IMG/VR virus record: IMGVR_UViG_3300033153_000868
Coordinates: 32,001 to 96,000 of that record
DNA: 64,000 bases
Source: a virus
Strand: one strand, 5' to 3'
Position 1 is the stretch's first letter, and each line of letters opens with the position of its first letter. This document shows, piece after piece, positions 1-64,000 of this stretch. Under the pieces are notes generated by a model. It did no database searches, was not told the DNA's origin, and worked only from the letters and a program-made list of their open reading frames with translations. Position numbers and translations under genes: made by a program.

Positions 1-1059
1 ATGGCAAATAAATCAGTATATCAAAAGTTTGATGCTGATGCTTTAAAATACTTTGGACTAGAAGCTGACCCTGTATATGGGTTGGTTTCTAGTACTAGTA
101 TTGTTGAAGTATTATGTTCACAAGATCAAACAACATATGAAAAAATAAACACTATACTAACGGTCCCTACAGAGGATGACCAAACTTTTAGAACCAAAAA
201 GAAAGCTTTTATACTACCAAAATGTAATGTATCACAGGATAGATTGAAAGCTGCTCTTAAAGAGCATGGTATAACTGTAACAAATGATTATGAAATAGCA
301 GATCTAATTGTAGGTCATGATGAAATATCAACTTATAAATTATCTAATGCTGAGAATATTCCTTCTACAGTAATGATGAATAAGATATGGAATTATGAGA
401 CTACAAAAGGAGATGTGAATGGACATGGTATTATTAAAAAGATAGGTGATTCAGGTTTGGAATGTATTATTACACCAAAGATCACAGATAATGTAAGATA
501 CTATGATATAGATATAGAAGATAGTTTGTATGATGTCTGGATGTTAACTGGTATGGCTATAAACTTGGCTCATATAATTGATACTACAGATGTTAGTGTT
601 ATTGATCCTGAGACAGTGCTTCATGCGTCTGCTACTAAAATGACTCTTGATGAACAGCTTCTTAGTGATCTTAAAACTCAGTTAAATTCATATGGTGATG
701 ATAAAGCTTTAGCTCTTAAAATTGTTCCTACTATTGACTATAAGAAAAACTATCATTTATTGTGGCAGTTTGCACAAGACTGTAGTAGCATAACATATGC
801 AGACAATAGAGATAAAGATTTGCAGTATTGGTTAGAAGCATCAAAGTTTAATGATTTTCATCGTAAAAGTGCACAAGACATGATACTATGGTTGGAGCAA
901 GAAGAGAAACTTGATACAACAACGTTTAGATATCTTGAGCCTATAGTAAGAAGAGAAATAAGCATTCATAACAGAGACCTTTATACATTTAAAGTAGCTG
1001 TTAAAAAAGAATATCAAAAATATTTAAAACATGAAAAAAAGAGTAAGATTAAACATTAA
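1..1059 (+). CDS. Hypothetical protein with BRCT-like N-terminal domain; paralogue of 1031..2182
   Basis: 352-aa ORF. KAFILPKCNVSQDRLKAALKEHGITVTNDYEIADLIVG resembles a BRCT core and aligns by eye with the next ORF. Confidence 0.5.
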   Translation: MANKSVYQKFDADALKYFGLEADPVYGLVSSTSIVEVLCSQDQTTYEKINTILTVPTEDDQTFRTKKKAFILPKCNVSQDRLKAALKEHGITVTNDYEIADLIVGHDEISTYKLSNAENIPSTVMMNKIWNYETTKGDVNGHGIIKKIGDSGLECIITPKITDNVRYYDIDIEDSLYDVWMLTGMAINLAHIIDTTDVSVIDPETVLHASATKMTLDEQLLSDLKTQLNSYGDDKALALKIVPTIDYKKNYHLLWQFAQDCSSITYADNRDKDLQYWLEASKFNDFHRKSAQDMILWLEQEEKLDTTTFRYLEPIVRREISIHNRDLYTFKVAVKKEYQKYLKHEKKSKIKH

Positions 1060-2182
1060 TATAAAATCATCTGCAATTGATGATAGCGGTAGATTAACAA
1101 AAGATGCTTTTGAATGGAATCATCTTGATGGTATGCATGTCTTTAGCAGCAATAACTGGGAAGTTAGGATGGAAGATCTAACTAAACTAGGTGTTGCTAA
1201 TTTAAAGAAAACAGTTGATTTACAAGATAAAAAGATCTATAGGTATCCTAAGTTAGATTTACCTAGACAGAAAGTTGACCTTTTGAAAGAAAAGTTTAAC
1301 TGCAAAGTTATCAGAGATGCTTCTAAAGCTGATATAAGTATAGTATCTATGAAGTTTTTTGATAAATTAGTTTCTAGAGAATGGAAATCATCTATTACAT
1401 ATGTAGAGTGCTATAAGATTTTAGCTGAATTAAAGAATATGGATTTGCTTTCTTCATCAGCTTTAGATGTTTTAAGAGACTTTATGTCTAATACAGATGT
1501 AAACTATAGAGTTAGTTTTAGCTATGGTTCAAACTGGAATGAAGCACAGACAGCTCAAACTGATAAAGTAAAACAAGTTATAGATCAGCTAGCATCACAA
1601 AATAATAAATCTGCTGATCACGGTCATGATTGGATATTACCTGTAGAAAACTATGAATTGTTTGATAAAATAACAAACTCATCTACTGAAATTATTGCAG
1701 ACACAAGTATATGTGCAATAATAGATGAAGACCTTGCTGTTTTAGAAAGTGAAAAATTTGATGAGGTAGAGAAGATGGTTACCAGTAGTGATATAGATAA
1801 TAGATCATTAGCTTTAGAGATGTTGGCTAATTCCAATATTGAAAAATCTTTTGATGTAGTATCTGGTATTTATTACTGGCACTATGATTGGCTTAAAGCT
1901 ACTACAAACTGGAATACAGTTAACGTTAAGGCTTTTAGAAAAAGAATGAAGGCTTATGAAGGAAACCATAATACTCAAGGTATTTACTCTTTTAATAAGT
2001 ATCTAAATCTTTTGGCTAAAGACAGAAAATTAACTAAATTTGCTGTGGATAGTACAAGAGAAAAGCTTCATACAACATTTCTAGCTAGTTTAGTAGGACC
2101 AAGTGCAGATGTATTTAAGGTTGACTTAGATTCTTTGTACATTAATGAAGAATTAACTAATAAAATTATTTCAGATGAATAG
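1031..2182 (+). CDS. Hypothetical protein with BRCT-like domain; paralogue of 1..1059
   Basis: 383-aa ORF. KIYRYPKLDLPRQKVDLLKEKFNCKVIRDASKADISIV and the C-terminal S.D.DNRSLALEML segment match ORF1. Confidence 0.5.
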   Translation: MKKRVRLNINIKSSAIDDSGRLTKDAFEWNHLDGMHVFSSNNWEVRMEDLTKLGVANLKKTVDLQDKKIYRYPKLDLPRQKVDLLKEKFNCKVIRDASKADISIVSMKFFDKLVSREWKSSITYVECYKILAELKNMDLLSSSALDVLRDFMSNTDVNYRVSFSYGSNWNEAQTAQTDKVKQVIDQLASQNNKSADHGHDWILPVENYELFDKITNSSTEIIADTSICAIIDEDLAVLESEKFDEVEKMVTSSDIDNRSLALEMLANSNIEKSFDVVSGIYYWHYDWLKATTNWNTVNVKAFRKRMKAYEGNHNTQGIYSFNKYLNLLAKDRKLTKFAVDSTREKLHTTFLASLVGPSADVFKVDLDSLYINEELTNKIISDE

Positions 2183-3164
2183 AAACATGGAAAGAGAAGA
2201 AGACTTTTATGCAGATAAAGATTTTGCATTTAGTTATTCTTCTCTTAACAAACTTTTATTTTCACCATCCTTGTTTTACAAGGACTATATTCTTAAACAA
2301 CGTGAGGTTAAAACAGATAAACATTTAGTAGAAGGTAAACTTGTACATTGTTTAGTGTTTGAACCTGAGAACTTAAACAAAAAGTTTAACATTGTACCCG
2401 GTAAAGCACCATCAGATAGTGTTAGAAAGGTCCTAAAAAATATGTCTTTATATACTGATGCAAAATTGTTATTTGATGTTCCATCTGAAATAGTATTGGA
2501 TTCACTCAAAGAAATGAATTTGTATCAATCTCTTAAAACAGATGAACAACGTATTGTAAAGATTATAAAAAAAGAGTTTGAACCTTATTGGGAATTCTTA
2601 TCTAATACTAATGTAGATGTTATTAATGAAGAGACACTATTAGATTGTACTGCTAAAGCTGAAGTTATAAAAGCTAATGAAGAGGTTATGAGTTTATTTA
2701 AAAATGAACAGACTGACTTTGATTTAGACCCAATAACTACATATGCAGAACAATATCTTGTTTCTGATCTAGATGGCTATCCGTTTAAATTACATGGATA
2801 TGTGGATTACTATACTGTTGACTCTGAGTCAAAGACAGTAACAATATGTGATCTTAAAACATCCGGTAAAACTGTTGATGTATTTGCAGAAAGCGTAGAC
2901 TTTTATAATTATTGGTTGCAAGCTGCTATTTATTCTAAAATGGTTTATGATTCTCTTGGAGATGATAGAGATGATTACACTATAGAATTTAAATTTATTG
3001 TGATTGATAAGTATAATCAAGTATATGTTTTTGATGTATCTCAAGAATCTATGGGCAATTGGGCTCAAGGTCTTGGCGGTGTATTAAAAACTGCAGGATA
3101 TCACTACAATGAGAGAAACTATTCATTACCTTATGAATTATTAGTGAAAAAGGTTAAATTATAG
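2175..3164 (+). CDS. PD-(D/E)XK exonuclease (RecE/ExoVIII, DUF3799-like)
   Basis: Motifs SYSSL, GKLVHCLVFEPE, HGYVD, DLKT, YWLQAAIY. Confidence 0.85.
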   Translation: MNRNMEREEDFYADKDFAFSYSSLNKLLFSPSLFYKDYILKQREVKTDKHLVEGKLVHCLVFEPENLNKKFNIVPGKAPSDSVRKVLKNMSLYTDAKLLFDVPSEIVLDSLKEMNLYQSLKTDEQRIVKIIKKEFEPYWEFLSNTNVDVINEETLLDCTAKAEVIKANEEVMSLFKNEQTDFDLDPITTYAEQYLVSDLDGYPFKLHGYVDYYTVDSESKTVTICDLKTSGKTVDVFAESVDFYNYWLQAAIYSKMVYDSLGDDRDDYTIEFKFIVIDKYNQVYVFDVSQESMGNWAQGLGGVLKTAGYHYNERNYSLPYELLVKKVKL

Positions 3165-3165
3165 T

Positions 3166-3744
3166 ATGGGCGTATATTTAGAATATTTTCAAAAAAGCAA
3201 AGTATTTCTTTATCCTTTACTAAAAATAAAGAAAGGCATTACCCGTGTACCAATACAAACGTATGTTGCATGGGATAATGTCTATTCTACTAATGATCTT
3301 AAGTTTTTGTGTGAATACAAAACTAAACAAACACCTAAGTTTAATAGTTTTGCTAAATCACATTTATTAAATCATTCTCTACTTGAAGAAGTAATAGAAT
3401 TAAATGAAAATACCCAACTCTTTATTTTTGATTTTAGTAAATTTAAATCTGACTACAATAAATTCCTTAAAGGAAAATATTCACAGTATAGTTTAGATAG
3501 TAAAATCAGTATAATTGATTTCTTTGGAACACAAGATAAAATTGGATCATATGTTGAAGGTTTTCTTACACCAGAAGGTGTGCATGATGAATATGCTGAA
3601 AGCCTTGGTGTAGATATTAAATCTATAGAAGATATATATGAAGTATGTACACCTCCTGATCTTGAAAAAGAAACTTTAATTGATAATAATCATGTTATTA
3701 ACCAATTATTAAAAAATAGTTCCATATATTTGACAAATAAATAA
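3166..3744 (+). CDS. Hypothetical phage protein
   Basis: 192-aa ORF starting 1 nt after the nuclease stop; no motif recognised. Confidence 0.7.
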   Translation: MGVYLEYFQKSKVFLYPLLKIKKGITRVPIQTYVAWDNVYSTNDLKFLCEYKTKQTPKFNSFAKSHLLNHSLLEEVIELNENTQLFIFDFSKFKSDYNKFLKGKYSQYSLDSKISIIDFFGTQDKIGSYVEGFLTPEGVHDEYAESLGVDIKSIEDIYEVCTPPDLEKETLIDNNHVINQLLKNSSIYLTNK

Positions 3745-3751
3745 AATAATT

Positions 3752-4171
3752 ATGGCAAACCAAATAGGACAAAATATGATGTTAGTAAATTCTAGTTTTA
3801 GAAATGCTAAATCATTTACTTTAATCCCAGTGAGTCAAGACTCACCATATGTAGAAGCTATGTTTGACCCAACGTCAGGCATTTTAGCTGTCATCAGTAA
3901 AGTGATGAAACAATCTTACCACATGGTACCTAAATTGGATGACAACGGTCAACCAATAAGATTAAAAACACCTAATCAACAGACAGGAAAAACTGTAAAA
4001 GAAGAAAGAAGATTAGTAGATACATTTTCTGAGTTTTATCTAAGTGATAGATCTGATATAGAAACATTTATTCATATGTTTGCAGTAAATGCAGATAATT
4101 TTAATATTGAAGAATTTTTTGTTGATTTACAAAAAACAGAACCATCTAAAATTATTCTTCCGGGTCAATAG
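3752..4171 (+). CDS. Hypothetical phage protein
   Basis: 139-aa ORF with an A-rich start context, followed by a terminator. Confidence 0.7.
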   Translation: MANQIGQNMMLVNSSFRNAKSFTLIPVSQDSPYVEAMFDPTSGILAVISKVMKQSYHMVPKLDDNGQPIRLKTPNQQTGKTVKEERRLVDTFSEFYLSDRSDIETFIHMFAVNADNFNIEEFFVDLQKTEPSKIILPGQ

Positions 4172-4207
4172 AATTCCCATACTATCCAACTCTATAATCC
4201 GGTACAG

Positions 4208-4235
4208 AAAAACCTCATTGAATTGGGGTTTTTTT
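4208..4235 (+). terminator. Rho-independent terminator
   Basis: aaaaacctca-ttgaat-tggggttttt stem with a T7 tract. Confidence 0.7.
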
Positions 4236-4253
4236 GGCTCTAATAAATTTTAA

Positions 4254-4586
4254 ATGGCTAAATTAACACAACAAGAAATAATGGATGTGAACATCCTATT
4301 TGCTATGACTAAGTGTATGGGAGAACTAGCACATAATCTACAGTATATACATACCCAACAAGTTAAACAGAGAATTAAACATGTAATTAAAACTGTTAAA
4401 TTGTATGAAAGGGAAATTGATAAACAACTAGAACGTGAAGGTTCTTCAGAAGCTATTGAAAGTATTTATGATGGTATTATGGAGTTAATTTATGAAGCTA
4501 GAGAAGTTGCACTTAAAAACTATAATGATGGAAACACTAATTCAAATGAGAGAAAGGCTGATGATATTAGCTCTCAAAAAACATAA
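4254..4586 (+). CDS. Hypothetical helical protein
   Basis: 110-aa ORF; its 3' end overlaps the HTH gene. Confidence 0.6.
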   Translation: MAKLTQQEIMDVNILFAMTKCMGELAHNLQYIHTQQVKQRIKHVIKTVKLYEREIDKQLEREGSSEAIESIYDGIMELIYEAREVALKNYNDGNTNSNERKADDISSQKT

Positions 4587-4674
4587 AACTGTAAAAAGTG
4601 CAGCTAAAGCTTTAGGTATTAGTGATAGAACTTTACATGCATTTAAAGATAAACTTAAAGATAGAAAAGAATGA
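4525..4674 (+). CDS. Small Fis-type helix-turn-helix DNA-binding protein
   Basis: LILALKKHKTVKSAAKALGISDRTLH is a Fis/HTH_8-like signature. Start is probably ATG 4525 or 4528 rather than 4492. ATGA overlap with polB. Confidence 0.7.
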   Translation: MMETLIQMRERLMILALKKHKTVKSAAKALGISDRTLHAFKDKLKDRKE

Positions 4675-6662
4675 AGCATTGGGTAATGGACTATGAGACT
4701 TTATCTAATTGTTTCACCGGGGTATTTGAACATTATAAGACTACAGAAACAAAAGTCTTTGTTATTCATGACCTGCGTAATGATTTAGATGAGTTCATTA
4801 GTTTCCTAGAAGAAAACTTTAATAATAAAGAGTGGCATATATCCTATAATGGATTGGCCTTTGATGCTCAAGTCACTCACTATATAATAGATAACCATAT
4901 AGATTGGTCAGATCTTAGTGGTTGTGAGATTGCTAGTATTATTTATAGATATGCCCAACGTTGTATTCAGAAATCTAACAATAAAGAATTCAGTGATTAT
5001 CCACAATGGAAGATGATAATTGGTCAAATAGACATATTTAAACTTCATCATTGGGATAATCCAGCCAAGCGTTCAAGTCTTAAATGGATTCAATATAGCA
5101 TGGATTGGGAAAACATCCTTGACATGCCTATTCATCATGAGACAGAGATAACTAAACAAGAAGAAATAGATACTATACTTGAATATTGTATTAATGATGT
5201 AAGATCTACTAAAGAAATTTATAATAGATCTAAGTCACAGGTTGGTTTAAGAAAAGAACTGACCCAGACTTATAACATTAATCTGTTTAGTGCTTCTGAG
5301 CCCCGTATCAGTAAAGAACTTTTTGGATTTTATTTATCAGAAAAACTTAATATACAAAAGAGGGACCTAAAACAAATGAGAACTCATAGAACTGTAATTA
5401 AAGTTGATGATATTATATTACCATACATCTCGTTTACATCTCCTGAGTTTAAAACATTACATGATAGGTTTAAATCTCTTGAGATAGATGCAACAAGATT
5501 AAAAGGTAGTTTTAAATATCATATTAATTACAAAGATGTGAAGACTCACTTTGGTTTAGGAGGTGCACACGGTGCTGCTGCTAAAGGAGTTTATGAAAGC
5601 TCAGATGATATGATCATTATGTCTTCGGATGTAACTAGTTTTTATCCTAATCTAGCTATTAAAAACAAGTGGTCTCCTGCGCATTTTCCAGTTGACCAGT
5701 TTTGTGATCAGTATGAGTGGTTCTTTGAGGAGCGTAAGAAGATACCTAAGAGCAATCCAATGAATTATGTATACAAGATTATACTTAATTCTACTTTTGG
5801 TCTTAGTAATGATGTAAACAGCTTCTTTTATGACCCTGAGTTGTGTATGAGAATTACAATTAACGGTCAACTAACGTTGATGATGTTGTATGAACAAATA
5901 ATGGAGCGTATACCGGGTGCTGTTGCTTTATTACAAAACACAGATGGTGTAGAAACTATTATACCTAGGGAGCACTATGATTTATATATGCAAATATGTG
6001 AAGAATGGGAAAATACTACAAGTTTAAACTTAGAACATGATGAATATCAAAAGCTTGTTTTATCTGATGTAAACAATTACATTGGTGTAAACAACTTTGT
6101 AAACGTTGACATTACTAAGTGGAGAGAAGTTAAACAAAGTCAGCCTCATTACTTATTTAAGGTTGAGAATGACAAGTTTAGCTTTGCGCCCGTTAAGCTT
6201 AAAGGTAGGTTTGACTTTCATAACCTGCAGTTGCATAAGAATAAGTCTAAGCTAGTGATCCCAAAGGCCATATATCAATACTTTGTTAATGATGTGCTGC
6301 CAGAAGATTACTTAGAAGAGAATAAAAATATTCTTGACTACTGTATAGGAGGTAAATCCAAAGGTGATTGGCAACAAGTAGCCCGCAGTATATTAAACGG
6401 TGCTTATAATGAAGAGTCATTGCAGAAAATCAATAGGTATTTTATATCTAAAGAAGGTGTAAAGATTATTAAAGTCAACAAGAATGATGGACGTGAGATA
6501 CAGTTAGAATCAGGTAGATGGTTGCAAACAGTCTTTAACAAGATGGAAGTTAAACCTAAATGGTCTGATTATAATATAGATAAGTTATATTATCTTCAAG
6601 CTATTGAATCTGAGATAAATAGTATACTCTCTGTAAAAACAAATCAATTAAAATTATTTTAA
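4671..6662 (+). CDS. polB: Family B DNA polymerase with 3'-5' exonuclease domain
   Basis: Exo motifs DYETL, YNGLAFD, YCINDV; polymerase motifs SDVTSFYPN, KIILNSTFG, NTDGV; C-terminal QLKLF. Confidence 0.92.
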   Translation: MKHWVMDYETLSNCFTGVFEHYKTTETKVFVIHDLRNDLDEFISFLEENFNNKEWHISYNGLAFDAQVTHYIIDNHIDWSDLSGCEIASIIYRYAQRCIQKSNNKEFSDYPQWKMIIGQIDIFKLHHWDNPAKRSSLKWIQYSMDWENILDMPIHHETEITKQEEIDTILEYCINDVRSTKEIYNRSKSQVGLRKELTQTYNINLFSASEPRISKELFGFYLSEKLNIQKRDLKQMRTHRTVIKVDDIILPYISFTSPEFKTLHDRFKSLEIDATRLKGSFKYHINYKDVKTHFGLGGAHGAAAKGVYESSDDMIIMSSDVTSFYPNLAIKNKWSPAHFPVDQFCDQYEWFFEERKKIPKSNPMNYVYKIILNSTFGLSNDVNSFFYDPELCMRITINGQLTLMMLYEQIMERIPGAVALLQNTDGVETIIPREHYDLYMQICEEWENTTSLNLEHDEYQKLVLSDVNNYIGVNNFVNVDITKWREVKQSQPHYLFKVENDKFSFAPVKLKGRFDFHNLQLHKNKSKLVIPKAIYQYFVNDVLPEDYLEENKNILDYCIGGKSKGDWQQVARSILNGAYNEESLQKINRYFISKEGVKIIKVNKNDGREIQLESGRWLQTVFNKMEVKPKWSDYNIDKLYYLQAIESEINSILSVKTNQLKLF

Positions 6663-6666
6663 ACAT

Positions 6667-7011
6667 ATGGATTATTTTGAATTAGAATGTGCAGTTGAAA
6701 GCTGGGCAGAAGAAAAAGGTATTTTAGAAAAAGCAACGCCAATGGCCCAAGCTTTAAAGACATTAGAAGAAACAACTGAGCTCTGCACGGCTATCAATGC
6801 TGATGACCGTGAAGAGATCATTGATGCTATGGGTGATATTATGGTCACCCTGATTATTCAGGCTAAGATGCAAAATGTATCTTTAGAGTATTGTCTTAAG
6901 TCAGCTTATAATGTAATTTCTAAACGTACCGGTAAAATGGTTAACGGTCAGTTTGTAAAAGATATAGATATTATATCTGGTACTGAGTCAGCTTACATAA
7001 AGAATGATTAA
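6667..7011 (+). CDS. mazG: MazG-like NTP pyrophosphohydrolase
   Basis: KTLEETTEL...EIIDAMGDIMVTL...AYNVISKRTGKMVNGQFVK, typical of single-domain phage MazG. Confidence 0.85.
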   Translation: MDYFELECAVESWAEEKGILEKATPMAQALKTLEETTELCTAINADDREEIIDAMGDIMVTLIIQAKMQNVSLEYCLKSAYNVISKRTGKMVNGQFVKDIDIISGTESAYIKND

Positions 7012-7837
7012 GGTACAAAGAACTAAGACCCTTGTAACTAAACCAAATAACAATAGTGCTAACTGCATAGCTCCCAATATTATCTACGGGTGTTTTGGCG
7101 GCTGTGTAGATACCTATTGTTATATGTCTAGGTATAATGGCAAAAGAGTCTTTGTTAATAAAAACGTTGACCAGATCTTCCAGTCTGTAGTTAATTGGGA
7201 AAAATCTTACTATAAAGAACCTGATCAACAAGACCCTATATATACTATGGTAGATGTAGCATGCAATTCAGATTTAGTTCTAATGCAAAAACATATGCCT
7301 GAACCTTTAATTGATTACCTTAAACGTTATGATGATCATCCTCAGCTTAATAGCACTATGGCCACTAAGTATCCGGGGTTGTTGAAGCTTGACGTAAAAA
7401 AGTTCAACAAACCTCCAAGAGTACGTGTAAGCCTTATGCCTCAGAAGTATTCTAATATATTAGAACCTAAGATGCAAAAGATAGAAAGTCGTATAGCTGA
7501 TGTTAACCGTCTAAAAGATTTAGGCTGGCAAGTTCATCTTAATTATAGCCCTTTAGTCTTTTATCCCGGTTGGAAAGAAGAGTATGATAAACTTTTTGCA
7601 CAGGTAAAAGAACAGGCAGGCATAAATAAATGTGAAGTTATTGCACTTACTAATCATACTAATCAAATGGCCAAGGCATCACCAGAAGCCCAGGACATGA
7701 TGAAGTATAGTTCAGAAGTAAAAAATCAAAGCGGTGTCATGAGATATCCTCTGATGCATAAAGGCCGGTTATTAAGAGAGTTTAAAGAGATATACAGTAA
7801 ATATTTTCCTTTAAATACAATAAGATATATATTTTAA
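7004..7837 (+). CDS. splB: Spore photoproduct lyase-like radical SAM protein
   Basis: GCFGGCVDTYCY cluster motif, ACNSD (cf. Bacillus SPL SCTSD), ATKY, RVRVSLMP, VHLNYSP, C-terminal IRYIF. Confidence 0.78.
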   Translation: MIKVQRTKTLVTKPNNNSANCIAPNIIYGCFGGCVDTYCYMSRYNGKRVFVNKNVDQIFQSVVNWEKSYYKEPDQQDPIYTMVDVACNSDLVLMQKHMPEPLIDYLKRYDDHPQLNSTMATKYPGLLKLDVKKFNKPPRVRVSLMPQKYSNILEPKMQKIESRIADVNRLKDLGWQVHLNYSPLVFYPGWKEEYDKLFAQVKEQAGINKCEVIALTNHTNQMAKASPEAQDMMKYSSEVKNQSGVMRYPLMHKGRLLREFKEIYSKYFPLNTIRYIF

Positions 7838-7868
7838 TTTGCTGTGTCAGATTAATTTATTATATTTA
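7838..7868 (+). promoter_or_regulatory. Bacteroidota sigma70-like promoter (-33/-7)
   Basis: TTTG (7838-7841), 19 nt, then TATATTTA (7861-7868); consensus is TTTG-N19-21-TAnnTTTG. Lies 20 nt upstream of ORF 7889. Confidence 0.55.
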
Positions 7869-7888
7869 CACTTTAAAAGTTTAATATT

Positions 7889-8770
7889 ATGGGACATAAA
7901 AAACCAACAGAGACCACAAGGTCTTATTTAGAGAATGCACCCTTACCCAATCATGGTAAGACATACACAGTTGTTACACACAAAGAGGTGATAGACAATA
8001 CGTTAACTTTACTCAAGAAGAGTGGGTTCACAGTTCAAAGGGAAATATACAGAGCAAATACTAATGCTACAATTGCACAAGGTATTTATCATATTTACCC
8101 TAGTAGAAGCGTTGATGAAGATATCATTAATGAAACTGAATTAGGGATGATGTTTGCCTGGACTAATTCATATAATAAACTTGTTAGATTCCAATGTGCT
8201 ATTGGGGCCTATGTTAAGGTTTGTTATAACGGTATGGTTGCTGGAGATATGATGAATTTCAAAAGAAAACATACTGGGACGGCAAATTTGGATTGCTCTA
8301 TAAATATAGCTGATCAAGTTAAAAATGCTGAGAAGTATTATAAACGTATCATCAAAGATAGAGACGCTATGAAGAATGTTATTCTTACTGAAAGACAACA
8401 AGCTGAATTAGTAGGTAGAATGTTTGTACAGGAAGAACTTATAGATTCTCAACAAACATCTATTATTAAGGCTGAGCTAGCTAAACCATCATTTCACTAT
8501 GGTACTGATGCTGAATCCTGCTGGACTTTTTATAATCATGTTACACATGCATTAAAGAAAGCACATCCACGCTACTGGCTGCAAGACAGTCAAAATTTTC
8601 ATGACTTTATTGTTGCAGAATGTTTAAATACATCTAAGCCAACCATAAAAAAAGAAGCTTTATTATCTGATAAAGTTATTGTAATGTCAGAATCAGTAGA
8701 AGAAGTGGTAGAAGTTGATGAAGATGTTACTGACACACAACTAATTGAAAATGTATTTCTAGATCAGTGA
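7889..8770 (+). CDS. DUF932/DUF945-family protein
   Basis: NSYNK...GAYVKVCYNGMV...RKHTG and WTFYNHVTHALK motifs; acidic tail. Confidence 0.75.
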   Translation: MGHKKPTETTRSYLENAPLPNHGKTYTVVTHKEVIDNTLTLLKKSGFTVQREIYRANTNATIAQGIYHIYPSRSVDEDIINETELGMMFAWTNSYNKLVRFQCAIGAYVKVCYNGMVAGDMMNFKRKHTGTANLDCSINIADQVKNAEKYYKRIIKDRDAMKNVILTERQQAELVGRMFVQEELIDSQQTSIIKAELAKPSFHYGTDAESCWTFYNHVTHALKKAHPRYWLQDSQNFHDFIVAECLNTSKPTIKKEALLSDKVIVMSESVEEVVEVDEDVTDTQLIENVFLDQ

Positions 8771-8841
8771 AGCTAATTGTTGCACTCATATTAGCTATAC
8801 TCTTTTTATACATTAGTAGTCAAAACAAAATGAATAAATAG
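8767..8841 (+). CDS. Putative 24-aa hydrophobic peptide (not in ORF track)
   Basis: GTG start overlaps the upstream TGA (GTGA); MKLIVALILAILFLYISSQNKMNK*. Confidence 0.4.
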   Translation: MKLIVALILAILFLYISSQNKMNK

Positions 8842-8897
8842 GAGATAACCAACCGGGGCCTGAGTTTTTGCATTCTTGGGCTCTGGCTCCTTATTTA
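8835..8897 (+). other. Intergenic RNA stem-loop with multiple G-U pairs
   Basis: ccggggcctgag (8853-8864) pairs with cttgggctctgg (8875-8886), 4 of 12 pairs G-U; outer stem taaataggag/ctccttattta. Confidence 0.55.
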
Positions 8898-8920
8898 CTC
8901 CCTTTACAAAAGAATAACAC

Positions 8921-9112
8921 ATGAAGAAATTTCTAGAATTTGCTTTGATATGGTACAGTCAACAGATGGCTATACCATTCTGGGTGATCGGACACGTACA
9001 TTTAAGCGTAAATACATATAAAGACTTGCATGAAATCATAGCTAGCCTAGGATTAAACGTACTCGTAGCTGTTGGTTTTATAATAGACTATCGTAAAAAT
9101 AAAGACAAATGA
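8921..9112 (+). CDS. Small membrane protein
   Basis: 63 aa with two hydrophobic stretches. Confidence 0.6.
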   Translation: MKKFLEFALIWYSQQMAIPFWVIGHVHLSVNTYKDLHEIIASLGLNVLVAVGFIIDYRKNKDK

Positions 9113-9315
9113 CAAATAAAGAAAGAAAAGAAAAAGAAAGATATGCCAAGGCCGGAGTAAACTTTATACCTTGTAGTGAAGATAGTCAGATTTATAGCTG
9201 GCAAAGAACAAATAGAAAAGCAACATCAGGTGCTGCAAATGGACCATGTGGTGCATATGAGGTTAGAAAGATTGAAGATGTAATGGCTGAAAGAAGAAAA
9301 AAGAAAAAGAAATGA
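9109..9315 (+). CDS. Small basic hypothetical protein
   Basis: 68 aa; ATGA overlaps on both sides. Confidence 0.6.
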   Translation: MTNKERKEKERYAKAGVNFIPCSEDSQIYSWQRTNRKATSGAANGPCGAYEVRKIEDVMAERRKKKKK

Positions 9316-9626
9316 TTAAAAAAGAATGGATGTTTATGGATAAAGCTGAAAAAAGAAAAGGAACTCCAGTATTCACTGGCGTATTAAAATATTTCCCGGA
9401 TGCTATTATGGAAATAGCACGTGTATCTTTACAGGGAAACAAACAACATCATCCTGATAAACCTCTTCATTGGGATCGTAATAAGTCTAATGATGATTAT
9501 GATGCATTAGCTAGACATCTAATTGATGCAGGCACAATTGATGATGATGGAATTAGGCACACCGCAAAGGTTGCTTGGCGTGCTCTTGCATGTTTACAAA
9601 AAGAACTAGAAGAAACTAGAGAATAA
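9312..9626 (+). CDS. DUF5664 / dATP-dGTP diphosphohydrolase N-terminal-like protein
   Basis: FPDAIMEIARVSLQGNKQH..W...DALARHL...HTAKVAWRALA pattern. Confidence 0.7.
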   Translation: MIKKEWMFMDKAEKRKGTPVFTGVLKYFPDAIMEIARVSLQGNKQHHPDKPLHWDRNKSNDDYDALARHLIDAGTIDDDGIRHTAKVAWRALACLQKELEETRE

Positions 9627-9656
9627 AAAAAGCCCGGAATTAACCGGGCTTTATTC
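9621..9656. terminator. Bidirectional terminator between the convergent replication and structural modules
   Basis: aaagcccgg-aattaa-ccgggcttt perfect stem; the flanking A-tract gives a U-tract on the - strand. Confidence 0.85.
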
Positions 9657-9670
9657 TAAAATATTACTAA

Positions 9671-12286
9671 TTATACTTTTTCATTTGAATAGAATCTAAT
9701 TTCAATATTACCTTGAAGGAGACCTTTTGTACTTGCTTTATTATCTTGTTCTAGAAAATCAATCTCAACTATCTGTGGTCCTATTGCAACAGGTGCTTGT
9801 CTAAAATATAGTTCTGCAGGATCAACTCCTTCTGTTATTGGGGATCTACCGCCTACTAAACACCATACTTTTTTAGTACGTGTAGCTTCACAAGCAGTTG
9901 CAGGATCACCTGGTGTATGAATAGTAAAATTATACTGACCAGTTTTTGGTAGAGTACAAGTAACTTGACAACCTGTTGTATTTTCTAACTCAGTCACTGT
10001 TATAGGAGAACCTTTTGGATGAGTCCATGTTGCAACATATGTTGTATAAGGTAAAGAGCCACCGCCTGATCCATTGCTAGCTGCAGTAATCTGACCTTGG
10101 GCATTTACTGTAATATCAGCATTTGTGTAATTTCCTGCAGTTACAGCAGTGTTGTCTAAGTCAACTGTTAATGTATCTGTTGCAGATACTGTAGTTGTTA
10201 AACCAACACCACCGGCAATTTTTGCCGTATTACCTGTTGTAATATCCTCAGAAGTTCCTAAATCACCACCAAGCTTCCAACCATTGTACTCTGCAGGTAT
10301 TGTTGGGAATGTCTGCAGTCTAAAAGTACCATCTATATATTGTGATGTAGTACCTTGAACGTTCCAATTAAGTTGTGTATCTGGACCACTTAAGTTAACT
10401 TCTGTTAAAGTCATTGCTACACCTGCACCGCTTGGCCATGATGTACTTAATGACTCAATACCTGAACTTGATTGAGCAAAATTAATTACAGTAGGGCTAA
10501 CATTGTTATCCATAGTAACACCTGGTCCTGTAAACTCAAACAATCCAGACTCAGTGGTATTACCTACTTTAATGCTATTTACAACATTAGTTGATATTGC
10601 ACTTATTGTTAGTGTTTTTTCACCACTTGGATCTGTATTAACTGAACCTGATAAACCTGAACCTATTGTTATTTTATCACTCCAATATCCTGCTACAGTA
10701 TCTGCTGCATCAATTTTAAACTTAACATCTTCTGATGCCGGTGGGATAGTAGGGAATGTTTCTAATTCACCTTCTCCATTTATATACTGTCCAGCTACTC
10801 CTTTAAAGTCTATAGTTAATTTAGGCGTTGTTGTCGGATCAGTTACAGTAAAATCAATTGAATTTGCTACAACTGGAGTTACTTCAGTTGAGATACTAGT
10901 TACTGTTCCTACATTACCTCCTGGGATTGTTGCCCAATTACCATCTTGTCTTAAGAATTGACCTGCAGTTCCTCCCGAAAGATTTAATTCTATTGTACCG
11001 TTTGATGTGATTGGAGAGCTTCCAACTTGGAAAGCTGCAATATCTGTACTTAAACCAACACTGGTTACAGTACCTCCACCACCTGATGCAATACCATAAA
11101 CAGTACCATCTATTTCTATAGAAGTTAAATCTACTGTAGGATTGCCTGGGTTACCAACTACTACAGAACCTGATCCTTCAACCCATGGTACATTAACAAC
11201 AAGTTGTTTTGCATCATTAAATTGAATTCCGTATGTTCTTTGATCTACATCTGATACAAGAGCTGCTGGTTGTGCTTGTATAACATCACTCCACAATTTA
11301 CCTGTTCCAGTAATTGTAGATGTCATTACTGGACTACTAGTTGCAGATGCTTTTATTGTAACTGTATCATTACCAGCATCAATCAAATCAATTCCAGTAC
11401 CTGCTTCTAGCAATACTTTACCTGCAATTGCACTATTTGAATCTAATAAACTTATAGCATAATTTGTTGTACCTGATACTTCTCCTTTTAGACTATAAGT
11501 GGTTTCTGCGGGCAAGGTAACCTTACTTGTAATTACTTGTGTTACGTGACCCCAATTATCTACTTTAACAACTCTAACAGCATCAAAACTGTCTCCAAAA
11601 TCTGGATCAACATTTTCATTAACAAAGTCTACTACTTGTTCATCATGATTAAATGTTACAGTATCTGTACCATTACCAATAGTTGTTATTTTATCACCAC
11701 CAACAAAGAACACCTTAGCGTCACAACCAACAGTAAATCCACCTTCTCCTCCTACAATCCATTTACATTCGCTTGCATTGTCTTTCCAAACTACAGTACC
11801 ATCTGGTTGAGCAATAAGGACTTGACCAGGTGTTCCTTCTGATTGATTAAAGTCTAAAACTTTTGATGCTAACCATATCTTATTTGATGGATCAGAAAAA
11901 CCTAAACTAACATTACCTGCTAATTCTGAGTCTTTTTTAACAAGAAGATTACCACTAACAGCAATTGTTGTATTAGCAGCATCTTGAGTCATAATGCTAT
12001 CCTTTAATGCTTTTAAACTACATACTCCATCTGTCTCAGTATAAACAGGCACATAACCTATATTTCCTGATCCATCTACAGTTCTAGTTAACCCCTTAGT
12101 TATTTCACATACTAAATCTTGACCTTTTATTACAAAAGGCTCCATTTTTGGAGAGTAAGATGTCCCAGTATTTAATGTACTGTTTTGCTTTCTTCCAAAT
12201 TCAAACCAGTCTGTTTTTAGATTAAGAGTTTTTTTGTCTTTGTTTCTTTGCAGTAGGTTTAAAACCTCTTGTATAAATACGCTCAT
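9671..12286 (-). CDS. Putative tail/head fibre protein
   Basis: 871 aa, G/T/S/V-rich; GTVTSV and G..GQ(F/Y)..G.....FPTIP repeats; AGNYTNADITVNAQGQITAASNG fibre motif. Confidence 0.65.
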   Translation of the reverse strand: MSVFIQEVLNLLQRNKDKKTLNLKTDWFEFGRKQNSTLNTGTSYSPKMEPFVIKGQDLVCEITKGLTRTVDGSGNIGYVPVYTETDGVCSLKALKDSIMTQDAANTTIAVSGNLLVKKDSELAGNVSLGFSDPSNKIWLASKVLDFNQSEGTPGQVLIAQPDGTVVWKDNASECKWIVGGEGGFTVGCDAKVFFVGGDKITTIGNGTDTVTFNHDEQVVDFVNENVDPDFGDSFDAVRVVKVDNWGHVTQVITSKVTLPAETTYSLKGEVSGTTNYAISLLDSNSAIAGKVLLEAGTGIDLIDAGNDTVTIKASATSSPVMTSTITGTGKLWSDVIQAQPAALVSDVDQRTYGIQFNDAKQLVVNVPWVEGSGSVVVGNPGNPTVDLTSIEIDGTVYGIASGGGGTVTSVGLSTDIAAFQVGSSPITSNGTIELNLSGGTAGQFLRQDGNWATIPGGNVGTVTSISTEVTPVVANSIDFTVTDPTTTPKLTIDFKGVAGQYINGEGELETFPTIPPASEDVKFKIDAADTVAGYWSDKITIGSGLSGSVNTDPSGEKTLTISAISTNVVNSIKVGNTTESGLFEFTGPGVTMDNNVSPTVINFAQSSSGIESLSTSWPSGAGVAMTLTEVNLSGPDTQLNWNVQGTTSQYIDGTFRLQTFPTIPAEYNGWKLGGDLGTSEDITTGNTAKIAGGVGLTTTVSATDTLTVDLDNTAVTAGNYTNADITVNAQGQITAASNGSGGGSLPYTTYVATWTHPKGSPITVTELENTTGCQVTCTLPKTGQYNFTIHTPGDPATACEATRTKKVWCLVGGRSPITEGVDPAELYFRQAPVAIGPQIVEIDFLEQDNKASTKGLLQGNIEIRFYSNEKV

Positions 12287-12298
12287 TTTTTTTTTTAT

Positions 12299-12643
12299 TT
12301 ATAGATACAGAGCAGACAGTTTAATATCTGCCTGTACCGTACATGTTATTGTTATATTTCCGTCAGCATCATTAAATGCATCAATTTCAAAAGGGCCTAA
12401 AAAACCCTCTTCACCAGCTGCTAAAGTTATAACAGCGTTTTCTTTAACTAATTTACCTAATGAAGGGTCTATTACTGTTGTTACCACTGGTACTACAGTA
12501 GCAGTTACTGATACACTGCTATCATTTTCTAAATGAAAAAACTGTGTTCCTGTATTAGCTAATTTATCACCTGCTAATGCTGGTGTTACTGTTGCAGGCT
12601 TTAAGCCCTGCTGTGTTATTCTTTGTGCAGTTAATGTTGCCAT
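12299..12643 (-). CDS. Putative virion structural protein (beta-rich)
   Basis: 114 aa, T/V/A-rich, within the structural operon. Confidence 0.5.
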   Translation of the reverse strand: MATLTAQRITQQGLKPATVTPALAGDKLANTGTQFFHLENDSSVSVTATVVPVVTTVIDPSLGKLVKENAVITLAAGEEGFLGPFEIDAFNDADGNITITCTVQADIKLSALYL

Positions 12644-12649
12644 GCTTTA

Positions 12650-12883
12650 TTATTTACAATACCCTCTTTTAAAAGCTTCAGACTGAACAGGTTCTTTTGC
12701 TCTAGTTGACTTTTGTGGAGGATTTAAATTAGTCTTTTTTGCTAATCTTATTCTTGCTTCAACTTTTTTCTTATTCTTAGCATTTTGCAATGCTTGTGGA
12801 ATAGACGTAGGGTTATAAACCCCATTAGTTGTTTCTCTTTTATAGCTTTCACCCTGCATAGGGAATGATATTTTCTTTGCCAT
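12650..12883 (-). CDS. Small basic hypothetical protein
   Basis: 77 aa, K/R-rich, tightly packed in the operon. Confidence 0.6.
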   Translation of the reverse strand: MAKKISFPMQGESYKRETTNGVYNPTSIPQALQNAKNKKKVEARIRLAKKTNLNPPQKSTRAKEPVQSEAFKRGYCK

Positions 12884-12885
12884 GA

Positions 12886-13155
12886 TTATTTCTTTTTAGA
12901 TTTCTTGTTGCTACCACCATATTGTAAAGCTCTCATGCTAGCAATATTTTTTTTGTCTTGTTCTGTTTTGAACTTAGGTCTAAAAAAAGTGCTTTCTTTA
13001 GCCTCTAATTCTTTTACAAGTTGAGCATCAGACTTATTTGGTAAGCTATCATATACATCAGTTACATCGCCACCAGCCATATAACCTTTTAGACCACCTC
13101 CTTTAGAGTATGCATCTATTTTCATTTTGTTTGTAATACCTTTCTTGTTTCCCAT
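12886..13155 (-). CDS. Small basic protein with xxxGG motifs
   Basis: 89 aa; YSKGG, YMAGG, LQYGG. Confidence 0.65.
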   Translation of the reverse strand: MGNKKGITNKMKIDAYSKGGGLKGYMAGGDVTDVYDSLPNKSDAQLVKELEAKESTFFRPKFKTEQDKKNIASMRALQYGGSNKKSKKK

Positions 13156-13157
13156 GA

Positions 13158-13358
13158 CTATTTTTTTACTTTTTTAGGGCCACCGTATTGTTTATAGTCT
13201 AATACTGAACCACCATTCATAAAACCTTTTAGTCCACCACCTTTAGCCATTGATTCCATTCCTGCTTTAGAAGGTGTAATGTCTCCATCTCCAGCACCTT
13301 TTGTAAATCCACCACCGTAAGTGTAGCTCATTCCTGCTTTTTTCATATTATTTGGCAT
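13158..13358 (-). CDS. Small basic protein with xxxGG motifs; paralogue of 12886..13155
   Basis: 66 aa; YTYGG, MAKGG, FMNGG, KQYGG; shares KGGGLKG(Y/F)MxGG with its neighbour. Confidence 0.65.
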   Translation of the reverse strand: MPNNMKKAGMSYTYGGGFTKGAGDGDITPSKAGMESMAKGGGLKGFMNGGSVLDYKQYGGPKKVKK

Positions 13359-13363
13359 AATTT

Positions 13364-13825
13364 CTATTTTTTAATTGTTGTATATTTTTCAAATCCACGT
13401 GACCCAAAATAAGCTACATAAATTGTAACTAATAAAGTCTTTAATAAATCAACCCAACTTTCATCTATATCAAATGCTATATTTAAAGAGTCAAGAATAA
13501 TATATAAAGATGTGATGACAGTTAAATATATTAATGTCATTGGTCTTGTATTTTTACTAAGCCATGAATCAGATTTCATATCAGACTCCCATCTTTTACT
13601 AACTTCTTGAAGTTCTATCTGATCTAATTCTAAAAGTTTCAAAGCTTTCTCTTTGTCTTCCGGTGGCATAACAGGATCTTTATCTATAAGATTCTTTACT
13701 ATACCAAGAACACCAGAGTCTGGTAATAAATCTCCTACTGTATCTACAATAGCAGAACCATTACCTAATAGGAACTTTCCTACTTTAGTATCTTTAAATT
13801 TCTTTTTAGGTTTTTTATCACTCAT
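13364..13825 (-). CDS. Holin-like protein (GTA_holin_3TM-like)
   Basis: RWESDMKSDSWLSKNTRP followed by two TM helices and YFGSRGFEK. Confidence 0.7.
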   Translation of the reverse strand: MSDKKPKKKFKDTKVGKFLLGNGSAIVDTVGDLLPDSGVLGIVKNLIDKDPVMPPEDKEKALKLLELDQIELQEVSKRWESDMKSDSWLSKNTRPMTLIYLTVITSLYIILDSLNIAFDIDESWVDLLKTLLVTIYVAYFGSRGFEKYTTIKK

Positions 13826-13834
13826 GTTTTTAAT

Positions 13835-14824
13835 TTAAGGGTATACTAATATTTCTAAAGGTGTATAAAGCAATTGACCATCTACATTTGACAATGATGA
13901 ACCAGCAAACGTTTGTAAAGAAAAGTCTTCATCACTTATACTATTTATATTAAATAGCTGAGGTCCTGACTTTCCTGTCTGTGATACTGTAATTGCAATT
14001 TTATTTACGTCAGCTACAGCTGGAGAAAAATCAAATTGATATGTTCCTGGCTGATCTCTACTTACACTTAATGTAAAATCTGTTGTGTTTTCTAATACAG
14101 TAATTACCGGATCATTATCGCCAGCTTGACTTAACAATGCTCTAAATACTTTTGGTGAAAAGTATGAAATACTTATTGTATCTCCTTTTGTTTGAACATC
14201 TATATCACCAGCACCAATTAAAGTTCTAAACCTTAATTGATCACCTATTTCACTTTCAAAAACCTCTTGACCTCCGCCTATATTAATTGCAGATGTTTGA
14301 TCACCACCACCTGTTGCATTAATGATCAGTGAACTACCATCATCACTTATATTTATATTAGAACCTGCAACTATAGATTTAAATCTCAGTGATTCACCAA
14401 CTTTATCTTTATATAAACCAAAGCCACGTCCTATATTTTCTGCAGTATTGGGTTCTCCATCAGTAGTTAATTCTATATAGTTATCATCTAATGATAAAGC
14501 CAGTTTTAAGTTAGATGATAAACTTTTAAGTGAGCGTAAATAAGATATGCATTCCCCTGTATCAGGGTCAGTTGTTGTTTTTTGAAATACACCTACTCCA
14601 GATTTTGTATTTTCTGGTGTATTTTTTATTTCACATGACGCAGCTTCAACCTTAAAGTCTTTTACTTTAATAAGCTTAACTGCTTTATAAGGAATTGGAG
14701 AAGCTACACCAGTCATATCAGGCTGTTCATTCCATTTTCCTAAAACAAGAACATCATCTTTTTCAGCAAGCTTTGAAAACTTACCTTGTCTAATTAAACT
14801 TAATATGTCAGTTAAAATATTCAT
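13835..14824 (-). CDS. Putative fibre/structural protein; shares terminal domains with 9671..12286
   Basis: 329 aa; internal NIGxG...LRF(K/R)(S/T) repeats; C-terminal ALLSQ..P..LENT..G.Y..EI..Y. Confidence 0.6.
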   Translation of the reverse strand: MNILTDILSLIRQGKFSKLAEKDDVLVLGKWNEQPDMTGVASPIPYKAVKLIKVKDFKVEAASCEIKNTPENTKSGVGVFQKTTTDPDTGECISYLRSLKSLSSNLKLALSLDDNYIELTTDGEPNTAENIGRGFGLYKDKVGESLRFKSIVAGSNINISDDGSSLIINATGGGDQTSAINIGGGQEVFESEIGDQLRFRTLIGAGDIDVQTKGDTISISYFSPKVFRALLSQAGDNDPVITVLENTTDFTLSVSRDQPGTYQFDFSPAVADVNKIAITVSQTGKSGPQLFNINSISDEDFSLQTFAGSSLSNVDGQLLYTPLEILVYP

Positions 14825-14827
14825 ACT

Positions 14828-15052
14828 TTATTTGCCATCATAGGTCCAACCACCCATTTTATATTTTTGTTTTTTATCTTTACCAGATCTATCTTGAACA
14901 ATTCTTTCTGCATTACCACCTTTTCTCATTTTTTCTACTACAGAACCTAGCATGATATCTTCTTCAGCAAGTTCACCACCTATTCTCATAAGTAGTTTAC
15001 TTTTCTGTCTTGTCATTTTTTGCTTTGGTAAGCAAGCTCTTTTTTTAGCCAT
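14828..15052 (-). CDS. Small basic protein with xxxGG motifs
   Basis: 74 aa; MRIGGE, MRKGG, YKMGG. Confidence 0.65.
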   Translation of the reverse strand: MAKKRACLPKQKMTRQKSKLLMRIGGELAEEDIMLGSVVEKMRKGGNAERIVQDRSGKDKKQKYKMGGWTYDGK

Positions 15053-15063
15053 TTTATTTAAAT

Positions 15064-15210
15064 TTATATGTCTAATGTAAACGTTACAAAAAACAGGTAT
15101 ACTTTCATTGTAGCATAATTAAACTCAGCATCTGGTTGTATAAACTCCCAACCCAATGCAAATCTATTGTGCGGCCAATGAAATGCTATTTCTAATTGCC
15201 AATCACCCAT
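15064..15210 (-). CDS. 48-aa hypothetical protein (not in ORF track)
   Basis: MGDWQLEIAFHWPHNRFALGWEFIQPDAEFNYATMKVYLFFVTFTLDI*; TAATG coupling with the upstream ORF. Confidence 0.6.
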   Translation of the reverse strand: MGDWQLEIAFHWPHNRFALGWEFIQPDAEFNYATMKVYLFFVTFTLDI

Positions 15211-15311
15211 TATATTTTACTTTTAGTTTTTTTACAAAGACCTTGACGGCAATGCCCTAAACAAACTTTACCTTTTGTAACCCATTGTATTAATAAACAA
15301 ATTTGTCTCAT
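15210..15311 (-). CDS. 33-aa Cys-rich basic peptide (not in ORF track)
   Basis: MRQICLLIQWVTKGKVCLGHCRQGLCKKTKSKI*; ATGA and TAATG overlaps with its neighbours. Confidence 0.55.
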   Translation of the reverse strand: MRQICLLIQWVTKGKVCLGHCRQGLCKKTKSKI

Positions 15312-15442
15312 CTTCCTTGTCCTTTATATTTTTTTTTATAGTTCTTACTTGTTTTTAAACTAGAACTTTTGCTTTTTGCATGAACCCCAGGTCTTTTTGA
15401 CTTTGAGGGTTTTTCATATACTGCTGCTTGTACTCTTGCCAT
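15308..15442 (-). CDS. 44-aa highly basic peptide ending YKGQGR (not in ORF track)
   Basis: MARVQAAVYEKPSKSKRPGVHAKSKSSSLKTSKNYKKKYKGQGR*; 14 K/R vs 1 acidic residue; resembles small phage proteins ending KxYRGQG. Confidence 0.7.
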   Translation of the reverse strand: MARVQAAVYEKPSKSKRPGVHAKSKSSSLKTSKNYKKKYKGQGR

Positions 15443-15444
15443 TA

Positions 15445-15696
15445 CTATGCTTTTTTACTAGATTTTCTTTTTCTAGTTTTACCAGCAGCAGCTTTAGGTA
15501 CATGAGCCAATTGATTACCAACCTCTTTAATTGCTTTACCTACATCAGATAATTCTTGTGCAGTAAGCTTATAGCGTTTTACAATTTCTAACAAGGTAGC
15601 ATGTGCTTTTTCATCTACTGTTGTTCTTGACCAAATAGCTCTCCAATAATCTTGTAAGCTATAAGTCCAAATAACATTTATAATTTTTTTAAACAT
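15445..15696 (-). CDS. Hypothetical protein with coiled-coil and basic tail
   Basis: Probable start is MFKKIINVIW at 15696; the track start at 15765 lies within the promoter region. Confidence 0.6.
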   Translation of the reverse strand: MFKKIINVIWTYSLQDYWRAIWSRTTVDEKAHATLLEIVKRYKLTAQELSDVGKAIKEVGNQLAHVPKAAAGKTRKRKSSKKA

Positions 15697-15725
15697 AATA
15701 TGTTTTTTAAAAGTACTATATGAAT

Positions 15726-15750
15726 AATATACAAATTTTGTCTCACTTAA
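15726..15750 (-). promoter_or_regulatory. Candidate phage late promoter, copy A
   Basis: - strand TTAAGTGAG-N9-GTATATT, 30 nt upstream of the 15696 start. Confidence 0.5.
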
Positions 15751-15800
15751 ACAACTGATTAACACATATAAATATTATCTTTGTCTAGTGTACTAATATC

Positions 15801-15825
15801 AATATACAAAATTTAACTAAGTTAA
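15801..15825 (-). promoter_or_regulatory. Candidate phage late promoter, copy B
   Basis: - strand TTAACTTAG-N9-GTATATT. Confidence 0.4.
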
Positions 15826-15835
15826 ATTACATATA

Positions 15836-15876
15836 ATATGAGATAAAAAGCAATAGTTCTCTTTTATATCTCATAT
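15836..15876. repeat. Imperfect inverted repeat in the divergent promoter region
   Basis: atatgagataaaaag ... cttttatatctcatat. Confidence 0.5.
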
Positions 15877-15957
15877 ACATTTAGTAAATTAAATATATCT
15901 AGTAGCCGCATTTTCTCTTGTAGATCATGGGGCTTTTTAATCCTTAATAATAACCTT

Positions 15958-16938
15958 ATGAACAAAGACATCTTTAAACCCAGAGTAAACATACTGCCTT
16001 ATGAGTATCCACAACTATTAGCATACAAAGACGCAATTAGGCATTCCTACTGGATAGATACAGAATTCAACTTTACAGAAGACATACAAGACTTTAAAGT
16101 CACTATATCAAAAGAAGAAAAAGATGTCATAAAAAAGACAATGCTTGCAATTGCTCAGATAGAAGTAAATGTAAAAACTTTTTGGGGAGATCTTTATAAA
16201 CGCATGCCTATCACAGAAGTAGGTGATGTAGGCTTTACTTTTGCTGAGTCAGAAGTAAGGCACAAAGATGCTTATGCCAGGCTGCTTAGAATACTAGGAT
16301 TAGAAAAAGAATTTCAATCAGTAGTTGAGGTACCTGCAATAGAAGGTAGACTTAAGTACTTAAAGAAGTACTTGGATGGTACACGTTCTAGAGACAATAA
16401 AATGTATACTAAGTCTGTGCTGTTGTTCTCTTTATTTATAGAGCACGTAAGTCTATTTAGTCAGTTCTTGATTATGATGAGCTTTAACAAAGAAAAAAAT
16501 GTACTTAAGGGTATATCTAATGTTGTTGAGGCTACTAGTAAAGAAGAAGAAATACATGGTAACTTTGGTGCTGAGATTATTAATATTATCAAAAAAGAAA
16601 ACCCTGAATGGTTTGACCAAGAGTTTGAAGACCTAATTGACTCAGCATGTAGAAAAGCATATAGAGCAGAGTGTGGAATACTTGATTGGATATTTGAGAA
16701 AGGGGAGCTTAGCTTCTTACCACAAAATACAATACAACATTTTATAAAAAACAGATTCAATAACTCTCTAGAAAAGATAGGCATGAAACCAATCTTTGAG
16801 GTAGATCAAGAAATATTAAAAGCAGTAGAATGGTTTGATATAGAGATCACCGGTACTAAAGAAGGAGACTTCTTTTACAAAAAGAGTGTTGACTATAACA
16901 AGAAAAGCAAAAGCATCACAGAAGATGATTTATTTTAA
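15958..16938 (+). CDS. nrdB: Ribonucleotide reductase class I beta subunit (class Id / NrdBi type)
   Basis: AIAQIEVNVKTFWG, ESEVRHKDAY, EHVSLFSQF, EEEIH, C-terminal ITEDDLF. Confidence 0.93.
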   Translation: MNKDIFKPRVNILPYEYPQLLAYKDAIRHSYWIDTEFNFTEDIQDFKVTISKEEKDVIKKTMLAIAQIEVNVKTFWGDLYKRMPITEVGDVGFTFAESEVRHKDAYARLLRILGLEKEFQSVVEVPAIEGRLKYLKKYLDGTRSRDNKMYTKSVLLFSLFIEHVSLFSQFLIMMSFNKEKNVLKGISNVVEATSKEEEIHGNFGAEIINIIKKENPEWFDQEFEDLIDSACRKAYRAECGILDWIFEKGELSFLPQNTIQHFIKNRFNNSLEKIGMKPIFEVDQEILKAVEWFDIEITGTKEGDFFYKKSVDYNKKSKSITEDDLF

Positions 16939-16949
16939 AAATAAAACCA

Positions 16950-17123
16950 ATGGAATATAATAAGTACTACTGGCTGAATGAAGACAGCCGCACATTTTTA
17001 TCAAGAGGGTATATATCAGAAAGCCCTGAACAAAGAATCAAAGACATTGCTATTAAAGCAGAAAAGTATTTGAATATAAAAGGCAAGAGGATTTTACTCT
17101 TTGTCTACTCCTGTATGGATTAA
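16950..17123 (+). pseudogene. nrdA: N-terminal fragment of NrdA, out of frame with the rest of the gene
   Basis: MEYNKYYWLNEDSRTFLSRGYISESPEQRIKDIAIKAEKYLNIKG resembles the start of flavobacterial NrdA; the frame switches at ~17082-17084. Confidence 0.8.
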
Positions 17124-18546
17124 TTTTGGTAAACAAAAAGGTTTACCTATAAGTTGCTATGGATCTAATGTTGATGATAACTTAGATAGTATTTTAAATG
17201 CTGGTCGTGAGATTGGAATGATGAGTAAATATGGCGGAGGTACAAGTGCTTTTATTGGCAACATTAGAGCAAGAGGAACTGAAATATCTACAGGTGGTTT
17301 TGCTGATGGTCCAGTGCACTACGCTAAGATATATGATACTGTAGTAGATGTATGTAAGCAGTCTGAAGCTAGACGTGGTGCTTGTGCAGTATACCTGCCG
17401 GTTGAGCATGCTGACATCTTAGAGTTCTTAGATATTGGTACAGAGGGTAACCCCATACAAAATTTGCAGTATGGTGTTACAGTTACTGATCAATGGATGA
17501 CTGAAATGAAAGAAGGAGATAAAGACAAACGTAAAGTATGGGCTAAGATCATTCAGAATAGAAGTGAGTTTGGATTTCCTTATGTTATGTTTAAAGATAA
17601 TTCTAATAACAATTCTCCGTATAAAGAACTTGGGATGGATATTACAGCATCTAATTTGTGCTCAGAAATCCAGCTTCCTACAGATAGTTATAACTCTTTT
17701 GTATGTTGCCTTGGTTCTATCAACCTGTTACATTGGGATCAGATAAAAGAAACTGACGCAATTGAAACATATGTATATTTCTTAAACGCAGTAATGGATG
17801 AGTTCATTATTAAGTCTGAGACTATGCCGGGTATGAAGAGAGCATTTAACTTTGCTGAAAAGCATAGAGCTATTGGTCTTGGTGTATTAGGTTATCATTC
17901 TTTGTTTCAATCTAAGCTTCTTGAGTTTGACTCACTGCAGGCTAAAGGATTAAACAGTGAGATTTTTAGAACCCTTAAAGATAGAAGTGAGATTGCTTCA
18001 AGAGAGTTACATAATGATTATGGATACACATCTCTTAGAGAAGGGTATGCTAATACAACCCTTATGGCAATTGCTCCTACTAAGTCTAGCTCATTTATAC
18101 ACGGTGCTGTGTCTATGGGTATAGAGCCTATTAAGTCTAACTACTTTATTAAGGATCTTGCTAAGTCTAAGACTATCTATAAGAACCCATTCTTAGAAGA
18201 GGAACTTGAGAAGTATGGTCTAAATACAGACAAAACCTGGAAATCCATTCTAAAGAAAGATGGAAGTGTACAACACTTAGACTTTCCTACCAAAGAAGTA
18301 TTTAAATCATTTGTTGAGATATCTCCAAAAGAGATTGTATTGCAGGCGGCACAGAGACAAAAGTATATTGATCAATCACAGTCATTAAACTTAATGATAG
18401 ATCCATCTGTCTCAGCTAAAGATATAAACAAACTATATATGTACGCTTGGGAAGAAGGTGTAAAAACTTTATACTATCAATTTAGCAAAAGTTCAGCTCA
18501 GGATTTTGCACGTAACATTTTAGAATGCTCAAGTTGTGAAGGTTAA
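17101..18546 (+). CDS. nrdA: Ribonucleotide reductase class I alpha subunit (main body; true start 16950, frameshifted)
   Basis: GLPISC, GGGT, ASNLCSEI, APTKSSS, KTLYY, C-terminal CSSCEG. Confidence 0.93.
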   Translation: MSTPVWINFGKQKGLPISCYGSNVDDNLDSILNAGREIGMMSKYGGGTSAFIGNIRARGTEISTGGFADGPVHYAKIYDTVVDVCKQSEARRGACAVYLPVEHADILEFLDIGTEGNPIQNLQYGVTVTDQWMTEMKEGDKDKRKVWAKIIQNRSEFGFPYVMFKDNSNNNSPYKELGMDITASNLCSEIQLPTDSYNSFVCCLGSINLLHWDQIKETDAIETYVYFLNAVMDEFIIKSETMPGMKRAFNFAEKHRAIGLGVLGYHSLFQSKLLEFDSLQAKGLNSEIFRTLKDRSEIASRELHNDYGYTSLREGYANTTLMAIAPTKSSSFIHGAVSMGIEPIKSNYFIKDLAKSKTIYKNPFLEEELEKYGLNTDKTWKSILKKDGSVQHLDFPTKEVFKSFVEISPKEIVLQAAQRQKYIDQSQSLNLMIDPSVSAKDINKLYMYAWEEGVKTLYYQFSKSSAQDFARNILECSSCEG

Positions 18547-18799
18547 AAGAAGAATACTCAAATTACTAGCTTATAAAAATAAGCTTACATCATATCAAAA
18601 GGTTGCATCCCGTATAGGTTATATGGGTGCAGGCTTTTTGATAGCAGGTCAATGGACACTACATCCGGGATTATTTATACTAGGTTTTATATGTGTAGTT
18701 ATACAGACATCATCACGTAAACAATGGAATCTTGTTGCTCTGAATATAAACGGGTTAATTGCTTGGACAGTTCATCTTATTAGAACAGTGCTAGGATAA
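18536..18799 (+). CDS. Small membrane protein (possibly PnuC-like fragment)
   Basis: 87 aa with about 3 hydrophobic segments; overlaps the nrdA end. Confidence 0.55.
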   Translation: MKVKRRILKLLAYKNKLTSYQKVASRIGYMGAGFLIAGQWTLHPGLFILGFICVVIQTSSRKQWNLVALNINGLIAWTVHLIRTVLG

Positions 18800-18808
18800 G
18801 AGTTAAGT

Positions 18809-19222
18809 TTATTTTCTTAATCCTTTATGGTTATCAATTCTATCTAGAATTTTATTGAGTTCTTCTGTTTTTATTAAACCTGCCATTGAAGCATTCTTTA
18901 AAGCACTTATAAGTTGTAAGATCATAAAAGGAACTACAACTACTTCTGATAGCCAACCTGTTCCTGCAAAGCCTCTTTCTACCATAAGAACAACCGTGAG
19001 TATAGCTATCCATACTGCCGTGTTTCTGGTTATTCTTAATGCTTTATATGTTTTAAAACCTTCTCTTTTACAGCCTGCCCAAACTCCAAAAATGCCATCC
19101 AACCATAATACTGAACAAACAGCTAAGTATTGTTCCATGTTTTCCATTGATAAATCAAAAAAGTACGTACATAAATACGTACAAAATGCTGTTATGCTCA
19201 CTATGAATAATTTAGTTGTCAT
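18809..19222 (-). CDS. Phage holin (Phage_holin_4_1-like)
   Basis: LWLDGIFGVWAG..K...TM..TM..LISALKNASMAG pattern. Confidence 0.7.
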   Translation of the reverse strand: MTTKLFIVSITAFCTYLCTYFFDLSMENMEQYLAVCSVLWLDGIFGVWAGCKREGFKTYKALRITRNTAVWIAILTVVLMVERGFAGTGWLSEVVVVPFMILQLISALKNASMAGLIKTEELNKILDRIDNHKGLRK

Positions 19223-19314
19223 TTATAAATCTCATTTACTTTATCTATCCAGGTTTATACTATAATATAACTAAATAATATGTCATATGATAGATTTAAA
19301 CCTGTTAATTTGTC

Positions 19315-22300
19315 TTACTTAATATAGAAATCAGAGTTTTTAAGGTATGAATCCCATTTCTGAATAGAATATAGTAGTGGGAATACATCTTTAATGTTTT
19401 TATATACCTTTAATTCTCCTTTTCTTTTACCTCTTTGATATACATAATTAGAATTAGCATAAAATGCTTCTTCATTTCCGGTTGCTTTAGCCATTGTATA
19501 TTTGAAACCTCCAACAAAAATCATTTCAAAAGCTTCAGACATTTCACTTACTGATCTTGATGCAGCAATAGGTGAGTTAAACATTTGCTCTACCTGTTCA
19601 AACCCTGCAAAAGAAGGCATGAATAAAACAAGTTCCTTATATACTCTATCTGCTTGATATCTTGTTAAATTTTTAAATCTCTTTTCAGTATCACTATCAT
19701 CATCATCACCAGATAATAAATCATCAAATAGCAAAGAAATAAACATAACACTAAACATGATACCTAAATCACCCATACTTCTATAGAAACCAAATAGTCT
19801 ATTCTTAGCTCTTTGATCTATGTTACCCCCTCCACCATAATCTCTTGCTTCTCCAAACTTTTCACTAGTATATGCTCTGACTTGTTGGTTTAGGTATTCT
19901 TTACCCATTGTTCTAAAGTTCATATTACCTTGAGCCAACTCTTTTCTTGCAAAATTTAAGAATGATAAAGCAGATCTATATCTACCTTCCATCCATCCTA
20001 GATTTTCATCAAAGTATTCTCTTTGATACCTTGCTCTAATTGCTGGAGCCAACCACTTTTTAAATTGAATAGCTAATGCACCAAGTGTATGTGACTGAAG
20101 AACAATTCTATCTTCCTTGGCATAGTTACCATGAATTTGTTTGTTAACTTCTCTAATCTCATTTCTAATTTCATATCTTATATCATCATTATAAGCTACT
20201 TCTTGTCCATTTCTTTTGATTACTATATCAAAACCATCTTTAATTTTATTCTTATGTGTTTTTGTATCGTATTCAAATGCATCATAAAATGACAGCTCTT
20301 CTCCTGTTTTACTATTTCTAATCATAGTGTCCATAAGTATAGCCATACCCACTTTGGTCTGTGAATTATATTCAGCAGCATCTTGCATCACGTAACCCCA
20401 CTCAGTTGCTCTATCAAACCAACTCTTACCATCTTCAGTAGCTCTACTTTGTTCACGTATATCAGACATACTATCCATCATTCTGAACATATCAACAAAA
20501 GCTTCATACTTACTATTAGGTAATTTTTTATCATAGTCAGCTTTAGCTAATCCTGGTATAACACCTAATGTTACTACGTCAAGTAAATCTTCTGCACCAC
20601 CATGTGCTGTTCTATTGACTAATCCTGGAATAGCTCTCTTATTAAATTCCCAGGTTGCTCTTTTAAATGCCTTTTGACTATAAAATCTACCACCAATAGA
20701 TTCAATATTGTTATTTATTCTACCAATCAAGTAGTTATTAAAGTTACCAAATGGGTTAAACGCTACATATGATAAAGAAGACAACTGAATAAGACCATCT
20801 GCAATTTTATCTACAGCACCCTTAGTAATGTTTTCATTTTCATAATGAATCATAGACATAAACTTCTTTGCTCTACGTACTACATTTTTTTCTTGAGTAC
20901 TTGTATTAGCTTTAGTACCTAAATTATCTACAACTTTATCTTTTACTTTTGCTACTAGATTTAATCTCAATCCAGGAGCAGGAGTATATGTTCTGTTTTC
21001 AATTACCTTAACAAAAGCTTTTAAGGTATCATCTACAGCGCCCATTGTTTCATAGTTTTGAGCCATTGCACTAAACTTAAGTAAACTAGATGCCATATCT
21101 GTGCTAATCTGTCCTCTACTTGGTGTTGCTCTGAGCCTTACCATTTTACCATTTAATACAGCTATTTGCTTTTTATACTGTTGATCTTGGATTTCATTCT
21201 TTTTATACTTTGATTTAAGAAGATCAATTTCTTTTTGTAAATCAGCCATATCAGTATCAAGCTTAGGTCTACCGGTATAGTAGATAGGCATTTGATCAAT
21301 AATATAACCCTCATTATCTAGTATAACATTTTTTTGAGTAGAGGTTTGTTGAAACATATTCCAAGCCCTACTCTCTGTCATACTAGCATATAGCTTGGTA
21401 AACAAAGTTCCTTTCTCTTTTACATCAGACATCAATCTATTCTGTACTAAAGGAACTCTACCCAACATTTGTGCACTTTGCCCAATAGGTATTTTCTTAA
21501 GCAAGTCATTCTCATACATATCTATGTATAATTGATAAAACTCCCTTTGGGCTACAGATTTTGCGTCAGTACCGCTCATTATGGCATCATACTTGGCGTT
21601 TCTCATATTACGTCCATCAAGGGTAGTTTCTAGTATTTGTCTATACTCTGCTTTAGGCACCATCATATCTTGACGGTCTTCTATAATTTGTCCTGTTGCC
21701 TCTCCCTTTATTCTTACAGCTCTGGTATATTCAACCGGCTGATAATATTTTGCAACATAAGCTGCATAGTCTGCATCTGAAATATTTTTTTTCTTTTCCC
21801 AACTTCCTCTTTGATTAGTTTCAGCACCGGGTCTCCACACTTCATATTTATTTCTGATATCAATAAACTCTTGGGTGTACTTGTGATACATACCTGAAGG
21901 ACGTAATGTACCATCATCTCTTTTTTGCTCAGCCATATAAAAATCTCCATATGCTTTCTTTTTAGCAGCTAGATCTTTATTGTATTCTATATCTTCCTGA
22001 CTTGCTGTTTCTAAATCATAAACAGGTCTGTATTGATATGGTGTACCTTCATTATCATAAAGTTGACTTCTGAGTTCATTTTGTATAGCCCAATATTGTT
22101 CTCCTATTTTTGTTACATATCTACCATTAAAAGTACCGTCTGCATCATACTCTAACATGAATTTATATAACTCGTCAAGTTTTAATTCAGGTGATAACTT
22201 TGCAAGCTTTTGTCCAGCCGTTCTTATAAGGTTTTCTCTTTGAGCCACAAGATCTAATAGCTTTTGATTTTGGGCTTTTCTTATTTTATCCATTGTAGCC

Positions 22301-25092
22301 AATAGTACATCTGGAGATGTTGCCATATCTTTAGTTTGATATTCAGTGTCACTGATATCTGCAGCTTTTTCCATCAAAAGCTCTAAGTCTTTTTCAGTAT
22401 ATAAACTATTTTCACCACCAAAATCTCTATTTGATTTTAGCCTCACCATTTCTTTAACATAGTCTTTTAGTGCTTCACCTACTATTCCTCCTGTGTCAGT
22501 GCCAGCACCACTAAGTAAATTAAGTTGTTGTTGTAATGATAAAATTAAATTCTTTTGAGTATTATTTAAACCTTTTAAATCTTTAAGTATAAAAAGCCCT
22601 TCAAACGTTTTCATATACTTATCAAAGTTTAAAACATAAGAAACATATTCAGGAGAATTTATATTCTTAGGATTTTCTACATAAGCTCTAAAATCTTTTA
22701 TTTGAGATAAAGCATCAAGCAAAACTTCAGACAAAGCTTTTGATTGGCCTTTAACACTACCAGCCATAGCTAAGTTTATATATGCTATTGTTTTAGATAT
22801 TTGATCAATTTCATTTTCTTTTGTTGATTCCATATATATATTAGACTTCAACAAAGGAATCATATCCCTTTTCTCAATAAGTGCTTTCTGATATGTATCT
22901 AGTAAACCAGCTGCAGCATTATATTCATCATAGTTTTCTGCTGCTTTTTTATCATCTTCAGTTGTTTCCTCTTTCTGGTCTTTACCATTCCATATTTTAT
23001 TGTATGAACCTTCTTGATCTTTTTCTAATCTACTTTTTTGATAGGAGTTTCTTACTTCTGGTACAAGAGCATCTACTAAATTAAGATTTTGACTTACAGG
23101 ATGAGGGACCCATCTATCAAATTCAATTGATCCATCAAACACTTGATCAGATCCTGTTCCTTCTATACCAACTTTAAAGTGTATTGTAGAGGTGGCCCAT
23201 TCATCATAAGATACTTCATACCCCATATTTTCAGCCATTCTTCTATATACATTAACTTGTAAGTTATGCTGTTGCTCTGTTGATAATTCTTTTGCTAATC
23301 CTTGTTGATATAACACTGAGTCTTGTTCTAAGGCGTAAAATCTTTCTTTATATTGATTTCCTATACGCTTTCCTTTTTTATCATTTAAAGCTACCTCTTT
23401 ACTTAACTCATTTTTTGTAGTCTTAAGATCCATGATGTTAATTCTACCATGTTGATCTATAATAAATACATCTGCAGTACCGGCCATCTTAGAAGCTTCA
23501 TCAAACAAAACAACTTGAGATAACACAATTGCACCTTTCATTTTTAAACTATCCATAATACTAGCAAGAGTATCAAAAGTATCTTTAGCTTTATCTTTAG
23601 ATATGTTATTTGTCTCTAGTGCAGCATATGCATCTTCAAAAGAAAGATTAGCAATAACACCATCTAATAGTGTGTCAACCTCATTACCAATATCCAAGTT
23701 AATCTTATGAGCAACTTGTTTATCTGGTGAAAGTTTTCCTTTTATAGCTGTGGTTACTGATGTATATACTTTATCAGAATCATTAGAATTTATATATGTA
23801 TGATCTTCTTTATTAAGTGTTACAATTGAATCTCCAGCAGCTGCATCTTTTACTGACGCTGACAGAGAATCAACAAGACCAGAGTTTTCACTCTGTGCTA
23901 CATTAAATAGCTGCATTATAATAGGCTTCTGCGTATCATTAGCTCTTTCTAGTGCATCTTTGATTTGTATTTCTTTAGATGGTGATAAACTATATCTTAA
24001 TTTACCGTCAACTCTTTTTTCTAGTTTAAACTGAATGCCTTCCGTATTAAGTAGTTTAGCAATATCACTTAGACTTGTACCCGGTTTAATAGCAGATACA
24101 GGTAACTCTCTACCAGTAATATATTTATTAAGGTTTTCAATTACTCCTTTAAACCACTCAAGAAGTTCTTTAACTTTTGCTAGGAATCCTTTTGTAGGTG
24201 TTGTTTCATATTCTTTTTTGAAGTGTCTTGATAATGCTTGTGTTACAATTTCAAGATCTCTTTCTGTATCTGTAAAATTTCTTGTACTACTATTGTAAGC
24301 ATCTTCAATTTCTGCTGATAGTTCTGGAAAATTATTTACTGCTTCATCAAGAAGTGAGTTAAATAATTCTTCATTCTCCATCTTTACTGCATCTATAAAA
24401 GGATGCAACATTTCTTCAATTGCTATTTCATCTGTGACCCTACCTTTTATTAAGTAAGCTACACCATCCATATAAAAAGAATTTATCTCATTAAAAGGAA
24501 CGTTATTGGTTTTAGTTTTTGGTAATGATTCATACATTACTCTTGCTTGTGCAACAGATAACATTTTAACTTGTATCTGTGGAAACATTCTTTTAAGATG
24601 CATAACAACCGCTCTTGATCTATTGGTGTCCCATGATCTTGAACTTTCAAGTATATCTCTAGCAGAGAACATATTATTGTTAGGTTCAATCTTATAGCTT
24701 TTTGGCGTTCTTGTTACTGTAAATGAATCTTTTGGTATGTTATTAATTTCTAAGTATCTGTAAAACCTTTTTAGATTACTTTGTAAAAAAGCTTCATCAT
24801 ATGATAATGTCTGAGGATTTGAATTATTAATTAAAAACTGCCCTGCTAAATTGCTACCTATTCTTTCTCTTCTTAAATTATTGAGCACGCTTTCTCCAAA
24901 TGCTTTTCTTTTTAATGAGAATGCAATATCTTGGTCTTTAACCATAGTCTGAGCTTGGACAACACTAGGAAACGCATCAGAATCATTAACACGTTGCCAG
25001 TCACTAATAACTTTAGATGTTTTGATATCAGTACCATATTCATCCTTTAATGCTTGGTATCCCGGATCATTTCTATTATAACATTTAGCCAT
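19315..25092 (-). CDS. Giant virion cargo protein (crAss RNAP-associated) with degenerate zincin and PD-(D/E)XK domains
   Basis: 1925 aa; EEMLHPF (aa 226), AGTADVF..MDLKT..QHNLQVNVY, C-terminal QFKKWL segment and hydrophobic helix. Confidence 0.7.
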   Translation of the reverse strand: MAKCYNRNDPGYQALKDEYGTDIKTSKVISDWQRVNDSDAFPSVVQAQTMVKDQDIAFSLKRKAFGESVLNNLRRERIGSNLAGQFLINNSNPQTLSYDEAFLQSNLKRFYRYLEINNIPKDSFTVTRTPKSYKIEPNNNMFSARDILESSRSWDTNRSRAVVMHLKRMFPQIQVKMLSVAQARVMYESLPKTKTNNVPFNEINSFYMDGVAYLIKGRVTDEIAIEEMLHPFIDAVKMENEELFNSLLDEAVNNFPELSAEIEDAYNSSTRNFTDTERDLEIVTQALSRHFKKEYETTPTKGFLAKVKELLEWFKGVIENLNKYITGRELPVSAIKPGTSLSDIAKLLNTEGIQFKLEKRVDGKLRYSLSPSKEIQIKDALERANDTQKPIIMQLFNVAQSENSGLVDSLSASVKDAAAGDSIVTLNKEDHTYINSNDSDKVYTSVTTAIKGKLSPDKQVAHKINLDIGNEVDTLLDGVIANLSFEDAYAALETNNISKDKAKDTFDTLASIMDSLKMKGAIVLSQVVLFDEASKMAGTADVFIIDQHGRINIMDLKTTKNELSKEVALNDKKGKRIGNQYKERFYALEQDSVLYQQGLAKELSTEQQHNLQVNVYRRMAENMGYEVSYDEWATSTIHFKVGIEGTGSDQVFDGSIEFDRWVPHPVSQNLNLVDALVPEVRNSYQKSRLEKDQEGSYNKIWNGKDQKEETTEDDKKAAENYDEYNAAAGLLDTYQKALIEKRDMIPLLKSNIYMESTKENEIDQISKTIAYINLAMAGSVKGQSKALSEVLLDALSQIKDFRAYVENPKNINSPEYVSYVLNFDKYMKTFEGLFILKDLKGLNNTQKNLILSLQQQLNLLSGAGTDTGGIVGEALKDYVKEMVRLKSNRDFGGENSLYTEKDLELLMEKAADISDTEYQTKDMATSPDVLLATMDKIRKAQNQKLLDLVAQRENLIRTAGQKLAKLSPELKLDELYKFMLEYDADGTFNGRYVTKIGEQYWAIQNELRSQLYDNEGTPYQYRPVYDLETASQEDIEYNKDLAAKKKAYGDFYMAEQKRDDGTLRPSGMYHKYTQEFIDIRNKYEVWRPGAETNQRGSWEKKKNISDADYAAYVAKYYQPVEYTRAVRIKGEATGQIIEDRQDMMVPKAEYRQILETTLDGRNMRNAKYDAIMSGTDAKSVAQREFYQLYIDMYENDLLKKIPIGQSAQMLGRVPLVQNRLMSDVKEKGTLFTKLYASMTESRAWNMFQQTSTQKNVILDNEGYIIDQMPIYYTGRPKLDTDMADLQKEIDLLKSKYKKNEIQDQQYKKQIAVLNGKMVRLRATPSRGQISTDMASSLLKFSAMAQNYETMGAVDDTLKAFVKVIENRTYTPAPGLRLNLVAKVKDKVVDNLGTKANTSTQEKNVVRRAKKFMSMIHYENENITKGAVDKIADGLIQLSSLSYVAFNPFGNFNNYLIGRINNNIESIGGRFYSQKAFKRATWEFNKRAIPGLVNRTAHGGAEDLLDVVTLGVIPGLAKADYDKKLPNSKYEAFVDMFRMMDSMSDIREQSRATEDGKSWFDRATEWGYVMQDAAEYNSQTKVGMAILMDTMIRNSKTGEELSFYDAFEYDTKTHKNKIKDGFDIVIKRNGQEVAYNDDIRYEIRNEIREVNKQIHGNYAKEDRIVLQSHTLGALAIQFKKWLAPAIRARYQREYFDENLGWMEGRYRSALSFLNFARKELAQGNMNFRTMGKEYLNQQVRAYTSEKFGEARDYGGGGNIDQRAKNRLFGFYRSMGDLGIMFSVMFISLLFDDLLSGDDDDSDTEKRFKNLTRYQADRVYKELVLFMPSFAGFEQVEQMFNSPIAASRSVSEMSEAFEMIFVGGFKYTMAKATGNEEAFYANSNYVYQRGKRKGELKVYKNIKDVFPLLYSIQKWDSYLKNSDFYIK

Positions 25093-25107
25093 TTGATTAT
25101 TGTTTAA

Positions 25108-28100
25108 TTATATAAGACATTTAAGTCTCTCAATTATTTCTTGTTCTCCCTCTTCTGTTTGTGAAAATAAATCACCGTATAAAGCTATTGCATCATCAAG
25201 TGTTTTTATATTTTCTCCAGAAAGCTTTTCTAAAGCAGCACTATTACCTTCTACATTTGCATCCCACCATTCTACTAAACTTGAAGCTTCTGAAATTTCT
25301 TCTGAAGCAAAAAGATCAAGTTCTAGTTGTTCTTGCTCTTGTTGTTCAAGTTCTGTAGCTTCTGGAATGCTCATATCAGTATCTTCTATAATAGCATTTC
25401 CTGTCTCATCAAATATAGCACTATCTGTGTTAGCAGACAACTCAGCCATTATTTTTGCCATATCAGATATATTTGTTTCTGCTGCATCTATATCTGCTTT
25501 AACTGTTACAGAATCTGTAGTTTGATTAACTATTGCTGAGTCAGAGTTTAATACTTCATTAACTTCTAGTATAGCTCCAAGATTAGTATCAACAGGATAC
25601 TCAACCTCACTAGTTTGTTGTGCTGGTTGTTCTAGTTGTGCAGCTCTATCTTGAGGTAAACTATTTTGTGTAGTTCCTTTGCCTACATTTCTTGCTTGAT
25701 CATATGTAAGTCTAGGTCCTCCTACAAAACCACCACCAAATTGTTGATTAGAACCCATAGAAGGAACTTCTAAGTATTCAGTTACCTTTGCATTAGGATT
25801 ATCTTTAGCAAGCAATCTAAACAAAACATAGAAATCTCTACCTTGTCTTTCAACTTTAACCCTTACAAACTCTTTTGCATTTACATGTTCAAAACTCTCA
25901 GAAGTAATAGTAAACTTATTAGGTCTAGAAACTGGGTCAAAAGTAAAGCCTTCATCAAGACTAGAAGCATCATAAGTGACAAGCAATGGTCCTACAACAT
26001 TAGATTGTAAGTATCCATATTTAAAATCTTTCATCACTTCTTCTTTAGAGATACCAAAGACACTTTCAAATTCTACTTGTCCTTTAAGTGCAGCTTCTAC
26101 AGAACCAACATTCTTAAGATATTTATTCATAATAAAAGGACTCATTGCACTCATAAGACTTCCATACTTAAGCTGCAATCCATCTTTAACCATCATGTAA
26201 TGCAGAATGTCTTCAGCTATTTCTCTTGTCTCAAGTGAACCATATAGTTTTGCAAAGGATGTTTGTAAATCAAGTTTATTAGATGCATTAAGTCTTCTCC
26301 ATGTATCCGCTTTTACTAAATTCATTCCTGTGTTATTACCCTGAGTTCCGGCATATTGAGTACCTACAAAATTATCTAAGAAGTAATTAGGCTCTGCACC
26401 TTGTTCAGCTCTTAGCAATTGTAAATCTTCAATTTTTTTAATCAATGATAAGTTAGTTGTACCTACAGGACCAGGATAAAGCAATGTGTTTTCTACAGAA
26501 GAATTACCAGAGCTATTATTAAGAAGATGTTGGTATGACTTAATTGTTAAATAAGATAATAGATCTTGTTCAATACCATTTTTTGCTACATTATCAAAAC
26601 CTCTTGAGTCAACATTCATTTGATTATAAGTAGGCTCTAGTATATCATTAAAGTCCTGACTCATAGTTAAAATAGTGTTAGGTAAAAGATCATTATGTAT
26701 TTGACCAAATATTTCTAAATAAGTACTCTGCCAAGTTTTGCTATTCTTACCATAAATAGGTCTGATATTCATAGGTGCTTCCTTATCAAACAAACTAGTA
26801 ATTGTCTCAATAGCATCTTTCATTTCTGGTATTGAACTAGGTAGACCTTGAGTAAGACTTGTTACTTTATTTATTTTACCTGTAAAGTTTTTAATGTTAT
26901 TAAGTCTTTCAAATAAAAATAGTATTTGAAGTCTTTCATTATTAGTTAAATCTTCAGTGCTGTCTACAGCTGTCTCTAAAAACTCATCTGATAGTTTTAC
27001 AAATGGTGGTTTATTGCCACCTTCTTTTTCCTTAGCAACTAATGAGGCTAAAGATCCAATACGTTTTGTTAAAAGAGTATCTAAACCTGCATCAAATTTG
27101 TCCTCTTTATTTAAAGCTTGATCATACAAGTCTCTTATTTCAGCAGAATTTACTAATAAAATTGAAGTTCTTAGTGGGATCCCCAATGAAACCATATTAC
27201 CAACTAAACCAACAGCATGAATATTAAGTCCAAACTTTGCTATTAAACGTTCTTTAGCATTATCAGTTTCCATTGTTACTAGAGTAGAAATAATATCTTG
27301 TATTCTTTCACCATTTATTTTGTCTTTAGTAAACCCATCATATGTATTATTATTAAATTTTATAGGTCTAGCTAATTTAATATTGTACTCACGCAATAAA
27401 CTTAAAGCTAAATTAGGTTTAACAATAGCACCAATTGCAGCTCCTTTGTTTGCTTCAAAGGCTTTTATCATTCCATGAAGTGTGTCAATATCTACATCAG
27501 AATCCTTTCTGCTTGCAAATAATTCTATACCCTCAACATTAGAAAGCTCATCAAATAAATCCTCTAATATTTTTAAGTCAGCTGCTTGATAAGCAATAGG
27601 TAAATCAGACTTACCTTCACCAGCATCTTGATCAATAGTCTTTAGTGTTTCACCTGTTACACCAGTATTACCTGCTAATACATATCTATAATCTAAAATG
27701 TTATTGTTTAAAACCGCCTCATTAGGTGATCCAAACTTTTTAGAATATTCTTCAAATTGTTTTTTAGTAACAGGAAGACCCAATATTAACATTGCTCTAA
27801 GAGCTTCTTCTGATATACTGTTTACACCTTGTTTATCTGTAACTCTATTTTGTTCAGAATCACTCAAAGAGTTTTCCCTTCTAATAGCCAAGGTTTCCTC
27901 CTTGTATAAAGAAGATGATGTACTATAAATATTATTAGGTTCAGAAGCTTTTTGATTCATGTACTTTATATACTCAAAATAAGAATTACCAGAACCGTAA
28001 GCTTTAAATTCTTTATTGCTATCTAAATAGTACTCTTTTGCCAATGCATATACTTTATCAATATCAAAATCCGCTCCTGATATTTCTACAAGTTCTTTTG

Positions 28101-31100
28101 GAAATATAGCTGTTGAACCATAATATACAGGCATAAAATCAACAACTCTTATGTTTACAGCTGAATGTTTATCTTGTGTTGGTATACGTACTCCAAACAA
28201 CTTGGCTACTGCATCTGGTATTGAAGCATTTGAATTTTCTTGAATTAACTCCATTACATTTCTATCCATAGGAGGCATAATAGTTTCACTATATCTTACT
28301 CCTGTAGGCTCCCCATTTACAACATCATCATTTTGGTATTCCATAACCCCTGTTCTAAGAACATCAAGAACAAGAATGCCATCATGTTTACCATCAACAA
28401 GATCATTTATATTTTCTAGGCTCTCTCCATTATAAGAACTTTCTCTTACAATCTCAGATCTAATAGGCATACCGTTTTTCATTTCATATACACGTCTGTA
28501 AACCTTATGACCAAATGAAGATAGTAATGCAACTGAAGTACCAGGTACTTTTTCTCTTAGTGTGCCTTTGCTAAAATAAGTCAAGAAAAGTTGTTCAAAC
28601 TTTTTAGCTGTTACCGGACTGTTTAAATTATACTTTTGAACACCATCTTCAACTCCAAAGAACTCAAGTAAGTTTGATGCAGCTCCTGAAGCCATAAGAC
28701 CTTTTTGTGCTTCTAATAAAAATGCAGCAAGATTTGGGGTAATGGCTCCTTTTTCTTTTGATAATTCTAACTCATCAAGTGCCGTGTCAAAACTAAATAC
28801 TAAATTTCTTTTGTTTTTGTATTTTAAAGTTACTCTTTCTCCTACTGCTTTGTTGTATGCGTCTCTTACTTTTCCTACAGTATTTAACTCAGGGCTTCCT
28901 TCTATAGTAATTTCTACATCATCACTTTGTTCAGAAGTTATAAGCTCCTTGATTTGGTTCATATCAGTTACTATAATCTTGTTAGAAGGGTTTACAACTT
29001 GAAGACCCAAGTAAGATGTGTCTAAATTAATAGATTGCAAATCTTGTGTTGTATCAAATACATTTGACTCAAGTAAATTAATCCCCTGTTTTAGCATTTT
29101 TATTGCTGAAACTGGAGCCGCCATTGCAAAGTTTTTATTTGCTTCTTCATTAGCTTCCATTTGTTCACGTAAATAATGAAGCTGTTGCATGTTAGGTTTA
29201 GCCTCCCACGTACCTGTTTTTTGATTATAGTTGGATGTATACTCTTTTGTTAAAACGGTAACTGACATTTTTAAAGCAGTTTTACCATCCATATATACAA
29301 ACTTCTTAGAGTTTATAAAGTCCTGTTGCTTTGCTAAATTAATAGAGTTTTCAGCAGAACCCCATGCTCTATCAGCATTTATAGACTCACCCTTATCAAT
29401 GCTATCTAGCATACTTGCCATTGCAGGACTTAATCTACCAAATGCAAAAGTAGAATATCTTATACCTTTTGTAGTAATATAAACTTGAGCATCTGCTAAT
29501 TCAATATCATTACCTGTAAAATCAGACTTAGCTGTTGGATCTTGGAAAGGATATAAATCAAAATTAGTACTAGAATGAGTAATACCTTTATTAAGATCCG
29601 TAATTTCACTATAGGCACTATAGTATGCGGCATTCTGTAGTTTTGCTCTTTTAACTTTATCAACCATGTCTTTTAAAGATACAGCTTGATCACCAAGCAG
29701 TAAATCATTCATTGACTTAGAATTGATATAGTTGTTAAAAAATATTTGTTTTAAGTTATATGCTGAATCATTTGTAAGATTTAACTTAAGTTGTGATAAT
29801 TCAACAGCACCTCTAGAAACACCAGATGCAATAGTTAATCCGTTTAATACTTGCGTAGAAAGATTATCTTTTGCTTTTAATGATGTAATCACATCATCAA
29901 ATTCTTTAAAGCTTTGCTCTAAGCTTTTATTAACTTCTGATCTAATAGATGCATTTGTTACACCTACAGCTAGTGACACAGCTTGTTTAAAAGAAACCGT
30001 CTCTCCTTGTTTAGCTTTATCAATAGCAACTTGTATTAATGCTTTTTTGGTTGATTCAGAAAGCAATAATCCATTATTAGTAAATTTGAATGCTCTGCCT
30101 TTATCAGACCTATCACTTTTTTCATTATTAAATCCTTGAATATCACCAGGTGCATTTTCAAATGCTAATGTTTCTTTGCTAATTCTATCAAACTCAGCCT
30201 CTATGCTATTTATAAATACATTAATAGCTTCTGGTGTAAGAACAACATTACCGTTAACTTCAGTAACTGCTTTAATAACAGGCAAACTTGTTAGGTCTCC
30301 AGTGTTAGCTGCTTCCATTACTCTTAAAAATACAGGAGCCATTGCAACTTGTTGGCCACCTTTTCCTTCTACAGTTTCAACTCTACCCGTTCTTCTGTTA
30401 AAATTAGAAACATAGTTGTTTATAATAGCTATAGCAAACTCTTGTGGCGTAAACTCTCCAAAACTTTGTGTTGATTTATTTTTTGATATAGATTCATTTA
30501 ATATATCTTCAACAGCTTGATCATTTTCAGCGTTTGTAATTTGCTCTTTAATTTTACTACCAGCAACTCTTATTACTTTTAGTCTATTCTGATCAGATAA
30601 GTTTAAAAATGCTTCACTATTAAGCAAATAATTATTTGATAAAAAGTCTTCACTTTTTAATTGTTCAATTTTAGATCTGTTATTTAATGACCCAATGCTT
30701 TTTAAATGATATGTAGGTAATTGATGAGCATATACAATATCACCATTAGGATTTATAAATGTTGATGATCCAATTGTTTCATCAAATGCAGCATTAGAAA
30801 TACTAAGCTTAGTAAGTCTTGATGCCATACCATCCTGTTTAGTGGAATATATATTTGCATTTGTACTAAACCCAGAATATAATTGATCTAATAAATCATT
30901 TGTTATTGGTTCCTCTGTATATCCATCTGACAATGCTTTTAATTCAGGACTGTTTTTTAAGTCAGCTTCTGTTTTAGATTTAGCAATACTATATGCAATG
31001 TAGTTAGGGCTTAATCTAATACCTATTAGATCAAACATGCGTTGAGAAAACTCTCTAGACATTTGATATGCTAAAGATGTTGACTCTGGATATGAAGTCA

Positions 31101-34100
31101 TTGCCTCTTTCATATCTTTAGTAAGGCTTAAGAATTGCTTTAATCTCTTAGGGTTAGCTGCAGCAAGTTTTCTTTTTGTTATGTATGCTTGAGCCCATTC
31201 ATCTAACTGAGCATTAATATCATCTCTTTCAGATGCAGTATATACTAATAAGTTACCATTACCATCTCTTTCATTAAATAGATAATCAACCTTGTAGTTT
31301 TCAAATCCTTTTAATATTGATATCAATAATGAACCATCTTTAACATCTTTAAATGGTTGCTCTGATGTTAGACCTTCTATTGTTAATCCCGTATCATTAA
31401 ATAATTTATCTACAACCGCCTTACCTTGTGGATTTAATCTAGAATATGCATACATTCTTTTAAGCATAACTACAGGATCACTTTCATTTGAAACTGATTT
31501 TAATAAGCTAGTATATGCTTCTTGAAATTTAACAGGAACAATCAATGCTTCACCCTCAGTTAATTCTGTCTTACCAAAGAAGTCAGTATCAACCATTGTT
31601 GTAGTAGCTATATATGATCTTACTTTATATGATAAAGAGTTAAAACCACCTATCTCTGCTGCATCTTTATTAAAGTCACTTGTACTTCTTATACCTGAAG
31701 TCTCTTCAACATTTTCTATTTTTAATTGATTAGCCTGATCCATATCAGAAATAACATTAATCAAAGCAAACACTTCTTTTTTAATGTCTTCAGGATAATT
31801 TATAAATGCCATATCAATTTGTTCAAGATATGCTTTCTTTGTTCCAGAAAAACCTTTGTTGGCTTCTCCCTCTGGATCAAGCATAATCATGAAATCTGTT
31901 TCAAGATCATTATATACTTTTGTAGGGTTATATGACTTCTCAGTTAATGATAATTCATTTACTCTATTTATAAACATACCAGCCATAGATCTAATTAAAG
32001 GATCTATTACATCTGAGTCAACATATAGCTCTCCTGCAGGCTCACCATTTTCTACAGCTTTAGATGCTGTGTCATATCTAACTAATGCATTGGCAATACT
32101 AAACGCACCGCTTAAAGAGTCATCAAGTTGTGTAAATTCATTAAGTTGTACAGGGGCATTTTTAAATTTACCTGAATCTATATTTTCATATAACGTTAGT
32201 AACTCTGTAGAAGAGTACTTAGAAAATACAGCTTTAATCCACTCTATTAACTTAGTAAAAAATGATTTTATTTCTGTATCTATTTTTGAGCTTCTTGGAT
32301 TCATTTTGAATGCATCAAATTCATCCGCCATATATTCTTCAGCAAACTCATTTTCTAACTCAAGTTGAGACATTTCTTTATATTGCTCAGCTGAATTCTT
32401 AAACTTTTCTAATTCTATTTTATACTTAGATCCATACTTGGCTTTTAATTCTTTTTTAGCAATGCTTCTATATCTATCAATCTGCCCTTGAGTAAGAACT
32501 GTTCTAAATATACTATGGAATGCCTCATGGTATTTATAAGGGCTTAATGGGCTTGTATATATAATACCGTTTACATCTACTCCATTAGCTACCCTATCTA
32601 AATTTAATACAAAAGAACCTACTCTTTCATATCCTTTAGAAATACCATTGTCAGCAAGAACCAAAAGATCTTCTACACCAATTATATCTGGTAAATTATC
32701 ATTAGCCCAATCTAAAAACTCATTGTAGTCTTCTATACGCTCTACTTCTGATGTTGCTTGTACTAGCTTATTAGCTCCTCTTTCTAGTTTTTTTCTTTTA
32801 GCTAATAAATCTTGGTACTCCTTGCTTTCTTTAATAGCTTTTATTTTATCCTTCTTGGTAGTTAGGCCTTCTTCTAGCTTCTGCTTTAAAGCACTAAGCT
32901 CATTTTTTACACTATCAAGAGTAGTTTCTTTTTCTGATTTTTCTACAGCTAGTGCACCGGCTCCTCCACCTTTAATCACCATAAGGTTAACTAACTGTTT
33001 AAAGTTTGAGTCTTTCATTAACTCTTTTTCTCTTTCAGTTAATTCAATCCCTCTGAGTATTGCATTAGAAATGTGATCAATATTTTCTTGATATTCTCCA
33101 AAGTTATTATTAGATACATCATCTACCATTTTATCAAACTCAGCTTCTTCCATATCAGATACGGAATCCTCTGCTTCTGCAGATGTAGGTCTATCTCTAC
33201 CTACTGCTGATTCCATTTCTAACTCATTGCTTTTATCTGTATTAGGAATATATGCAATATCACGTGATAATTGTATAGAATCTGATGAAGCAGAAACTTC
33301 TGCTGTTTGATTTTTTACTACTTGTGGTAAAACTTCAGTAGTACTATTTTCATATATTACATCAGGAGATACACCTGTTGCAAAAGATTTTCTAAAGTTT
33401 TTATTTTTTAATCCTGCATTTAAATCATCTACTGTTTTATCTTGATTATACTTTGCAAGTAAGTCTTCAAATACATCTTTAGCAAACTCTTTTGCTTCAA
33501 CTTCTTCTGGTTTTAGACCAACATTTAAACTTGTTTTAGTGCTTGTATTATCTAAAGAAATAAAAATAGATCCGTCAGGTCCTACATTTAACTCTATTAA
33601 GTTACCCGAATAACTACTTAAAAACAATCTTTCATTTAATTCTGCATTATACTTTGCAGCTTCTTCCATACTTTTTTCTGAATCTTTTATAGCACCTATT
33701 CTTTTAGCTGCCTCAACTACATCTACATATAATTCTTGTAATTCAGTATTAGTATATTCAACCGGTTTTAAATTTACTTTTGCGTATGTACCATTTGGCA
33801 ACCTAACCATAGCTAGATATCTGTCAGTACCCTTTCCTGCATCCAGTAAGTTATCCCACTGATTCTGCATTCTAAGTTGTTGCTCTATTGCTTCTTCTAA
33901 AGCCTCTCTTTCTTTACCTTTTAAATTAGTAGTAAAGTCATAAATTCTTTTACCTGTCTCTTTATCATATTTTAAATCAAATACAAATAAGTTACCTTCT
34001 TGATCTGCTGTATTGTACTGCAATGCATCCATTGATATAGGATAAACCGTTTCTCTAGATTTAGCATATGCAACTTGACCACCCCCGGCTACTAAGTTTA

Positions 34101-37100
34101 TATTAAAAGGAAGCTCCTTAGAGTCTGCCATAAAATATGAAGGCTCACTACCTATATTTAAATTATCAAATGTTTGTACAATTAATGCATTTATTGCAAA
34201 CGCTCTGTGCACTTTCTCTAGTGCTTCAGCTTTTTGTTCTTTGTTTAATCCTTTTTCTGCTAGTATAACATTGCTTGCTTGTTCTCTAGTCATAGATCTA
34301 GGATCTATAGGACTGTTTGTACGTTGATCTCTAATTAAAAAAGATTCATTGTTTATATAAGCAAAAATTCCTTCCTCACTATTGGATGGTTCAATGCCCA
34401 TCTCAACTAGTTTTATGTTAATACTATCACGTAAATCAGATGTAGCTGCTCTTATACCAATGACGTATTTACTTACTAATCTATCTATTAATGGGTTTGC
34501 TTCTTTATATATTTCACCATCTCTATTTTTAGCAACATAAGCACCTGTATTGTTACCGCCATCAGAAGTTCTCATAACAACCAATTGCAATCCTGCTATT
34601 TCTTCAGGAGAAAGCAAACTAAGAATAGCATTATATCTTTCTATTGCTTTAGCATTATCAGTACCCACACCACCTTCAGTATAGTTTACATGAGGATAGA
34701 ATGAAGTTAAATCTTTTAATTGAATCTTAGTTACTGTATCCGGAATCAAGTTAAATGTAGTTTCTTCTAAAGTAAACTTGCCATTAAACTCACCTTGTGG
34801 AATAAACAAAAACTTTCTTTCTGAAATAGGACCTGTATTATCAGATTCTTTAATTACTTTAAGCTTTTGATTTTCTCCATACTTTTTAGAAAACCTTGGA
34901 TCTTGAACAACTATATATTTTACACCATCTTTGTATACTATTTGTCCATATGTTAATCCATCAACACCATCAAAACTAAATGGAGTTGTGGAGTCTACTA
35001 GATTTGCATTCAAAGATTCTAATGCTTGTTTAGCTGTTTTACCTTGTCCAGATAAAAATACTCCTTGTACTGATTTAAAATTTGTATCTATAAAGTCTAA
35101 GATATCATCTGATAACTCATTCCCTTTTTTATCCAGGAGTTTATACATTTCAACAATTTCTCCTGTTTGGTTATCTACTACTGATATCTTATATATATCT
35201 GCAGTAACACCTTCTTTATAGAAAACTCTTTGAGGTGTATCTTCTAGCGCTTGCCCTTCTTCTAAACTAACATCCTTACTTTCAACAATATCAGACATTT
35301 CAACACCTGATTGATTTAGTATTGATGTTATAACAGGGTTGTTAATTAAAACTTCAGGGTCTTGTAGAAACTCTTCAAATCCGGTATCATTTTTTATTAC
35401 ATCTTTTTCAAGCGGATTGATAAACTCTAATATGCCCTCAACATTTACTTCAGGTTTTCCTGATGCCCAAACCTTTTTTATAGCATTAACAACATTTCTA
35501 ATATTCACTGCTTCTGCAGTATTCATCCATTCAGTGCTATCTAAAATAGGCTGTCCTAATCTTGCTTGTTTTGCTCTATATTTATTATAACTTCTTTTTA
35601 AAGCATTGACTAATAAAGGGCTATTAACACTTACATCAATTTTAATATCTATTCCCGCTTTATCTAAAAGCATATCTAGTGCAGATCTAGTTTCTTCACT
35701 TTCTTCAATAGATATTTCTTCTTCTGTTTTTACTTCTTCAGGTTGAGTGCTTTCTGCTCTAGTTTCTTTATAAACGTTTAGGTGACTTTGAATTTGTTTA
35801 AATAATACTGAATGTACTTCTGGTACAACCTTACCATTATCATCATAGAAGTCCTGTAAAAATGTTACATTACCTGTTTCCAAAAACATTTTTGTTTGTG
35901 AAATAGCCGGGTATACGCCCATTTTACCTAACTGATTTATTAATTCATTTGCCTCAACAATACTTACATACTGCTTTAACATTGCTTCAGTTATCTTAGA
36001 ACGCTGATTATAAATCTCTTTGTTTACTTCGTATTGTCTTTGTTGAATCTCAGAAAACTTTTCTGGATTTTGCATGTATTGAATAGCTTTATCATATACA
36101 CGTGCTCTTCCTTTTAAAGCACCGTAGTCAACAATTTGCTCAAGAGCTGCATCTATTTTTGATTCATCAGCAAATGTACCAGCAGCAGATGCCATGAATC
36201 TTACATAGTTTCTAAATTCAGTTCTAAGCTTTCCTTTTAAAAGTTTGTTTCTTTTAAAGGTTCCATTCTTAAATCTATTCTTTGGATCAGTAATGATTTT
36301 TTGAATGGCTTTTAGTCTTTTTATTTTTTCTTTTTTTGTTTTATTAGATTCTCCAATACCTTTATCTGAACCTTCAGTTGCAATAATCTCAAGGTTAAGC
36401 ATATCTATTTCATTCTGAATTGATTTTTCATCAAGCAAGTTTGTTATATCATTTGCTGACATTTTATCAAATAGCGGATCAGATTGTAATTTAGTGTAGA
36501 TACTATCTGCTCTTTCTAATGCTCTTGTAAATCCATCATTAGTAAACATATATAAATAACGCACATGTTCATATGCTTCTTCATTTAACATTTCTCTAAT
36601 GTATTCTCTTTGTTGAGTCTTAGGATTAAATTTATTTTTGTTAAAAGGGTTTTTATATTTATCCTTGTTTAAATTATAAGACTCCTCCATCTTATCAATA
36701 CCCACAAGCATATCATTAATACGTCCTCTTAGCTTACCATCTTTTTTATCTTTATTAGATACGCCTGGAAATGCTTGAGCTAACTCTTCATCTGTTAATT
36801 CTAAAAACCCTCTTAATTGATCTTTAAAGTGTTGTGACCCATTACCAGCAAACATTGTATAGTATTGTTGGAATTTAGCTCTATCAGCACTATCAACAAA
36901 ATTAAATATATCAAGAGCACCCTTTATGTTTTCAGCTGCTTCTTTCTGAATCATAAAGTTTAATCTGTTTACATCAAATAAACTAGAAGGATCTATTGCT
37001 TGCGCATCCCAAGATTTATTATATGATTCTACAACTTTTTGAATCATATTTTCTCTATTAGTCTTGTACTCTGTATATGCTTCCTTTTGAGACTTAGTTG

Positions 37101-38931
37101 CTAAACCTATACCTGCTTCCTGAAGACCATAGTTATATATAGAAGGTATACCTTGAAAGAATAACTTTTGAGGACCTTGCACTAAACCACCCATTAAAAA
37201 ACCAGATAAAAACACACCTGCTCCCTCAGATGAAAACTGATCACCCATTGCTGATAGTATCATTTGATTTTTAAGTGCTTCACCACCTTGAGCTGGATTG
37301 TTAAGTACTTCTGTATAGTAACCTACTGTTGCTGCAGAAATAGCTTCCTGTCCAATTTCTTGTATACCTTCAGCAACATTGGCTGCAAAATAATCAAGCA
37401 TAGCTATACCACCCGAACCAACAATACCTTTAAAACCTCCTGCTTTAACTTTTGCTAAAGTGTTTTTGAATCCACCACTTACATATTTAAATGGGCTTTT
37501 AATTACTTCACCTGCACCATTGATAACTTTTTTACCTGCGGTGTTAACAATATTTTTATTTATGCCTTTCTGAAATGTAGAACCCAAAGTCCTTTGTATT
37601 CCTCTTTGAAAACCACCCATAGCATTACCAATAACAAACCAGTTACTAGCATATATAAGAGGTGCATTACCCAATAATGTTTTAAATGCAGCTTGATTAG
37701 CAGCATTAGATACATCTCTACCATCAGTAATACCTTGTCCGCCACTAAAGTTATTAGCATCTGTAAGACCTTGCTTAAGAACCTTGTTGTAAACCATACC
37801 TGATTCCAATTTACTTTCAGCCATTGCTAAATTTACAGCTCTAAGATCTCTATAGAAACCACCAAAGCCAGAACTCATTTTAGCAAGATTAGTCATGTTT
37901 TGCCCAGCATTTTGTGCTGTCTTCATGTTTTGGAATGCTTTTACTGTGTTTGGTGTAAACCCTTTTCCTAATGTATTAATCACCATTTTTCCACCTGTAA
38001 CAGAAGCATTATAAAAATCTCTTGCTGTTTCAAGCTGTTTTGCTTTTTGAAGTATCTTTCTTGTTCTATCAAACAGTTTGCTAAAACTGTATATAGCTTT
38101 TCCTGCTTTAGCAACATTTGCAACAGTTTTTGCACCAGCAGCTGGAGCAAGGGTACCTCCAGATAAACCAGAAATACCAGCTAGGATAATTTCTTCAACA
38201 ACAATAGAACTTAATATACCAAATGTATATGCAGAGTTAGCTGCTAAATTATTAAAGAAAGCACCAGCACCTCCTCTGGTTGATGAAGCAATTCCCATGG
38301 TATCTTCAAACTCAGTTGCAGATTCAAAATCAGGAGCTAAGTAATCTCCTCCTGTAGCAAACTCATATACAGAGTTTAAACCAGTGCCAGCAAGAGACAT
38401 CCATTGACCTCTCATTCTAGCCATGTCATCCCAGATAGTAGAGTTTGCATTATAAAAGTTTTCCATATTAGAATATGGTGTATAACCTAACTTATCAAAT
38501 TCAGGATGATTATAATATCTCAAAAATTGACCCTGCCTCATACCAGAAAAAACAGGAGTTATCTTGCTATCAACAAATGGTTTTGGATCTAAAGTTAATA
38601 CGTTCTTAACTTTTGTATAGTCATTTTCTTTAGGTATATCTTGAGTTATTGGATTATATGTATCAGTTGCAAAACTAGGTACACCAACTCCTAATGAAGC
38701 CATAGCACCTATACCATACTTATCTATATCTGCTTTATATTCATTAACACCGGAAATATCATCTGCTGCTAAACCACTACTTAGCAAATAGTCATTAAAG
38801 TTTTCTTCAGGAGTTTCAAACATTTCTGCCATAGGCTCAAAGCGGAACTGCCCTTCAGGTATAATGCTTGGGGCAGGTCTTTCTTGATTTCTAATCTCTT
38901 GCTGTAATGGCTTGTTAGATTCGTTTTCCAT
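25108..38931 (-). CDS. Virion-packaged DNA-dependent RNA polymerase polyprotein (crAss/phi14:2 gp66-type) with zincin domain
   Basis: 4607 aa; RIPTQDKHS and GADFDIDK (28054-28077, aa 3619 onward); HEAFH...EEYMAD zincin (32515-32529); Gly/Ala-rich hydrophobic N-terminal region. Confidence 0.88.
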   Translation of the reverse strand: MENESNKPLQQEIRNQERPAPSIIPEGQFRFEPMAEMFETPEENFNDYLLSSGLAADDISGVNEYKADIDKYGIGAMASLGVGVPSFATDTYNPITQDIPKENDYTKVKNVLTLDPKPFVDSKITPVFSGMRQGQFLRYYNHPEFDKLGYTPYSNMENFYNANSTIWDDMARMRGQWMSLAGTGLNSVYEFATGGDYLAPDFESATEFEDTMGIASSTRGGAGAFFNNLAANSAYTFGILSSIVVEEIILAGISGLSGGTLAPAAGAKTVANVAKAGKAIYSFSKLFDRTRKILQKAKQLETARDFYNASVTGGKMVINTLGKGFTPNTVKAFQNMKTAQNAGQNMTNLAKMSSGFGGFYRDLRAVNLAMAESKLESGMVYNKVLKQGLTDANNFSGGQGITDGRDVSNAANQAAFKTLLGNAPLIYASNWFVIGNAMGGFQRGIQRTLGSTFQKGINKNIVNTAGKKVINGAGEVIKSPFKYVSGGFKNTLAKVKAGGFKGIVGSGGIAMLDYFAANVAEGIQEIGQEAISAATVGYYTEVLNNPAQGGEALKNQMILSAMGDQFSSEGAGVFLSGFLMGGLVQGPQKLFFQGIPSIYNYGLQEAGIGLATKSQKEAYTEYKTNRENMIQKVVESYNKSWDAQAIDPSSLFDVNRLNFMIQKEAAENIKGALDIFNFVDSADRAKFQQYYTMFAGNGSQHFKDQLRGFLELTDEELAQAFPGVSNKDKKDGKLRGRINDMLVGIDKMEESYNLNKDKYKNPFNKNKFNPKTQQREYIREMLNEEAYEHVRYLYMFTNDGFTRALERADSIYTKLQSDPLFDKMSANDITNLLDEKSIQNEIDMLNLEIIATEGSDKGIGESNKTKKEKIKRLKAIQKIITDPKNRFKNGTFKRNKLLKGKLRTEFRNYVRFMASAAGTFADESKIDAALEQIVDYGALKGRARVYDKAIQYMQNPEKFSEIQQRQYEVNKEIYNQRSKITEAMLKQYVSIVEANELINQLGKMGVYPAISQTKMFLETGNVTFLQDFYDDNGKVVPEVHSVLFKQIQSHLNVYKETRAESTQPEEVKTEEEISIEESEETRSALDMLLDKAGIDIKIDVSVNSPLLVNALKRSYNKYRAKQARLGQPILDSTEWMNTAEAVNIRNVVNAIKKVWASGKPEVNVEGILEFINPLEKDVIKNDTGFEEFLQDPEVLINNPVITSILNQSGVEMSDIVESKDVSLEEGQALEDTPQRVFYKEGVTADIYKISVVDNQTGEIVEMYKLLDKKGNELSDDILDFIDTNFKSVQGVFLSGQGKTAKQALESLNANLVDSTTPFSFDGVDGLTYGQIVYKDGVKYIVVQDPRFSKKYGENQKLKVIKESDNTGPISERKFLFIPQGEFNGKFTLEETTFNLIPDTVTKIQLKDLTSFYPHVNYTEGGVGTDNAKAIERYNAILSLLSPEEIAGLQLVVMRTSDGGNNTGAYVAKNRDGEIYKEANPLIDRLVSKYVIGIRAATSDLRDSINIKLVEMGIEPSNSEEGIFAYINNESFLIRDQRTNSPIDPRSMTREQASNVILAEKGLNKEQKAEALEKVHRAFAINALIVQTFDNLNIGSEPSYFMADSKELPFNINLVAGGGQVAYAKSRETVYPISMDALQYNTADQEGNLFVFDLKYDKETGKRIYDFTTNLKGKEREALEEAIEQQLRMQNQWDNLLDAGKGTDRYLAMVRLPNGTYAKVNLKPVEYTNTELQELYVDVVEAAKRIGAIKDSEKSMEEAAKYNAELNERLFLSSYSGNLIELNVGPDGSIFISLDNTSTKTSLNVGLKPEEVEAKEFAKDVFEDLLAKYNQDKTVDDLNAGLKNKNFRKSFATGVSPDVIYENSTTEVLPQVVKNQTAEVSASSDSIQLSRDIAYIPNTDKSNELEMESAVGRDRPTSAEAEDSVSDMEEAEFDKMVDDVSNNNFGEYQENIDHISNAILRGIELTEREKELMKDSNFKQLVNLMVIKGGGAGALAVEKSEKETTLDSVKNELSALKQKLEEGLTTKKDKIKAIKESKEYQDLLAKRKKLERGANKLVQATSEVERIEDYNEFLDWANDNLPDIIGVEDLLVLADNGISKGYERVGSFVLNLDRVANGVDVNGIIYTSPLSPYKYHEAFHSIFRTVLTQGQIDRYRSIAKKELKAKYGSKYKIELEKFKNSAEQYKEMSQLELENEFAEEYMADEFDAFKMNPRSSKIDTEIKSFFTKLIEWIKAVFSKYSSTELLTLYENIDSGKFKNAPVQLNEFTQLDDSLSGAFSIANALVRYDTASKAVENGEPAGELYVDSDVIDPLIRSMAGMFINRVNELSLTEKSYNPTKVYNDLETDFMIMLDPEGEANKGFSGTKKAYLEQIDMAFINYPEDIKKEVFALINVISDMDQANQLKIENVEETSGIRSTSDFNKDAAEIGGFNSLSYKVRSYIATTTMVDTDFFGKTELTEGEALIVPVKFQEAYTSLLKSVSNESDPVVMLKRMYAYSRLNPQGKAVVDKLFNDTGLTIEGLTSEQPFKDVKDGSLLISILKGFENYKVDYLFNERDGNGNLLVYTASERDDINAQLDEWAQAYITKRKLAAANPKRLKQFLSLTKDMKEAMTSYPESTSLAYQMSREFSQRMFDLIGIRLSPNYIAYSIAKSKTEADLKNSPELKALSDGYTEEPITNDLLDQLYSGFSTNANIYSTKQDGMASRLTKLSISNAAFDETIGSSTFINPNGDIVYAHQLPTYHLKSIGSLNNRSKIEQLKSEDFLSNNYLLNSEAFLNLSDQNRLKVIRVAGSKIKEQITNAENDQAVEDILNESISKNKSTQSFGEFTPQEFAIAIINNYVSNFNRRTGRVETVEGKGGQQVAMAPVFLRVMEAANTGDLTSLPVIKAVTEVNGNVVLTPEAINVFINSIEAEFDRISKETLAFENAPGDIQGFNNEKSDRSDKGRAFKFTNNGLLLSESTKKALIQVAIDKAKQGETVSFKQAVSLAVGVTNASIRSEVNKSLEQSFKEFDDVITSLKAKDNLSTQVLNGLTIASGVSRGAVELSQLKLNLTNDSAYNLKQIFFNNYINSKSMNDLLLGDQAVSLKDMVDKVKRAKLQNAAYYSAYSEITDLNKGITHSSTNFDLYPFQDPTAKSDFTGNDIELADAQVYITTKGIRYSTFAFGRLSPAMASMLDSIDKGESINADRAWGSAENSINLAKQQDFINSKKFVYMDGKTALKMSVTVLTKEYTSNYNQKTGTWEAKPNMQQLHYLREQMEANEEANKNFAMAAPVSAIKMLKQGINLLESNVFDTTQDLQSINLDTSYLGLQVVNPSNKIIVTDMNQIKELITSEQSDDVEITIEGSPELNTVGKVRDAYNKAVGERVTLKYKNKRNLVFSFDTALDELELSKEKGAITPNLAAFLLEAQKGLMASGAASNLLEFFGVEDGVQKYNLNSPVTAKKFEQLFLTYFSKGTLREKVPGTSVALLSSFGHKVYRRVYEMKNGMPIRSEIVRESSYNGESLENINDLVDGKHDGILVLDVLRTGVMEYQNDDVVNGEPTGVRYSETIMPPMDRNVMELIQENSNASIPDAVAKLFGVRIPTQDKHSAVNIRVVDFMPVYYGSTAIFPKELVEISGADFDIDKVYALAKEYYLDSNKEFKAYGSGNSYFEYIKYMNQKASEPNNIYSTSSSLYKEETLAIRRENSLSDSEQNRVTDKQGVNSISEEALRAMLILGLPVTKKQFEEYSKKFGSPNEAVLNNNILDYRYVLAGNTGVTGETLKTIDQDAGEGKSDLPIAYQAADLKILEDLFDELSNVEGIELFASRKDSDVDIDTLHGMIKAFEANKGAAIGAIVKPNLALSLLREYNIKLARPIKFNNNTYDGFTKDKINGERIQDIISTLVTMETDNAKERLIAKFGLNIHAVGLVGNMVSLGIPLRTSILLVNSAEIRDLYDQALNKEDKFDAGLDTLLTKRIGSLASLVAKEKEGGNKPPFVKLSDEFLETAVDSTEDLTNNERLQILFLFERLNNIKNFTGKINKVTSLTQGLPSSIPEMKDAIETITSLFDKEAPMNIRPIYGKNSKTWQSTYLEIFGQIHNDLLPNTILTMSQDFNDILEPTYNQMNVDSRGFDNVAKNGIEQDLLSYLTIKSYQHLLNNSSGNSSVENTLLYPGPVGTTNLSLIKKIEDLQLLRAEQGAEPNYFLDNFVGTQYAGTQGNNTGMNLVKADTWRRLNASNKLDLQTSFAKLYGSLETREIAEDILHYMMVKDGLQLKYGSLMSAMSPFIMNKYLKNVGSVEAALKGQVEFESVFGISKEEVMKDFKYGYLQSNVVGPLLVTYDASSLDEGFTFDPVSRPNKFTITSESFEHVNAKEFVRVKVERQGRDFYVLFRLLAKDNPNAKVTEYLEVPSMGSNQQFGGGFVGGPRLTYDQARNVGKGTTQNSLPQDRAAQLEQPAQQTSEVEYPVDTNLGAILEVNEVLNSDSAIVNQTTDSVTVKADIDAAETNISDMAKIMAELSANTDSAIFDETGNAIIEDTDMSIPEATELEQQEQEQLELDLFASEEISEASSLVEWWDANVEGNSAALEKLSGENIKTLDDAIALYGDLFSQTEEGEQEIIERLKCLI

Positions 38932-38945
38932 CTAATTTTGATTTA

Positions 38946-41900
38946 TTATTTACCGTGTATAGCTTTATCTTTTTTCTGCAAAGCTCTATTATTAGTTCTA
39001 ATATTTTCTAAGAGTTCCTGCATCTTCATTGTTTGCTGATCAATACCCATTAAACCTTGGCTAAAATCCATTTTCTCTGAGCCAGTTGAAGTTGTATATT
39101 CAGTCCAATTAGCTTGTTCAGCTGGATCTGTTGGCTTAGGATTATATCTATTAATTTCATATATCATATCATAGTCACCGGTTCCATTTTTAGTAATTCT
39201 AAAAGTACCTGTATTTGTAATTCCATCATCATTAGGAACAACATAATCATGATAAGTACTATTATCTCCTCCTAATATATCCATTTCAGTAGAAGAAAAA
39301 TAATCATTTTTTCTAGCTTTAGGGTTTAGATCATACTTTTGATCAAAGACAAGAAATATACCCGTTCCTTGATCATCCTCACCGGCTCCTTTTAATAAAG
39401 CAATGTCATCAGTAGTTAATGCACCAAATTGTTTTGTAACGTCTGATGTTGGTCCTTTTACTTTTGAAGCTAACCATTCAGACATATTATCTATTTCAAA
39501 ACCAGCATGCGTTTTGTCTGCCTTAGATGCTATATCAAAAACAGATTTGTATGAAAGTCTAAATATAGGAGCAATTGCTGCTGTATTAGATCTTTTAGGA
39601 TTATTAAGCCAAGTTTGTGTATCTTTTATTAATAGATCCAAAACCTTAGTACCAAGACCATCTCTCTGTAGAAGTTGATCTTCATTTTTCAATGTACCAG
39701 TACCTATACCAAATGGAATACCGTTTTCTTTTAAGTACTTTAATTGACCAAGCATGTTTTGCATTTCTCCAAATGCATTGGGGCTTGGTGATAACGGATT
39801 AAATTCATATGTATATGTAGGATTATTTACTATATCTGCATAGCCACCTTGGACACCATTCTTAATAGATTCAAATGAAGCTGACGCAGTGTTAGCATCT
39901 CTTTGATCTGTTAAAGCAGCATTTAATTCTAATGCCAAAGCATCATAAACTTTGTTTGCCTCGTCTCTAATTTCTTCTTTGTTAATGCGTCTTGCAACGT
40001 GGGGTATGTTTATAGGTCTATCACCTCTTATTGCTTGTACAGCAGGTTTTCCTGTATTTTCTGTTGTAAACATTGTTCCATCTTGATCTGGACTATCTAC
40101 ATAGAACAAAGGCGTAGAACTATTAAAAGCCTCTCTAACTTTTACCATGTCATTTCTGCTCATTGTAAATTTGAACTTATAGTTTTTATCAGTACCGCCA
40201 TCAACAACCCATGATTGATCTGTATTAATTAACTCACCTGCTCTAGCCCTTTTTAAAGCTTCTTGATAATGAGCCTCTCTAGAACCATAAGGTACACCAT
40301 TCTCATCAAACAAACCTGGCATACCAGCTTCTAACATGCCTTTTATATTTGTAGCTTCAGTAGACCCAGATGTAACAGTATTCAAAACATCATTGTTATC
40401 ATAAGCCTCTTTATATGTTCTATATGCTTCTTGAATAATTATATCACCTGCTTTTGCTTTTGTATCTATACCATTAACCCCAACCATTCTATTATACAAA
40501 GCATCATATTGTGTTGACTGATCTTGAGTAGTAGGTATATTATCTTTAGTTACCTGTCTAGTATCTATAAATGCAGCTTTATTTGTATTATATAATTCTT
40601 TGATAGCATCTATATATTTTAACCCTCCAGTTCCATCTGAATTAGCAGGAGTACTTAATATTCTTCTTAAATCACTAATACTTCCATTTACTTCTCCTCT
40701 GCCTTTAATATTTATACTATAGGTTTGATCTTCAGCATTTGTATTTCCTTTAGGGTACATTAGCTGCAGCATTCCGCTTTGGTTATCTGTACCCAATATT
40801 GCTCCAACATAATCTACAGCAGTAGACTGTAAATGTTCCGCATAAGCTTTTTGTGTAGTTCCTACAATATCTGAATTAGCCGTAAAATTACCATCTTCAT
40901 CTACTGCACCAGTTATAGTATTTGCATCTGAAAGACTAAACACAGGTTCATTTAACATAGATGCTAAATCACCAAAAAAACCACCACCAGCAGCAGCAGA
41001 TCCTTCAGCCCAAGGTAATGCAACAAGGTTTCCTTCCTTGTCATACTTATACCCTTTCTCTAATAAAGTATTATCATCTTTTCTATTTGCTTTATATGCT
41101 GCAAGGTTAAATTCATTAGTAGCACGTGCTTGAATTTCTGCCATGTTATATTTAAACTCCTTTTCCTTAACAGCAAATTCATTAGGTTTCATTTCAAAGA
41201 TATAGTCTCTAGCACTCCATGCTTGAGCAGATTCTTTCATATCATCTATAATGTTACTTTGCATATACAAGTTATATGCTTTATTTATAACATTCTGATT
41301 TGTAGGAGTAGGTCTATTGACTTCTTGTGCTATTTGTTTTTTAGCTTCTATATCTAATTTATACTTTTCTATATCAGATAGTTGCTCTCTGTCTAGTTTA
41401 TCAAGACCACTACCCGGTACAATACCATTTTTAGCTTTATAGTTAGACCATGTAACAGCAGAATTTTCTGCTTTACGTAATGCTTCTACATCATTATTTA
41501 ACTCAGCAGAATTTCTAGCTTCTATTCTTCTAATAGTTTCATTGGCCCACATTTCTTGACCGTTACTAAGAGATGCAGCTGCACCATTATTAACAGCATC
41601 AGTTGCAAAGTCCATCCCTGCAACATAAGCTTCCATTTGATAAGCTTTTTGTACAGAAGGATTATCTAATAGGTTATTTCTAATCTGTTGTAGTGCTGCA
41701 CCAGTAACCAAAGAACCATTTTGTTCAGTAATAATCCAATCAGTGTTGGCTATTTCTTTTCTATTTTCACGTGATACAGGTTTATTAGGATCAAAGTTTG
41801 GGTTTGGTACTTTAGCAAACCTATCCATTTTCATTTTCAATGGTGGATCCATGTTAGCCAACATTTGCTGACTCATTTTAAATAAGTTAGCTTTAGGCAC

Positions 41901-42404
41901 ATAATCAGGCAAAGACATTCTTAATGCATCTTCTGGATCAGAATTAATAAACTCATCCATTTTATATTGCATGCCTCTCATTCCAACATCCCAGTATTTT
42001 TCTTGTACCGTTTGATCAGGAGAATTTAATAAGTTCTGTGCTCTTTGTGATTGATCTCTAAACCTTGAGGTATAGACCATATCCTTTACAGTAATATCAT
42101 CTTCATAGAATGGTGCAAAAACACTTTTAGCCGCATCTACATTAGAAGCTAATGATAAATCTAATCCTGATATTTGTTCTATTTGAGGAGCAATTTGCTC
42201 AGCATATTGATCTCTCCTCTCTTTAGTATCTTCTCTTGATAAGTCTGCATAAACAACTTTATTATATAAGTCATTTGTAGCTTTGTAATTAGCATCATAC
42301 TTATCAGTTCTAGTTTGTAGAACAGCAGACAAGAATTTATAATCCGGTGTAAACGGTTTAATGTCTGGTAAATAAGTATCTGCTCCTTTAACGTATGTTG
42401 CCAT
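38946..42404 (-). CDS. Putative virion cargo/ejection protein
   Basis: 1152 aa directly upstream of the RNAP gene; helical N-terminus. Confidence 0.55.
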   Translation of the reverse strand: MATYVKGADTYLPDIKPFTPDYKFLSAVLQTRTDKYDANYKATNDLYNKVVYADLSREDTKERRDQYAEQIAPQIEQISGLDLSLASNVDAAKSVFAPFYEDDITVKDMVYTSRFRDQSQRAQNLLNSPDQTVQEKYWDVGMRGMQYKMDEFINSDPEDALRMSLPDYVPKANLFKMSQQMLANMDPPLKMKMDRFAKVPNPNFDPNKPVSRENRKEIANTDWIITEQNGSLVTGAALQQIRNNLLDNPSVQKAYQMEAYVAGMDFATDAVNNGAAASLSNGQEMWANETIRRIEARNSAELNNDVEALRKAENSAVTWSNYKAKNGIVPGSGLDKLDREQLSDIEKYKLDIEAKKQIAQEVNRPTPTNQNVINKAYNLYMQSNIIDDMKESAQAWSARDYIFEMKPNEFAVKEKEFKYNMAEIQARATNEFNLAAYKANRKDDNTLLEKGYKYDKEGNLVALPWAEGSAAAGGGFFGDLASMLNEPVFSLSDANTITGAVDEDGNFTANSDIVGTTQKAYAEHLQSTAVDYVGAILGTDNQSGMLQLMYPKGNTNAEDQTYSINIKGRGEVNGSISDLRRILSTPANSDGTGGLKYIDAIKELYNTNKAAFIDTRQVTKDNIPTTQDQSTQYDALYNRMVGVNGIDTKAKAGDIIIQEAYRTYKEAYDNNDVLNTVTSGSTEATNIKGMLEAGMPGLFDENGVPYGSREAHYQEALKRARAGELINTDQSWVVDGGTDKNYKFKFTMSRNDMVKVREAFNSSTPLFYVDSPDQDGTMFTTENTGKPAVQAIRGDRPINIPHVARRINKEEIRDEANKVYDALALELNAALTDQRDANTASASFESIKNGVQGGYADIVNNPTYTYEFNPLSPSPNAFGEMQNMLGQLKYLKENGIPFGIGTGTLKNEDQLLQRDGLGTKVLDLLIKDTQTWLNNPKRSNTAAIAPIFRLSYKSVFDIASKADKTHAGFEIDNMSEWLASKVKGPTSDVTKQFGALTTDDIALLKGAGEDDQGTGIFLVFDQKYDLNPKARKNDYFSSTEMDILGGDNSTYHDYVVPNDDGITNTGTFRITKNGTGDYDMIYEINRYNPKPTDPAEQANWTEYTTSTGSEKMDFSQGLMGIDQQTMKMQELLENIRTNNRALQKKDKAIHGK

Positions 42405-42463
42405 AATGTAAAATTAATATAATTATATAAGTTTACAAAGTGTTTTGTATAAACCCTTTAGGT

Positions 42464-45427
42464 TTACATTCCCATCTTACCACTGTAAAATGGTACTGCC
42501 CACTTTGATAACTTTTTTATTTCTTTTCCTTTTTGTGATCTAGTTATTGTATTCCTAGCTGCATCATATCCTACTGGTGCTCCTTGAGTGTTAAGTTCAT
42601 TTTGACCATATGTTCTTTGAGTATTAGTAGAAGAACTTACAGGACCATATATTCTTTCCCACATGCTTTCTGTAACTTCCCTTTGATTACCCTTTTCATC
42701 TTTACCAACAAGTTCTTGCAGTCTTTGCCACTTTTCTATATTTGATTGAACTTGATCTCCTTGATTATCTTTCATTAATTTTTTGCCATTTGGACCAAAT
42801 TCTACTATACCTGCTCTAGATGGATTAACATTATAATAATCATACAGTTGATTCATATTATATGTATTAGCCATATTGGTAAGTCCTGCATTATATAACT
42901 CATTTGTTTTTGCAGTTTGCCAATTCTTAAAGTTATCGGCATTTTGCAATGCAGTAACTGTATCATCATATAGTTTTTTGGTTGTTGCATTATTTAACTG
43001 ATCAACTTTCATGTCTAACTGAGGCTGCATAGTTGCAACTTGATTCATAGTTCTGACATTGTTCTGATTAACTTGATTAATAGCTTTAGCATTAGCATCT
43101 AAAGTTTTACCTTGAATGTTACTACGTGCAATTGCCTGTGGACCATAAGCACCTAGTGCCTGCGCCATTGTATTTTGAGCAGCAAGATTAGCATTTACTC
43201 TACCAGTATAGTCATCTAATACATAATCAATTTTTTGATCCTCTAATACTGGAGCAAATGGAAGATATAGATTATCTTTTATATTATTTTGTGCAATAAG
43301 GTTATTTATATCTTGTTGCCACCATTGTGGATCTACTTCTGGTTTAGGTTGTACTGCTGGTTTCTTTGTAATCTTTTCTGGATCATCTGGTAAATCCATA
43401 AACTTCTCATCTCTTGGTTGATAGTTCATATCAAAACCAGGAGCATTTACAGTATAACCACCTCTCTTACCATCAAATCTTCTTTTTTTCCATTCTTTAT
43501 CTAGCTTACCATCTCCATCCTTATCATATGTAGCAGGATCATTTTTAAGTCTTTCTGCTAATACTTCATCTGTAAAGAAGTAAGGAATATATTGAACACC
43601 TTTTTTGTCAAAGTATTCTTTTCTTTTTTCTTCATATTTATTTTGAAATGTTCTCCAGTTTTTATCATAATCCGGATCTGACATTTTCATATTAAACTTA
43701 AAGTCAACCCCCTCTTCTTCTTTCATTGCATCAATGACTGCTTTATTTCTGTAATAAAAATCTTTTTCAGAATCCTCACTAGAAAAAACATTTGAACCAT
43801 AGCCAAAATTATCTGTATTTACAGCTTGAACATCAGGTAATTGATTACCAGAATACTTACCACTTATAAAAGTTGCTATATCACCTACATTAGGATCCTC
43901 ATTTAATTCTTGCTGAGTTCTTATATCTGGTGTATATGTATCTGCAAGAGCTCCTGAACCTGCTATTTTATCTTGATCAAATACTTGTACTTTAGTGCCT
44001 TCTTTCATGGTTCTACCATCAACAGCTTCTCTTACAAAAGATATTTTGTTTTTACCATCTTTCTTTACTACAGTAGGAATATATCCATCTGCTATATATT
44101 GATCATATTGTTTAGCCTTTTCACTTCCTGCTGCATATGGATTTTTATTACCACCAGACTCTACAACAGTTTCTACTTGTTTGTCAGTAGCTCCTACTTG
44201 CTTATCAGTTGTTACAGCTTCTGCCTCAGTTTCTGTTACTGTCTCAGTTACATCTTCTGTAATTCTGTATTCTTCAGGTACTTGACCATTTTGAATTGCA
44301 GCAATAGCTTGTCTTCTCAATTCTGATTTAGGAATAGGATCAGAGCCATCTTCTAAATACCAAGCTTTACCATCCCAAGTAGCATCTTTCATGTTCTTAG
44401 GATAACCAAGATTTTTTCTTTTATAATACTGTCTAGCAGTTTCACCTTTCTTTTGATAGCTTTCTAGTTCTTTACCTTCTCCTGCTTTAATTAAAAAGTC
44501 ACCCAGCTCAGTACCAAATTGAGCCATATTGCCAATCATAGCATTATTTTCCATAGCTAATCCTGGTTCACCTGCAGGTGGCATAAATGCATCCATTGGT
44601 GCAGGCATTCCTTGTTGTGGCATTTGTTGTTGAATATCTTGTTGTTGCATTTGTTGAGCCATCATTTCTTGCAACATCATTATTTGTTGCTGTTGCTCTA
44701 ATGGTAATGATGCAAATGCTTTGGCTTCTGCTTCTTTTCTTGATATCTCTTCTACTTTAGCAGTAAACTCAATTGGGTCTTCGCCAATAGAAACCAAGTA
44801 TGGATGAGATGCTAAAGGCACCCCATCTGAAAAATCTTTTTTAGCTTCTTGTATAAAGGCAAGTTTAGATAAATCATTCATATTTTTTTTAAGCATAAGC
44901 TCTGCACTTGTAGCAGAAATATTATCTGCATATTGTGAATCTAATTCTGCATAATAATCTTGCAACCCAAACTTTTTAGAAATTTTAGCTGGGGTTTTTC
45001 TACTTCCTCCTAATCCAAACTCACTCATTTCATCTTTTGAAAGTTTAAGTTTTCTTGTATCAGAAAAAATAAAAGATTGTTCTGGCAAAAACATTGGTAC
45101 ACCACCACTACTATGTCTTGGTCCTGTTATATCATATAAACCAAATGTTCCATCATCATTTAAATCAGTTAATACTGTTTCTCCACCTTCTGCTTCTAAG
45201 TTAGCATCTTCTCTAGGTACACTAGATAAACTATATCTAACAGATTCATCTTGTGAATTATTAAAGTTAGTGCTACCATAATATGCTTGTGGAGTTGTAA
45301 CCAAACCATAATCAGCTTGATCACCTGTTGTCATACCACCATCTCTCATAGACTTTGCATCTTCAACAACTTTTCCATTACGGATGCTGAAACCTTGCGG
45401 TAATTTGTTTATTTTAATTTTTGCCAT
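42464..45427 (-). CDS. crAss-like cargo protein with xxxGG/xxxGxE motifs
   Basis: 987 aa; ANLEAEGGETV..GPRHSSGGVP..FIFSD domain; Q/M-rich linker; MRDGG, AQFGTE, AGEGKE, YQKKGE, SQKGKE. Confidence 0.6.
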   Translation of the reverse strand: MAKIKINKLPQGFSIRNGKVVEDAKSMRDGGMTTGDQADYGLVTTPQAYYGSTNFNNSQDESVRYSLSSVPREDANLEAEGGETVLTDLNDDGTFGLYDITGPRHSSGGVPMFLPEQSFIFSDTRKLKLSKDEMSEFGLGGSRKTPAKISKKFGLQDYYAELDSQYADNISATSAELMLKKNMNDLSKLAFIQEAKKDFSDGVPLASHPYLVSIGEDPIEFTAKVEEISRKEAEAKAFASLPLEQQQQIMMLQEMMAQQMQQQDIQQQMPQQGMPAPMDAFMPPAGEPGLAMENNAMIGNMAQFGTELGDFLIKAGEGKELESYQKKGETARQYYKRKNLGYPKNMKDATWDGKAWYLEDGSDPIPKSELRRQAIAAIQNGQVPEEYRITEDVTETVTETEAEAVTTDKQVGATDKQVETVVESGGNKNPYAAGSEKAKQYDQYIADGYIPTVVKKDGKNKISFVREAVDGRTMKEGTKVQVFDQDKIAGSGALADTYTPDIRTQQELNEDPNVGDIATFISGKYSGNQLPDVQAVNTDNFGYGSNVFSSEDSEKDFYYRNKAVIDAMKEEEGVDFKFNMKMSDPDYDKNWRTFQNKYEEKRKEYFDKKGVQYIPYFFTDEVLAERLKNDPATYDKDGDGKLDKEWKKRRFDGKRGGYTVNAPGFDMNYQPRDEKFMDLPDDPEKITKKPAVQPKPEVDPQWWQQDINNLIAQNNIKDNLYLPFAPVLEDQKIDYVLDDYTGRVNANLAAQNTMAQALGAYGPQAIARSNIQGKTLDANAKAINQVNQNNVRTMNQVATMQPQLDMKVDQLNNATTKKLYDDTVTALQNADNFKNWQTAKTNELYNAGLTNMANTYNMNQLYDYYNVNPSRAGIVEFGPNGKKLMKDNQGDQVQSNIEKWQRLQELVGKDEKGNQREVTESMWERIYGPVSSSTNTQRTYGQNELNTQGAPVGYDAARNTITRSQKGKEIKKLSKWAVPFYSGKMGM

Positions 45428-45429
45428 AA

Positions 45430-48231
45430 TTATAATTTTTCTATGTCAGCTCCAGCTGCAATTAGTTTTGCCAACATTCTTGAATCAACTTCTACAGTCT
45501 GCTCTCCTCCATTTTGTTTTTTTGATTTAATCAAATGAATGTAACCATTGTCATCATCATAATAATCAGCGGTCTTAAAATCATATGATCTACCATCTTC
45601 ACTTGGATCTGAAGTATAATAAGGAGCTTTATTTTTATAATTTACATTAACAGGTTGACCTGCATTATATGCTTCAGGATCAATTTGTGATGCTAAGTAT
45701 TGTTGTAGTTTAAACTCAGGAAACATTCTAGCACCACTTAAGTTATTGCTATTACCTATAAACAGTGTATCATTTTCAGTAACTCCCATTTGAGACATAA
45801 TATCTTTTATAGCAGTTTTATCATTTTTGTTTTTATCTCTAAATAACTCTATATACTCTTGTAGATAATTATGATCATAGTTTTTAATTCTTTCTTTTCT
45901 TTCTTTTCTTGTTTCTCCAGCATCTTGAGCTTTAGCTAACTCTCTTTTAATAACTCTATCTCTATTTGCTAAGTATGCTTCTTCTCCTTTAGCTCCACCA
46001 TATGCCATATTACTAAGTATGTTATGCTGTGCTTCTGGAGGCAATGCTTTAAAGCCAGGATTGTTTACACCACCACCTTCTTTACTCATATATAATCCTG
46101 TTGTTCTATCACCCTCACTACCCATTAGTCCGGTGTTTACATCAAAAGTCCCCCTCTTATTAAATGCATCAGTAGTAGTTCCATATAAATTATCTGCAAC
46201 TACATCACCACGCATATCTGCATAAGCATTATTCCATTCTTTTTGCTGGTAAATATCATTAAAAATATCAGCTGTTTGAACTGCTGCATTAGATAAATCA
46301 CCAAATAATCTACCACCTATTGTATTTGGAAATCTTAGTAAGCTATTATTAAAATTACTAAGTAAAGCATTAGGACTTTTATCCTTTTTGGCTGTAGGAA
46401 GATTTATATCTCCAAATAAATCTGCTGCTGTTCTTTGAGCAGGTTGACTATTTGTTTGATCTTCTGTTGGATTTGGATTAAAAGGATTATCAAACTGTTC
46501 TTCATATTCTGCATACAGCTGTTGAGCATTGGCACCACCTCTTGTAACAGGGTCTTGCACCACCCATTCCTTAAAGGTAAGCTTATCATTTGCTACCGGA
46601 CCTCCAGCTGAACCTGCATACTGTTTAATAGGAAGCTCTGCTCCATACATAGCAAACATTTCTTGAAAGTCTGTAAGATAAGGAAGGCCTTTTTCAAACT
46701 TTGGGTCTAAAGGACCATCATAGTCTTTTGGTATAAACATATCAAAATTCGGATCATTACCTTCAATAGCATCTTCACCAGGTCCTTGATTAAATTCAGG
46801 ATCTAAATCTACTTCTTGTGGATCTTTCTTTTCAGTAGCAGGAAACCTACCTTCAGCAGACATTGGATCTACTTGATATTCAGTTGGTATTTCTTGTCCT
46901 TTCTTTTTTAATATAGATTCAATATATGCTTTTGTTTCTGCTGTTCCTGTTTGCCATTTCTTTAGCAGATCATCAGAGATTTTTTTTACTGCACTTGGAG
47001 CATTTACATCATCTAGTATTCTATCTGCTTCTGTTTTTATAATATTTCCTAATGCATCTTTCTGTTGATCTAGTTCTGGATTTTCAATTTTAAATTGTTC
47101 AAACCATTTAGCTGCAGCATTTTTATTTTCATCACTTAAATCAAATTCAAATTTATATTTAGTATCTGCTGCTTTTTGTAATTGATTAGATATTCTTCTT
47201 CCTTTCCAATCTCTAAAACTGCCATCTTTTACACCATCACCATCTTCATCTTTACCGCTAAATAAATCTTTTCCTACTGAACTAATTGCATTAAGAGTTT
47301 TACCCAAATTTAAACCACTGCTTGTTTTAAATAAAGCAGGATTAAACATAAAAGGATCTGGATTTATATATCCATTGTCATTTTGATCTACATAATCTTT
47401 AATTACATTTTTATCTTGATCAGTGACTTTTACATTATTACCAGAAATATCTATATTACTATTCTTTGCAGCATTTGCAAAAGAATTCATCATGTCTAAG
47501 TTATCTGTGCCAGCAGAGTTTGATGTTTCTTTTCCTTCTTGTGCTTTAGGTGCATCATGAGTATATCCGGCTTTCTTTAATCTAAGGTGAGCTTCATGAT
47601 CCCTTGCTCTAATCTTTCTATCACCTTTATACATAAAGTGTGGCTCAAATTCACCACCTTCTTCCTTCTTCCATCCAGCAGCATTCTTAGCAAAGTTTGC
47701 CATTTTTACTACTGATGGTGGATAATTATCCGTGTTACTCATAACTTTGTTATAAGCTTCAGATACTGACATACCTCTTGCTTTAGCCCATCTAGTAAAC
47801 TTACCTTTATTTTCAGGTTTAATTTCTATACCAGATTTAGCTTGATCAATAGATGTAATATCCATATCCATAGCAGGAGCTTGTTCTTGCATTTCTTCTG
47901 CTCTTGCTAGTTGTTGAGGATTATTTGTTATTTCTTGAGGGCTGGGTTCTTTTGGTTGTTGCATCCTTTGAACTTCTTCAAACAATTGAATGATTGCTTC
48001 CTCTTCATAACCAAGTTGCATAAGTGCTTGACCTATAAGATTTTGATCTACTTCTTGTTGCATTAATCCCATTAATACTTCTTGAGGTTGTCTACCCTCA
48101 TCAATAGATGTAGAAAATATTTCAGTTATTTGCATAACTTGTGGATCAACTTGAGGCTGCTGTTGCATTCCAGGTTGACCAGGCATCATTGCACCTCCTT
48201 GTTGTTTTACACTTTTTTTGTTTAAATCCAC
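45430..48231 (-). CDS. Modular virion cargo polyprotein
   Basis: 933 aa, GTG start; 10 motif copies delimit short modules, e.g. IEIKPENKGKFT...ANFAKNAAGWK. Confidence 0.6.
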   Translation of the reverse strand: MDLNKKSVKQQGGAMMPGQPGMQQQPQVDPQVMQITEIFSTSIDEGRQPQEVLMGLMQQEVDQNLIGQALMQLGYEEEAIIQLFEEVQRMQQPKEPSPQEITNNPQQLARAEEMQEQAPAMDMDITSIDQAKSGIEIKPENKGKFTRWAKARGMSVSEAYNKVMSNTDNYPPSVVKMANFAKNAAGWKKEEGGEFEPHFMYKGDRKIRARDHEAHLRLKKAGYTHDAPKAQEGKETSNSAGTDNLDMMNSFANAAKNSNIDISGNNVKVTDQDKNVIKDYVDQNDNGYINPDPFMFNPALFKTSSGLNLGKTLNAISSVGKDLFSGKDEDGDGVKDGSFRDWKGRRISNQLQKAADTKYKFEFDLSDENKNAAAKWFEQFKIENPELDQQKDALGNIIKTEADRILDDVNAPSAVKKISDDLLKKWQTGTAETKAYIESILKKKGQEIPTEYQVDPMSAEGRFPATEKKDPQEVDLDPEFNQGPGEDAIEGNDPNFDMFIPKDYDGPLDPKFEKGLPYLTDFQEMFAMYGAELPIKQYAGSAGGPVANDKLTFKEWVVQDPVTRGGANAQQLYAEYEEQFDNPFNPNPTEDQTNSQPAQRTAADLFGDINLPTAKKDKSPNALLSNFNNSLLRFPNTIGGRLFGDLSNAAVQTADIFNDIYQQKEWNNAYADMRGDVVADNLYGTTTDAFNKRGTFDVNTGLMGSEGDRTTGLYMSKEGGGVNNPGFKALPPEAQHNILSNMAYGGAKGEEAYLANRDRVIKRELAKAQDAGETRKERKERIKNYDHNYLQEYIELFRDKNKNDKTAIKDIMSQMGVTENDTLFIGNSNNLSGARMFPEFKLQQYLASQIDPEAYNAGQPVNVNYKNKAPYYTSDPSEDGRSYDFKTADYYDDDNGYIHLIKSKKQNGGEQTVEVDSRMLAKLIAAGADIEKL

Positions 48232-48249
48232 GTTGATAATATTATATTA

Positions 48250-48265
48250 TTAATATACAAATAAT
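48250..48265 (-). promoter_or_regulatory. Candidate late promoter core
   Basis: - strand ATTATTTGTATATTAA about 20 nt upstream of the 48231 start. Confidence 0.45.
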
Positions 48266-48291
48266 TAGGGAGATTCACTAATCTTTATGGT

Positions 48292-51200
48292 TTAAGCTTT
48301 ATAAAGATGAGTCAAAATATAATTTGGTGGAGACATGTTTCCTAACTCTTTTGCATCTTTATAATGTTTTCTATTTAATTTATCATATATACTTTTAGCT
48401 TTAGCTTCTTCATTAGTACCATCATATATTCCATCCATATAATCTTTATACATCTGAAGCTTTTTCTTTTCTCCACCTATTTTATAATCTGGCATGTACT
48501 TACCCAATTGCTGAAATTTCAAATATTTAGCATTTTTCTTAACTCCTTCAGTATATGTCTTACCGTCATCTTTGCTTGAACCACCCCAATGTTTAGGAAG
48601 AGTATTAAACAAATCATTTCTATCTACACCTTCTCTATTGTTAGCTAAAAATGCTAATCTTAACACAGTAGCAATTGCTGCTTTCTCAGGATCTAACAAA
48701 TCTTTATTAGATGTTATTCCAAATTTCTTTAAAATATTTATTTGTTTTTTATTTTCTGGTAAGTTTTTATCTTCTTTAGCTATATTTTCCCATCTAAGCT
48801 GAGTTAACCCAACACTATTATAATCTTCTTGTGCACTTTTAGAATAAGTTGGTAAGTTAATATTTGATGATTGTGCTGCAATTGCTAATAAAGGAGAAAC
48901 ATTTGATAACTGATTAGTGGTATCTAATGTAAAACCTTCATATTTTTTAAACACATCAGGAGATGAAGTTACAGTAGGTAACAGATTAGTTGAACCTACT
49001 ACTGGCAATTGACCTTTTTTATTTAGGTCAGCAACATATTTGTTGGCTCCTCTTAAAAGGTTACCTGATTTACTATGCGTGTCACCAAAATTAGATTCAT
49101 TACCATAAATACCAAAAGCAATTCTAGCAATATCATTATATACATCACTAGGTATACCTGCTTCTTGCATTATTTGTTTCTTGTTATTTACTAAAGCATT
49201 TATAAATGGCTTTGTTGAATTTTCTTGTTCTTCTTTATCTGATGTATCTGACGTAAAGAAATTACCAACAGATTTTAAACCTCCTGTTTCATTATACACA
49301 TCTTCTTCAAAAGCCTGTTGATCAAACACTGGACGTATAGGTTGATAGTTTAATGTGTTTACAGTATAGTTAGATCCTTGTTGAGTTTGCTCACTACCTT
49401 TAGAGTCAATATAATTAGATGCATATTTTTCTCTATTATCTTTAGACATTTTTAATACAGCTTGTCCATCAACCCATTGGAAATTATTACCTTCATCTTC
49501 TGGTAATATATATACTGCTGTACCTGCTGGCATTCCTAAATCATATAATGCTTGCAAATCACTACATTGACCATTTACACAGCCATTACTTGCTCTATTA
49601 TTATCTATATTACCATCATCAAATAAACCTTTTCTACCTTTTGTGGGTCCATGAATAGCTGTAGCTACATCTATATCAGTACCATCTGTATATAAATTAA
49701 ATGAAGGAACACCTTTACCACCATATTTATCAGGTGAATCAGCATAACTTTCTTTTATATAATACTTACCAGCACCTGTATTTTTATTACCGGCACTCCA
49801 ATTAGGAATCCACTTACCATTTCTTTTATCTTCATCTGTTATTTGTCCATCATTATTCAAATCCCACATTTTTGTTACAGTTAAAGCATCACCTTCATTA
49901 GCACCTGTAAGAACTTCAAAATCTAATACTGGTTTGCCACCCCTCCAAACTTCTAATCTTTTTGTTTTTTTGTTTACTATAACATAATGACCATTTGGAT
50001 CATTAACCATTTGTGATTTTTTTATAATATCTTCATCAGATGAATCATTAATATTTCTTCTATCCTGATCCAACAGCTCAACATCTTGCCAAGTTTCTTC
50101 AATTTCATCTACTGGTTCATATGAATCTTGAGGTATCCTTAGTTCTTGATTAACAAAAATTTCATTAATATTAGATATATCATTTTCTTGTGCTAACTTT
50201 CTTACTGTTGTACCATATTTAGTTGCTATTCTTCCAAGAGTATCACCAGACTTTACATCATAAAAAGCATATTTAGTTTTACTCTTTGGTAATTTTATTT
50301 CTTGATTTATTGAAATCTTACTCGGATTAGCTATATCATTTAACTCAGCTATCTCATCTACAGTAGTTCCATATTTATCTGCTATTCTAGTTAAGTTATC
50401 TCCAGACTTTACAGTGTATATATTTAATTCTTCTTTTGGTTTTTCATTTTGTTTTTCTGGTTCACGTAAAGGGCCAACAAAAGAAGAGTTTAATTCTGGA
50501 AGTTCTTCAACATAATTAGATGGCATCCATAATTGACTATAGTCATAACCTTCTTGCTCATTTTCTCTCACAGGTCCAGCAAATTGTTTTTCAGGAAGAT
50601 CATCTTGATATTTATATAATTGCTTATAGTAATCATATGCTTCATCAGTAGTTGTCTTTAGAAAATTTTCCTGTACATTAGGTCTGCCTTCTGTATTTTT
50701 ATCAAACAAAATCATATCAATATAATCTTGAGTTTCTTTAGGTAATCTAGAAACCCATTGAACATCATTATATATATCCAGACCTTCTTCTTTTAATTCA
50801 TTTAGCAAATCTCTTGTATTACCTCTACCCCAGTTATATGCTGCTAGTGTTTTAATCAATCTTACATCTTGATCTTGATTTTCCTTATTTATAAATGATG
50901 AGTTATACAATTCATTCATAGACCATTCTTGGACATCATGATTTTGTTCAGGATCATATGGATCTATTTCTTTAACATTTTTTGCTTTCTTATAATCTGC
51001 TATAAGACTATCTCCTATTTGACCAAGACCCATATAACCTGCACTACTTTTAGCTTTTGGATTTAAGTTAGATTCAACAAAAGCTTGCTTATACAATAGA
51101 TTAGGGTTAATACTATTTTTATTTTCTACCTTTTTATCAGAGTCTTTAGGGATATAGATTCTATCATAAAACTCATATGGTTTTATGGCTGCATTTGCTA

Positions 51201-54200
51201 TACTGTTAAAATCATACTTATCATATATAGAAAGATATTTCTGATCTTTTGCTTTGTCATAACCTACCTCAACTTGAAAATTTTGTAATGGATCAATATT
51301 CATAAATTGTTCTGGTGTTACTTTACCATCAGAACCATCTTCAGTTTTACTCCAATAATCTTCTTTCATGTAACCCGCTAAGCCATCAACAGTTTCTTTA
51401 TATCCTATAGGGAGATCTTTAAAGTCTGATATCATACTTTCTCTATCAAGTATATCATCTGATATTTTATAATATTGCACTCCTTCCTCTTTTGAATTGG
51501 TTGGTGAATATTCTGTTTGCTTTTGTATATATTTTTCTTTAGGATTAAGACCAAGCGCACGTGCCCATGCTTCTTCAGAAAAATCATAATCACCATCAGA
51601 ATCAAACAAGGGTTTTGTTGGTTCTGTTATACCCAGTGCATTACCTATTGCACCAAATGCTTCTTTAGTAATGCTGCCAAAACCAGGATAACTTTCAGGT
51701 CTTACTTCTTGAAATATTTTAAATCTAGTTTCAAGATCAAGTTCTGGATTAAGTATGTCCTTAGTTTTTTTACCTAACCAATCATTAAAGCTATCTGCTT
51801 TTTCAGCAGCACCTTTTAAAACTGGTATTACTGCATCATCTAATGTATTACCTCCTCTTTGGTAGAGTTTATTAATTCTTTGCTGTGTATCTATTTGTTT
51901 GCTATTGGGTTTCCATTTTGATGGACCATAATAATCTATTATATCTTCATTGTCTACTCCGCTCATAGCAAGCTTAGCCTTTTCTTCAGAATCATATATT
52001 CCTATAGTTCCACCGGTACTTATATCACGCACTATAATCCTTCCGTCACCTGTTTTTATAGATACTAATTGACTTTTAGATTTTTTTACAGGTTCTGAAA
52101 GTGGAGGCTTATCATTCATGTCAAAATCAGACATCAGCTTTTGTAAAGGTTTTAACTCTGGCTTTTCTATAAATTGATGTCCAAGTTCATACCATGCACT
52201 TTTAATAGTGTCATTATTTTTAATAGATGTAAAACTATCAATTTTGTTATTTTCAGCATAATCTGGATAATATTTGTTTATCCATTGTCTAAATACACTT
52301 TCATCTACATCAGATGGTAAGTCTGATAAATTATATTTAATATCATGCGGTAATTTTAAAACAGGCATCTCAGGATATTGATCTGATAAATCAGCTGCTG
52401 GATCAAAGTATGGTATATGTTTTAAGTTACTTTTGTTGCTGACTCCAGGATTTGCACCTACTTTAGCTTTACCATACTTTCCTAATGTTTGTATTGCATT
52501 TTGCCAATCCGGATTATTCTCCTGCCAATTTTCTCTTTCTTTAACTGTATTAAAAGTTGTGTCTTTATATTGATTATACCAAACATCTTTATAAAGTTCT
52601 TTTGCTTTTTCTATATCTGCTATGCTTTGATTTCTTTTATTCAATTCTATCTGATAAGCCTTACGTGCTGCATCATTTTCTAATTGTTTTTCTCTTACTC
52701 TTGGGTCAAATATTGATTCATATACATCATCCTCATTATATCTAATGTTTACATTTTCATCCGGTGTATAAAATCTATTTAGCACTTCAAGACCAGATTG
52801 AGCATACCGTAATTTATCTTTGCTGTCATCTGCAGATGAAATCTCATTTAATTGATTAAAAATCTCATCATTACTATATACATCCTGTAATTGCATTAAT
52901 GGATTGTAACCATCTGACTCTCCTCTGTTTAACTCTGAAGTTCTATCAATTATTTGTTGAAATTTTTCTCTAGTTAATGGCTCAGTCATAGGATCATATA
53001 TTCCTAGATCTTTTGCTGCTGACCTAATTGTATTTAATCTAGTTCTAGCTTCAGTAGGATCAGAAACATAATCTCCCCAGGGGCTTCTCTCTATTTCTAT
53101 CTGTCCTTCTTTTACAGACCCATCTCTATTAAAAGCTACTATGGGATTACCATCTGCATCATAGGTTCCATAGCTTGCTATATCAATATTATTTATTATA
53201 GGATTTCCATCATCATCATACCCCTCTATATTAACCCTTTCGTCTTCAAATCTTTTAATAGTTTTTTGAGGTATAAGTCTATCTGAATTAAGGTTTTTAT
53301 ATATCTGTATAGCCCTATCTTCAAGATCGTTTGTTTCTTGGCCAGTAATATAATTATATGCTTGATTTGCCAAAGCAACATAGTTTGGTAAAACTACACT
53401 GCTTGGTCTAGTACTTAGTGAAGCATTTGCTAAAGCAATTTTATCTCCAATGCTTAAGTTATCTTTATATCTTTTTAATGTATCTTTTCCAACTCTATCT
53501 CCACTATGGCCTACTTCATGTTCAAAAGTGTTTTCATAAACATGCCCTTCATGATCAGTATGTGATGGTTTAAAAAATTCAAGTTCACCATTCTTACTCC
53601 AAGATGTTGCACCTACACCTTCATCTTCGTGTGTATTAGGATTTACTATTATAGGTACGTTTTGTAAATTACCTATTCTACTATTAGTTATAAATTCAGC
53701 ATCATCATTTGGACCAACTTCATTTGCTAATATTTTTTTATACATGGGTGAATCTAACCATTGTCTTTGAAATGAATTATCAACACTTTCTTGATTAGGT
53801 ACAACTCCTTTAATATCATTTACTTCACCCCTTAACTGAAATTTAGGTTTCCAAGAACCTTCTCCAAACTTTATAGCAGCTTCTTTATCTGCTCCAAAGT
53901 CTATAAGCTCACCTCTTCTTTTAGCTTCTTCATATGCTTCTTTCCAAGGTTTATTAGACATATCAACCCAAGTACCATCCGGATCTTGGAATAATGTTGG
54001 AAATGAAAACCAGTTCTTTCCATCTAAAGTTTCAGTAGCCATAAGGTGTGTTGACTCACTACCATCAGGATTTTTTCTAGCACCTTGTCTTTTAGGTACT
54101 TCAATACCATTTTGAGCCATAGGCGTTTCCATTACCATATCACCTGGAAATTGATATTCATTTTCAGGCATCATCATTTGTGAATTACCAAGGTTATCTA

Positions 54201-54378
54201 CACCCATAATAGGAAAGTCTACATCTTTCATGCTTATGTTTCCTGACGGAATGAAATTAACCGGATTGGTTTTATCTGGGCTATCATTTCTATACCCATC
54301 TACAGATATATATTGTGTTATATCTATTAAGAACTCATTTGGTCCTCCTGGTAATCCTATGCTCTTTCTTTTTCCCAT
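48292..54378 (-). CDS. Multidomain virion protein: zincin peptidase, lytic transglycosylase, 2x LysM, L,D-transpeptidase (YkuD) and a second lysozyme-like domain
   Basis: 2028 aa; HEVGH; VESNLNP..S.AGYMGLGQI..LAAYNWG..ETQDY; YTVKSGDNL/YDVKSGDTL LysM; IHG..SNGCVN; GNESNFG..SVGLTQL. Confidence 0.82.
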   Translation of the reverse strand: MGKRKSIGLPGGPNEFLIDITQYISVDGYRNDSPDKTNPVNFIPSGNISMKDVDFPIMGVDNLGNSQMMMPENEYQFPGDMVMETPMAQNGIEVPKRQGARKNPDGSESTHLMATETLDGKNWFSFPTLFQDPDGTWVDMSNKPWKEAYEEAKRRGELIDFGADKEAAIKFGEGSWKPKFQLRGEVNDIKGVVPNQESVDNSFQRQWLDSPMYKKILANEVGPNDDAEFITNSRIGNLQNVPIIVNPNTHEDEGVGATSWSKNGELEFFKPSHTDHEGHVYENTFEHEVGHSGDRVGKDTLKRYKDNLSIGDKIALANASLSTRPSSVVLPNYVALANQAYNYITGQETNDLEDRAIQIYKNLNSDRLIPQKTIKRFEDERVNIEGYDDDGNPIINNIDIASYGTYDADGNPIVAFNRDGSVKEGQIEIERSPWGDYVSDPTEARTRLNTIRSAAKDLGIYDPMTEPLTREKFQQIIDRTSELNRGESDGYNPLMQLQDVYSNDEIFNQLNEISSADDSKDKLRYAQSGLEVLNRFYTPDENVNIRYNEDDVYESIFDPRVREKQLENDAARKAYQIELNKRNQSIADIEKAKELYKDVWYNQYKDTTFNTVKERENWQENNPDWQNAIQTLGKYGKAKVGANPGVSNKSNLKHIPYFDPAADLSDQYPEMPVLKLPHDIKYNLSDLPSDVDESVFRQWINKYYPDYAENNKIDSFTSIKNNDTIKSAWYELGHQFIEKPELKPLQKLMSDFDMNDKPPLSEPVKKSKSQLVSIKTGDGRIIVRDISTGGTIGIYDSEEKAKLAMSGVDNEDIIDYYGPSKWKPNSKQIDTQQRINKLYQRGGNTLDDAVIPVLKGAAEKADSFNDWLGKKTKDILNPELDLETRFKIFQEVRPESYPGFGSITKEAFGAIGNALGITEPTKPLFDSDGDYDFSEEAWARALGLNPKEKYIQKQTEYSPTNSKEEGVQYYKISDDILDRESMISDFKDLPIGYKETVDGLAGYMKEDYWSKTEDGSDGKVTPEQFMNIDPLQNFQVEVGYDKAKDQKYLSIYDKYDFNSIANAAIKPYEFYDRIYIPKDSDKKVENKNSINPNLLYKQAFVESNLNPKAKSSAGYMGLGQIGDSLIADYKKAKNVKEIDPYDPEQNHDVQEWSMNELYNSSFINKENQDQDVRLIKTLAAYNWGRGNTRDLLNELKEEGLDIYNDVQWVSRLPKETQDYIDMILFDKNTEGRPNVQENFLKTTTDEAYDYYKQLYKYQDDLPEKQFAGPVRENEQEGYDYSQLWMPSNYVEELPELNSSFVGPLREPEKQNEKPKEELNIYTVKSGDNLTRIADKYGTTVDEIAELNDIANPSKISINQEIKLPKSKTKYAFYDVKSGDTLGRIATKYGTTVRKLAQENDISNINEIFVNQELRIPQDSYEPVDEIEETWQDVELLDQDRRNINDSSDEDIIKKSQMVNDPNGHYVIVNKKTKRLEVWRGGKPVLDFEVLTGANEGDALTVTKMWDLNNDGQITDEDKRNGKWIPNWSAGNKNTGAGKYYIKESYADSPDKYGGKGVPSFNLYTDGTDIDVATAIHGPTKGRKGLFDDGNIDNNRASNGCVNGQCSDLQALYDLGMPAGTAVYILPEDEGNNFQWVDGQAVLKMSKDNREKYASNYIDSKGSEQTQQGSNYTVNTLNYQPIRPVFDQQAFEEDVYNETGGLKSVGNFFTSDTSDKEEQENSTKPFINALVNNKKQIMQEAGIPSDVYNDIARIAFGIYGNESNFGDTHSKSGNLLRGANKYVADLNKKGQLPVVGSTNLLPTVTSSPDVFKKYEGFTLDTTNQLSNVSPLLAIAAQSSNINLPTYSKSAQEDYNSVGLTQLRWENIAKEDKNLPENKKQINILKKFGITSNKDLLDPEKAAIATVLRLAFLANNREGVDRNDLFNTLPKHWGGSSKDDGKTYTEGVKKNAKYLKFQQLGKYMPDYKIGGEKKKLQMYKDYMDGIYDGTNEEAKAKSIYDKLNRKHYKDAKELGNMSPPNYILTHLYKA

Positions 54379-57300
54379 TATCTTTGTGATAGTAAAAGTT
54401 TAGTATTATTAAGTCTAAGCAGCATTTTTCTGTTGCCTGATACATTCCTACGTAAAATAACATTATTAGAGTAGTGTCTAAACTTCTTACGTTCCGTTTG
54501 ACTTTTACCGTAATTAATGTTAGTTTGATTTAAAGGTCTAATATATCCATTACATGATGTGTCAAATATTGGTTGTTCTGCATTTGTAAACTCACCTCTA
54601 TCATTAGTCACATCCCAGAATTGATTAAATCTAAATTTATGTTCTACTTTAGAAACTAGTATTTGTATACCATTAAATCCAATAGAAGGAAAATCTAAAT
54701 TAGTCCAAGGGCTGTTAACCGGTTGTGGATTTAGTAATAGTAAACCTGATGTTTGATCATTATTATAAATAATAGAAGCATCAAAGTTAAAATCTAAATC
54801 TTCCCATTTATCTCCACCACACATGTTGTATTGTGGATCTCCTTTATATACATAAGTTTCTAATTGATATTCAAAACTTCTTATGGTATTAACCGCTTGT
54901 CCAGTATTAGATATCAAATCTATTTCCCATGGGTAGTCTTCACCATAATAATTTGCAAAAGAGTCACATCTTACATTGTGTCTCCAAAAACCACCCACTT
55001 TATAATTAGGCTGTAAAGAATCATAATAAAAATAGTTACACTGCTTAGGGTTTGATTGAACAAAATCTGGATTTCCAATCTGATAAAGTAAAGGTGGTGT
55101 ATCTGGACATTCACCTGTCTCAGTTAAAACAGAACCCGGTACAGTAGAAGGTGGACATTCACATGTAACTTTCCTACATATCGGTCTTTCATTTTCTAGA
55201 TCACTACATGTTCCACTAGCCTGATCATATACATTTCCATTTGATGCATCTGGATAAACTAATGTATATCCTGTTGGACATTCACAAACAAAATCACTAC
55301 CACATATACTTGATGTTATTTCTTGAGCAACAACATCCCAATTAGAAATAGGATAATTTGCATTTATATTAGATTGAATCCCATATATATAAGCACTAGT
55401 TGTTGATCCAGCTGTACCACTAGTTATAGTAATATTTTGACCATATTGACAAACTATATTGTTTAAAGCTGCACTTTGAGGTTGACCGGGTCCTCCTGGA
55501 TAAGGTGAATTAACTCCACAAAATACAGTATACATAAATTGAAAATTAGGAGCAGCATTACTTACTGTTTGAATTGTTGGAGATTGCAAATTACATTGAG
55601 GACCTGGGTTATTACCAGTATCTGTAACAGTAATAACAATTCTTCTATAGCTTGGATCATTTTGTCTTGCTGGATAATTTGCTGCTAAACTTGATGATCC
55701 CGTTTGTTGAGCTAAACTAATTGCCTGGTTCATACCTGCAGCTGTTGCAGTGTTACCACCATACCAATTATTTATGTACCAAGTTTGTACATTAGCAGAA
55801 CTAACATTATCTGACATTGAAACAGGGCTAATAAATGCTCCATTTCCAGTTGTCCAACTTCTTTGTTGATTATTACCAGACCAACTTGTAAAACCAATTT
55901 GCATAGAACCTCCGTTTAATGCATTTTGTATTTCTGGTTGATCAACAAAAGACATCACCCATTGTAACTGTGCAAAAGCTCTAGTCCCATTGTTTTGTGG
56001 GTTACCCGTACTACCAGAAGTATCCATTGCTACTACAATATCAATAAGACATGCTTGAGGACCTCCCGATATAATTGAGTCACGGTTATCTACAATAACT
56101 TCTGCAAGTTCTGTTGTATTAATTCCTATTTCACATAAACCTGTACTAGGATTAAAATTATAACCCGGAGGACATTGCGGAACAGTTGTCTCAACAGTCT
56201 TTGTAGTAAAGAAGTGATTTATACTTGGTAAAGCTAACTCAGGATGCCAATCATGAAAAGATATCCATGCTTTAGATTTTGGGTCATAACTAATAGTCCA
56301 TGAACAATCATCAAAATATATTGGATCACCAATATCAATACTTACTGGCACTCTTGCCTCACCTCTTATCTCTATTGGTCTAACTGGTCTATCAACAAAT
56401 GTTGCTTGACCAATATAATCAGGTTTTAATTGATAATCTTTTTTCATAAAGTAGACTACATCATCTACTGAATCATACATTACTTGACATCCTACTCCTG
56501 CTACAGGATTATCTGTCCATTGTGTATTTTCTGAACTTGGAAATTGTTTTATAAATCTAGAAGGTAAATATTTAGCAAACCACCATTTCATTCCGTTATT
56601 AGATATAGGATCTAAACCTTTACCTCCATACTGAAATATTTTACCTTGTTGTTGAGATATAAAGAATAATCCAAGTGGTGTATTAATAACACCTCTTAAA
56701 CTCTCACATGAACCATATTCATTTGATATGTCTGCATTAGCTACATTTTGAAACGGTTGACTAAATAAACCTCCATCACCTATAGTAAGCTTTGTATCTA
56801 ATTGAGTTTTCAGTGTATCAAGACCCTGAAACATTTGTGGAGATAAGTATGGGAAAAATACTAATGCACCACTTTTGTTTATAGGTTTAATTACACTTAC
56901 TTCATTTTTAAAATCTTTGTAATTGTTATTTAAAAATACTCTCCAATAATCTCTTTTTGATTCTTCTTGCGCTTGTAATGAATAAATTAATCTTTTTGGA
57001 TAACTAACAAAACAATTTGCTGCAACATAGGGATCATAATCTCTAGGTTGAATTTGACCAAAAGATGACATTTGAGTAGGGAATCTACTTGGACTTAATG
57101 ATTCATCATACTTGTAAAAATTATCATCTTTTTCTATTCTTGCATGAAAGAGCTCATTTAAATCATTATAATCATATACATTATAGATTCTTTTTTTAGG
57201 TTCATCTTCCCAATCTCTTTGATCTAAATTTACTTCTGATTCAACATAAAAATCTAAGATTCCATTTACATGAGAATAAATATATGCAAATGCCATAGAC

Positions 57301-60300
57301 AATGCAGGATTAGGATCACTACCATTATTAAATATACTACCCCAAGAGGTGTTTGTTGAATTACTTGTTCTATCTAAATAAAATAAATCATTTGGCATCA
57401 ATGCTGTAGCAGCATTTGAACTACCTAATCCAAGAGTAACAAACTTTTGTGCTAAAGGTGTTAAATCAAATCTTTGTGAGTTTAACCAGTATCTTGGATA
57501 TGGTATATTTACATATAATGAATAATCAAAAGTATAACCATCAGGTTGACCTAATAAAAATCTTGTAAAAATAGGCATTATGGTTTTTTCAGTATATCTA
57601 CCTATAAATGTGTCTCCACTAAAAATTGGATCACTAGTATACATATATTGATTTGGTAATGTTGAATCTAACAATTGAATGCAAGATCTCATTGGTATTT
57701 GTTTTATACCATCTAGTTGACCATACTGATTATCAAAATTAAATTTAAGAGCACCATAGTATGCAGATATATTACTTTTTCTTGCTTGTTTATATTTTTG
57801 AAAATATGAGTTACTATGTGGTGCAGGGTTTGAGTTTTGATATACTCCAGCTGAGCTTAATGATACATCTAATGATCCACCTATAGTATATCTTGATTTA
57901 TCTTTTACATCAGGATCAGTAAGACTTTTTTCTAAACTTACAGCTACTGTAGAAGGTCTAAATAAATTATTAATTTTATAGTTACCATTATCAAATGTCT
58001 GAAATGATTGTCCAATATAGTTAGAGTCTGAATTTTTAATTCTCCATAAACCATTTGTTTGCTTATTAAAATTACTAAAGAACCCAAATGAATTGTGTTT
58101 TAAGACAAAACTATTTGATGACTGCATGTTATATATTAGCTCTAAAAACTCATTACCTCCAGCTGCTATATTAGCTTTAGAAGTTTGAGCTGACATCCAT
58201 ATTTTTAAAAATATAGGTATTGATGAAAAGTTGTTATCTGATGTCCATGCTATTTCTTCACTACCACCACGCATACCTGGCAAATTACCTATAGCTTGTG
58301 ATAAACCCATCTGAATTTTTTCAGTAGCATAATTAGCAGCACCACCCACCCATAAGTCTGCTACACCAGTAGCTGAATCTAATAAAGCTTCAAGAAGTAC
58401 TGATATAACTGATTGACCAGTATTAGCAGCAACATTTGCTAAAGAATATGCTGCTTGTGCAAAACCTGGTTGATTACCAATACCAGCTAATCCTCCAAAG
58501 GATCCTGACTGTGATGTCATATTACCAGCAGCACCAACCCTTCTAACATTTTTAGTACCCCTTACTTGTCTTATTGCATAACCTAATCCTATAACTCCAG
58601 ATATTATAGCTGCACCATTTCTTAATAATTTAAATTGAGGATGATCCTCGGATGGTTGAAATGTTCCACTTGCACTACCTGATAACTGACCGTATATTTT
58701 AGTTTCATATGCATTCAAAAAAGGTTTAGTAAACATAAGCTCTGGTGAAGAAAAAGTAAAAACTTTTCTTGAATATCCACTTGGCTCACCATTAATATCT
58801 GGTTCATCTCCTAATGCTTTATAATCATCTAATGATTCACCAAATGAATGAACACCGTCAGTTCTATTTAGTATATTATTTCCGCCTTTATGGAAATATA
58901 CATCTGGTCTTAAATCATTATATGGATAATTAGGATATAAACCTTGTACATCTCCACCAATTAAATTTTCTGCATTTGGTACAGTATACTTACGCATGTT
59001 TCTAAATAAACCTTTTCCTAAAATAGATTTTGCACCTAATCTAGATCCACGTAGTATTTCATAACCAACTACATTTTCTATGTAAGATCCATCATTATAT
59101 TTAGGTCTCCCAATATTGCTAAACTCAACCCCTAGTATATTTATTTCGTCTCCATTTGAGCTTGTTAAATGCAATGGAGAAGTATTACCTCCTATTGATT
59201 CATCAGGCATTTTATGATGCCTTATTGGTTTACCACATAAGTCACCCCATATATCTGGTCTATTTGATGGATAAAGTTCTGTTGATTCCCAATACCCCAT
59301 TTCACCTCTACCAGTAATTTTAGTTTCATCAGGTAAAGCGGTTATTGCAGTAGAAGTAATTGAAGCTGTATTGTATACTTTAAAAAGAGGATCTCCAGTT
59401 GGGTTTAGTACATTATTACCATTTATAATTTCGTTCTCCATTGTCCCATTATACATTTCAGGTGCTCTACCTGGTATATGATATGATGAAGATCTTTCTC
59501 CTGTGTTATATATCCATCTTATAAAGAATGCATATTGTTCATCACGCAATAACCCTGTTCTATTACCGCCTTTAGAATAATATGTAGATGGTACAGAATT
59601 AATTACCCAATTTGTTTTTATTTCATTTGCAATAGGTTGATAATTAAAATCAAATTGTTCTGTTGGTCCTTGTCTTATTAACCAATCATTAACCACAAAC
59701 ATAGATTCAGACTTTTCATAAGCTGGACTTCTAAGAGGTATCAATTTTAAATCTATAGCTGATAATGACTCGTCTATAAAGTCAATGTTTATTGTGCTTA
59801 CTTGAGTACTATATAAACCAATTCTTTTTGCTGAGGTTTGCCCTTGATTTCTTCTTAATATAACTAACTCAAAATAATCATAGTCTAAATCTAAATTAGA
59901 AAAATTTATGTCCAATGATCCTCCAGTTCCTTCATGATTCCATAGTGTCTGAATATTAGATATACCTATATAATCAGTTACTCTTTGTTCATTTTCTGTA
60001 TAGCCTACAAAAACTTGATAAGCACCATTAGCCAACATTCCGCCATCAATAGACTTTTCTAAAGTAATGCAGGGTGTATCTAAAAGAGGTGCTAACCTTA
60101 TTTGCTCACAGTCTAATGATTTTGGTTCAATAATTTCATATTCTACACAGTCAGAACCATCTATATCTGGACCAGATATTTGAATTTTTTTCCAAGGTAT
60201 ATCATCTATATTTAGAGCTCTTGATGGATTGTTTGCATCATCCCAATATACTTCCCATGTACAATCAAAATTTTCTTTTGCTGCACCAACAATTAAATGC

Positions 60301-60665
60301 TTTTTACTAAAGTTTAAACAAGGATCATTAACTAATGTAGTATACTTACATTCGCTGTCATCAAATCTACCTATTTCAGAACTAACGTTATCTGTAGAAA
60401 ATACAACCCATTCATCACCATATCTATGTATAGCACCTATAACAGTATAAGGTATGACACCACATGATAAATTTGAAGGCTCATTACCAATCATTCCTAG
60501 ATCACCATCTTCAGAATTATTAGCTGCATTTCTTGCATGCCACCATGCTTGTTGTCCTTCAAATGAAGGAGCAACATCTTTGTTCATCCCTTTAGTAAAC
60601 GTATTTATATTTACTGATGATGAACCAGAACTTTGTGGTTGAGATGGATTTTTCTTTTTAGCCAT
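54378..60665 (-). CDS. Tail stabilisation/muzzle protein (crAss-type, P22 gp10-like) with inserted VWA domain
   Basis: 2095 aa; N-terminal NTFTKGMNKD; WISFHDW...WRHN C-terminal block; DIVVAMDTSGS MIDAS motif inside a Cys-flanked insertion. Confidence 0.72.
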   Translation of the reverse strand: MAKKKNPSQPQSSGSSSVNINTFTKGMNKDVAPSFEGQQAWWHARNAANNSEDGDLGMIGNEPSNLSCGVIPYTVIGAIHRYGDEWVVFSTDNVSSEIGRFDDSECKYTTLVNDPCLNFSKKHLIVGAAKENFDCTWEVYWDDANNPSRALNIDDIPWKKIQISGPDIDGSDCVEYEIIEPKSLDCEQIRLAPLLDTPCITLEKSIDGGMLANGAYQVFVGYTENEQRVTDYIGISNIQTLWNHEGTGGSLDINFSNLDLDYDYFELVILRRNQGQTSAKRIGLYSTQVSTINIDFIDESLSAIDLKLIPLRSPAYEKSESMFVVNDWLIRQGPTEQFDFNYQPIANEIKTNWVINSVPSTYYSKGGNRTGLLRDEQYAFFIRWIYNTGERSSSYHIPGRAPEMYNGTMENEIINGNNVLNPTGDPLFKVYNTASITSTAITALPDETKITGRGEMGYWESTELYPSNRPDIWGDLCGKPIRHHKMPDESIGGNTSPLHLTSSNGDEINILGVEFSNIGRPKYNDGSYIENVVGYEILRGSRLGAKSILGKGLFRNMRKYTVPNAENLIGGDVQGLYPNYPYNDLRPDVYFHKGGNNILNRTDGVHSFGESLDDYKALGDEPDINGEPSGYSRKVFTFSSPELMFTKPFLNAYETKIYGQLSGSASGTFQPSEDHPQFKLLRNGAAIISGVIGLGYAIRQVRGTKNVRRVGAAGNMTSQSGSFGGLAGIGNQPGFAQAAYSLANVAANTGQSVISVLLEALLDSATGVADLWVGGAANYATEKIQMGLSQAIGNLPGMRGGSEEIAWTSDNNFSSIPIFLKIWMSAQTSKANIAAGGNEFLELIYNMQSSNSFVLKHNSFGFFSNFNKQTNGLWRIKNSDSNYIGQSFQTFDNGNYKINNLFRPSTVAVSLEKSLTDPDVKDKSRYTIGGSLDVSLSSAGVYQNSNPAPHSNSYFQKYKQARKSNISAYYGALKFNFDNQYGQLDGIKQIPMRSCIQLLDSTLPNQYMYTSDPIFSGDTFIGRYTEKTIMPIFTRFLLGQPDGYTFDYSLYVNIPYPRYWLNSQRFDLTPLAQKFVTLGLGSSNAATALMPNDLFYLDRTSNSTNTSWGSIFNNGSDPNPALSMAFAYIYSHVNGILDFYVESEVNLDQRDWEDEPKKRIYNVYDYNDLNELFHARIEKDDNFYKYDESLSPSRFPTQMSSFGQIQPRDYDPYVAANCFVSYPKRLIYSLQAQEESKRDYWRVFLNNNYKDFKNEVSVIKPINKSGALVFFPYLSPQMFQGLDTLKTQLDTKLTIGDGGLFSQPFQNVANADISNEYGSCESLRGVINTPLGLFFISQQQGKIFQYGGKGLDPISNNGMKWWFAKYLPSRFIKQFPSSENTQWTDNPVAGVGCQVMYDSVDDVVYFMKKDYQLKPDYIGQATFVDRPVRPIEIRGEARVPVSIDIGDPIYFDDCSWTISYDPKSKAWISFHDWHPELALPSINHFFTTKTVETTVPQCPPGYNFNPSTGLCEIGINTTELAEVIVDNRDSIISGGPQACLIDIVVAMDTSGSTGNPQNNGTRAFAQLQWVMSFVDQPEIQNALNGGSMQIGFTSWSGNNQQRSWTTGNGAFISPVSMSDNVSSANVQTWYINNWYGGNTATAAGMNQAISLAQQTGSSSLAANYPARQNDPSYRRIVITVTDTGNNPGPQCNLQSPTIQTVSNAAPNFQFMYTVFCGVNSPYPGGPGQPQSAALNNIVCQYGQNITITSGTAGSTTSAYIYGIQSNINANYPISNWDVVAQEITSSICGSDFVCECPTGYTLVYPDASNGNVYDQASGTCSDLENERPICRKVTCECPPSTVPGSVLTETGECPDTPPLLYQIGNPDFVQSNPKQCNYFYYDSLQPNYKVGGFWRHNVRCDSFANYYGEDYPWEIDLISNTGQAVNTIRSFEYQLETYVYKGDPQYNMCGGDKWEDLDFNFDASIIYNNDQTSGLLLLNPQPVNSPWTNLDFPSIGFNGIQILVSKVEHKFRFNQFWDVTNDRGEFTNAEQPIFDTSCNGYIRPLNQTNINYGKSQTERKKFRHYSNNVILRRNVSGNRKMLLRLNNTKLLLSQR

Positions 60666-60679
60666 AATATATTATCTAT

Positions 60680-61618
60680 TTAGCAAGTTGGGCATGAACT
60701 AGATGATGTAGTAGGCGCAGCTACTACTTGTGGATTAGCTGGTGCATAACTTAAAAACATATTATAATAATTATGATATTGTGCTCTTCTATTCATATTC
60801 CACACTTTTCTCATTTCTTGGAAGTTTGGTGTATTAACAAATCCTAATGCATTATTTCTTGCACCTCTTAATCTGCCTTCTACAAGTTGCAACTGCTGAG
60901 ATACATTTTCACCATTCCAAACCATATTTTCTAATATTCTTTGTTTTATTGCATACTCATAATATTCATTGCAATAGGGTTGATCTAAAACTAATAAATC
61001 TCCCTCTGCATTTTCCATAGCACCTTGATAACTTAAATACACTTTCCCTGTTGTAAAAGTAGTTACCAAAAACCCATCTTTTATTTCTGCTATATCTAAT
61101 GCTTGTGCACCTAAACTTGGACAATAACAAACTTTATCATTTACATCTTTTATTCTTAATTCAGTCCATGTTGTAAAACTTCTGAATTGTCCACCACCAA
61201 TTCTTTGTACTAGTTGATATTCATTCTTATTATCACATGTTTTAACTACACATACATCTTTACATGTATCACTGTCTTTACATGGTTCAGCATCATTAGG
61301 TGCTGGGACATAGGGTACATCATTAAAGGTTTCAACGTGAGTACCAGATGGCATAGAGTTATTTACAGTATATTCCCCACATCTAAATGCATAATTTAAA
61401 TATTGAAAATCAAAAGGTAATTGACCTCTTCCATGTTCTATATCTATAATAACTTCTTTAGTTCTATGAATGCGTAAACCTAAATCATAATTAACTCTTT
61501 GTGCAACTTTAATTAGTTGAGCAGGTTCTATCATTCCTTCTAACGCATACGTAGAAAAATCAATAGATACGTCTTCCATCAATTGACTAAATGTTCTATA
61601 TTTTTGTGATACCCCCAT
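60680..61618 (-). CDS. Tail tubular/ring protein (P22 gp4-like, crAss-type)
   Basis: 312 aa; synteny with the stabilisation gene; G.V.LSY.G...GDLLV.D..YYEYAIK motif. Confidence 0.6.
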   Translation of the reverse strand: MGVSQKYRTFSQLMEDVSIDFSTYALEGMIEPAQLIKVAQRVNYDLGLRIHRTKEVIIDIEHGRGQLPFDFQYLNYAFRCGEYTVNNSMPSGTHVETFNDVPYVPAPNDAEPCKDSDTCKDVCVVKTCDNKNEYQLVQRIGGGQFRSFTTWTELRIKDVNDKVCYCPSLGAQALDIAEIKDGFLVTTFTTGKVYLSYQGAMENAEGDLLVLDQPYCNEYYEYAIKQRILENMVWNGENVSQQLQLVEGRLRGARNNALGFVNTPNFQEMRKVWNMNRRAQYHNYYNMFLSYAPANPQVVAAPTTSSSSCPTC

Positions 61619-61629
61619 TATTATAATTT

Positions 61630-62304
61630 TTAAGTTCTTGCTAGATTGCGTTTATTATCTGAGTCTTCAGATGGTATTTTTAATGTACCTGACATAGTAG
61701 CAATAACTTGACTTTCTATTTCTGCAAACAATGCTTCTGGTATATATATTTCTTGTTCATATCTTGGAGTACAATCATCTTCAGTATCACAATTCCATTT
61801 TGTAATATCTGAATCAAATACACCTTCTACTTTTATTGCATCCCACTCAATGTTTGGACAATAAATATATCCATCTAACCACCAAAAGTATTTTGTCTTA
61901 TTATATTTAAATGAAGTTGATTTTGTTAATGAAGTATATGTACCCGGTTGAGTTCCTTGTAATTCTTGTGATCCATCTATTGAACTAATAGTACGGATTA
62001 GTGGACCCCAATAGCCTTCAAACATTGACGGCAATCTCACCTTTGTACGTTTTATTGTACATCCACTTTGTATACCAGCACAATGTGCTTCTACTTTATC
62101 TACATCTATTAATTCTACATATGGTAATGTTTTCCATACTGAATTAAACTTTAATAACTTATTAGCATAGTCTTGTCTTCTCATTAAAAACTGAGCATAT
62201 TTTTCTATTAAGCTGTATATATATCTATCAGTAACAAAGGCATCTTGAACTCCTGCTTTTACTTGACCTCTTATTCTAGATATTGTTTCTGCTATTGTTG
62301 ACAT
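61630..62304 (-). CDS. crAss-like neck/ring protein
   Basis: 224 aa; D..VTDRYI, TLP.VELI.VD..C...C.IKRT..LP, Y(F)W.LDGYIY pattern; synteny. Confidence 0.55.
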   Translation of the reverse strand: MSTIAETISRIRGQVKAGVQDAFVTDRYIYSLIEKYAQFLMRRQDYANKLLKFNSVWKTLPYVELIDVDKVEAHCAGIQSGCTIKRTKVRLPSMFEGYWGPLIRTISSIDGSQELQGTQPGTYTSLTKSTSFKYNKTKYFWWLDGYIYCPNIEWDAIKVEGVFDSDITKWNCDTEDDCTPRYEQEIYIPEALFAEIESQVIATMSGTLKIPSEDSDNKRNLART

Positions 62305-62309
62305 GTCTT

Positions 62310-62876
62310 TTATTTTTCAAATTCATTATAATACTTTAATGCTTTGTTGGTTTCTTCTGGGTTTTCATCATAAAGATGAGCCACCTTATATTTATTTTTC
62401 ATTACTACATATTTGGTCCAGTTGGTAGGGTAAGTTTTTGCAACAGATCTTTTAAAATCTCTACATGCTACAAATCTCCACAACTCTCTATTTTTAAATC
62501 TATATTTAGTTGAGTAATTTGTATAAAATATTTTACCTAAATTTCCATCTGTTTCCCAATTTTTATTTTGTAATACTTTACCATATTGATTAGATAATGC
62601 ATAGTTCGTGTTTACTGATTTTGAAGAAGGGCATGTACCTATAAATAAATACCCTAATGAATCAGGTAATTCTACACCATCTCTATTCTCTACTACAGCA
62701 TTCCAAAGTCTAACATTGTATATCTTTATTATCTTTTTTAATTTAACGTTATCTATGTCTGAGTATAAAGGTTTTTTATCTTTAAACTCTTTGATTGTTT
62801 CTTCATTTAATAACCCCATTCTTTTCTCTCTATATCTAGGAGCTTTTAAATCAGGTTTTTTGAAATTGTTGATCAT
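62310..62876 (-). CDS. HU/IHF-like DNA-binding protein (crAss-type)
   Basis: 188 aa, basic; KKIIK...VELPDSLGYLFI...WRF.ACRDFKR; sits upstream of the ring genes as in crAss-like phages. Confidence 0.55.
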   Translation of the reverse strand: MINNFKKPDLKAPRYREKRMGLLNEETIKEFKDKKPLYSDIDNVKLKKIIKIYNVRLWNAVVENRDGVELPDSLGYLFIGTCPSSKSVNTNYALSNQYGKVLQNKNWETDGNLGKIFYTNYSTKYRFKNRELWRFVACRDFKRSVAKTYPTNWTKYVVMKNKYKVAHLYDENPEETNKALKYYNEFEK

Positions 62877-62890
62877 ACAGTTATATTTAT

Positions 62891-62915
62891 AATTTACAAA
62901 AAAAACCTCACTTAA
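62891..62915 (-). promoter_or_regulatory. Candidate phage late promoter, copy C
   Basis: - strand TTAAGTGAG-N9-GTAAATT, overlapping the terminator, 15 nt upstream of the 62876 start. Confidence 0.5.
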
Positions 62916-62933
62916 TGAAATTAAAAGTGAGGT
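62898..62933 (-). terminator. Rho-independent terminator after the phosphoesterase gene
   Basis: acctcactt...aagtgaggt stem followed by a T8 tract on the - strand. Confidence 0.75.
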
Positions 62934-62935
62934 CT

Positions 62936-64000
62936 TTACAAAGCTTGATAGGTTAATTCACATATATTACCCATTGTTGGGTGTTGTAATTCTAATTTAC
63001 CAGATCTTCTATTACCCACATATTTGTTACTATAATGATAATAATCTGTCTTACCTAAGCTGGGCAAAGTCTTTTCAATAAAACCCGCTGTTTCATTAGA
63101 TGTCATATATTCTACTTTCCTATCTGTATGTATATGACCTTTAAATAATGTTCTGTTAGTTGTAGCTCCCCATTCTTTTGGATACTCTGAGGCATATATC
63201 AATGGATTATTTTTACTTCTTTTATCTCCATGCTCAAAAGCATTAAAGTTGCTGTGCCATACATGAACTTTTCTTTCTTCATATTTAGTATCCCATGTAA
63301 TTTCATCACTAATAATAGATTTAGACAACGCATGCACTAAATGAAAAGAAGAAAGTCTATCATGATTTCCAGGTACATATACAATAACCAATTCTTTACA
63401 ATAAGATTTAATATAATTTATAGCCCAATGCATTGCATCAAATGCTTGCATATAAGCCTCTGTAGCACTCATACAATTATCTAAAGGGGTACCACTAGTA
63501 GTAGTCCCAGAAAACGTATCCATGTTGATTAAATCACCTCCTACAACAAAGTACATTCTTTCTATATAATTAACTGGAGCTGCTTTTTGTATTAAGTATG
63601 TTATTGTATCTTCAAAATCTTTATCTATAGTATCATTACCTTCTTTTCCAAAATGAATATCTTGTAATGATATCACACCACAGACAGGATCATCTGATAC
63701 AATATTTTTAAGATTTACTTTAGGAAGTTTGTAAGTTTTAGGTTCCCAGTTTTCCAATAACTCTTTAAAAAGTTTTTCTTCTGGGTTTTTAATTTGAGAT
63801 ACTAATGCTGACACTCTCCAGTGATCACCCATTTGTTTGTTCCAATACTGAGATAATTTCCATTTATCAGTATCTATTTTTAATAGCTCAATTATTTCTT
63901 CTGCACTTTTAGGTTCATGATCAAAAGTTCCTGATATCTTACCTTCTCCCTTTTCTAAATCAATAGCTTCTACTACTTGAGCATTTTCTGCTGCCTTACT
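62936..64000 (-). CDS. Calcineurin-like metallophosphoesterase (5' end beyond the window)
   Basis: DIHFG, GGDLIN, PGNHD, EHGD, GHIH; the frame stays open from 63832 to the window edge. Confidence 0.85.
   Translation of the reverse strand, partial: SKAAENAQVVEAIDLEKGEGKISGTFDHEPKSAEEIIELLKIDTDKWKLSQYWNKQMGDHWRVSALVSQIKNPEEKLFKELLENWEPKTYKLPKVNLKNIVSDDPVCGVISLQDIHFGKEGNDTIDKDFEDTITYLIQKAAPVNYIERMYFVVGGDLINMDTFSGTTTSGTPLDNCMSATEAYMQAFDAMHWAINYIKSYCKELVIVYVPGNHDRLSSFHLVHALSKSIISDEITWDTKYEERKVHVWHSNFNAFEHGDKRSKNNPLIYASEYPKEWGATTNRTLFKGHIHTDRKVEYMTSNETAGFIEKTLPSLGKTDYYHYSNKYVGNRRSGKLELQHPTMGNICELTYQAL

Follow-up and report, generated by a model that had tools for sequence, protein, structure and literature searches.

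Spore photoproduct lyase (SPL), the standard example of DNA repair by radical SAM chemistry, is tied to endospores; its lesion, the spore photoproduct (SP), forms when UV acts on dehydrated or A-like DNA. Beside it stands the TIGR03886 'SPL family' of non-spore-formers, in which we know of no member with demonstrated activity. The catalytic residues have been described for Geobacillus SPL, where Cys140 (Cys141 in Bacillus) is the H-atom donor and Tyr96/Tyr98 form a relay. Ser142/Asp143 bind the SAM amino group, Ser195 also contacts SAM, and Lys174/Tyr175 contribute to the SAM carboxylate and cluster environment. On the lesion side, Arg193 contacts O4 of the 5'-dihydrothymine, Tyr339 hydrogen-bonds its O4/N3 and Glu268 takes part in thymine binding, whilst Arg273, which contacts lesion phosphate and SAM, is with Lys309 one of two phosphate-holding residues (PMC3467042). 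Across the wider superfamily, the cysteine motif variants listed in PMC9477430 all retain a terminal CX2C.

Here we describe an SPL-family gene in a 64,000-nucleotide window (the whole stretch analysed; positions 32,001 to 96,000 of IMG/VR record IMGVR_UViG_3300033153_000868) from a 114-kb uncultured marine phage. The phage is crAss-like and its hosts are non-sporulating marine bacteria; the gene lies inside the replication module of its genome (Table 1). What is new relative to known SPL is a shortened, phage-borne form with a CX3CX4C loop; the fold and the SPL family were already known. Our literature search found no paper on a phage-encoded SPL and none with 'CX3CX4C' or 'CxxxCxxxxC'.

Family, fold and predicted active site of the 277-residue protein

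The protein scored 61.6 bits against the Pfam SPL profile PF20903 (E 7.8e-17; residues 7-209 on profile positions 65-258), above the gathering cut-off of 27 bits, and its relationship to SPL is therefore beyond chance. The top NCBIfam match was TIGR03886 (144.8 bits, E 3.6e-42, profile positions 62-346), well short of the equivalog cut-off of 437.55 bits, for which a full-length match is required; P0185, a member used for comparison, reached 566.6 bits over positions 2-346. On TIGR04070, the spore photoproduct lyase equivalog, it scored 59.5 bits against a cut-off of 400, and true Clostridium-type SPLs scored 453-555 bits.

The AlphaFold (AF2) model (pLDDT 97, confident through the cluster loop too) has the predicted partial (beta/alpha)6 TIM barrel of the radical SAM fold. 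VIA-align placed 265 of the 277 residues on residues 62-341 of Geobacillus SPL (4fhc) with Z 26.4, rmsd 2.4 A and about 21 % identity in the structural alignment. The next radical SAM family stood at Z 14.1, and the matches after SPL were RlmN, PFL-AE, viperin, NifB and BioB at Z 12-14. The six best Foldseek hits were likewise SPL entries (E 4e-16 to 9.5e-15), followed by the next radical SAM entry at 6e-5. SPL is by far the nearest relative in both sequence and fold, in agreement with the preliminary description, which had proposed a phage-encoded SPL-like radical SAM protein. No PHROGs family was found for the protein, nor any close structural relative in a BFVD structure search.

The fold alignment begins at SPL residue 62; residues 1-61 have no counterpart, and most of the SPL N-terminal alpha/beta domain (four-stranded sheet, three helices) is absent, the loop equivalent to Ser76-Ser79 alone being retained from that region. 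The ORF cannot be extended upstream. This truncation had been overlooked in the preliminary description.

Six cysteines are present (residues 21, 30, 34, 39, 87 and 210), among which no canonical CX3CX2C occurs. In the HMMER alignment to 4fhc, GCFGGCVDTYCY stands opposite GCMGHC--HYCY, with C30, C34 and C39 facing Cys90, Cys94 and Cys97 of SPL and an insertion of two residues between the second Cys and the aromatic residue. The same alignment sets ACNSD against the ACTSD that holds Cys140, and C87, earlier claimed to match the Cys141 region of Bacillus SPL, falls on that residue. The ORF, the CX3CX4C motif and the ACNSD Cys each lie exactly where they had first been placed. With Y38-C39-Y40 opposite Y96-C97-Y98, the Tyr relay and the H-donor Cys all have counterparts.

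Most residues with an SPL counterpart were invariant over short forms, long TIGR03886 forms and true SPLs. Neither the three cluster Cys nor Y38 varied in alignment A2, in A4 or among any of the close relatives. K122 and R141 were invariant in A4, true SPLs included, as were R141, E211, Y248 and Y275 in the alignment with five true SPLs (A4), with Y248 also invariant in A1. The SAM-contact counterparts S89/D90, K122 and S143 were present in the sequence alignment. Around the hairpin, the model forms a strand at residues 245-247 and the fold alignment reaches the C-terminus; K253 is nearly invariant after the hairpin Tyr, but its offset differs from that of SPL Lys309. The H-donor Cys was not universal across the wider family (alignment A1). 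T216 stands opposite SPL Arg273, which is therefore not conserved.

Table 1. Genes and predicted active-site features around the short SPL gene (window coordinates)
Feature	Position	Strand	Basis
Family B DNA polymerase-like gene, directly upstream	4671..6662	+	translation motifs
MazG-like nucleotide pyrophosphohydrolase gene, stop overlapping the SPL start	6667..7011	+	Pfam PF03819, PHROG 715
Short SPL-family radical SAM gene, 277 aa	7004..7837	+	ORF; PF20903, TIGR03886, AlphaFold model
CX3CX4C loop C30-FGG-C34-VDTY-C39 (residues 30-39), putative [4Fe-4S] ligands C30, C34, C39; Y38 = SPL Tyr96	7091..7120	+	alignment to 4fhc
Y40 = SPL Tyr98	7121-7123	+	alignment to 4fhc
A-C87-N-S89-D90; C87 (codon 7262-7264) = Cys140, S89/D90 = Ser142/Asp143	7259..7273	+	alignment to 4fhc
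K122/Y123 = Lys174/Tyr175; R141 = Arg193; S143 = Ser195	7367..7432	+	alignment to 4fhc
E211 = Glu268; T216 at the Arg273 position	7634..7651	+	alignment A4
R247-Y248 = Arg304-Tyr305 hairpin tip; K253 possible Lys309 counterpart	7742..7762	+	A1, A4, model
Y275 = SPL Tyr339	7826..7828	+	invariant in A1 and A4
DUF932 gene, downstream	7889..8770	+	Pfam PF06067

Distribution, selection and gene neighbourhood

An insertion unique to this assembly, which the preliminary description had held would count against its reading, is not what was found, as the spacing is conserved across viral and cellular homologues. Conservation among phage homologues, which it had singled out as a check, was near complete: every one of the 120 close protein clusters had CX3CX4C, as did 45 of 46 full-length viral loci, the lone exception having CX3CX3C. 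The Cys triad, Y38 and C87 were retained in all 120 clusters, as was ACN[ST]D, and the two-residue insertion persisted in homologues as low as 23 % identity. In marine samples the shortened SPL was present on at least 588 viral contigs and in over 1,100 protein clusters, with the active site preserved. CX3CX4C also occurs in stand-alone genes of Legionella, Odyssella and Lewinella; this same short form in cellular genomes had been missed in the preliminary description.

A phylogeny with the SPL families, also proposed at the outset, grouped the short forms into a single 99 % clade lying within or beside the long TIGR03886 genes (Cytophagales, Myxococcus, Curtobacterium), with true Clostridium-type SPLs as the outgroup clade. 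CX3CX4C and CX3CX2C forms were intermixed on this tree and a single CX3CX4C clade was disfavoured (AU p 5.7e-5); the two alternate inside one clade in which every other active-site residue is kept. Further loop forms in the family were CX3CX3C, CX4CX2C, CX7CX2C and CX11CX2C. The unusual Cys spacing is evolutionarily recurrent.

The short SPL gene is under purifying selection (dN/dS 0.04-0.11 against relatives). It is also optional even among near-identical phages: of the 55 near relatives with sufficient flanking sequence, 22 lacked it. SPL proteins 73-80 % identical were found in phages whose replication proteins shared just 25-55 % identity, and the sequences point to an accessory gene exchanged among distant phages.

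The polB-mazG operon first described for this gene holds as an adjacency in this genome, where the SPL start and the MazG stop overlap by 8 nt, but the arrangement is not conserved: many relatives have no MazG next to SPL, and the SPL gene shifts in position. Elsewhere SPL was found beside polB of 29-33 % identity or without polB nearby, and in this phage group its slot, when the gene is present, is usually a variable site between polB and the DUF932 gene. The translation of the upstream gene contains DVTSFYPN, KIILNSTFG and NTDGV, which we take to be PolB motifs A, B and C; Pfam gave nothing above cut-off for this product. MazG is one of two dNTP pyrophosphatase-like genes in the same module, the other encoding a dGTP_diPhyd_N protein. 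No conserved partner was found near the cellular short forms or, in a Pfam tally, among 148 neighbour proteins of the long forms, 11 of which were DoxX; the 25 Pfam families listed near the long forms included no photolyase or SOS gene. A scan for consensus promoters returned matches at chance level only. The phage genome contained no SASP, ThyA, ThyX or PurZ homologue and no photolyase family match.

Contigs identical to this stretch were found in runs from several studies labelled sediment, marine sediment and hydrothermal vent metagenome. Separately, an oligo-dT RNA library labelled sediment metagenome (X15) held contigs 95-99 % identical over parts of the gene; nothing is inferred from this library because contigs cannot show transcription.

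Proposed role and competing explanations

Family, fold, residue conservation, selection and distribution were computed directly; cluster binding, SAM cleavage, substrate and timing we infer by homology with Geobacillus/Bacillus SPL. Our best reading, held at about even confidence, is that the protein would be a compact SPL-family radical SAM DNA-repair lyase, for which SP or a very close thymine-thymine cross-link would be the likeliest substrate. C30, C34 and C39 would hold a [4Fe-4S] cluster with SAM on its free iron, and the reduced cluster would split SAM to give the 5'-deoxyadenosyl radical. A damaged thymine pair, the candidate being SP (5-thyminyl-5,6-dihydrothymine), would be flipped into a pocket of R141, E211, Y275 and the Y248 hairpin, where the radical would take H from C6 of the 5,6-dihydrothymine and the methylene bridge would break. 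C87 would give the H atom back, with Y40 and Y38 available for radical relay. An injected or replicating phage genome could be repaired in this way without light, and the two extra loop residues would represent a tolerated, recurrent variant in which function is not lost.

Several observations count against this reading. SPL residues 1-61 are missing, Arg273 is replaced by Thr and both equivalog scores lie far under their cut-offs. SP needs UV together with dehydrated or A-like DNA; our literature search found no paper on SP in virions, although the preliminary description had suggested that packed virion DNA may accumulate it, and a SASP homologue was not found in the phage genome. Identical contigs come from sediment- and vent-labelled runs, the H-donor Cys varies in the wider family, and the superfamily variants in PMC9477430 keep the CX2C end, unlike CX3CX4C.

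A broader proposal, to which we attach clearly less confidence, is that marine phage particles and some non-sporulating bacteria may naturally accumulate an SP-type thymine cross-link in packed, frozen, dried or aerosolised DNA. A horizontally spread minimal SPL, without the N-terminal domain and with an undescribed CX3CX4C SAM-cluster loop, would then reverse the lesion in the dark.

It is unlikely that the protein is instead an SPL-fold radical SAM repair enzyme for another thymine-centred lesion, such as a dihydropyrimidine or a methylene-bridged intrastrand cross-link arising without sunlight. The chemistry of such an enzyme would be alike (H abstraction at C6, then bond scission or re-aromatisation). 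The identical phage DNA in sediment- and hydrothermal vent-labelled runs would suit such a lesion, but these labels are also compatible with phages sunk on particles from lit water. The short CX3CX4C form in amoeba-associated intracellular Legionella, Odyssella, Paracaedibacter and Rickettsiaceae points the same way, as do scores well under both equivalog cut-offs; however, we know of no alternative lesion for any SPL relative. With the N-terminal domain lost and Arg273 replaced, the pocket is altered where the 3' side and the phosphate are held, yet all residues touching the two thymine bases in SPL are retained. The sole physiological datum for the parent family, moreover, is induction by UVC, recorded for a Curtobacterium 'SPL family protein' (PMC12029717).

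Repair is favoured over modification because the gene is optional and stands alone in bacteria, and because the phage has no ThyA, ThyX or PurZ homologue and no photolyase of its own. A DNA-modifying or counter-defence enzyme modelled on Pseudomonas phage M6 gp53, a radical SAM protein with the SPL fold whose substrate is modified thymidine in DNA (PMC8989533), consequently seems improbable, even though the gene sits in a replication/nucleotide-metabolism module beside the MazG and dGTP_diPhyd_N genes. The 5-hmdU pathway needs a ThyA/ThyX-type homologue, and absence from 22 of 55 near relatives would be unexpected for genome-wide base modification; the gene also moves alone among phages and has no conserved neighbours in bacteria. 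Furthermore, tblastn of the 277-residue protein against 50,697 phage records returned no match, so the short SPL is not close to M6 gp53.

A non-DNA target (free nucleotide, RNA or small molecule), with just the scaffold taken from SPL, is more improbable still. In its favour are the loss of the N-terminal domain that faces the DNA, neighbours that encode nucleotide-pool enzymes, and a fold that by itself does not fix the substrate. Against it, Y248, the Lys that follows it and the base-contacting Arg, Glu and Tyr are invariant, and the hairpin Tyr has been proposed to act in lesion flipping in SPL. That the insertion abolished cluster binding and left an inactive relic or a non-catalytic protein is highly improbable: the terminal CX2C is constant in the listed superfamily variants, but the low dN/dS (0.04-0.11), the three Cys, Y38, C87 and SAM-contact residues invariant in hundreds of sequences, the alternation of CX3CX4C and CX3CX2C in one clade with the remaining active site intact, and a model confident through the loop all speak against it.

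If the short SPL is an active repair lyase, viruses have light-independent photoproduct repair and SP-type lesions may form outside spores. Should SP in marine virions be reversed by this minimal SPL, it would be the first radical SAM enzyme of DNA repair from a virus and a natural experiment in which the final spacer of the radical SAM Cys motif was lengthened without loss of function. Matched natural CX3CX2C/CX3CX4C pairs, together with the other spacings, offer a direct test of cluster-loop tolerance, and an SPL of 277 residues that lacks the N-terminal domain would make a convenient minimal model for work on mechanism and structure.

Comparison with described systems

Like SplB/SPL of Geobacillus thermodenitrificans and Bacillus subtilis (TIGR04070; 4fhc, 4fhd, 4fhf), the phage protein is predicted to combine a partial TIM barrel with C-terminal helices and a beta-hairpin, and it has counterparts of the Cys triad, Tyr96/Tyr98, Cys140, Ser142/Asp143, Lys174, Arg193, Ser195, Glu268, Tyr305 and Tyr339. 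Unlike SplB/SPL, to which it is about 21 % identical, it has CX3CX4C in place of CX3CX2C and Thr in place of Arg273, and is encoded by a phage of non-sporulating bacteria in a genome without a SASP homologue. TIGR03886 is the nearest sequence family, with the C-terminal signature ..RY...K......IRYIF common to both; its long forms differ in their length (343-385 aa), N-terminal domain and canonical CX3CX2C. Closer in architecture are the cellular short CX3CX4C genes of Lewinella/Neolewinella, Cesiribacter, Legionella sp., Candidatus Odyssella, Paracaedibacteraceae and Rickettsiaceae, which are truncated in the same way (291-294 aa), share a 96 % subclade with the phage protein and carry a matching loop, C-x-G-G-C-R-[ND]-[ST]-Y-C. 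These genes are 34-37 % identical to the phage protein, chromosomal and stand-alone with unrelated neighbours, and uncharacterised.

M6 gp53, the isomerase of the 5-NedU thymidine hypermodification pathway, is likewise a radical SAM protein of a phage; its structure models on SPL and its target is a thymine derivative in DNA (PMC8989533). It differs in having a canonical CTVGCAFC from residue 125 and in belonging to a fixed gene cluster that also encodes a kinase, an aGPT-Pplase and a PLP enzyme (PMC8989533). With regard to the loop, ThiC (CX2CX4C) and the CX4-11CX2C clusters at RadicalSAM.org (PMC9477430) resemble the phage protein in having a short loop whose three Cys are unusually spaced and presumed to bind the SAM-cleaving cluster. 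ThiC also has an X4 second spacer, but within a non-canonical active-site architecture (PMC4389238), whereas the phage protein has an otherwise canonical SPL fold. In the RadicalSAM.org variants it is the first spacer that is longer and CX2C is kept (PMC9477430), whereas in the phage protein it is the second spacer that is longer.

Family, fold and cysteine motif

The gene product is a compact radical SAM enzyme of the spore photoproduct lyase (SPL) family. Pfam SPL PF20903 matched it at 61.6 bits (cut-off 27), and the top NCBIfam model was TIGR03886 'SPL family protein' (144.8 bits, profile positions 62-346), with TIGR04070, the model of true SPL, at 59.5 bits. Both NCBIfam scores lie far under the equivalog cut-offs, which places the protein outside both curated equivalog families. 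Geobacillus SPL was the sole PDB match (HMMER, E 4.7e-10). An AlphaFold2 model built on an alignment of 87 sequences had a mean pLDDT of 97; its top six Foldseek matches were SPL entries (E 4e-16 to 9.5e-15), and no other radical SAM enzyme scored better than E 6e-5. VIA-align placed 265 of the 277 residues on SPL residues 62-341 (Z 26.4, rmsd 2.4 Å), and the next family was RlmN (Z 14.1). Upstream extension of the ORF is impossible, and its length is common to more than 100 protein clusters.

The preliminary description had reported CX3CX4C in place of the canonical radical SAM motif, and a cysteine in ACNSD matching the H-atom donor region of SPL. It was correct in all details, because the ORF translation, the cysteine list and the PDB alignment agree. 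No CX3CX2C was found among the six cysteines of the protein (21, 30, 34, 39, 87 and 210), and in the HMMER alignment GCFGGCVDTYCY stands opposite GCMGHC--HYCY of Geobacillus SPL, with ACNSD opposite ACTSD.

Features of the SPL gene and its genome region, and phage counterparts of Geobacillus SPL residues
Feature	Location	Strand	Remark
SPL-family ORF	7004..7837	+	277 aa
CX3CX4C, C30-F-G-G-C34-V-D-T-Y-C39	residues 30-39, nt 7091-7120	+	translation
Cys87 in A-C-N-S-D	codon 7262-7264	+	translation
SPL Cys90/94/97	phage C30, C34, C39		cluster ligands (putative in phage)
SPL Tyr96, Tyr98	phage Y38, Y40		next to cluster; possible radical relay
SPL Cys140	phage C87		H-atom donor
SPL Ser142/Asp143	phage S89, D90		SAM amino group
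SPL Lys174/Tyr175	phage K122, Y123		SAM carboxylate, cluster environment
SPL Arg193	phage R141		thymine O4
SPL Ser195	phage S143		SAM
SPL Glu268	phage E211		thymine O4
SPL Arg304/Tyr305	phage R247, Y248		beta-hairpin tip
SPL Tyr339	phage Y275		thymine O4/N3
Replication block, part 1		+	helicase, UDG-superfamily protein, DnaB, AAA_24, primase, DUF2201
Replication block, part 2		+	PD-(D/E)XK nuclease, polB-like, MazG, SPL, DUF932, dGTP_diPhyd_N protein
MazG	6667-7011	+	dNTP pyrophosphohydrolase-like
dGTP_diPhyd_N gene	9312-9626	+	dNTP pyrophosphohydrolase-like
Hairpin	9629-9652		9 bp, G+C-rich, T runs either side; between replication block end (9626) and convergent 871-aa gene (9671)
Small Lys/Arg/Gly-rich ORFs	12650-15442	-	44-89 aa, in a row amid late genes
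NrdB	15958-16938		intact
NrdA-like ORF	17218-18546		442 aa; covers only positions 300-795 of 975-position PHROG 84 profile; separate 57-aa ORF just upstream (region 16950-18546)
Giant ORFs	19315-60665	-	six in succession (1925, 4607, 1152, 987, 933, 2028 aa), then 2095 aa

Distribution and evolution of the loop forms

Checked among phage homologues, the motif was conserved: CX3CX4C occurred in all 120 of the closest protein clusters (81-96 % identity) and in 45 of the 46 viral genes of full length, with CX3CX3C in the remaining one. A search of 1.84 billion representatives of 50 %-identity clusters gave 197 matches at E ≤0.001, many of which (22-51 % identity) carried C-x-G-G-C-x-x-[ST]-Y-C, and others CX3CX2C, CX3CX3C, CX4CX2C, CX7CX2C or CX11CX2C. 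Short CX3CX4C genes, encoding proteins without most of the N-terminal domain of SPL, were also chromosomal in Lewinella, Neolewinella, Cesiribacter, Legionella sp., Candidatus Odyssella, Paracaedibacteraceae and Rickettsiaceae. In a maximum-likelihood tree (99 rows, with true SPLs at the root), the long TIGR03886 genes of non-spore-formers branched early and a 60-row clade (99 % support) was made up almost entirely of short forms. Within it, a 37-row subclade (96 % support) contained 25 of the 26 CX3CX4C rows intermingled with 10 CX3CX2C rows. Starred branches of the tree require at least four changes of motif state, and an AU test rejected the placing of all CX3CX4C rows in one clade (delta lnL 188.9, p 5.7e-5), for a group set by motif prior to tree building and on a tree containing long branches. 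Because of these forced changes and this rejection, we infer that the two-residue insertion has been gained or lost several times with the remaining active-site residues all kept, which argues for functional equivalence.

Every superfamily motif variant given in PMC9477430 ends in CX2C, and ThiC has CX2CX4C in a non-canonical active-site architecture (PMC4389238). A literature search for 'CX3CX4C' or 'CxxxCxxxxC' found no paper. Three homologous proteins (P0151, P0163 and P0186) start with an intein C-terminal block (..N-N-L-V-T-H-N, then C-Y). The third cluster cysteine serves as its +1 residue, making the radical SAM loop an intein target in this SPL-like family.

Genomic setting and spread of the SPL gene

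The virus record, of which the window is part, is a complete genome of 114,219 bp that has a G+C content of 32.7 % and carries direct terminal repeats. Its genes include those for a portal and a large terminase, for collagen-like tail fibres and for a class I ribonucleotide reductase, and its giant ORFs reach 4,607 aa. The SPL gene lies near the end of a replication block. Its proposed placement with polB and mazG holds in the window, where both precede it, but MazG is often missing beside the SPL gene of relatives, in which the position of SPL within the block also differs. Despite the pairing of MazG with a dGTP_diPhyd_N gene in this block, PurZ and thymidylate synthase homologues are absent from the genome. 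The hairpin beyond the block looks like a candidate terminator of the - strand 871-aa gene and may be bidirectional. The large ribonucleotide reductase subunit looks split or N-terminally truncated.

At least 588 viral contigs encode an SPL relative. SPL was 73-80 % identical between phages whose helicase, UDG, DnaB and polB were at just 25-55 % identity, which points to horizontal exchange, very strong constraint, or both; dN/dS against relatives was 0.04-0.11. Of 80 phages whose polB is 78-99 % identical, 33 carried SPL within 10 kb; the gene was missing from at least 22 whose flanks reached 6 kb or more on each side, some of them at 91 % polB identity. Two contigs filed under bacterial MAGs, one of a Flavobacteriales (L085, SPL gene 83 % identical to the phage gene) and one of about 100 kb of a Clostridium sp. 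(L086, 71 %), are probably binned phage contigs. The Clostridium MAG also has two further sequences of this kind, one a true SPL and the other an SPL-like stretch broken by stop codons.

Substrate and comparison with known SPL

The enzyme is almost certainly functional, and its target is very probably a DNA lesion that contains thymine, attacked through SPL-like chemistry. A role on UV lesions is favoured by retention of the thymine-contacting residues, by occurrence of the parent family in radiation- and desiccation-tolerant lineages, by UVC induction of a Curtobacterium 'SPL family protein' (PMC12029717) and by the lack of any photolyase in the phage genome; PMC12029717 also cites evidence for spore photoproduct from dried DNA of non-spore-formers. 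Against it, or as caveats, a literature search turned up no paper describing spore photoproduct from virus particles, and the SASP Pfam family had no match in the genome even at E 1. A further caveat is that some of the bacteria carrying the short form live inside cells. Spore photoproduct itself, one of the options in the preliminary description, is the leading reading of the target, with chances we would put at about even.

Contigs with zero differences over the SPL gene turned up in public runs of several studies whose labels read sediment, marine sediment or hydrothermal vent metagenome, as well as in seawater runs; over positions 6000-9000 of the window (runs X2, X4 and X5), identical contigs came from these sources and from viral metagenomes. 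The phage occurs beyond samples labelled lit water, a caveat for the UV reading. Neighbour analysis of cellular SPL-like genes found no functional partner. In Candidatus Odyssella, the short CX3CX4C gene is immediately preceded, on its own strand, by metK (S-adenosylmethionine synthetase; L092:6249-7442), an adjacency absent at the other cellular homologues examined.

The alternative that the protein modifies DNA in the manner of gp53 of Pseudomonas phage M6, an SPL-like radical SAM isomerase of thymidine hypermodification (PMC8989533), is argued against by the lack of ThyA, ThyX and PurZ homologues in the genome, of any sequence match to the phage SPL in a tblastn search of 50,697 phage records, and by the optional nature of the gene among close relatives.

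The residue comparison (Table) takes SPL residue roles from PMC3467042 and maps them by the PDB alignment and by a second one that includes five true SPLs of Clostridium type. From the phage protein through true SPLs, no variation occurs at S18, C30, C34, Y38, C39, D90, K122, R141, E211, Y248 and Y275. The loop preceding the first cluster cysteine, which in SPL grips the 3'-thymine via backbone atoms, is kept in the PDB alignment. In contrast to Geobacillus SPL, the phage protein is missing most of the N-terminal domain and the lesion-phosphate binder Arg273, replaced by T216. Lys309 may match the nearly invariant K253, at a different offset.

Follow-up and report, generated by a model that had tools for sequence, protein, structure and literature searches.

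The window, a 64,000-nucleotide stretch of viral DNA, comes from a marine, crAss-like phage with a complete genome of 114 kb (rated 100% complete). The phage belongs among the crass-like viruses because of its tail ring proteins R1 (312 aa; Pfam CrAss_Ring_1, 34.9 bits) and R2 (224 aa; Pfam CrAss_Ring_2, 65.1 bits), both of which exceed the cut-off of 27. The genes of the modular proteins considered here adjoin the tail-ring and muzzle-like genes, and homologues encoded at this location travel in the virion and are then ejected. Within the modular proteins a short peptide, referred to below as the tag, occurs repeatedly. The relevant features are the following.

12886..13155, minus strand: 89-aa protein, three tags, Lys-rich tail; paralogue of the 66-aa protein
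13158..13358, minus strand: 66-aa basic Gly-rich protein, four tags (YTYGG, MAKGG, FMNGG, KQYGG), Lys-rich tail
14828..15052, minus strand: 74-aa basic protein, nearly all tags (MRIGGE, MRKGG, YKMGG); conserved in related loci
25108..38931, minus strand: 4607-aa giant protein, not tag-enriched; YHEAFH at aa 2135, DFDID at aa 3621
42464..45427, minus strand: 987-aa protein with conserved tags
45335..45349, minus strand: MRDGG, N-terminal cap tag, aa 27-31 of the 987-aa protein; 10/10 orthologues
45430..48231, minus strand: 933-aa modular protein, from homology to crAss001 gp45 and orthologue alignment
45502..45519, minus strand: KQNGGE, C-terminal cap tag, aa 905-910 of the 933-aa protein; 9/9 orthologues
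47650..47667, minus strand: KEEGGE, aa 189-194 of the 933-aa protein; 10/10 orthologues
47824..47841, minus strand: AKSGIE, aa 131-136 of the 933-aa protein; 10/11 orthologues
48193..48207, minus strand: KQQGG, N-terminal cap tag, aa 9-13 of the 933-aa protein; 11/11 orthologues
48292..54378, minus strand: 2028-aa modular protein, from Pfam and PHROGs; orthologue indels end at its tags
48469..48486, minus strand: YKIGGE, C-terminal cap tag, aa 1965-1970 of the 2028-aa protein; deletions in L006 and L013 end here
54100..54120, minus strand: MAQNGIE, P-x-A-Q-x-G-x-E variant, aa 87-93 of the 2028-aa protein; 8/10 orthologues
60680..62304, minus strand: crAss-type tail ring proteins R1 and R2 (Pfam CrAss_Ring_1, CrAss_Ring_2)

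The tag is genuine and conserved, a 'seam and cap' peptide with the consensus [K/A/M/Y]-[K/Q]-x-G-G-(E)-hydrophobic and a variant P-K-A-Q-x-G-x-E. Three large proteins (2028, 933 and 987 aa) and three tiny ones (66, 74 and 89 aa) carry it, close to either end of the chain and at every joint where exchangeable modules meet. A first-pass annotation had listed about 31 copies. All 21 strings that it named in the three large ORFs are present at the residues given, and the three to four copies ascribed to each small ORF agree with Phi-x-x-G-G counts of 4 (66 aa), 3 (74 aa) and 3 (89 aa). Against composition-matched shuffles, the six proteins contain the strict form [AYFMKS][QKER]xGGE 4 times (0.13 expected), [AYFMKS][QKER]xGG 14 times (2.25 expected) and the GxE/xGE form 17 times (3.4 expected). 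The loosest form is barely enriched, with 72 copies observed and 52 expected. Consequently, some of the 31 listed copies are loose matches; KQFAG, KQYAG, AGEGKE and YQKKGE are weakly conserved among orthologues.

The enrichment is confined to these carriers. The core pattern is found 27 times in the six proteins as against 5.7 in shuffles (6.5 per 1000 aa), compared with 2 observed and 6.0 expected in the plus-strand early and replication proteins, 7 and 10.9 in the other minus-strand proteins, and 11 and 9.2 in the other giants (2095, 1152, 4607 and 1925 aa). The lack of comparable enrichment in the replication proteins, noted in the first-pass annotation, is borne out. The description of the tag as 'universal' has to be dropped, as neither the 4607-aa protein with its RNA polymerase motif (3 tags observed, 3.8 expected) nor the 1152-, 1925- and 2095-aa proteins are enriched. 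The carriers also differ in local sequence: one of [KRQE] stands two residues before GG at 18/32 sites in the six proteins and at 14/133 in the rest of the genome (p = 1e-7), tag positions -3 and -2 are most often occupied by Lys and Gln, and the tag Glu is followed by a hydrophobic residue at 10/17 sites, compared with 3/18 controls.

In the 2028-aa protein, Pfam places an SLT domain at 1083-1196, two LysM domains at 1321-1421 and a YkuD domain at 1464-1624; a zincin-like HEVGH lies at aa 287. Its tags, at aa 87, 180, 525, 839, 1264 and 1965, all fall outside the Pfam ranges, as had been claimed, but this is weak by itself because the three domain types cover just 18% of the protein. The orthologues range in length from 409 to 2061 aa. 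The HExxH module is present in 7 of 11 and missing in 4 that retain tags, and YkuD is missing from short orthologues that likewise retain them. Four orthologues lack the 307-aa module that lies between RYAQSG and YQRGG, and keep RYAQKGG in its place; L013 lacks the 870-aa SLT-LysM-YkuD block and keeps FKQQGG, L006 lacks a 710-aa block and keeps YKQGGE, and L002 has a 100-aa insertion immediately after MAQNGIE. Synteny with phi4:1 proteins verified by mass spectrometry suggests that the 2028-aa protein is delivered in the virion.

The 933-aa protein provides the link to a structurally characterized virion. Its residues 119-196 are homologous to residues 360-437 of the crAss001 cargo protein C1, gp45 (BLASTP E = 7e-9 over 83 residues; Bayfield et al. 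2023, PMC10172136; PDB 7QOG, 7QOI, 7QOJ, 7QOL, 8CKB), and a phmmer search of the PDB returns 7qog_M, 'Cargo protein 1 gp45', at E = 0.009. It follows from the alignment that KEEGGEF pairs with NTQGGDF (gp45 431-437). The N-terminal cap KQQGG falls where the protein is most conserved, with invariant columns clustered at aa 4-30. AKSGIE immediately precedes the module IKPENKGKFT, and a cr127_1 protein begins MTIEIKKENRGKFT at this same boundary. At KEEGGE, insertions in L006 and L013 have a copy of the tag on each side. Where L002 and L006 have one tag, AQQGGE or AQTGGE, the protein encoded in the window carries AQDAGE (aa 768) and KQNGGE, separated by an insertion of 135 aa; the conserved tail VDSRMLAKLIAAGADIEKL comes after KQNGGE. 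In L014 the orthologue is divided into two ORFs at a tag. In the neighbouring 987-aa protein, besides MRDGG at aa 27, AQFGTE (aa 302) is kept in 10/10 and SQKGKE (aa 964) in 8/10 orthologues.

Overall, about a dozen of the tags persist in 8-11 of 9-11 orthologues, and individual tags are conserved while their flanks diverge. Synonymous Gly codons at the tags vary as in the background, so the constraint acts on the peptide. Indels that span 40 or more alignment columns give 91 distinct junctions, and 33 of these are no further than 6 aa from a motif, where 8.7 would be expected. The reading of the motif as a module boundary is therefore upheld by the orthologue alignments, and so is the cassette-like modularity, in that whole modules are gained or lost exactly at tags; of the first interpretation as a whole, the boundary and cassette role stands and universality does not. 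The 74-aa protein is conserved in related loci L022-L041, with its invariant columns falling on the tags, and the 66- and 89-aa paralogues have KGGGLKG[FY]M[NA]GG in common. AlphaFold2 models of low confidence (mean pLDDT 39 and 61) place every GG of the 74-aa protein at a helix end or turn and, in the 933-aa protein, the tags in gaps between the more confident blocks 30-90, 143-185 and 196-228.

The reading that is slightly favoured is that the tag is an uncut seam or docking tag rather than a cleavage site. It would most likely act as a helix-breaking, flexible seam, so that each module in turn could fold, unfold and be threaded through the tail. A docking role is plausible as well: the tag may be a generic handle that lets the inner parts of the virion (portal, tail barrel) grip the chain as it is loaded and then ejected in order, and a new module could then be spliced in if it brought its own tag. 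We infer both the uncut state of the chains and any docking role from several lines of evidence, namely the limitation of the enrichment to six proteins, the conserved tags, the indels at tags, the variable Gly codons, the tentative AlphaFold2 placement of tags between blocks with GG at helix ends or turns, and the complete genome, in which no recognisable maturation protease was found. The crAss001 structure points in the same direction: gp45 425-552 is modelled from cryo-EM as one portal-bound domain, three GG including NTQGGDF fall inside this stretch, and gp45 is read as a single chain spanning tail and capsid (PMC10172136). Counted against the uncut seam are the processing-like layout, the Glu-hydrophobic bias, the conserved YHEAFH and the low confidence of the models. 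A peptide-mass re-analysis of the published crAss001 gel MALDI lists, over bands 1-10, did not find gp45.

The main competing explanation, doubtful yet substantial, is that the tags are cleavage sites and that the polyproteins are cut after G-G or G-x-E at head maturation or after ejection. The enzyme could be the phage's own, with a virion zincin-like domain as candidate, or the host's, and cutting would free modules and short basic peptides. The layout does resemble processing systems, with basic N-terminal leaders ending in a tag, internal joints, small proteins made of tags alone, and a last tag followed by a basic tail of 6-13 residues; the bias towards a hydrophobic residue after G-x-E fits a G-x-E|hydrophobic site, which the T4 L/I-x-E and phiKZ S/A/G-x-E sites resemble. 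The split L014 orthologue and the cr127_1 gene that begins at a tag boundary also agree with cutting. Zincin-like motifs are at hand, HEVGH in the 2028-aa protein and YHEAFH in the 4607-aa protein, where it is fused with DFDID; crAss001 gp47 has the identical YHEAFH at aa 2157. Only the YHEAFH of the 4607-aa protein, which matches the crAss 'putative RNAP catalytic subunit' (tblastn, E = 2e-12 to 2e-9), qualifies as a candidate for a protease conserved in the virion. Fused crAss virion proteins have been described as 'likely cleaved', and a zincin-like domain was named (Drobysheva et al., bioRxiv 10.1101/2020.03.07.982082).

Several observations argue against cleavage. Across the complete genome there are no matches to the T4-type S77 (PF03420), HK97-type S78 (PF04586) or ClpP-type (PF00574) families or to the C39 double-glycine leader peptidase (PF03412), nor, at E <= 1, to adenain C5 (PF00770) or Ulp1-like C48 (PF02902), although a very divergent enzyme could escape such a search; the PHROGs of the head and tail genes include no protease. 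The HExxH module is missing from the four tag-keeping orthologues noted above, and the giant fused 4607-aa protein, which the literature would expect to be cut, has no tag enrichment. The homologous GG of gp45 sits within a continuously modelled domain. As for crAss001 virions, gp47 and gp49 give full-length gel bands with peptides from end to end, although both are without tags. It is conceivable, but rather unlikely, that crass-like phages run an unrecognised maturation or activation system in which a virion zincin-like protease (YHEAFH) or a host enzyme cuts cargo at G-G/G-x-E tags. If so, cutting would free enzymes, channel-forming pieces and small basic peptides and would parallel, in viruses of bacteria, the core processing of adenovirus and ASFV; the most abundant human gut viruses belong to this group.

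It is very improbable that the tags are sites of covalent chemistry, either Lys/Gln isopeptide links or a Gly acceptor for a phage L,D-transpeptidase, tying cargo to cargo or to the cell wall. The predominance of Lys and Gln at -3 and -2 and the YkuD domain of the 2028-aa protein invite this speculation, which draws on general enzymology, but those positions are not invariant, short orthologues keep tags without YkuD, no transglutaminase-like enzyme was found, and nothing observed in crAss001 supports it. That the pattern is a functionless by-product of composition or post-hoc fitting, as the weak enrichment of the loosest form and the choice of pattern and proteins after they had been seen might suggest, can be rejected with near certainty on the shuffles, the within-genome contrast, the positional conservation in orthologues, the junction test and out-of-sample phages: the first-pass pattern occurs 6 times in Rudgehvirus gene49 (0.32 expected), a variant pattern 7 times in crAss001 gp45 (2.3 expected), and [KRQE]xGG 9 times (2.0 expected) in phi4:1 gp040, which mass spectrometry identifies as a virion protein.

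No earlier description of the tag pattern was found, and three known systems are close to it in part. Polyvalent proteins are giant, multi-domain proteins delivered with DNA that combine a zincin-like peptidase, a lytic transglycosylase and effectors and show rapid module turnover; they are reportedly treated by Iyer, Burroughs, Anand, de Souza and Aravind (2017) for phages and conjugative elements. The 2028-aa ORF has this combination, with HEVGH alongside SLT, two LysM and YkuD, its virion delivery being probable from synteny. To our knowledge, no conserved junction peptide has been described for polyvalent proteins, whereas here one recurring tag marks joints, chain ends and whole small proteins. 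The second likeness is to viral maturation motifs, which are (M/I/L)xGG|x in adenovirus, GG|x in ASFV, L/I-x-E| for T4 gp21 and S/A/G-x-E| for phiKZ gp175. The tags resemble these in that a short Gly-Gly or G-x-E comes back in several proteins presumed to lie inside the virion, both at propeptide-like ends and at internal joints, with very small basic proteins included. Unlike in those systems, the matching protease families are absent; compared with adenovirus P4, the Met or aromatic residue of the tag lies one position further from GG. We know of no crass-like virus with demonstrated cleavage. Giant virion RNA polymerase proteins of the same virus group have been proposed to be cut, with a zincin-like domain in the virion (Drobysheva et al., bioRxiv 10.1101/2020.03.07.982082), and the 4607-aa protein has YHEAFH and DFDID in one chain, but what was proposed there applies to the RNA polymerase cluster, in which this phage shows no tag enrichment, and no cleavage motif was named.

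The closest counterpart is crAss001 C1. The paper that describes it leaves the motif unmentioned ('glycine' occurs 0 times, 'motif' once and 'repeat' once; PMC10172136). The portal-binding domain itself (PF25725 crAss_CARG1, gp45 425-552) was not matched anywhere in the genome at E <= 10, and in Pfam the 933-, 987- and 2028-aa proteins do not match this family. Shared with gp45 are a genomic location that follows the ring and muzzle genes, the 933-aa protein's module IKxENKGKFT...NAxxW, a basic N-terminus followed by GG, and a Lys-rich C-terminal tail past the last GG. Copies of [YF]-G-G at aa 209, 332, 427 and 562 of gp45 flank the cryo-EM-ordered stretches 214-245 and 425-552. The gp45 consensus is A-[YF]-G-G, as against [KQ]-x-G-G-E and A-Q-x-G-x-E in this phage, and unlike crAss001 this phage has three large and three small carriers, with enzyme modules strung between the tags.

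The window's virus is a marine crAss-like podophage. Its record (114,219 bp, direct terminal repeats, rated 100% complete) has a GC content of about 32%; the window corresponds to bases 32001-96000, and the portal and terminase genes lie beyond it. Two tail ring proteins, R2 with 224 aa and R1 with 312 aa, exceed the Pfam cut-offs; they are encoded in the minus-strand late block, where ORFs of 2095, 2028, 933, 987, 1152, 4607 and 1925 aa follow them. For the 2095-aa ORF there are hits to 'virion structural protein' PHROGs and, by tblastn, to Cellulophaga phi4:1 and phi17:2, Flavobacterium FPSV phages and the crAss-like csAssE-Sib. The 2028-, 933- and 987-aa ORFs stand at the position of cargo proteins C1 and C2 in crAss001. 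The 4607-aa ORF, with the RNA polymerase motif DFDID (aa 3621) and matches to crAss genes for a 'putative RNAP catalytic subunit', seems to join a part resembling crAss001 gp47 to an RNA polymerase catalytic part; tblastn of its first 2300 aa gave no match in cultured phages. The features discussed here are as follows (window coordinates).

9671-12286, minus strand: 871-aa protein
12886-13155, minus strand: 89-aa tagged protein
13158-13358, minus strand: 66-aa tagged protein
13835-14824, minus strand: 329-aa protein
14828-15052, minus strand: 74-aa tagged protein
16950-18546, plus strand: ribonucleotide reductase large subunit (481 aa)
25108-38931, minus strand: 4607-aa protein
42464-45427, minus strand: 987-aa tagged protein
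45430-48231, minus strand: 933-aa tagged protein
48292-54378, minus strand: 2028-aa tagged protein

As a separate observation, the ribonucleotide reductase ORF matches profile positions 261-795 of 975 only, and its start is overlapped by a 57-aa ORF; it seems either to lack the N-terminal third or to have it encoded separately.

The tag is a short glycine peptide described in the first-pass annotation as [AYFMKS]-[QKER]-x-G-G-E, and the observed pattern is confirmed: all of the strings listed there are present at the residues named. Relative to composition-preserving shuffles, the six proteins contain 4 strict copies (0.13 expected), 14 of [AYFMKS][QKER]xGG (2.25 expected) and 17 of the GxE/xGE form (3.4 expected). 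The loosest form reaches 72 against 52; consequently, the core signal behind the list of 31 copies is strong, but part of that list is padding. The core pattern occurs 27 times in the six proteins (5.7 expected), compared with 2 against 6.0 in plus-strand early and replication proteins, which bears out the absence of comparable enrichment in the replication proteins. Other minus-strand proteins give 7 against 10.9, and the other giants (2095, 1152, 4607 and 1925 aa) 11 against 9.2, so that describing the tag as universal is unsupported. Among all Gly-Gly sites of the genome, K, R, Q or E stands two residues upstream at 18/32 sites in the six proteins and at 14/133 elsewhere (p = 1e-7). Because both the pattern and the proteins had been picked post hoc, support was sought out of sample. 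In the gut crassvirus Rudgehvirus jaberico, gene49 has 6 copies of the original pattern (0.32 expected). A [YF]GG variant occurs 7 times (2.3 expected) in crAss001 gp45, and [KRQE]xGG 9 times (2.0 expected) in gp040 of Cellulophaga phage phi4:1, which is annotated as structural from MS/MS and comes directly after the 2095-aa ORF's homologue.

As a consensus, the tag is [K/A/M/Y]-[K/Q]-x-G-G-[E], with T, V, L, I or M preferred at the next position. A variant reads P-K-A-Q-x-G-x-E, and several orthologues have a two-part form, Y-G-G-x-L-P-K-A-Q-x-G-G. The residue after the tag-final Glu is hydrophobic in 10/17 cases, compared with 3/18 at other G-x-E sites. All tagged proteins begin with a basic N-terminus, where the first tag comes within 10-30 residues, and the last tag lies 6-64 residues from the C-terminus; a Lys/Arg-rich tail follows it in crAss001 gp45, in Rudgehvirus gene49 and in the small proteins. 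The 66-, 74- and 89-aa ORFs are composed almost wholly of tags and are kept in 20 related loci, where the invariant columns fall on the tags. Their neighbours in the same block include fibre-like and holin-like genes. Independently of the tag, the 871-aa, 329-aa and 175-aa proteins (the last at genome 12857-13384, minus strand, beyond the window) have roughly 30 N-terminal residues in common (MS.I[LI]QD...L.R.K.KK), a pattern typical of fibres or spikes plugging into one adaptor.

The AlphaFold2 model obtained for the 933-aa protein has low overall quality (mean pLDDT 39), but residues 30-90, 143-185 and 196-228 form confident blocks, and the tags at 9, 131, 189 and 230 fall in the low-confidence gaps between them. 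A wide VIA-align fold search with this model returned nothing above Z = 6, with generic helical matches only. For the 74-aa protein, a model of low confidence (mean pLDDT 61) has each GG at a helix end or turn, and the ESM Atlas returned only unnamed clusters. In the 2028-aa protein the tags indeed never fall inside domains, as had been claimed, but with Pfam domains making up 18% of its length the result carries no significance by itself.

Comparison of orthologues from fifteen related IMG/VR loci separates conserved from variable tags. Orthologues differ greatly in length: those of the 933-aa ORF span 443-1009 aa and those of the 2028-aa ORF 409-2061 aa. Among aligned orthologues, retention is complete for KQQGG (11/11), KEEGG, MRDGG and AQFGTE (10/10 each) and KQNGG (9/9), and high for AKSGIE (10/11), SKEGG (9/10), SQKGKE and AQNGIE (8/10 each); others on the original list are not conserved. 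At KEEGG, insertions in two loci (L006 and L013) are each flanked by two tag copies. The 135 aa between AQDAGE and KQNGGE in the window are represented by a single AQTGGE or AQQGGE in L002 and L006, RYAQKGG is left in four loci without a 307-aa module, and L006 retains YKQGGE in place of a 710-aa block, L013 FKQQGG in place of an 870-aa one (SLT-LysM-YkuD). For gaps of at least 40 columns, 33/91 distinct junctions lie within 6 residues of a tag, compared with 8.7 expected (binomial p = 5e-12); the junctions are not fully independent, and the aligner anchors gaps on conserved islands, which amounts to the same biological statement. The proposal that modules are gained and lost as cassettes at the tags is thereby supported. 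Tag Gly codons mirror the background; therefore, the constraint acts on the peptide, and a role as DNA-level recombination repeats was rejected.

Two further observations concern the 933-aa orthologues. In L014:9995-12779 (IMGVR_UViG_3300000101_000015) two overlapping ORFs (443 and ~490 aa) replace the single gene, the break falling directly after the tag IKKGG; this reflects either real gene fission or a frameshift in an A-rich run. L007:549-3572 and L008:10001-13030 have an extra module of ~300 aa between two tags, whose Cys...His pattern (GYGCTSYGCG...AHTMIFTG) looks like a CHAP/NlpC-P60-type amidase.

The tag may well act as an uncut seam or handle in cargo chains. That it is a cleavage site is possible, though rather unlikely. 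A conserved candidate enzyme exists: the motif Y-H-E-A-F-H at aa 2135 of the 4607-aa protein recurs identically at aa 2157 of crAss001 gp47, and fused crAss virion proteins have been described as 'likely cleaved', with a zincin-like domain named (Drobysheva et al., bioRxiv 10.1101/2020.03.07.982082). This zincin-like YHEAFH is the one conserved protease candidate. The complete genome gave no match to S77, S78, ClpP, C5, C48 or C39, none of the head and tail genes was recognised as a protease by PHROGs or Pfam, and literature searches brought up no account of crass cargo proteins being proteolysed. HEVGH (aa 287 of the 2028-aa protein) marks a module that was rejected as a general protease because only 7/11 orthologues have it. 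An early 364-aa protein (genome 29717-30811, plus strand, just before the window) contains a zincin-type HELLHIAFGH and is a second possible metallopeptidase, but belongs to the early gene block. The 438-aa gene beside the portal gene (L017; genome 1461-2777, minus strand, beyond the window) was considered as a hidden protease and rejected. It is 74-100% identical in 281 IMG/VR stretches, far more conserved than the cargo genes, and its probably helical product is acidic at the N-terminus and Lys/Glu-rich, and is therefore probably a scaffolding protein. Pfam and PHROGs searches with the tagged proteins and single modules found no family for the tag, the 933- and 987-aa proteins or the small proteins. 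That the tag is a site of covalent chemistry is very improbable, and chance is scarcely credible.

Of all parts of crass-like virions, the cargo proteins are understood least, as regards their selection, loading, ordering and threading through the tail. Neither the crassvirus structure paper (PMC10172136), a 2023 review nor full-text literature searches yielded a description of the tag. With its place at every chain end and module joint, and its conservation between phages of marine Flavobacteriia and Crassvirales of the human gut, it offers a direct handle on cargo loading and threading, amenable to mutation, searches of mass-spectrometry data and inspection in deposited crAss001 maps. It also provides a rule for dividing giant unannotated proteins into modules and explains the swapping of effector domains (SLT, LysM, YkuD, zincin, CHAP-like) as cassettes in such phages.

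The known system for comparison is crAss001. Peptide-mass fingerprinting of its published gel bands assigns gp47 to band 3 and gp49 with gp44 to band 4, with peptides end to end; gp47 and gp49 appear as full-length species, and gp45 is at chance level in bands 1-10. In the same gel data (PMC6235969, supplementary source data), gp44 (muzzle) occurs together with gp34 in two bands above 300 kDa, which would fit a covalently linked tail complex. The best PDB match of the 933-aa protein is 7qog_M, 'Cargo protein 1 gp45', and gp45 residues 360-437 align with its residues 119-196 (BLASTP E = 7e-9). Within this alignment, AKSGIE followed by IKPENKGKFT corresponds to AKDGGD followed by IKIKEKNKGKFT in gp45, and KEEGGEF corresponds to NTQGGDF. 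Bayfield et al. (PMC10172136) modelled gp45 214-245 in the tail barrel and 425-552 as a single compact portal-bound domain, and read gp45 as one chain bridging the two. The [YF]-G-G copies at gp45 209, 427 and 562 flank these ordered stretches; 425-552 opens with A-F-G-G and includes the aligned Q-G-G-D. Since the aligned Gly-Gly lies inside a domain modelled as continuous, the chain is uncut after Gly-Gly at the sole comparable site.
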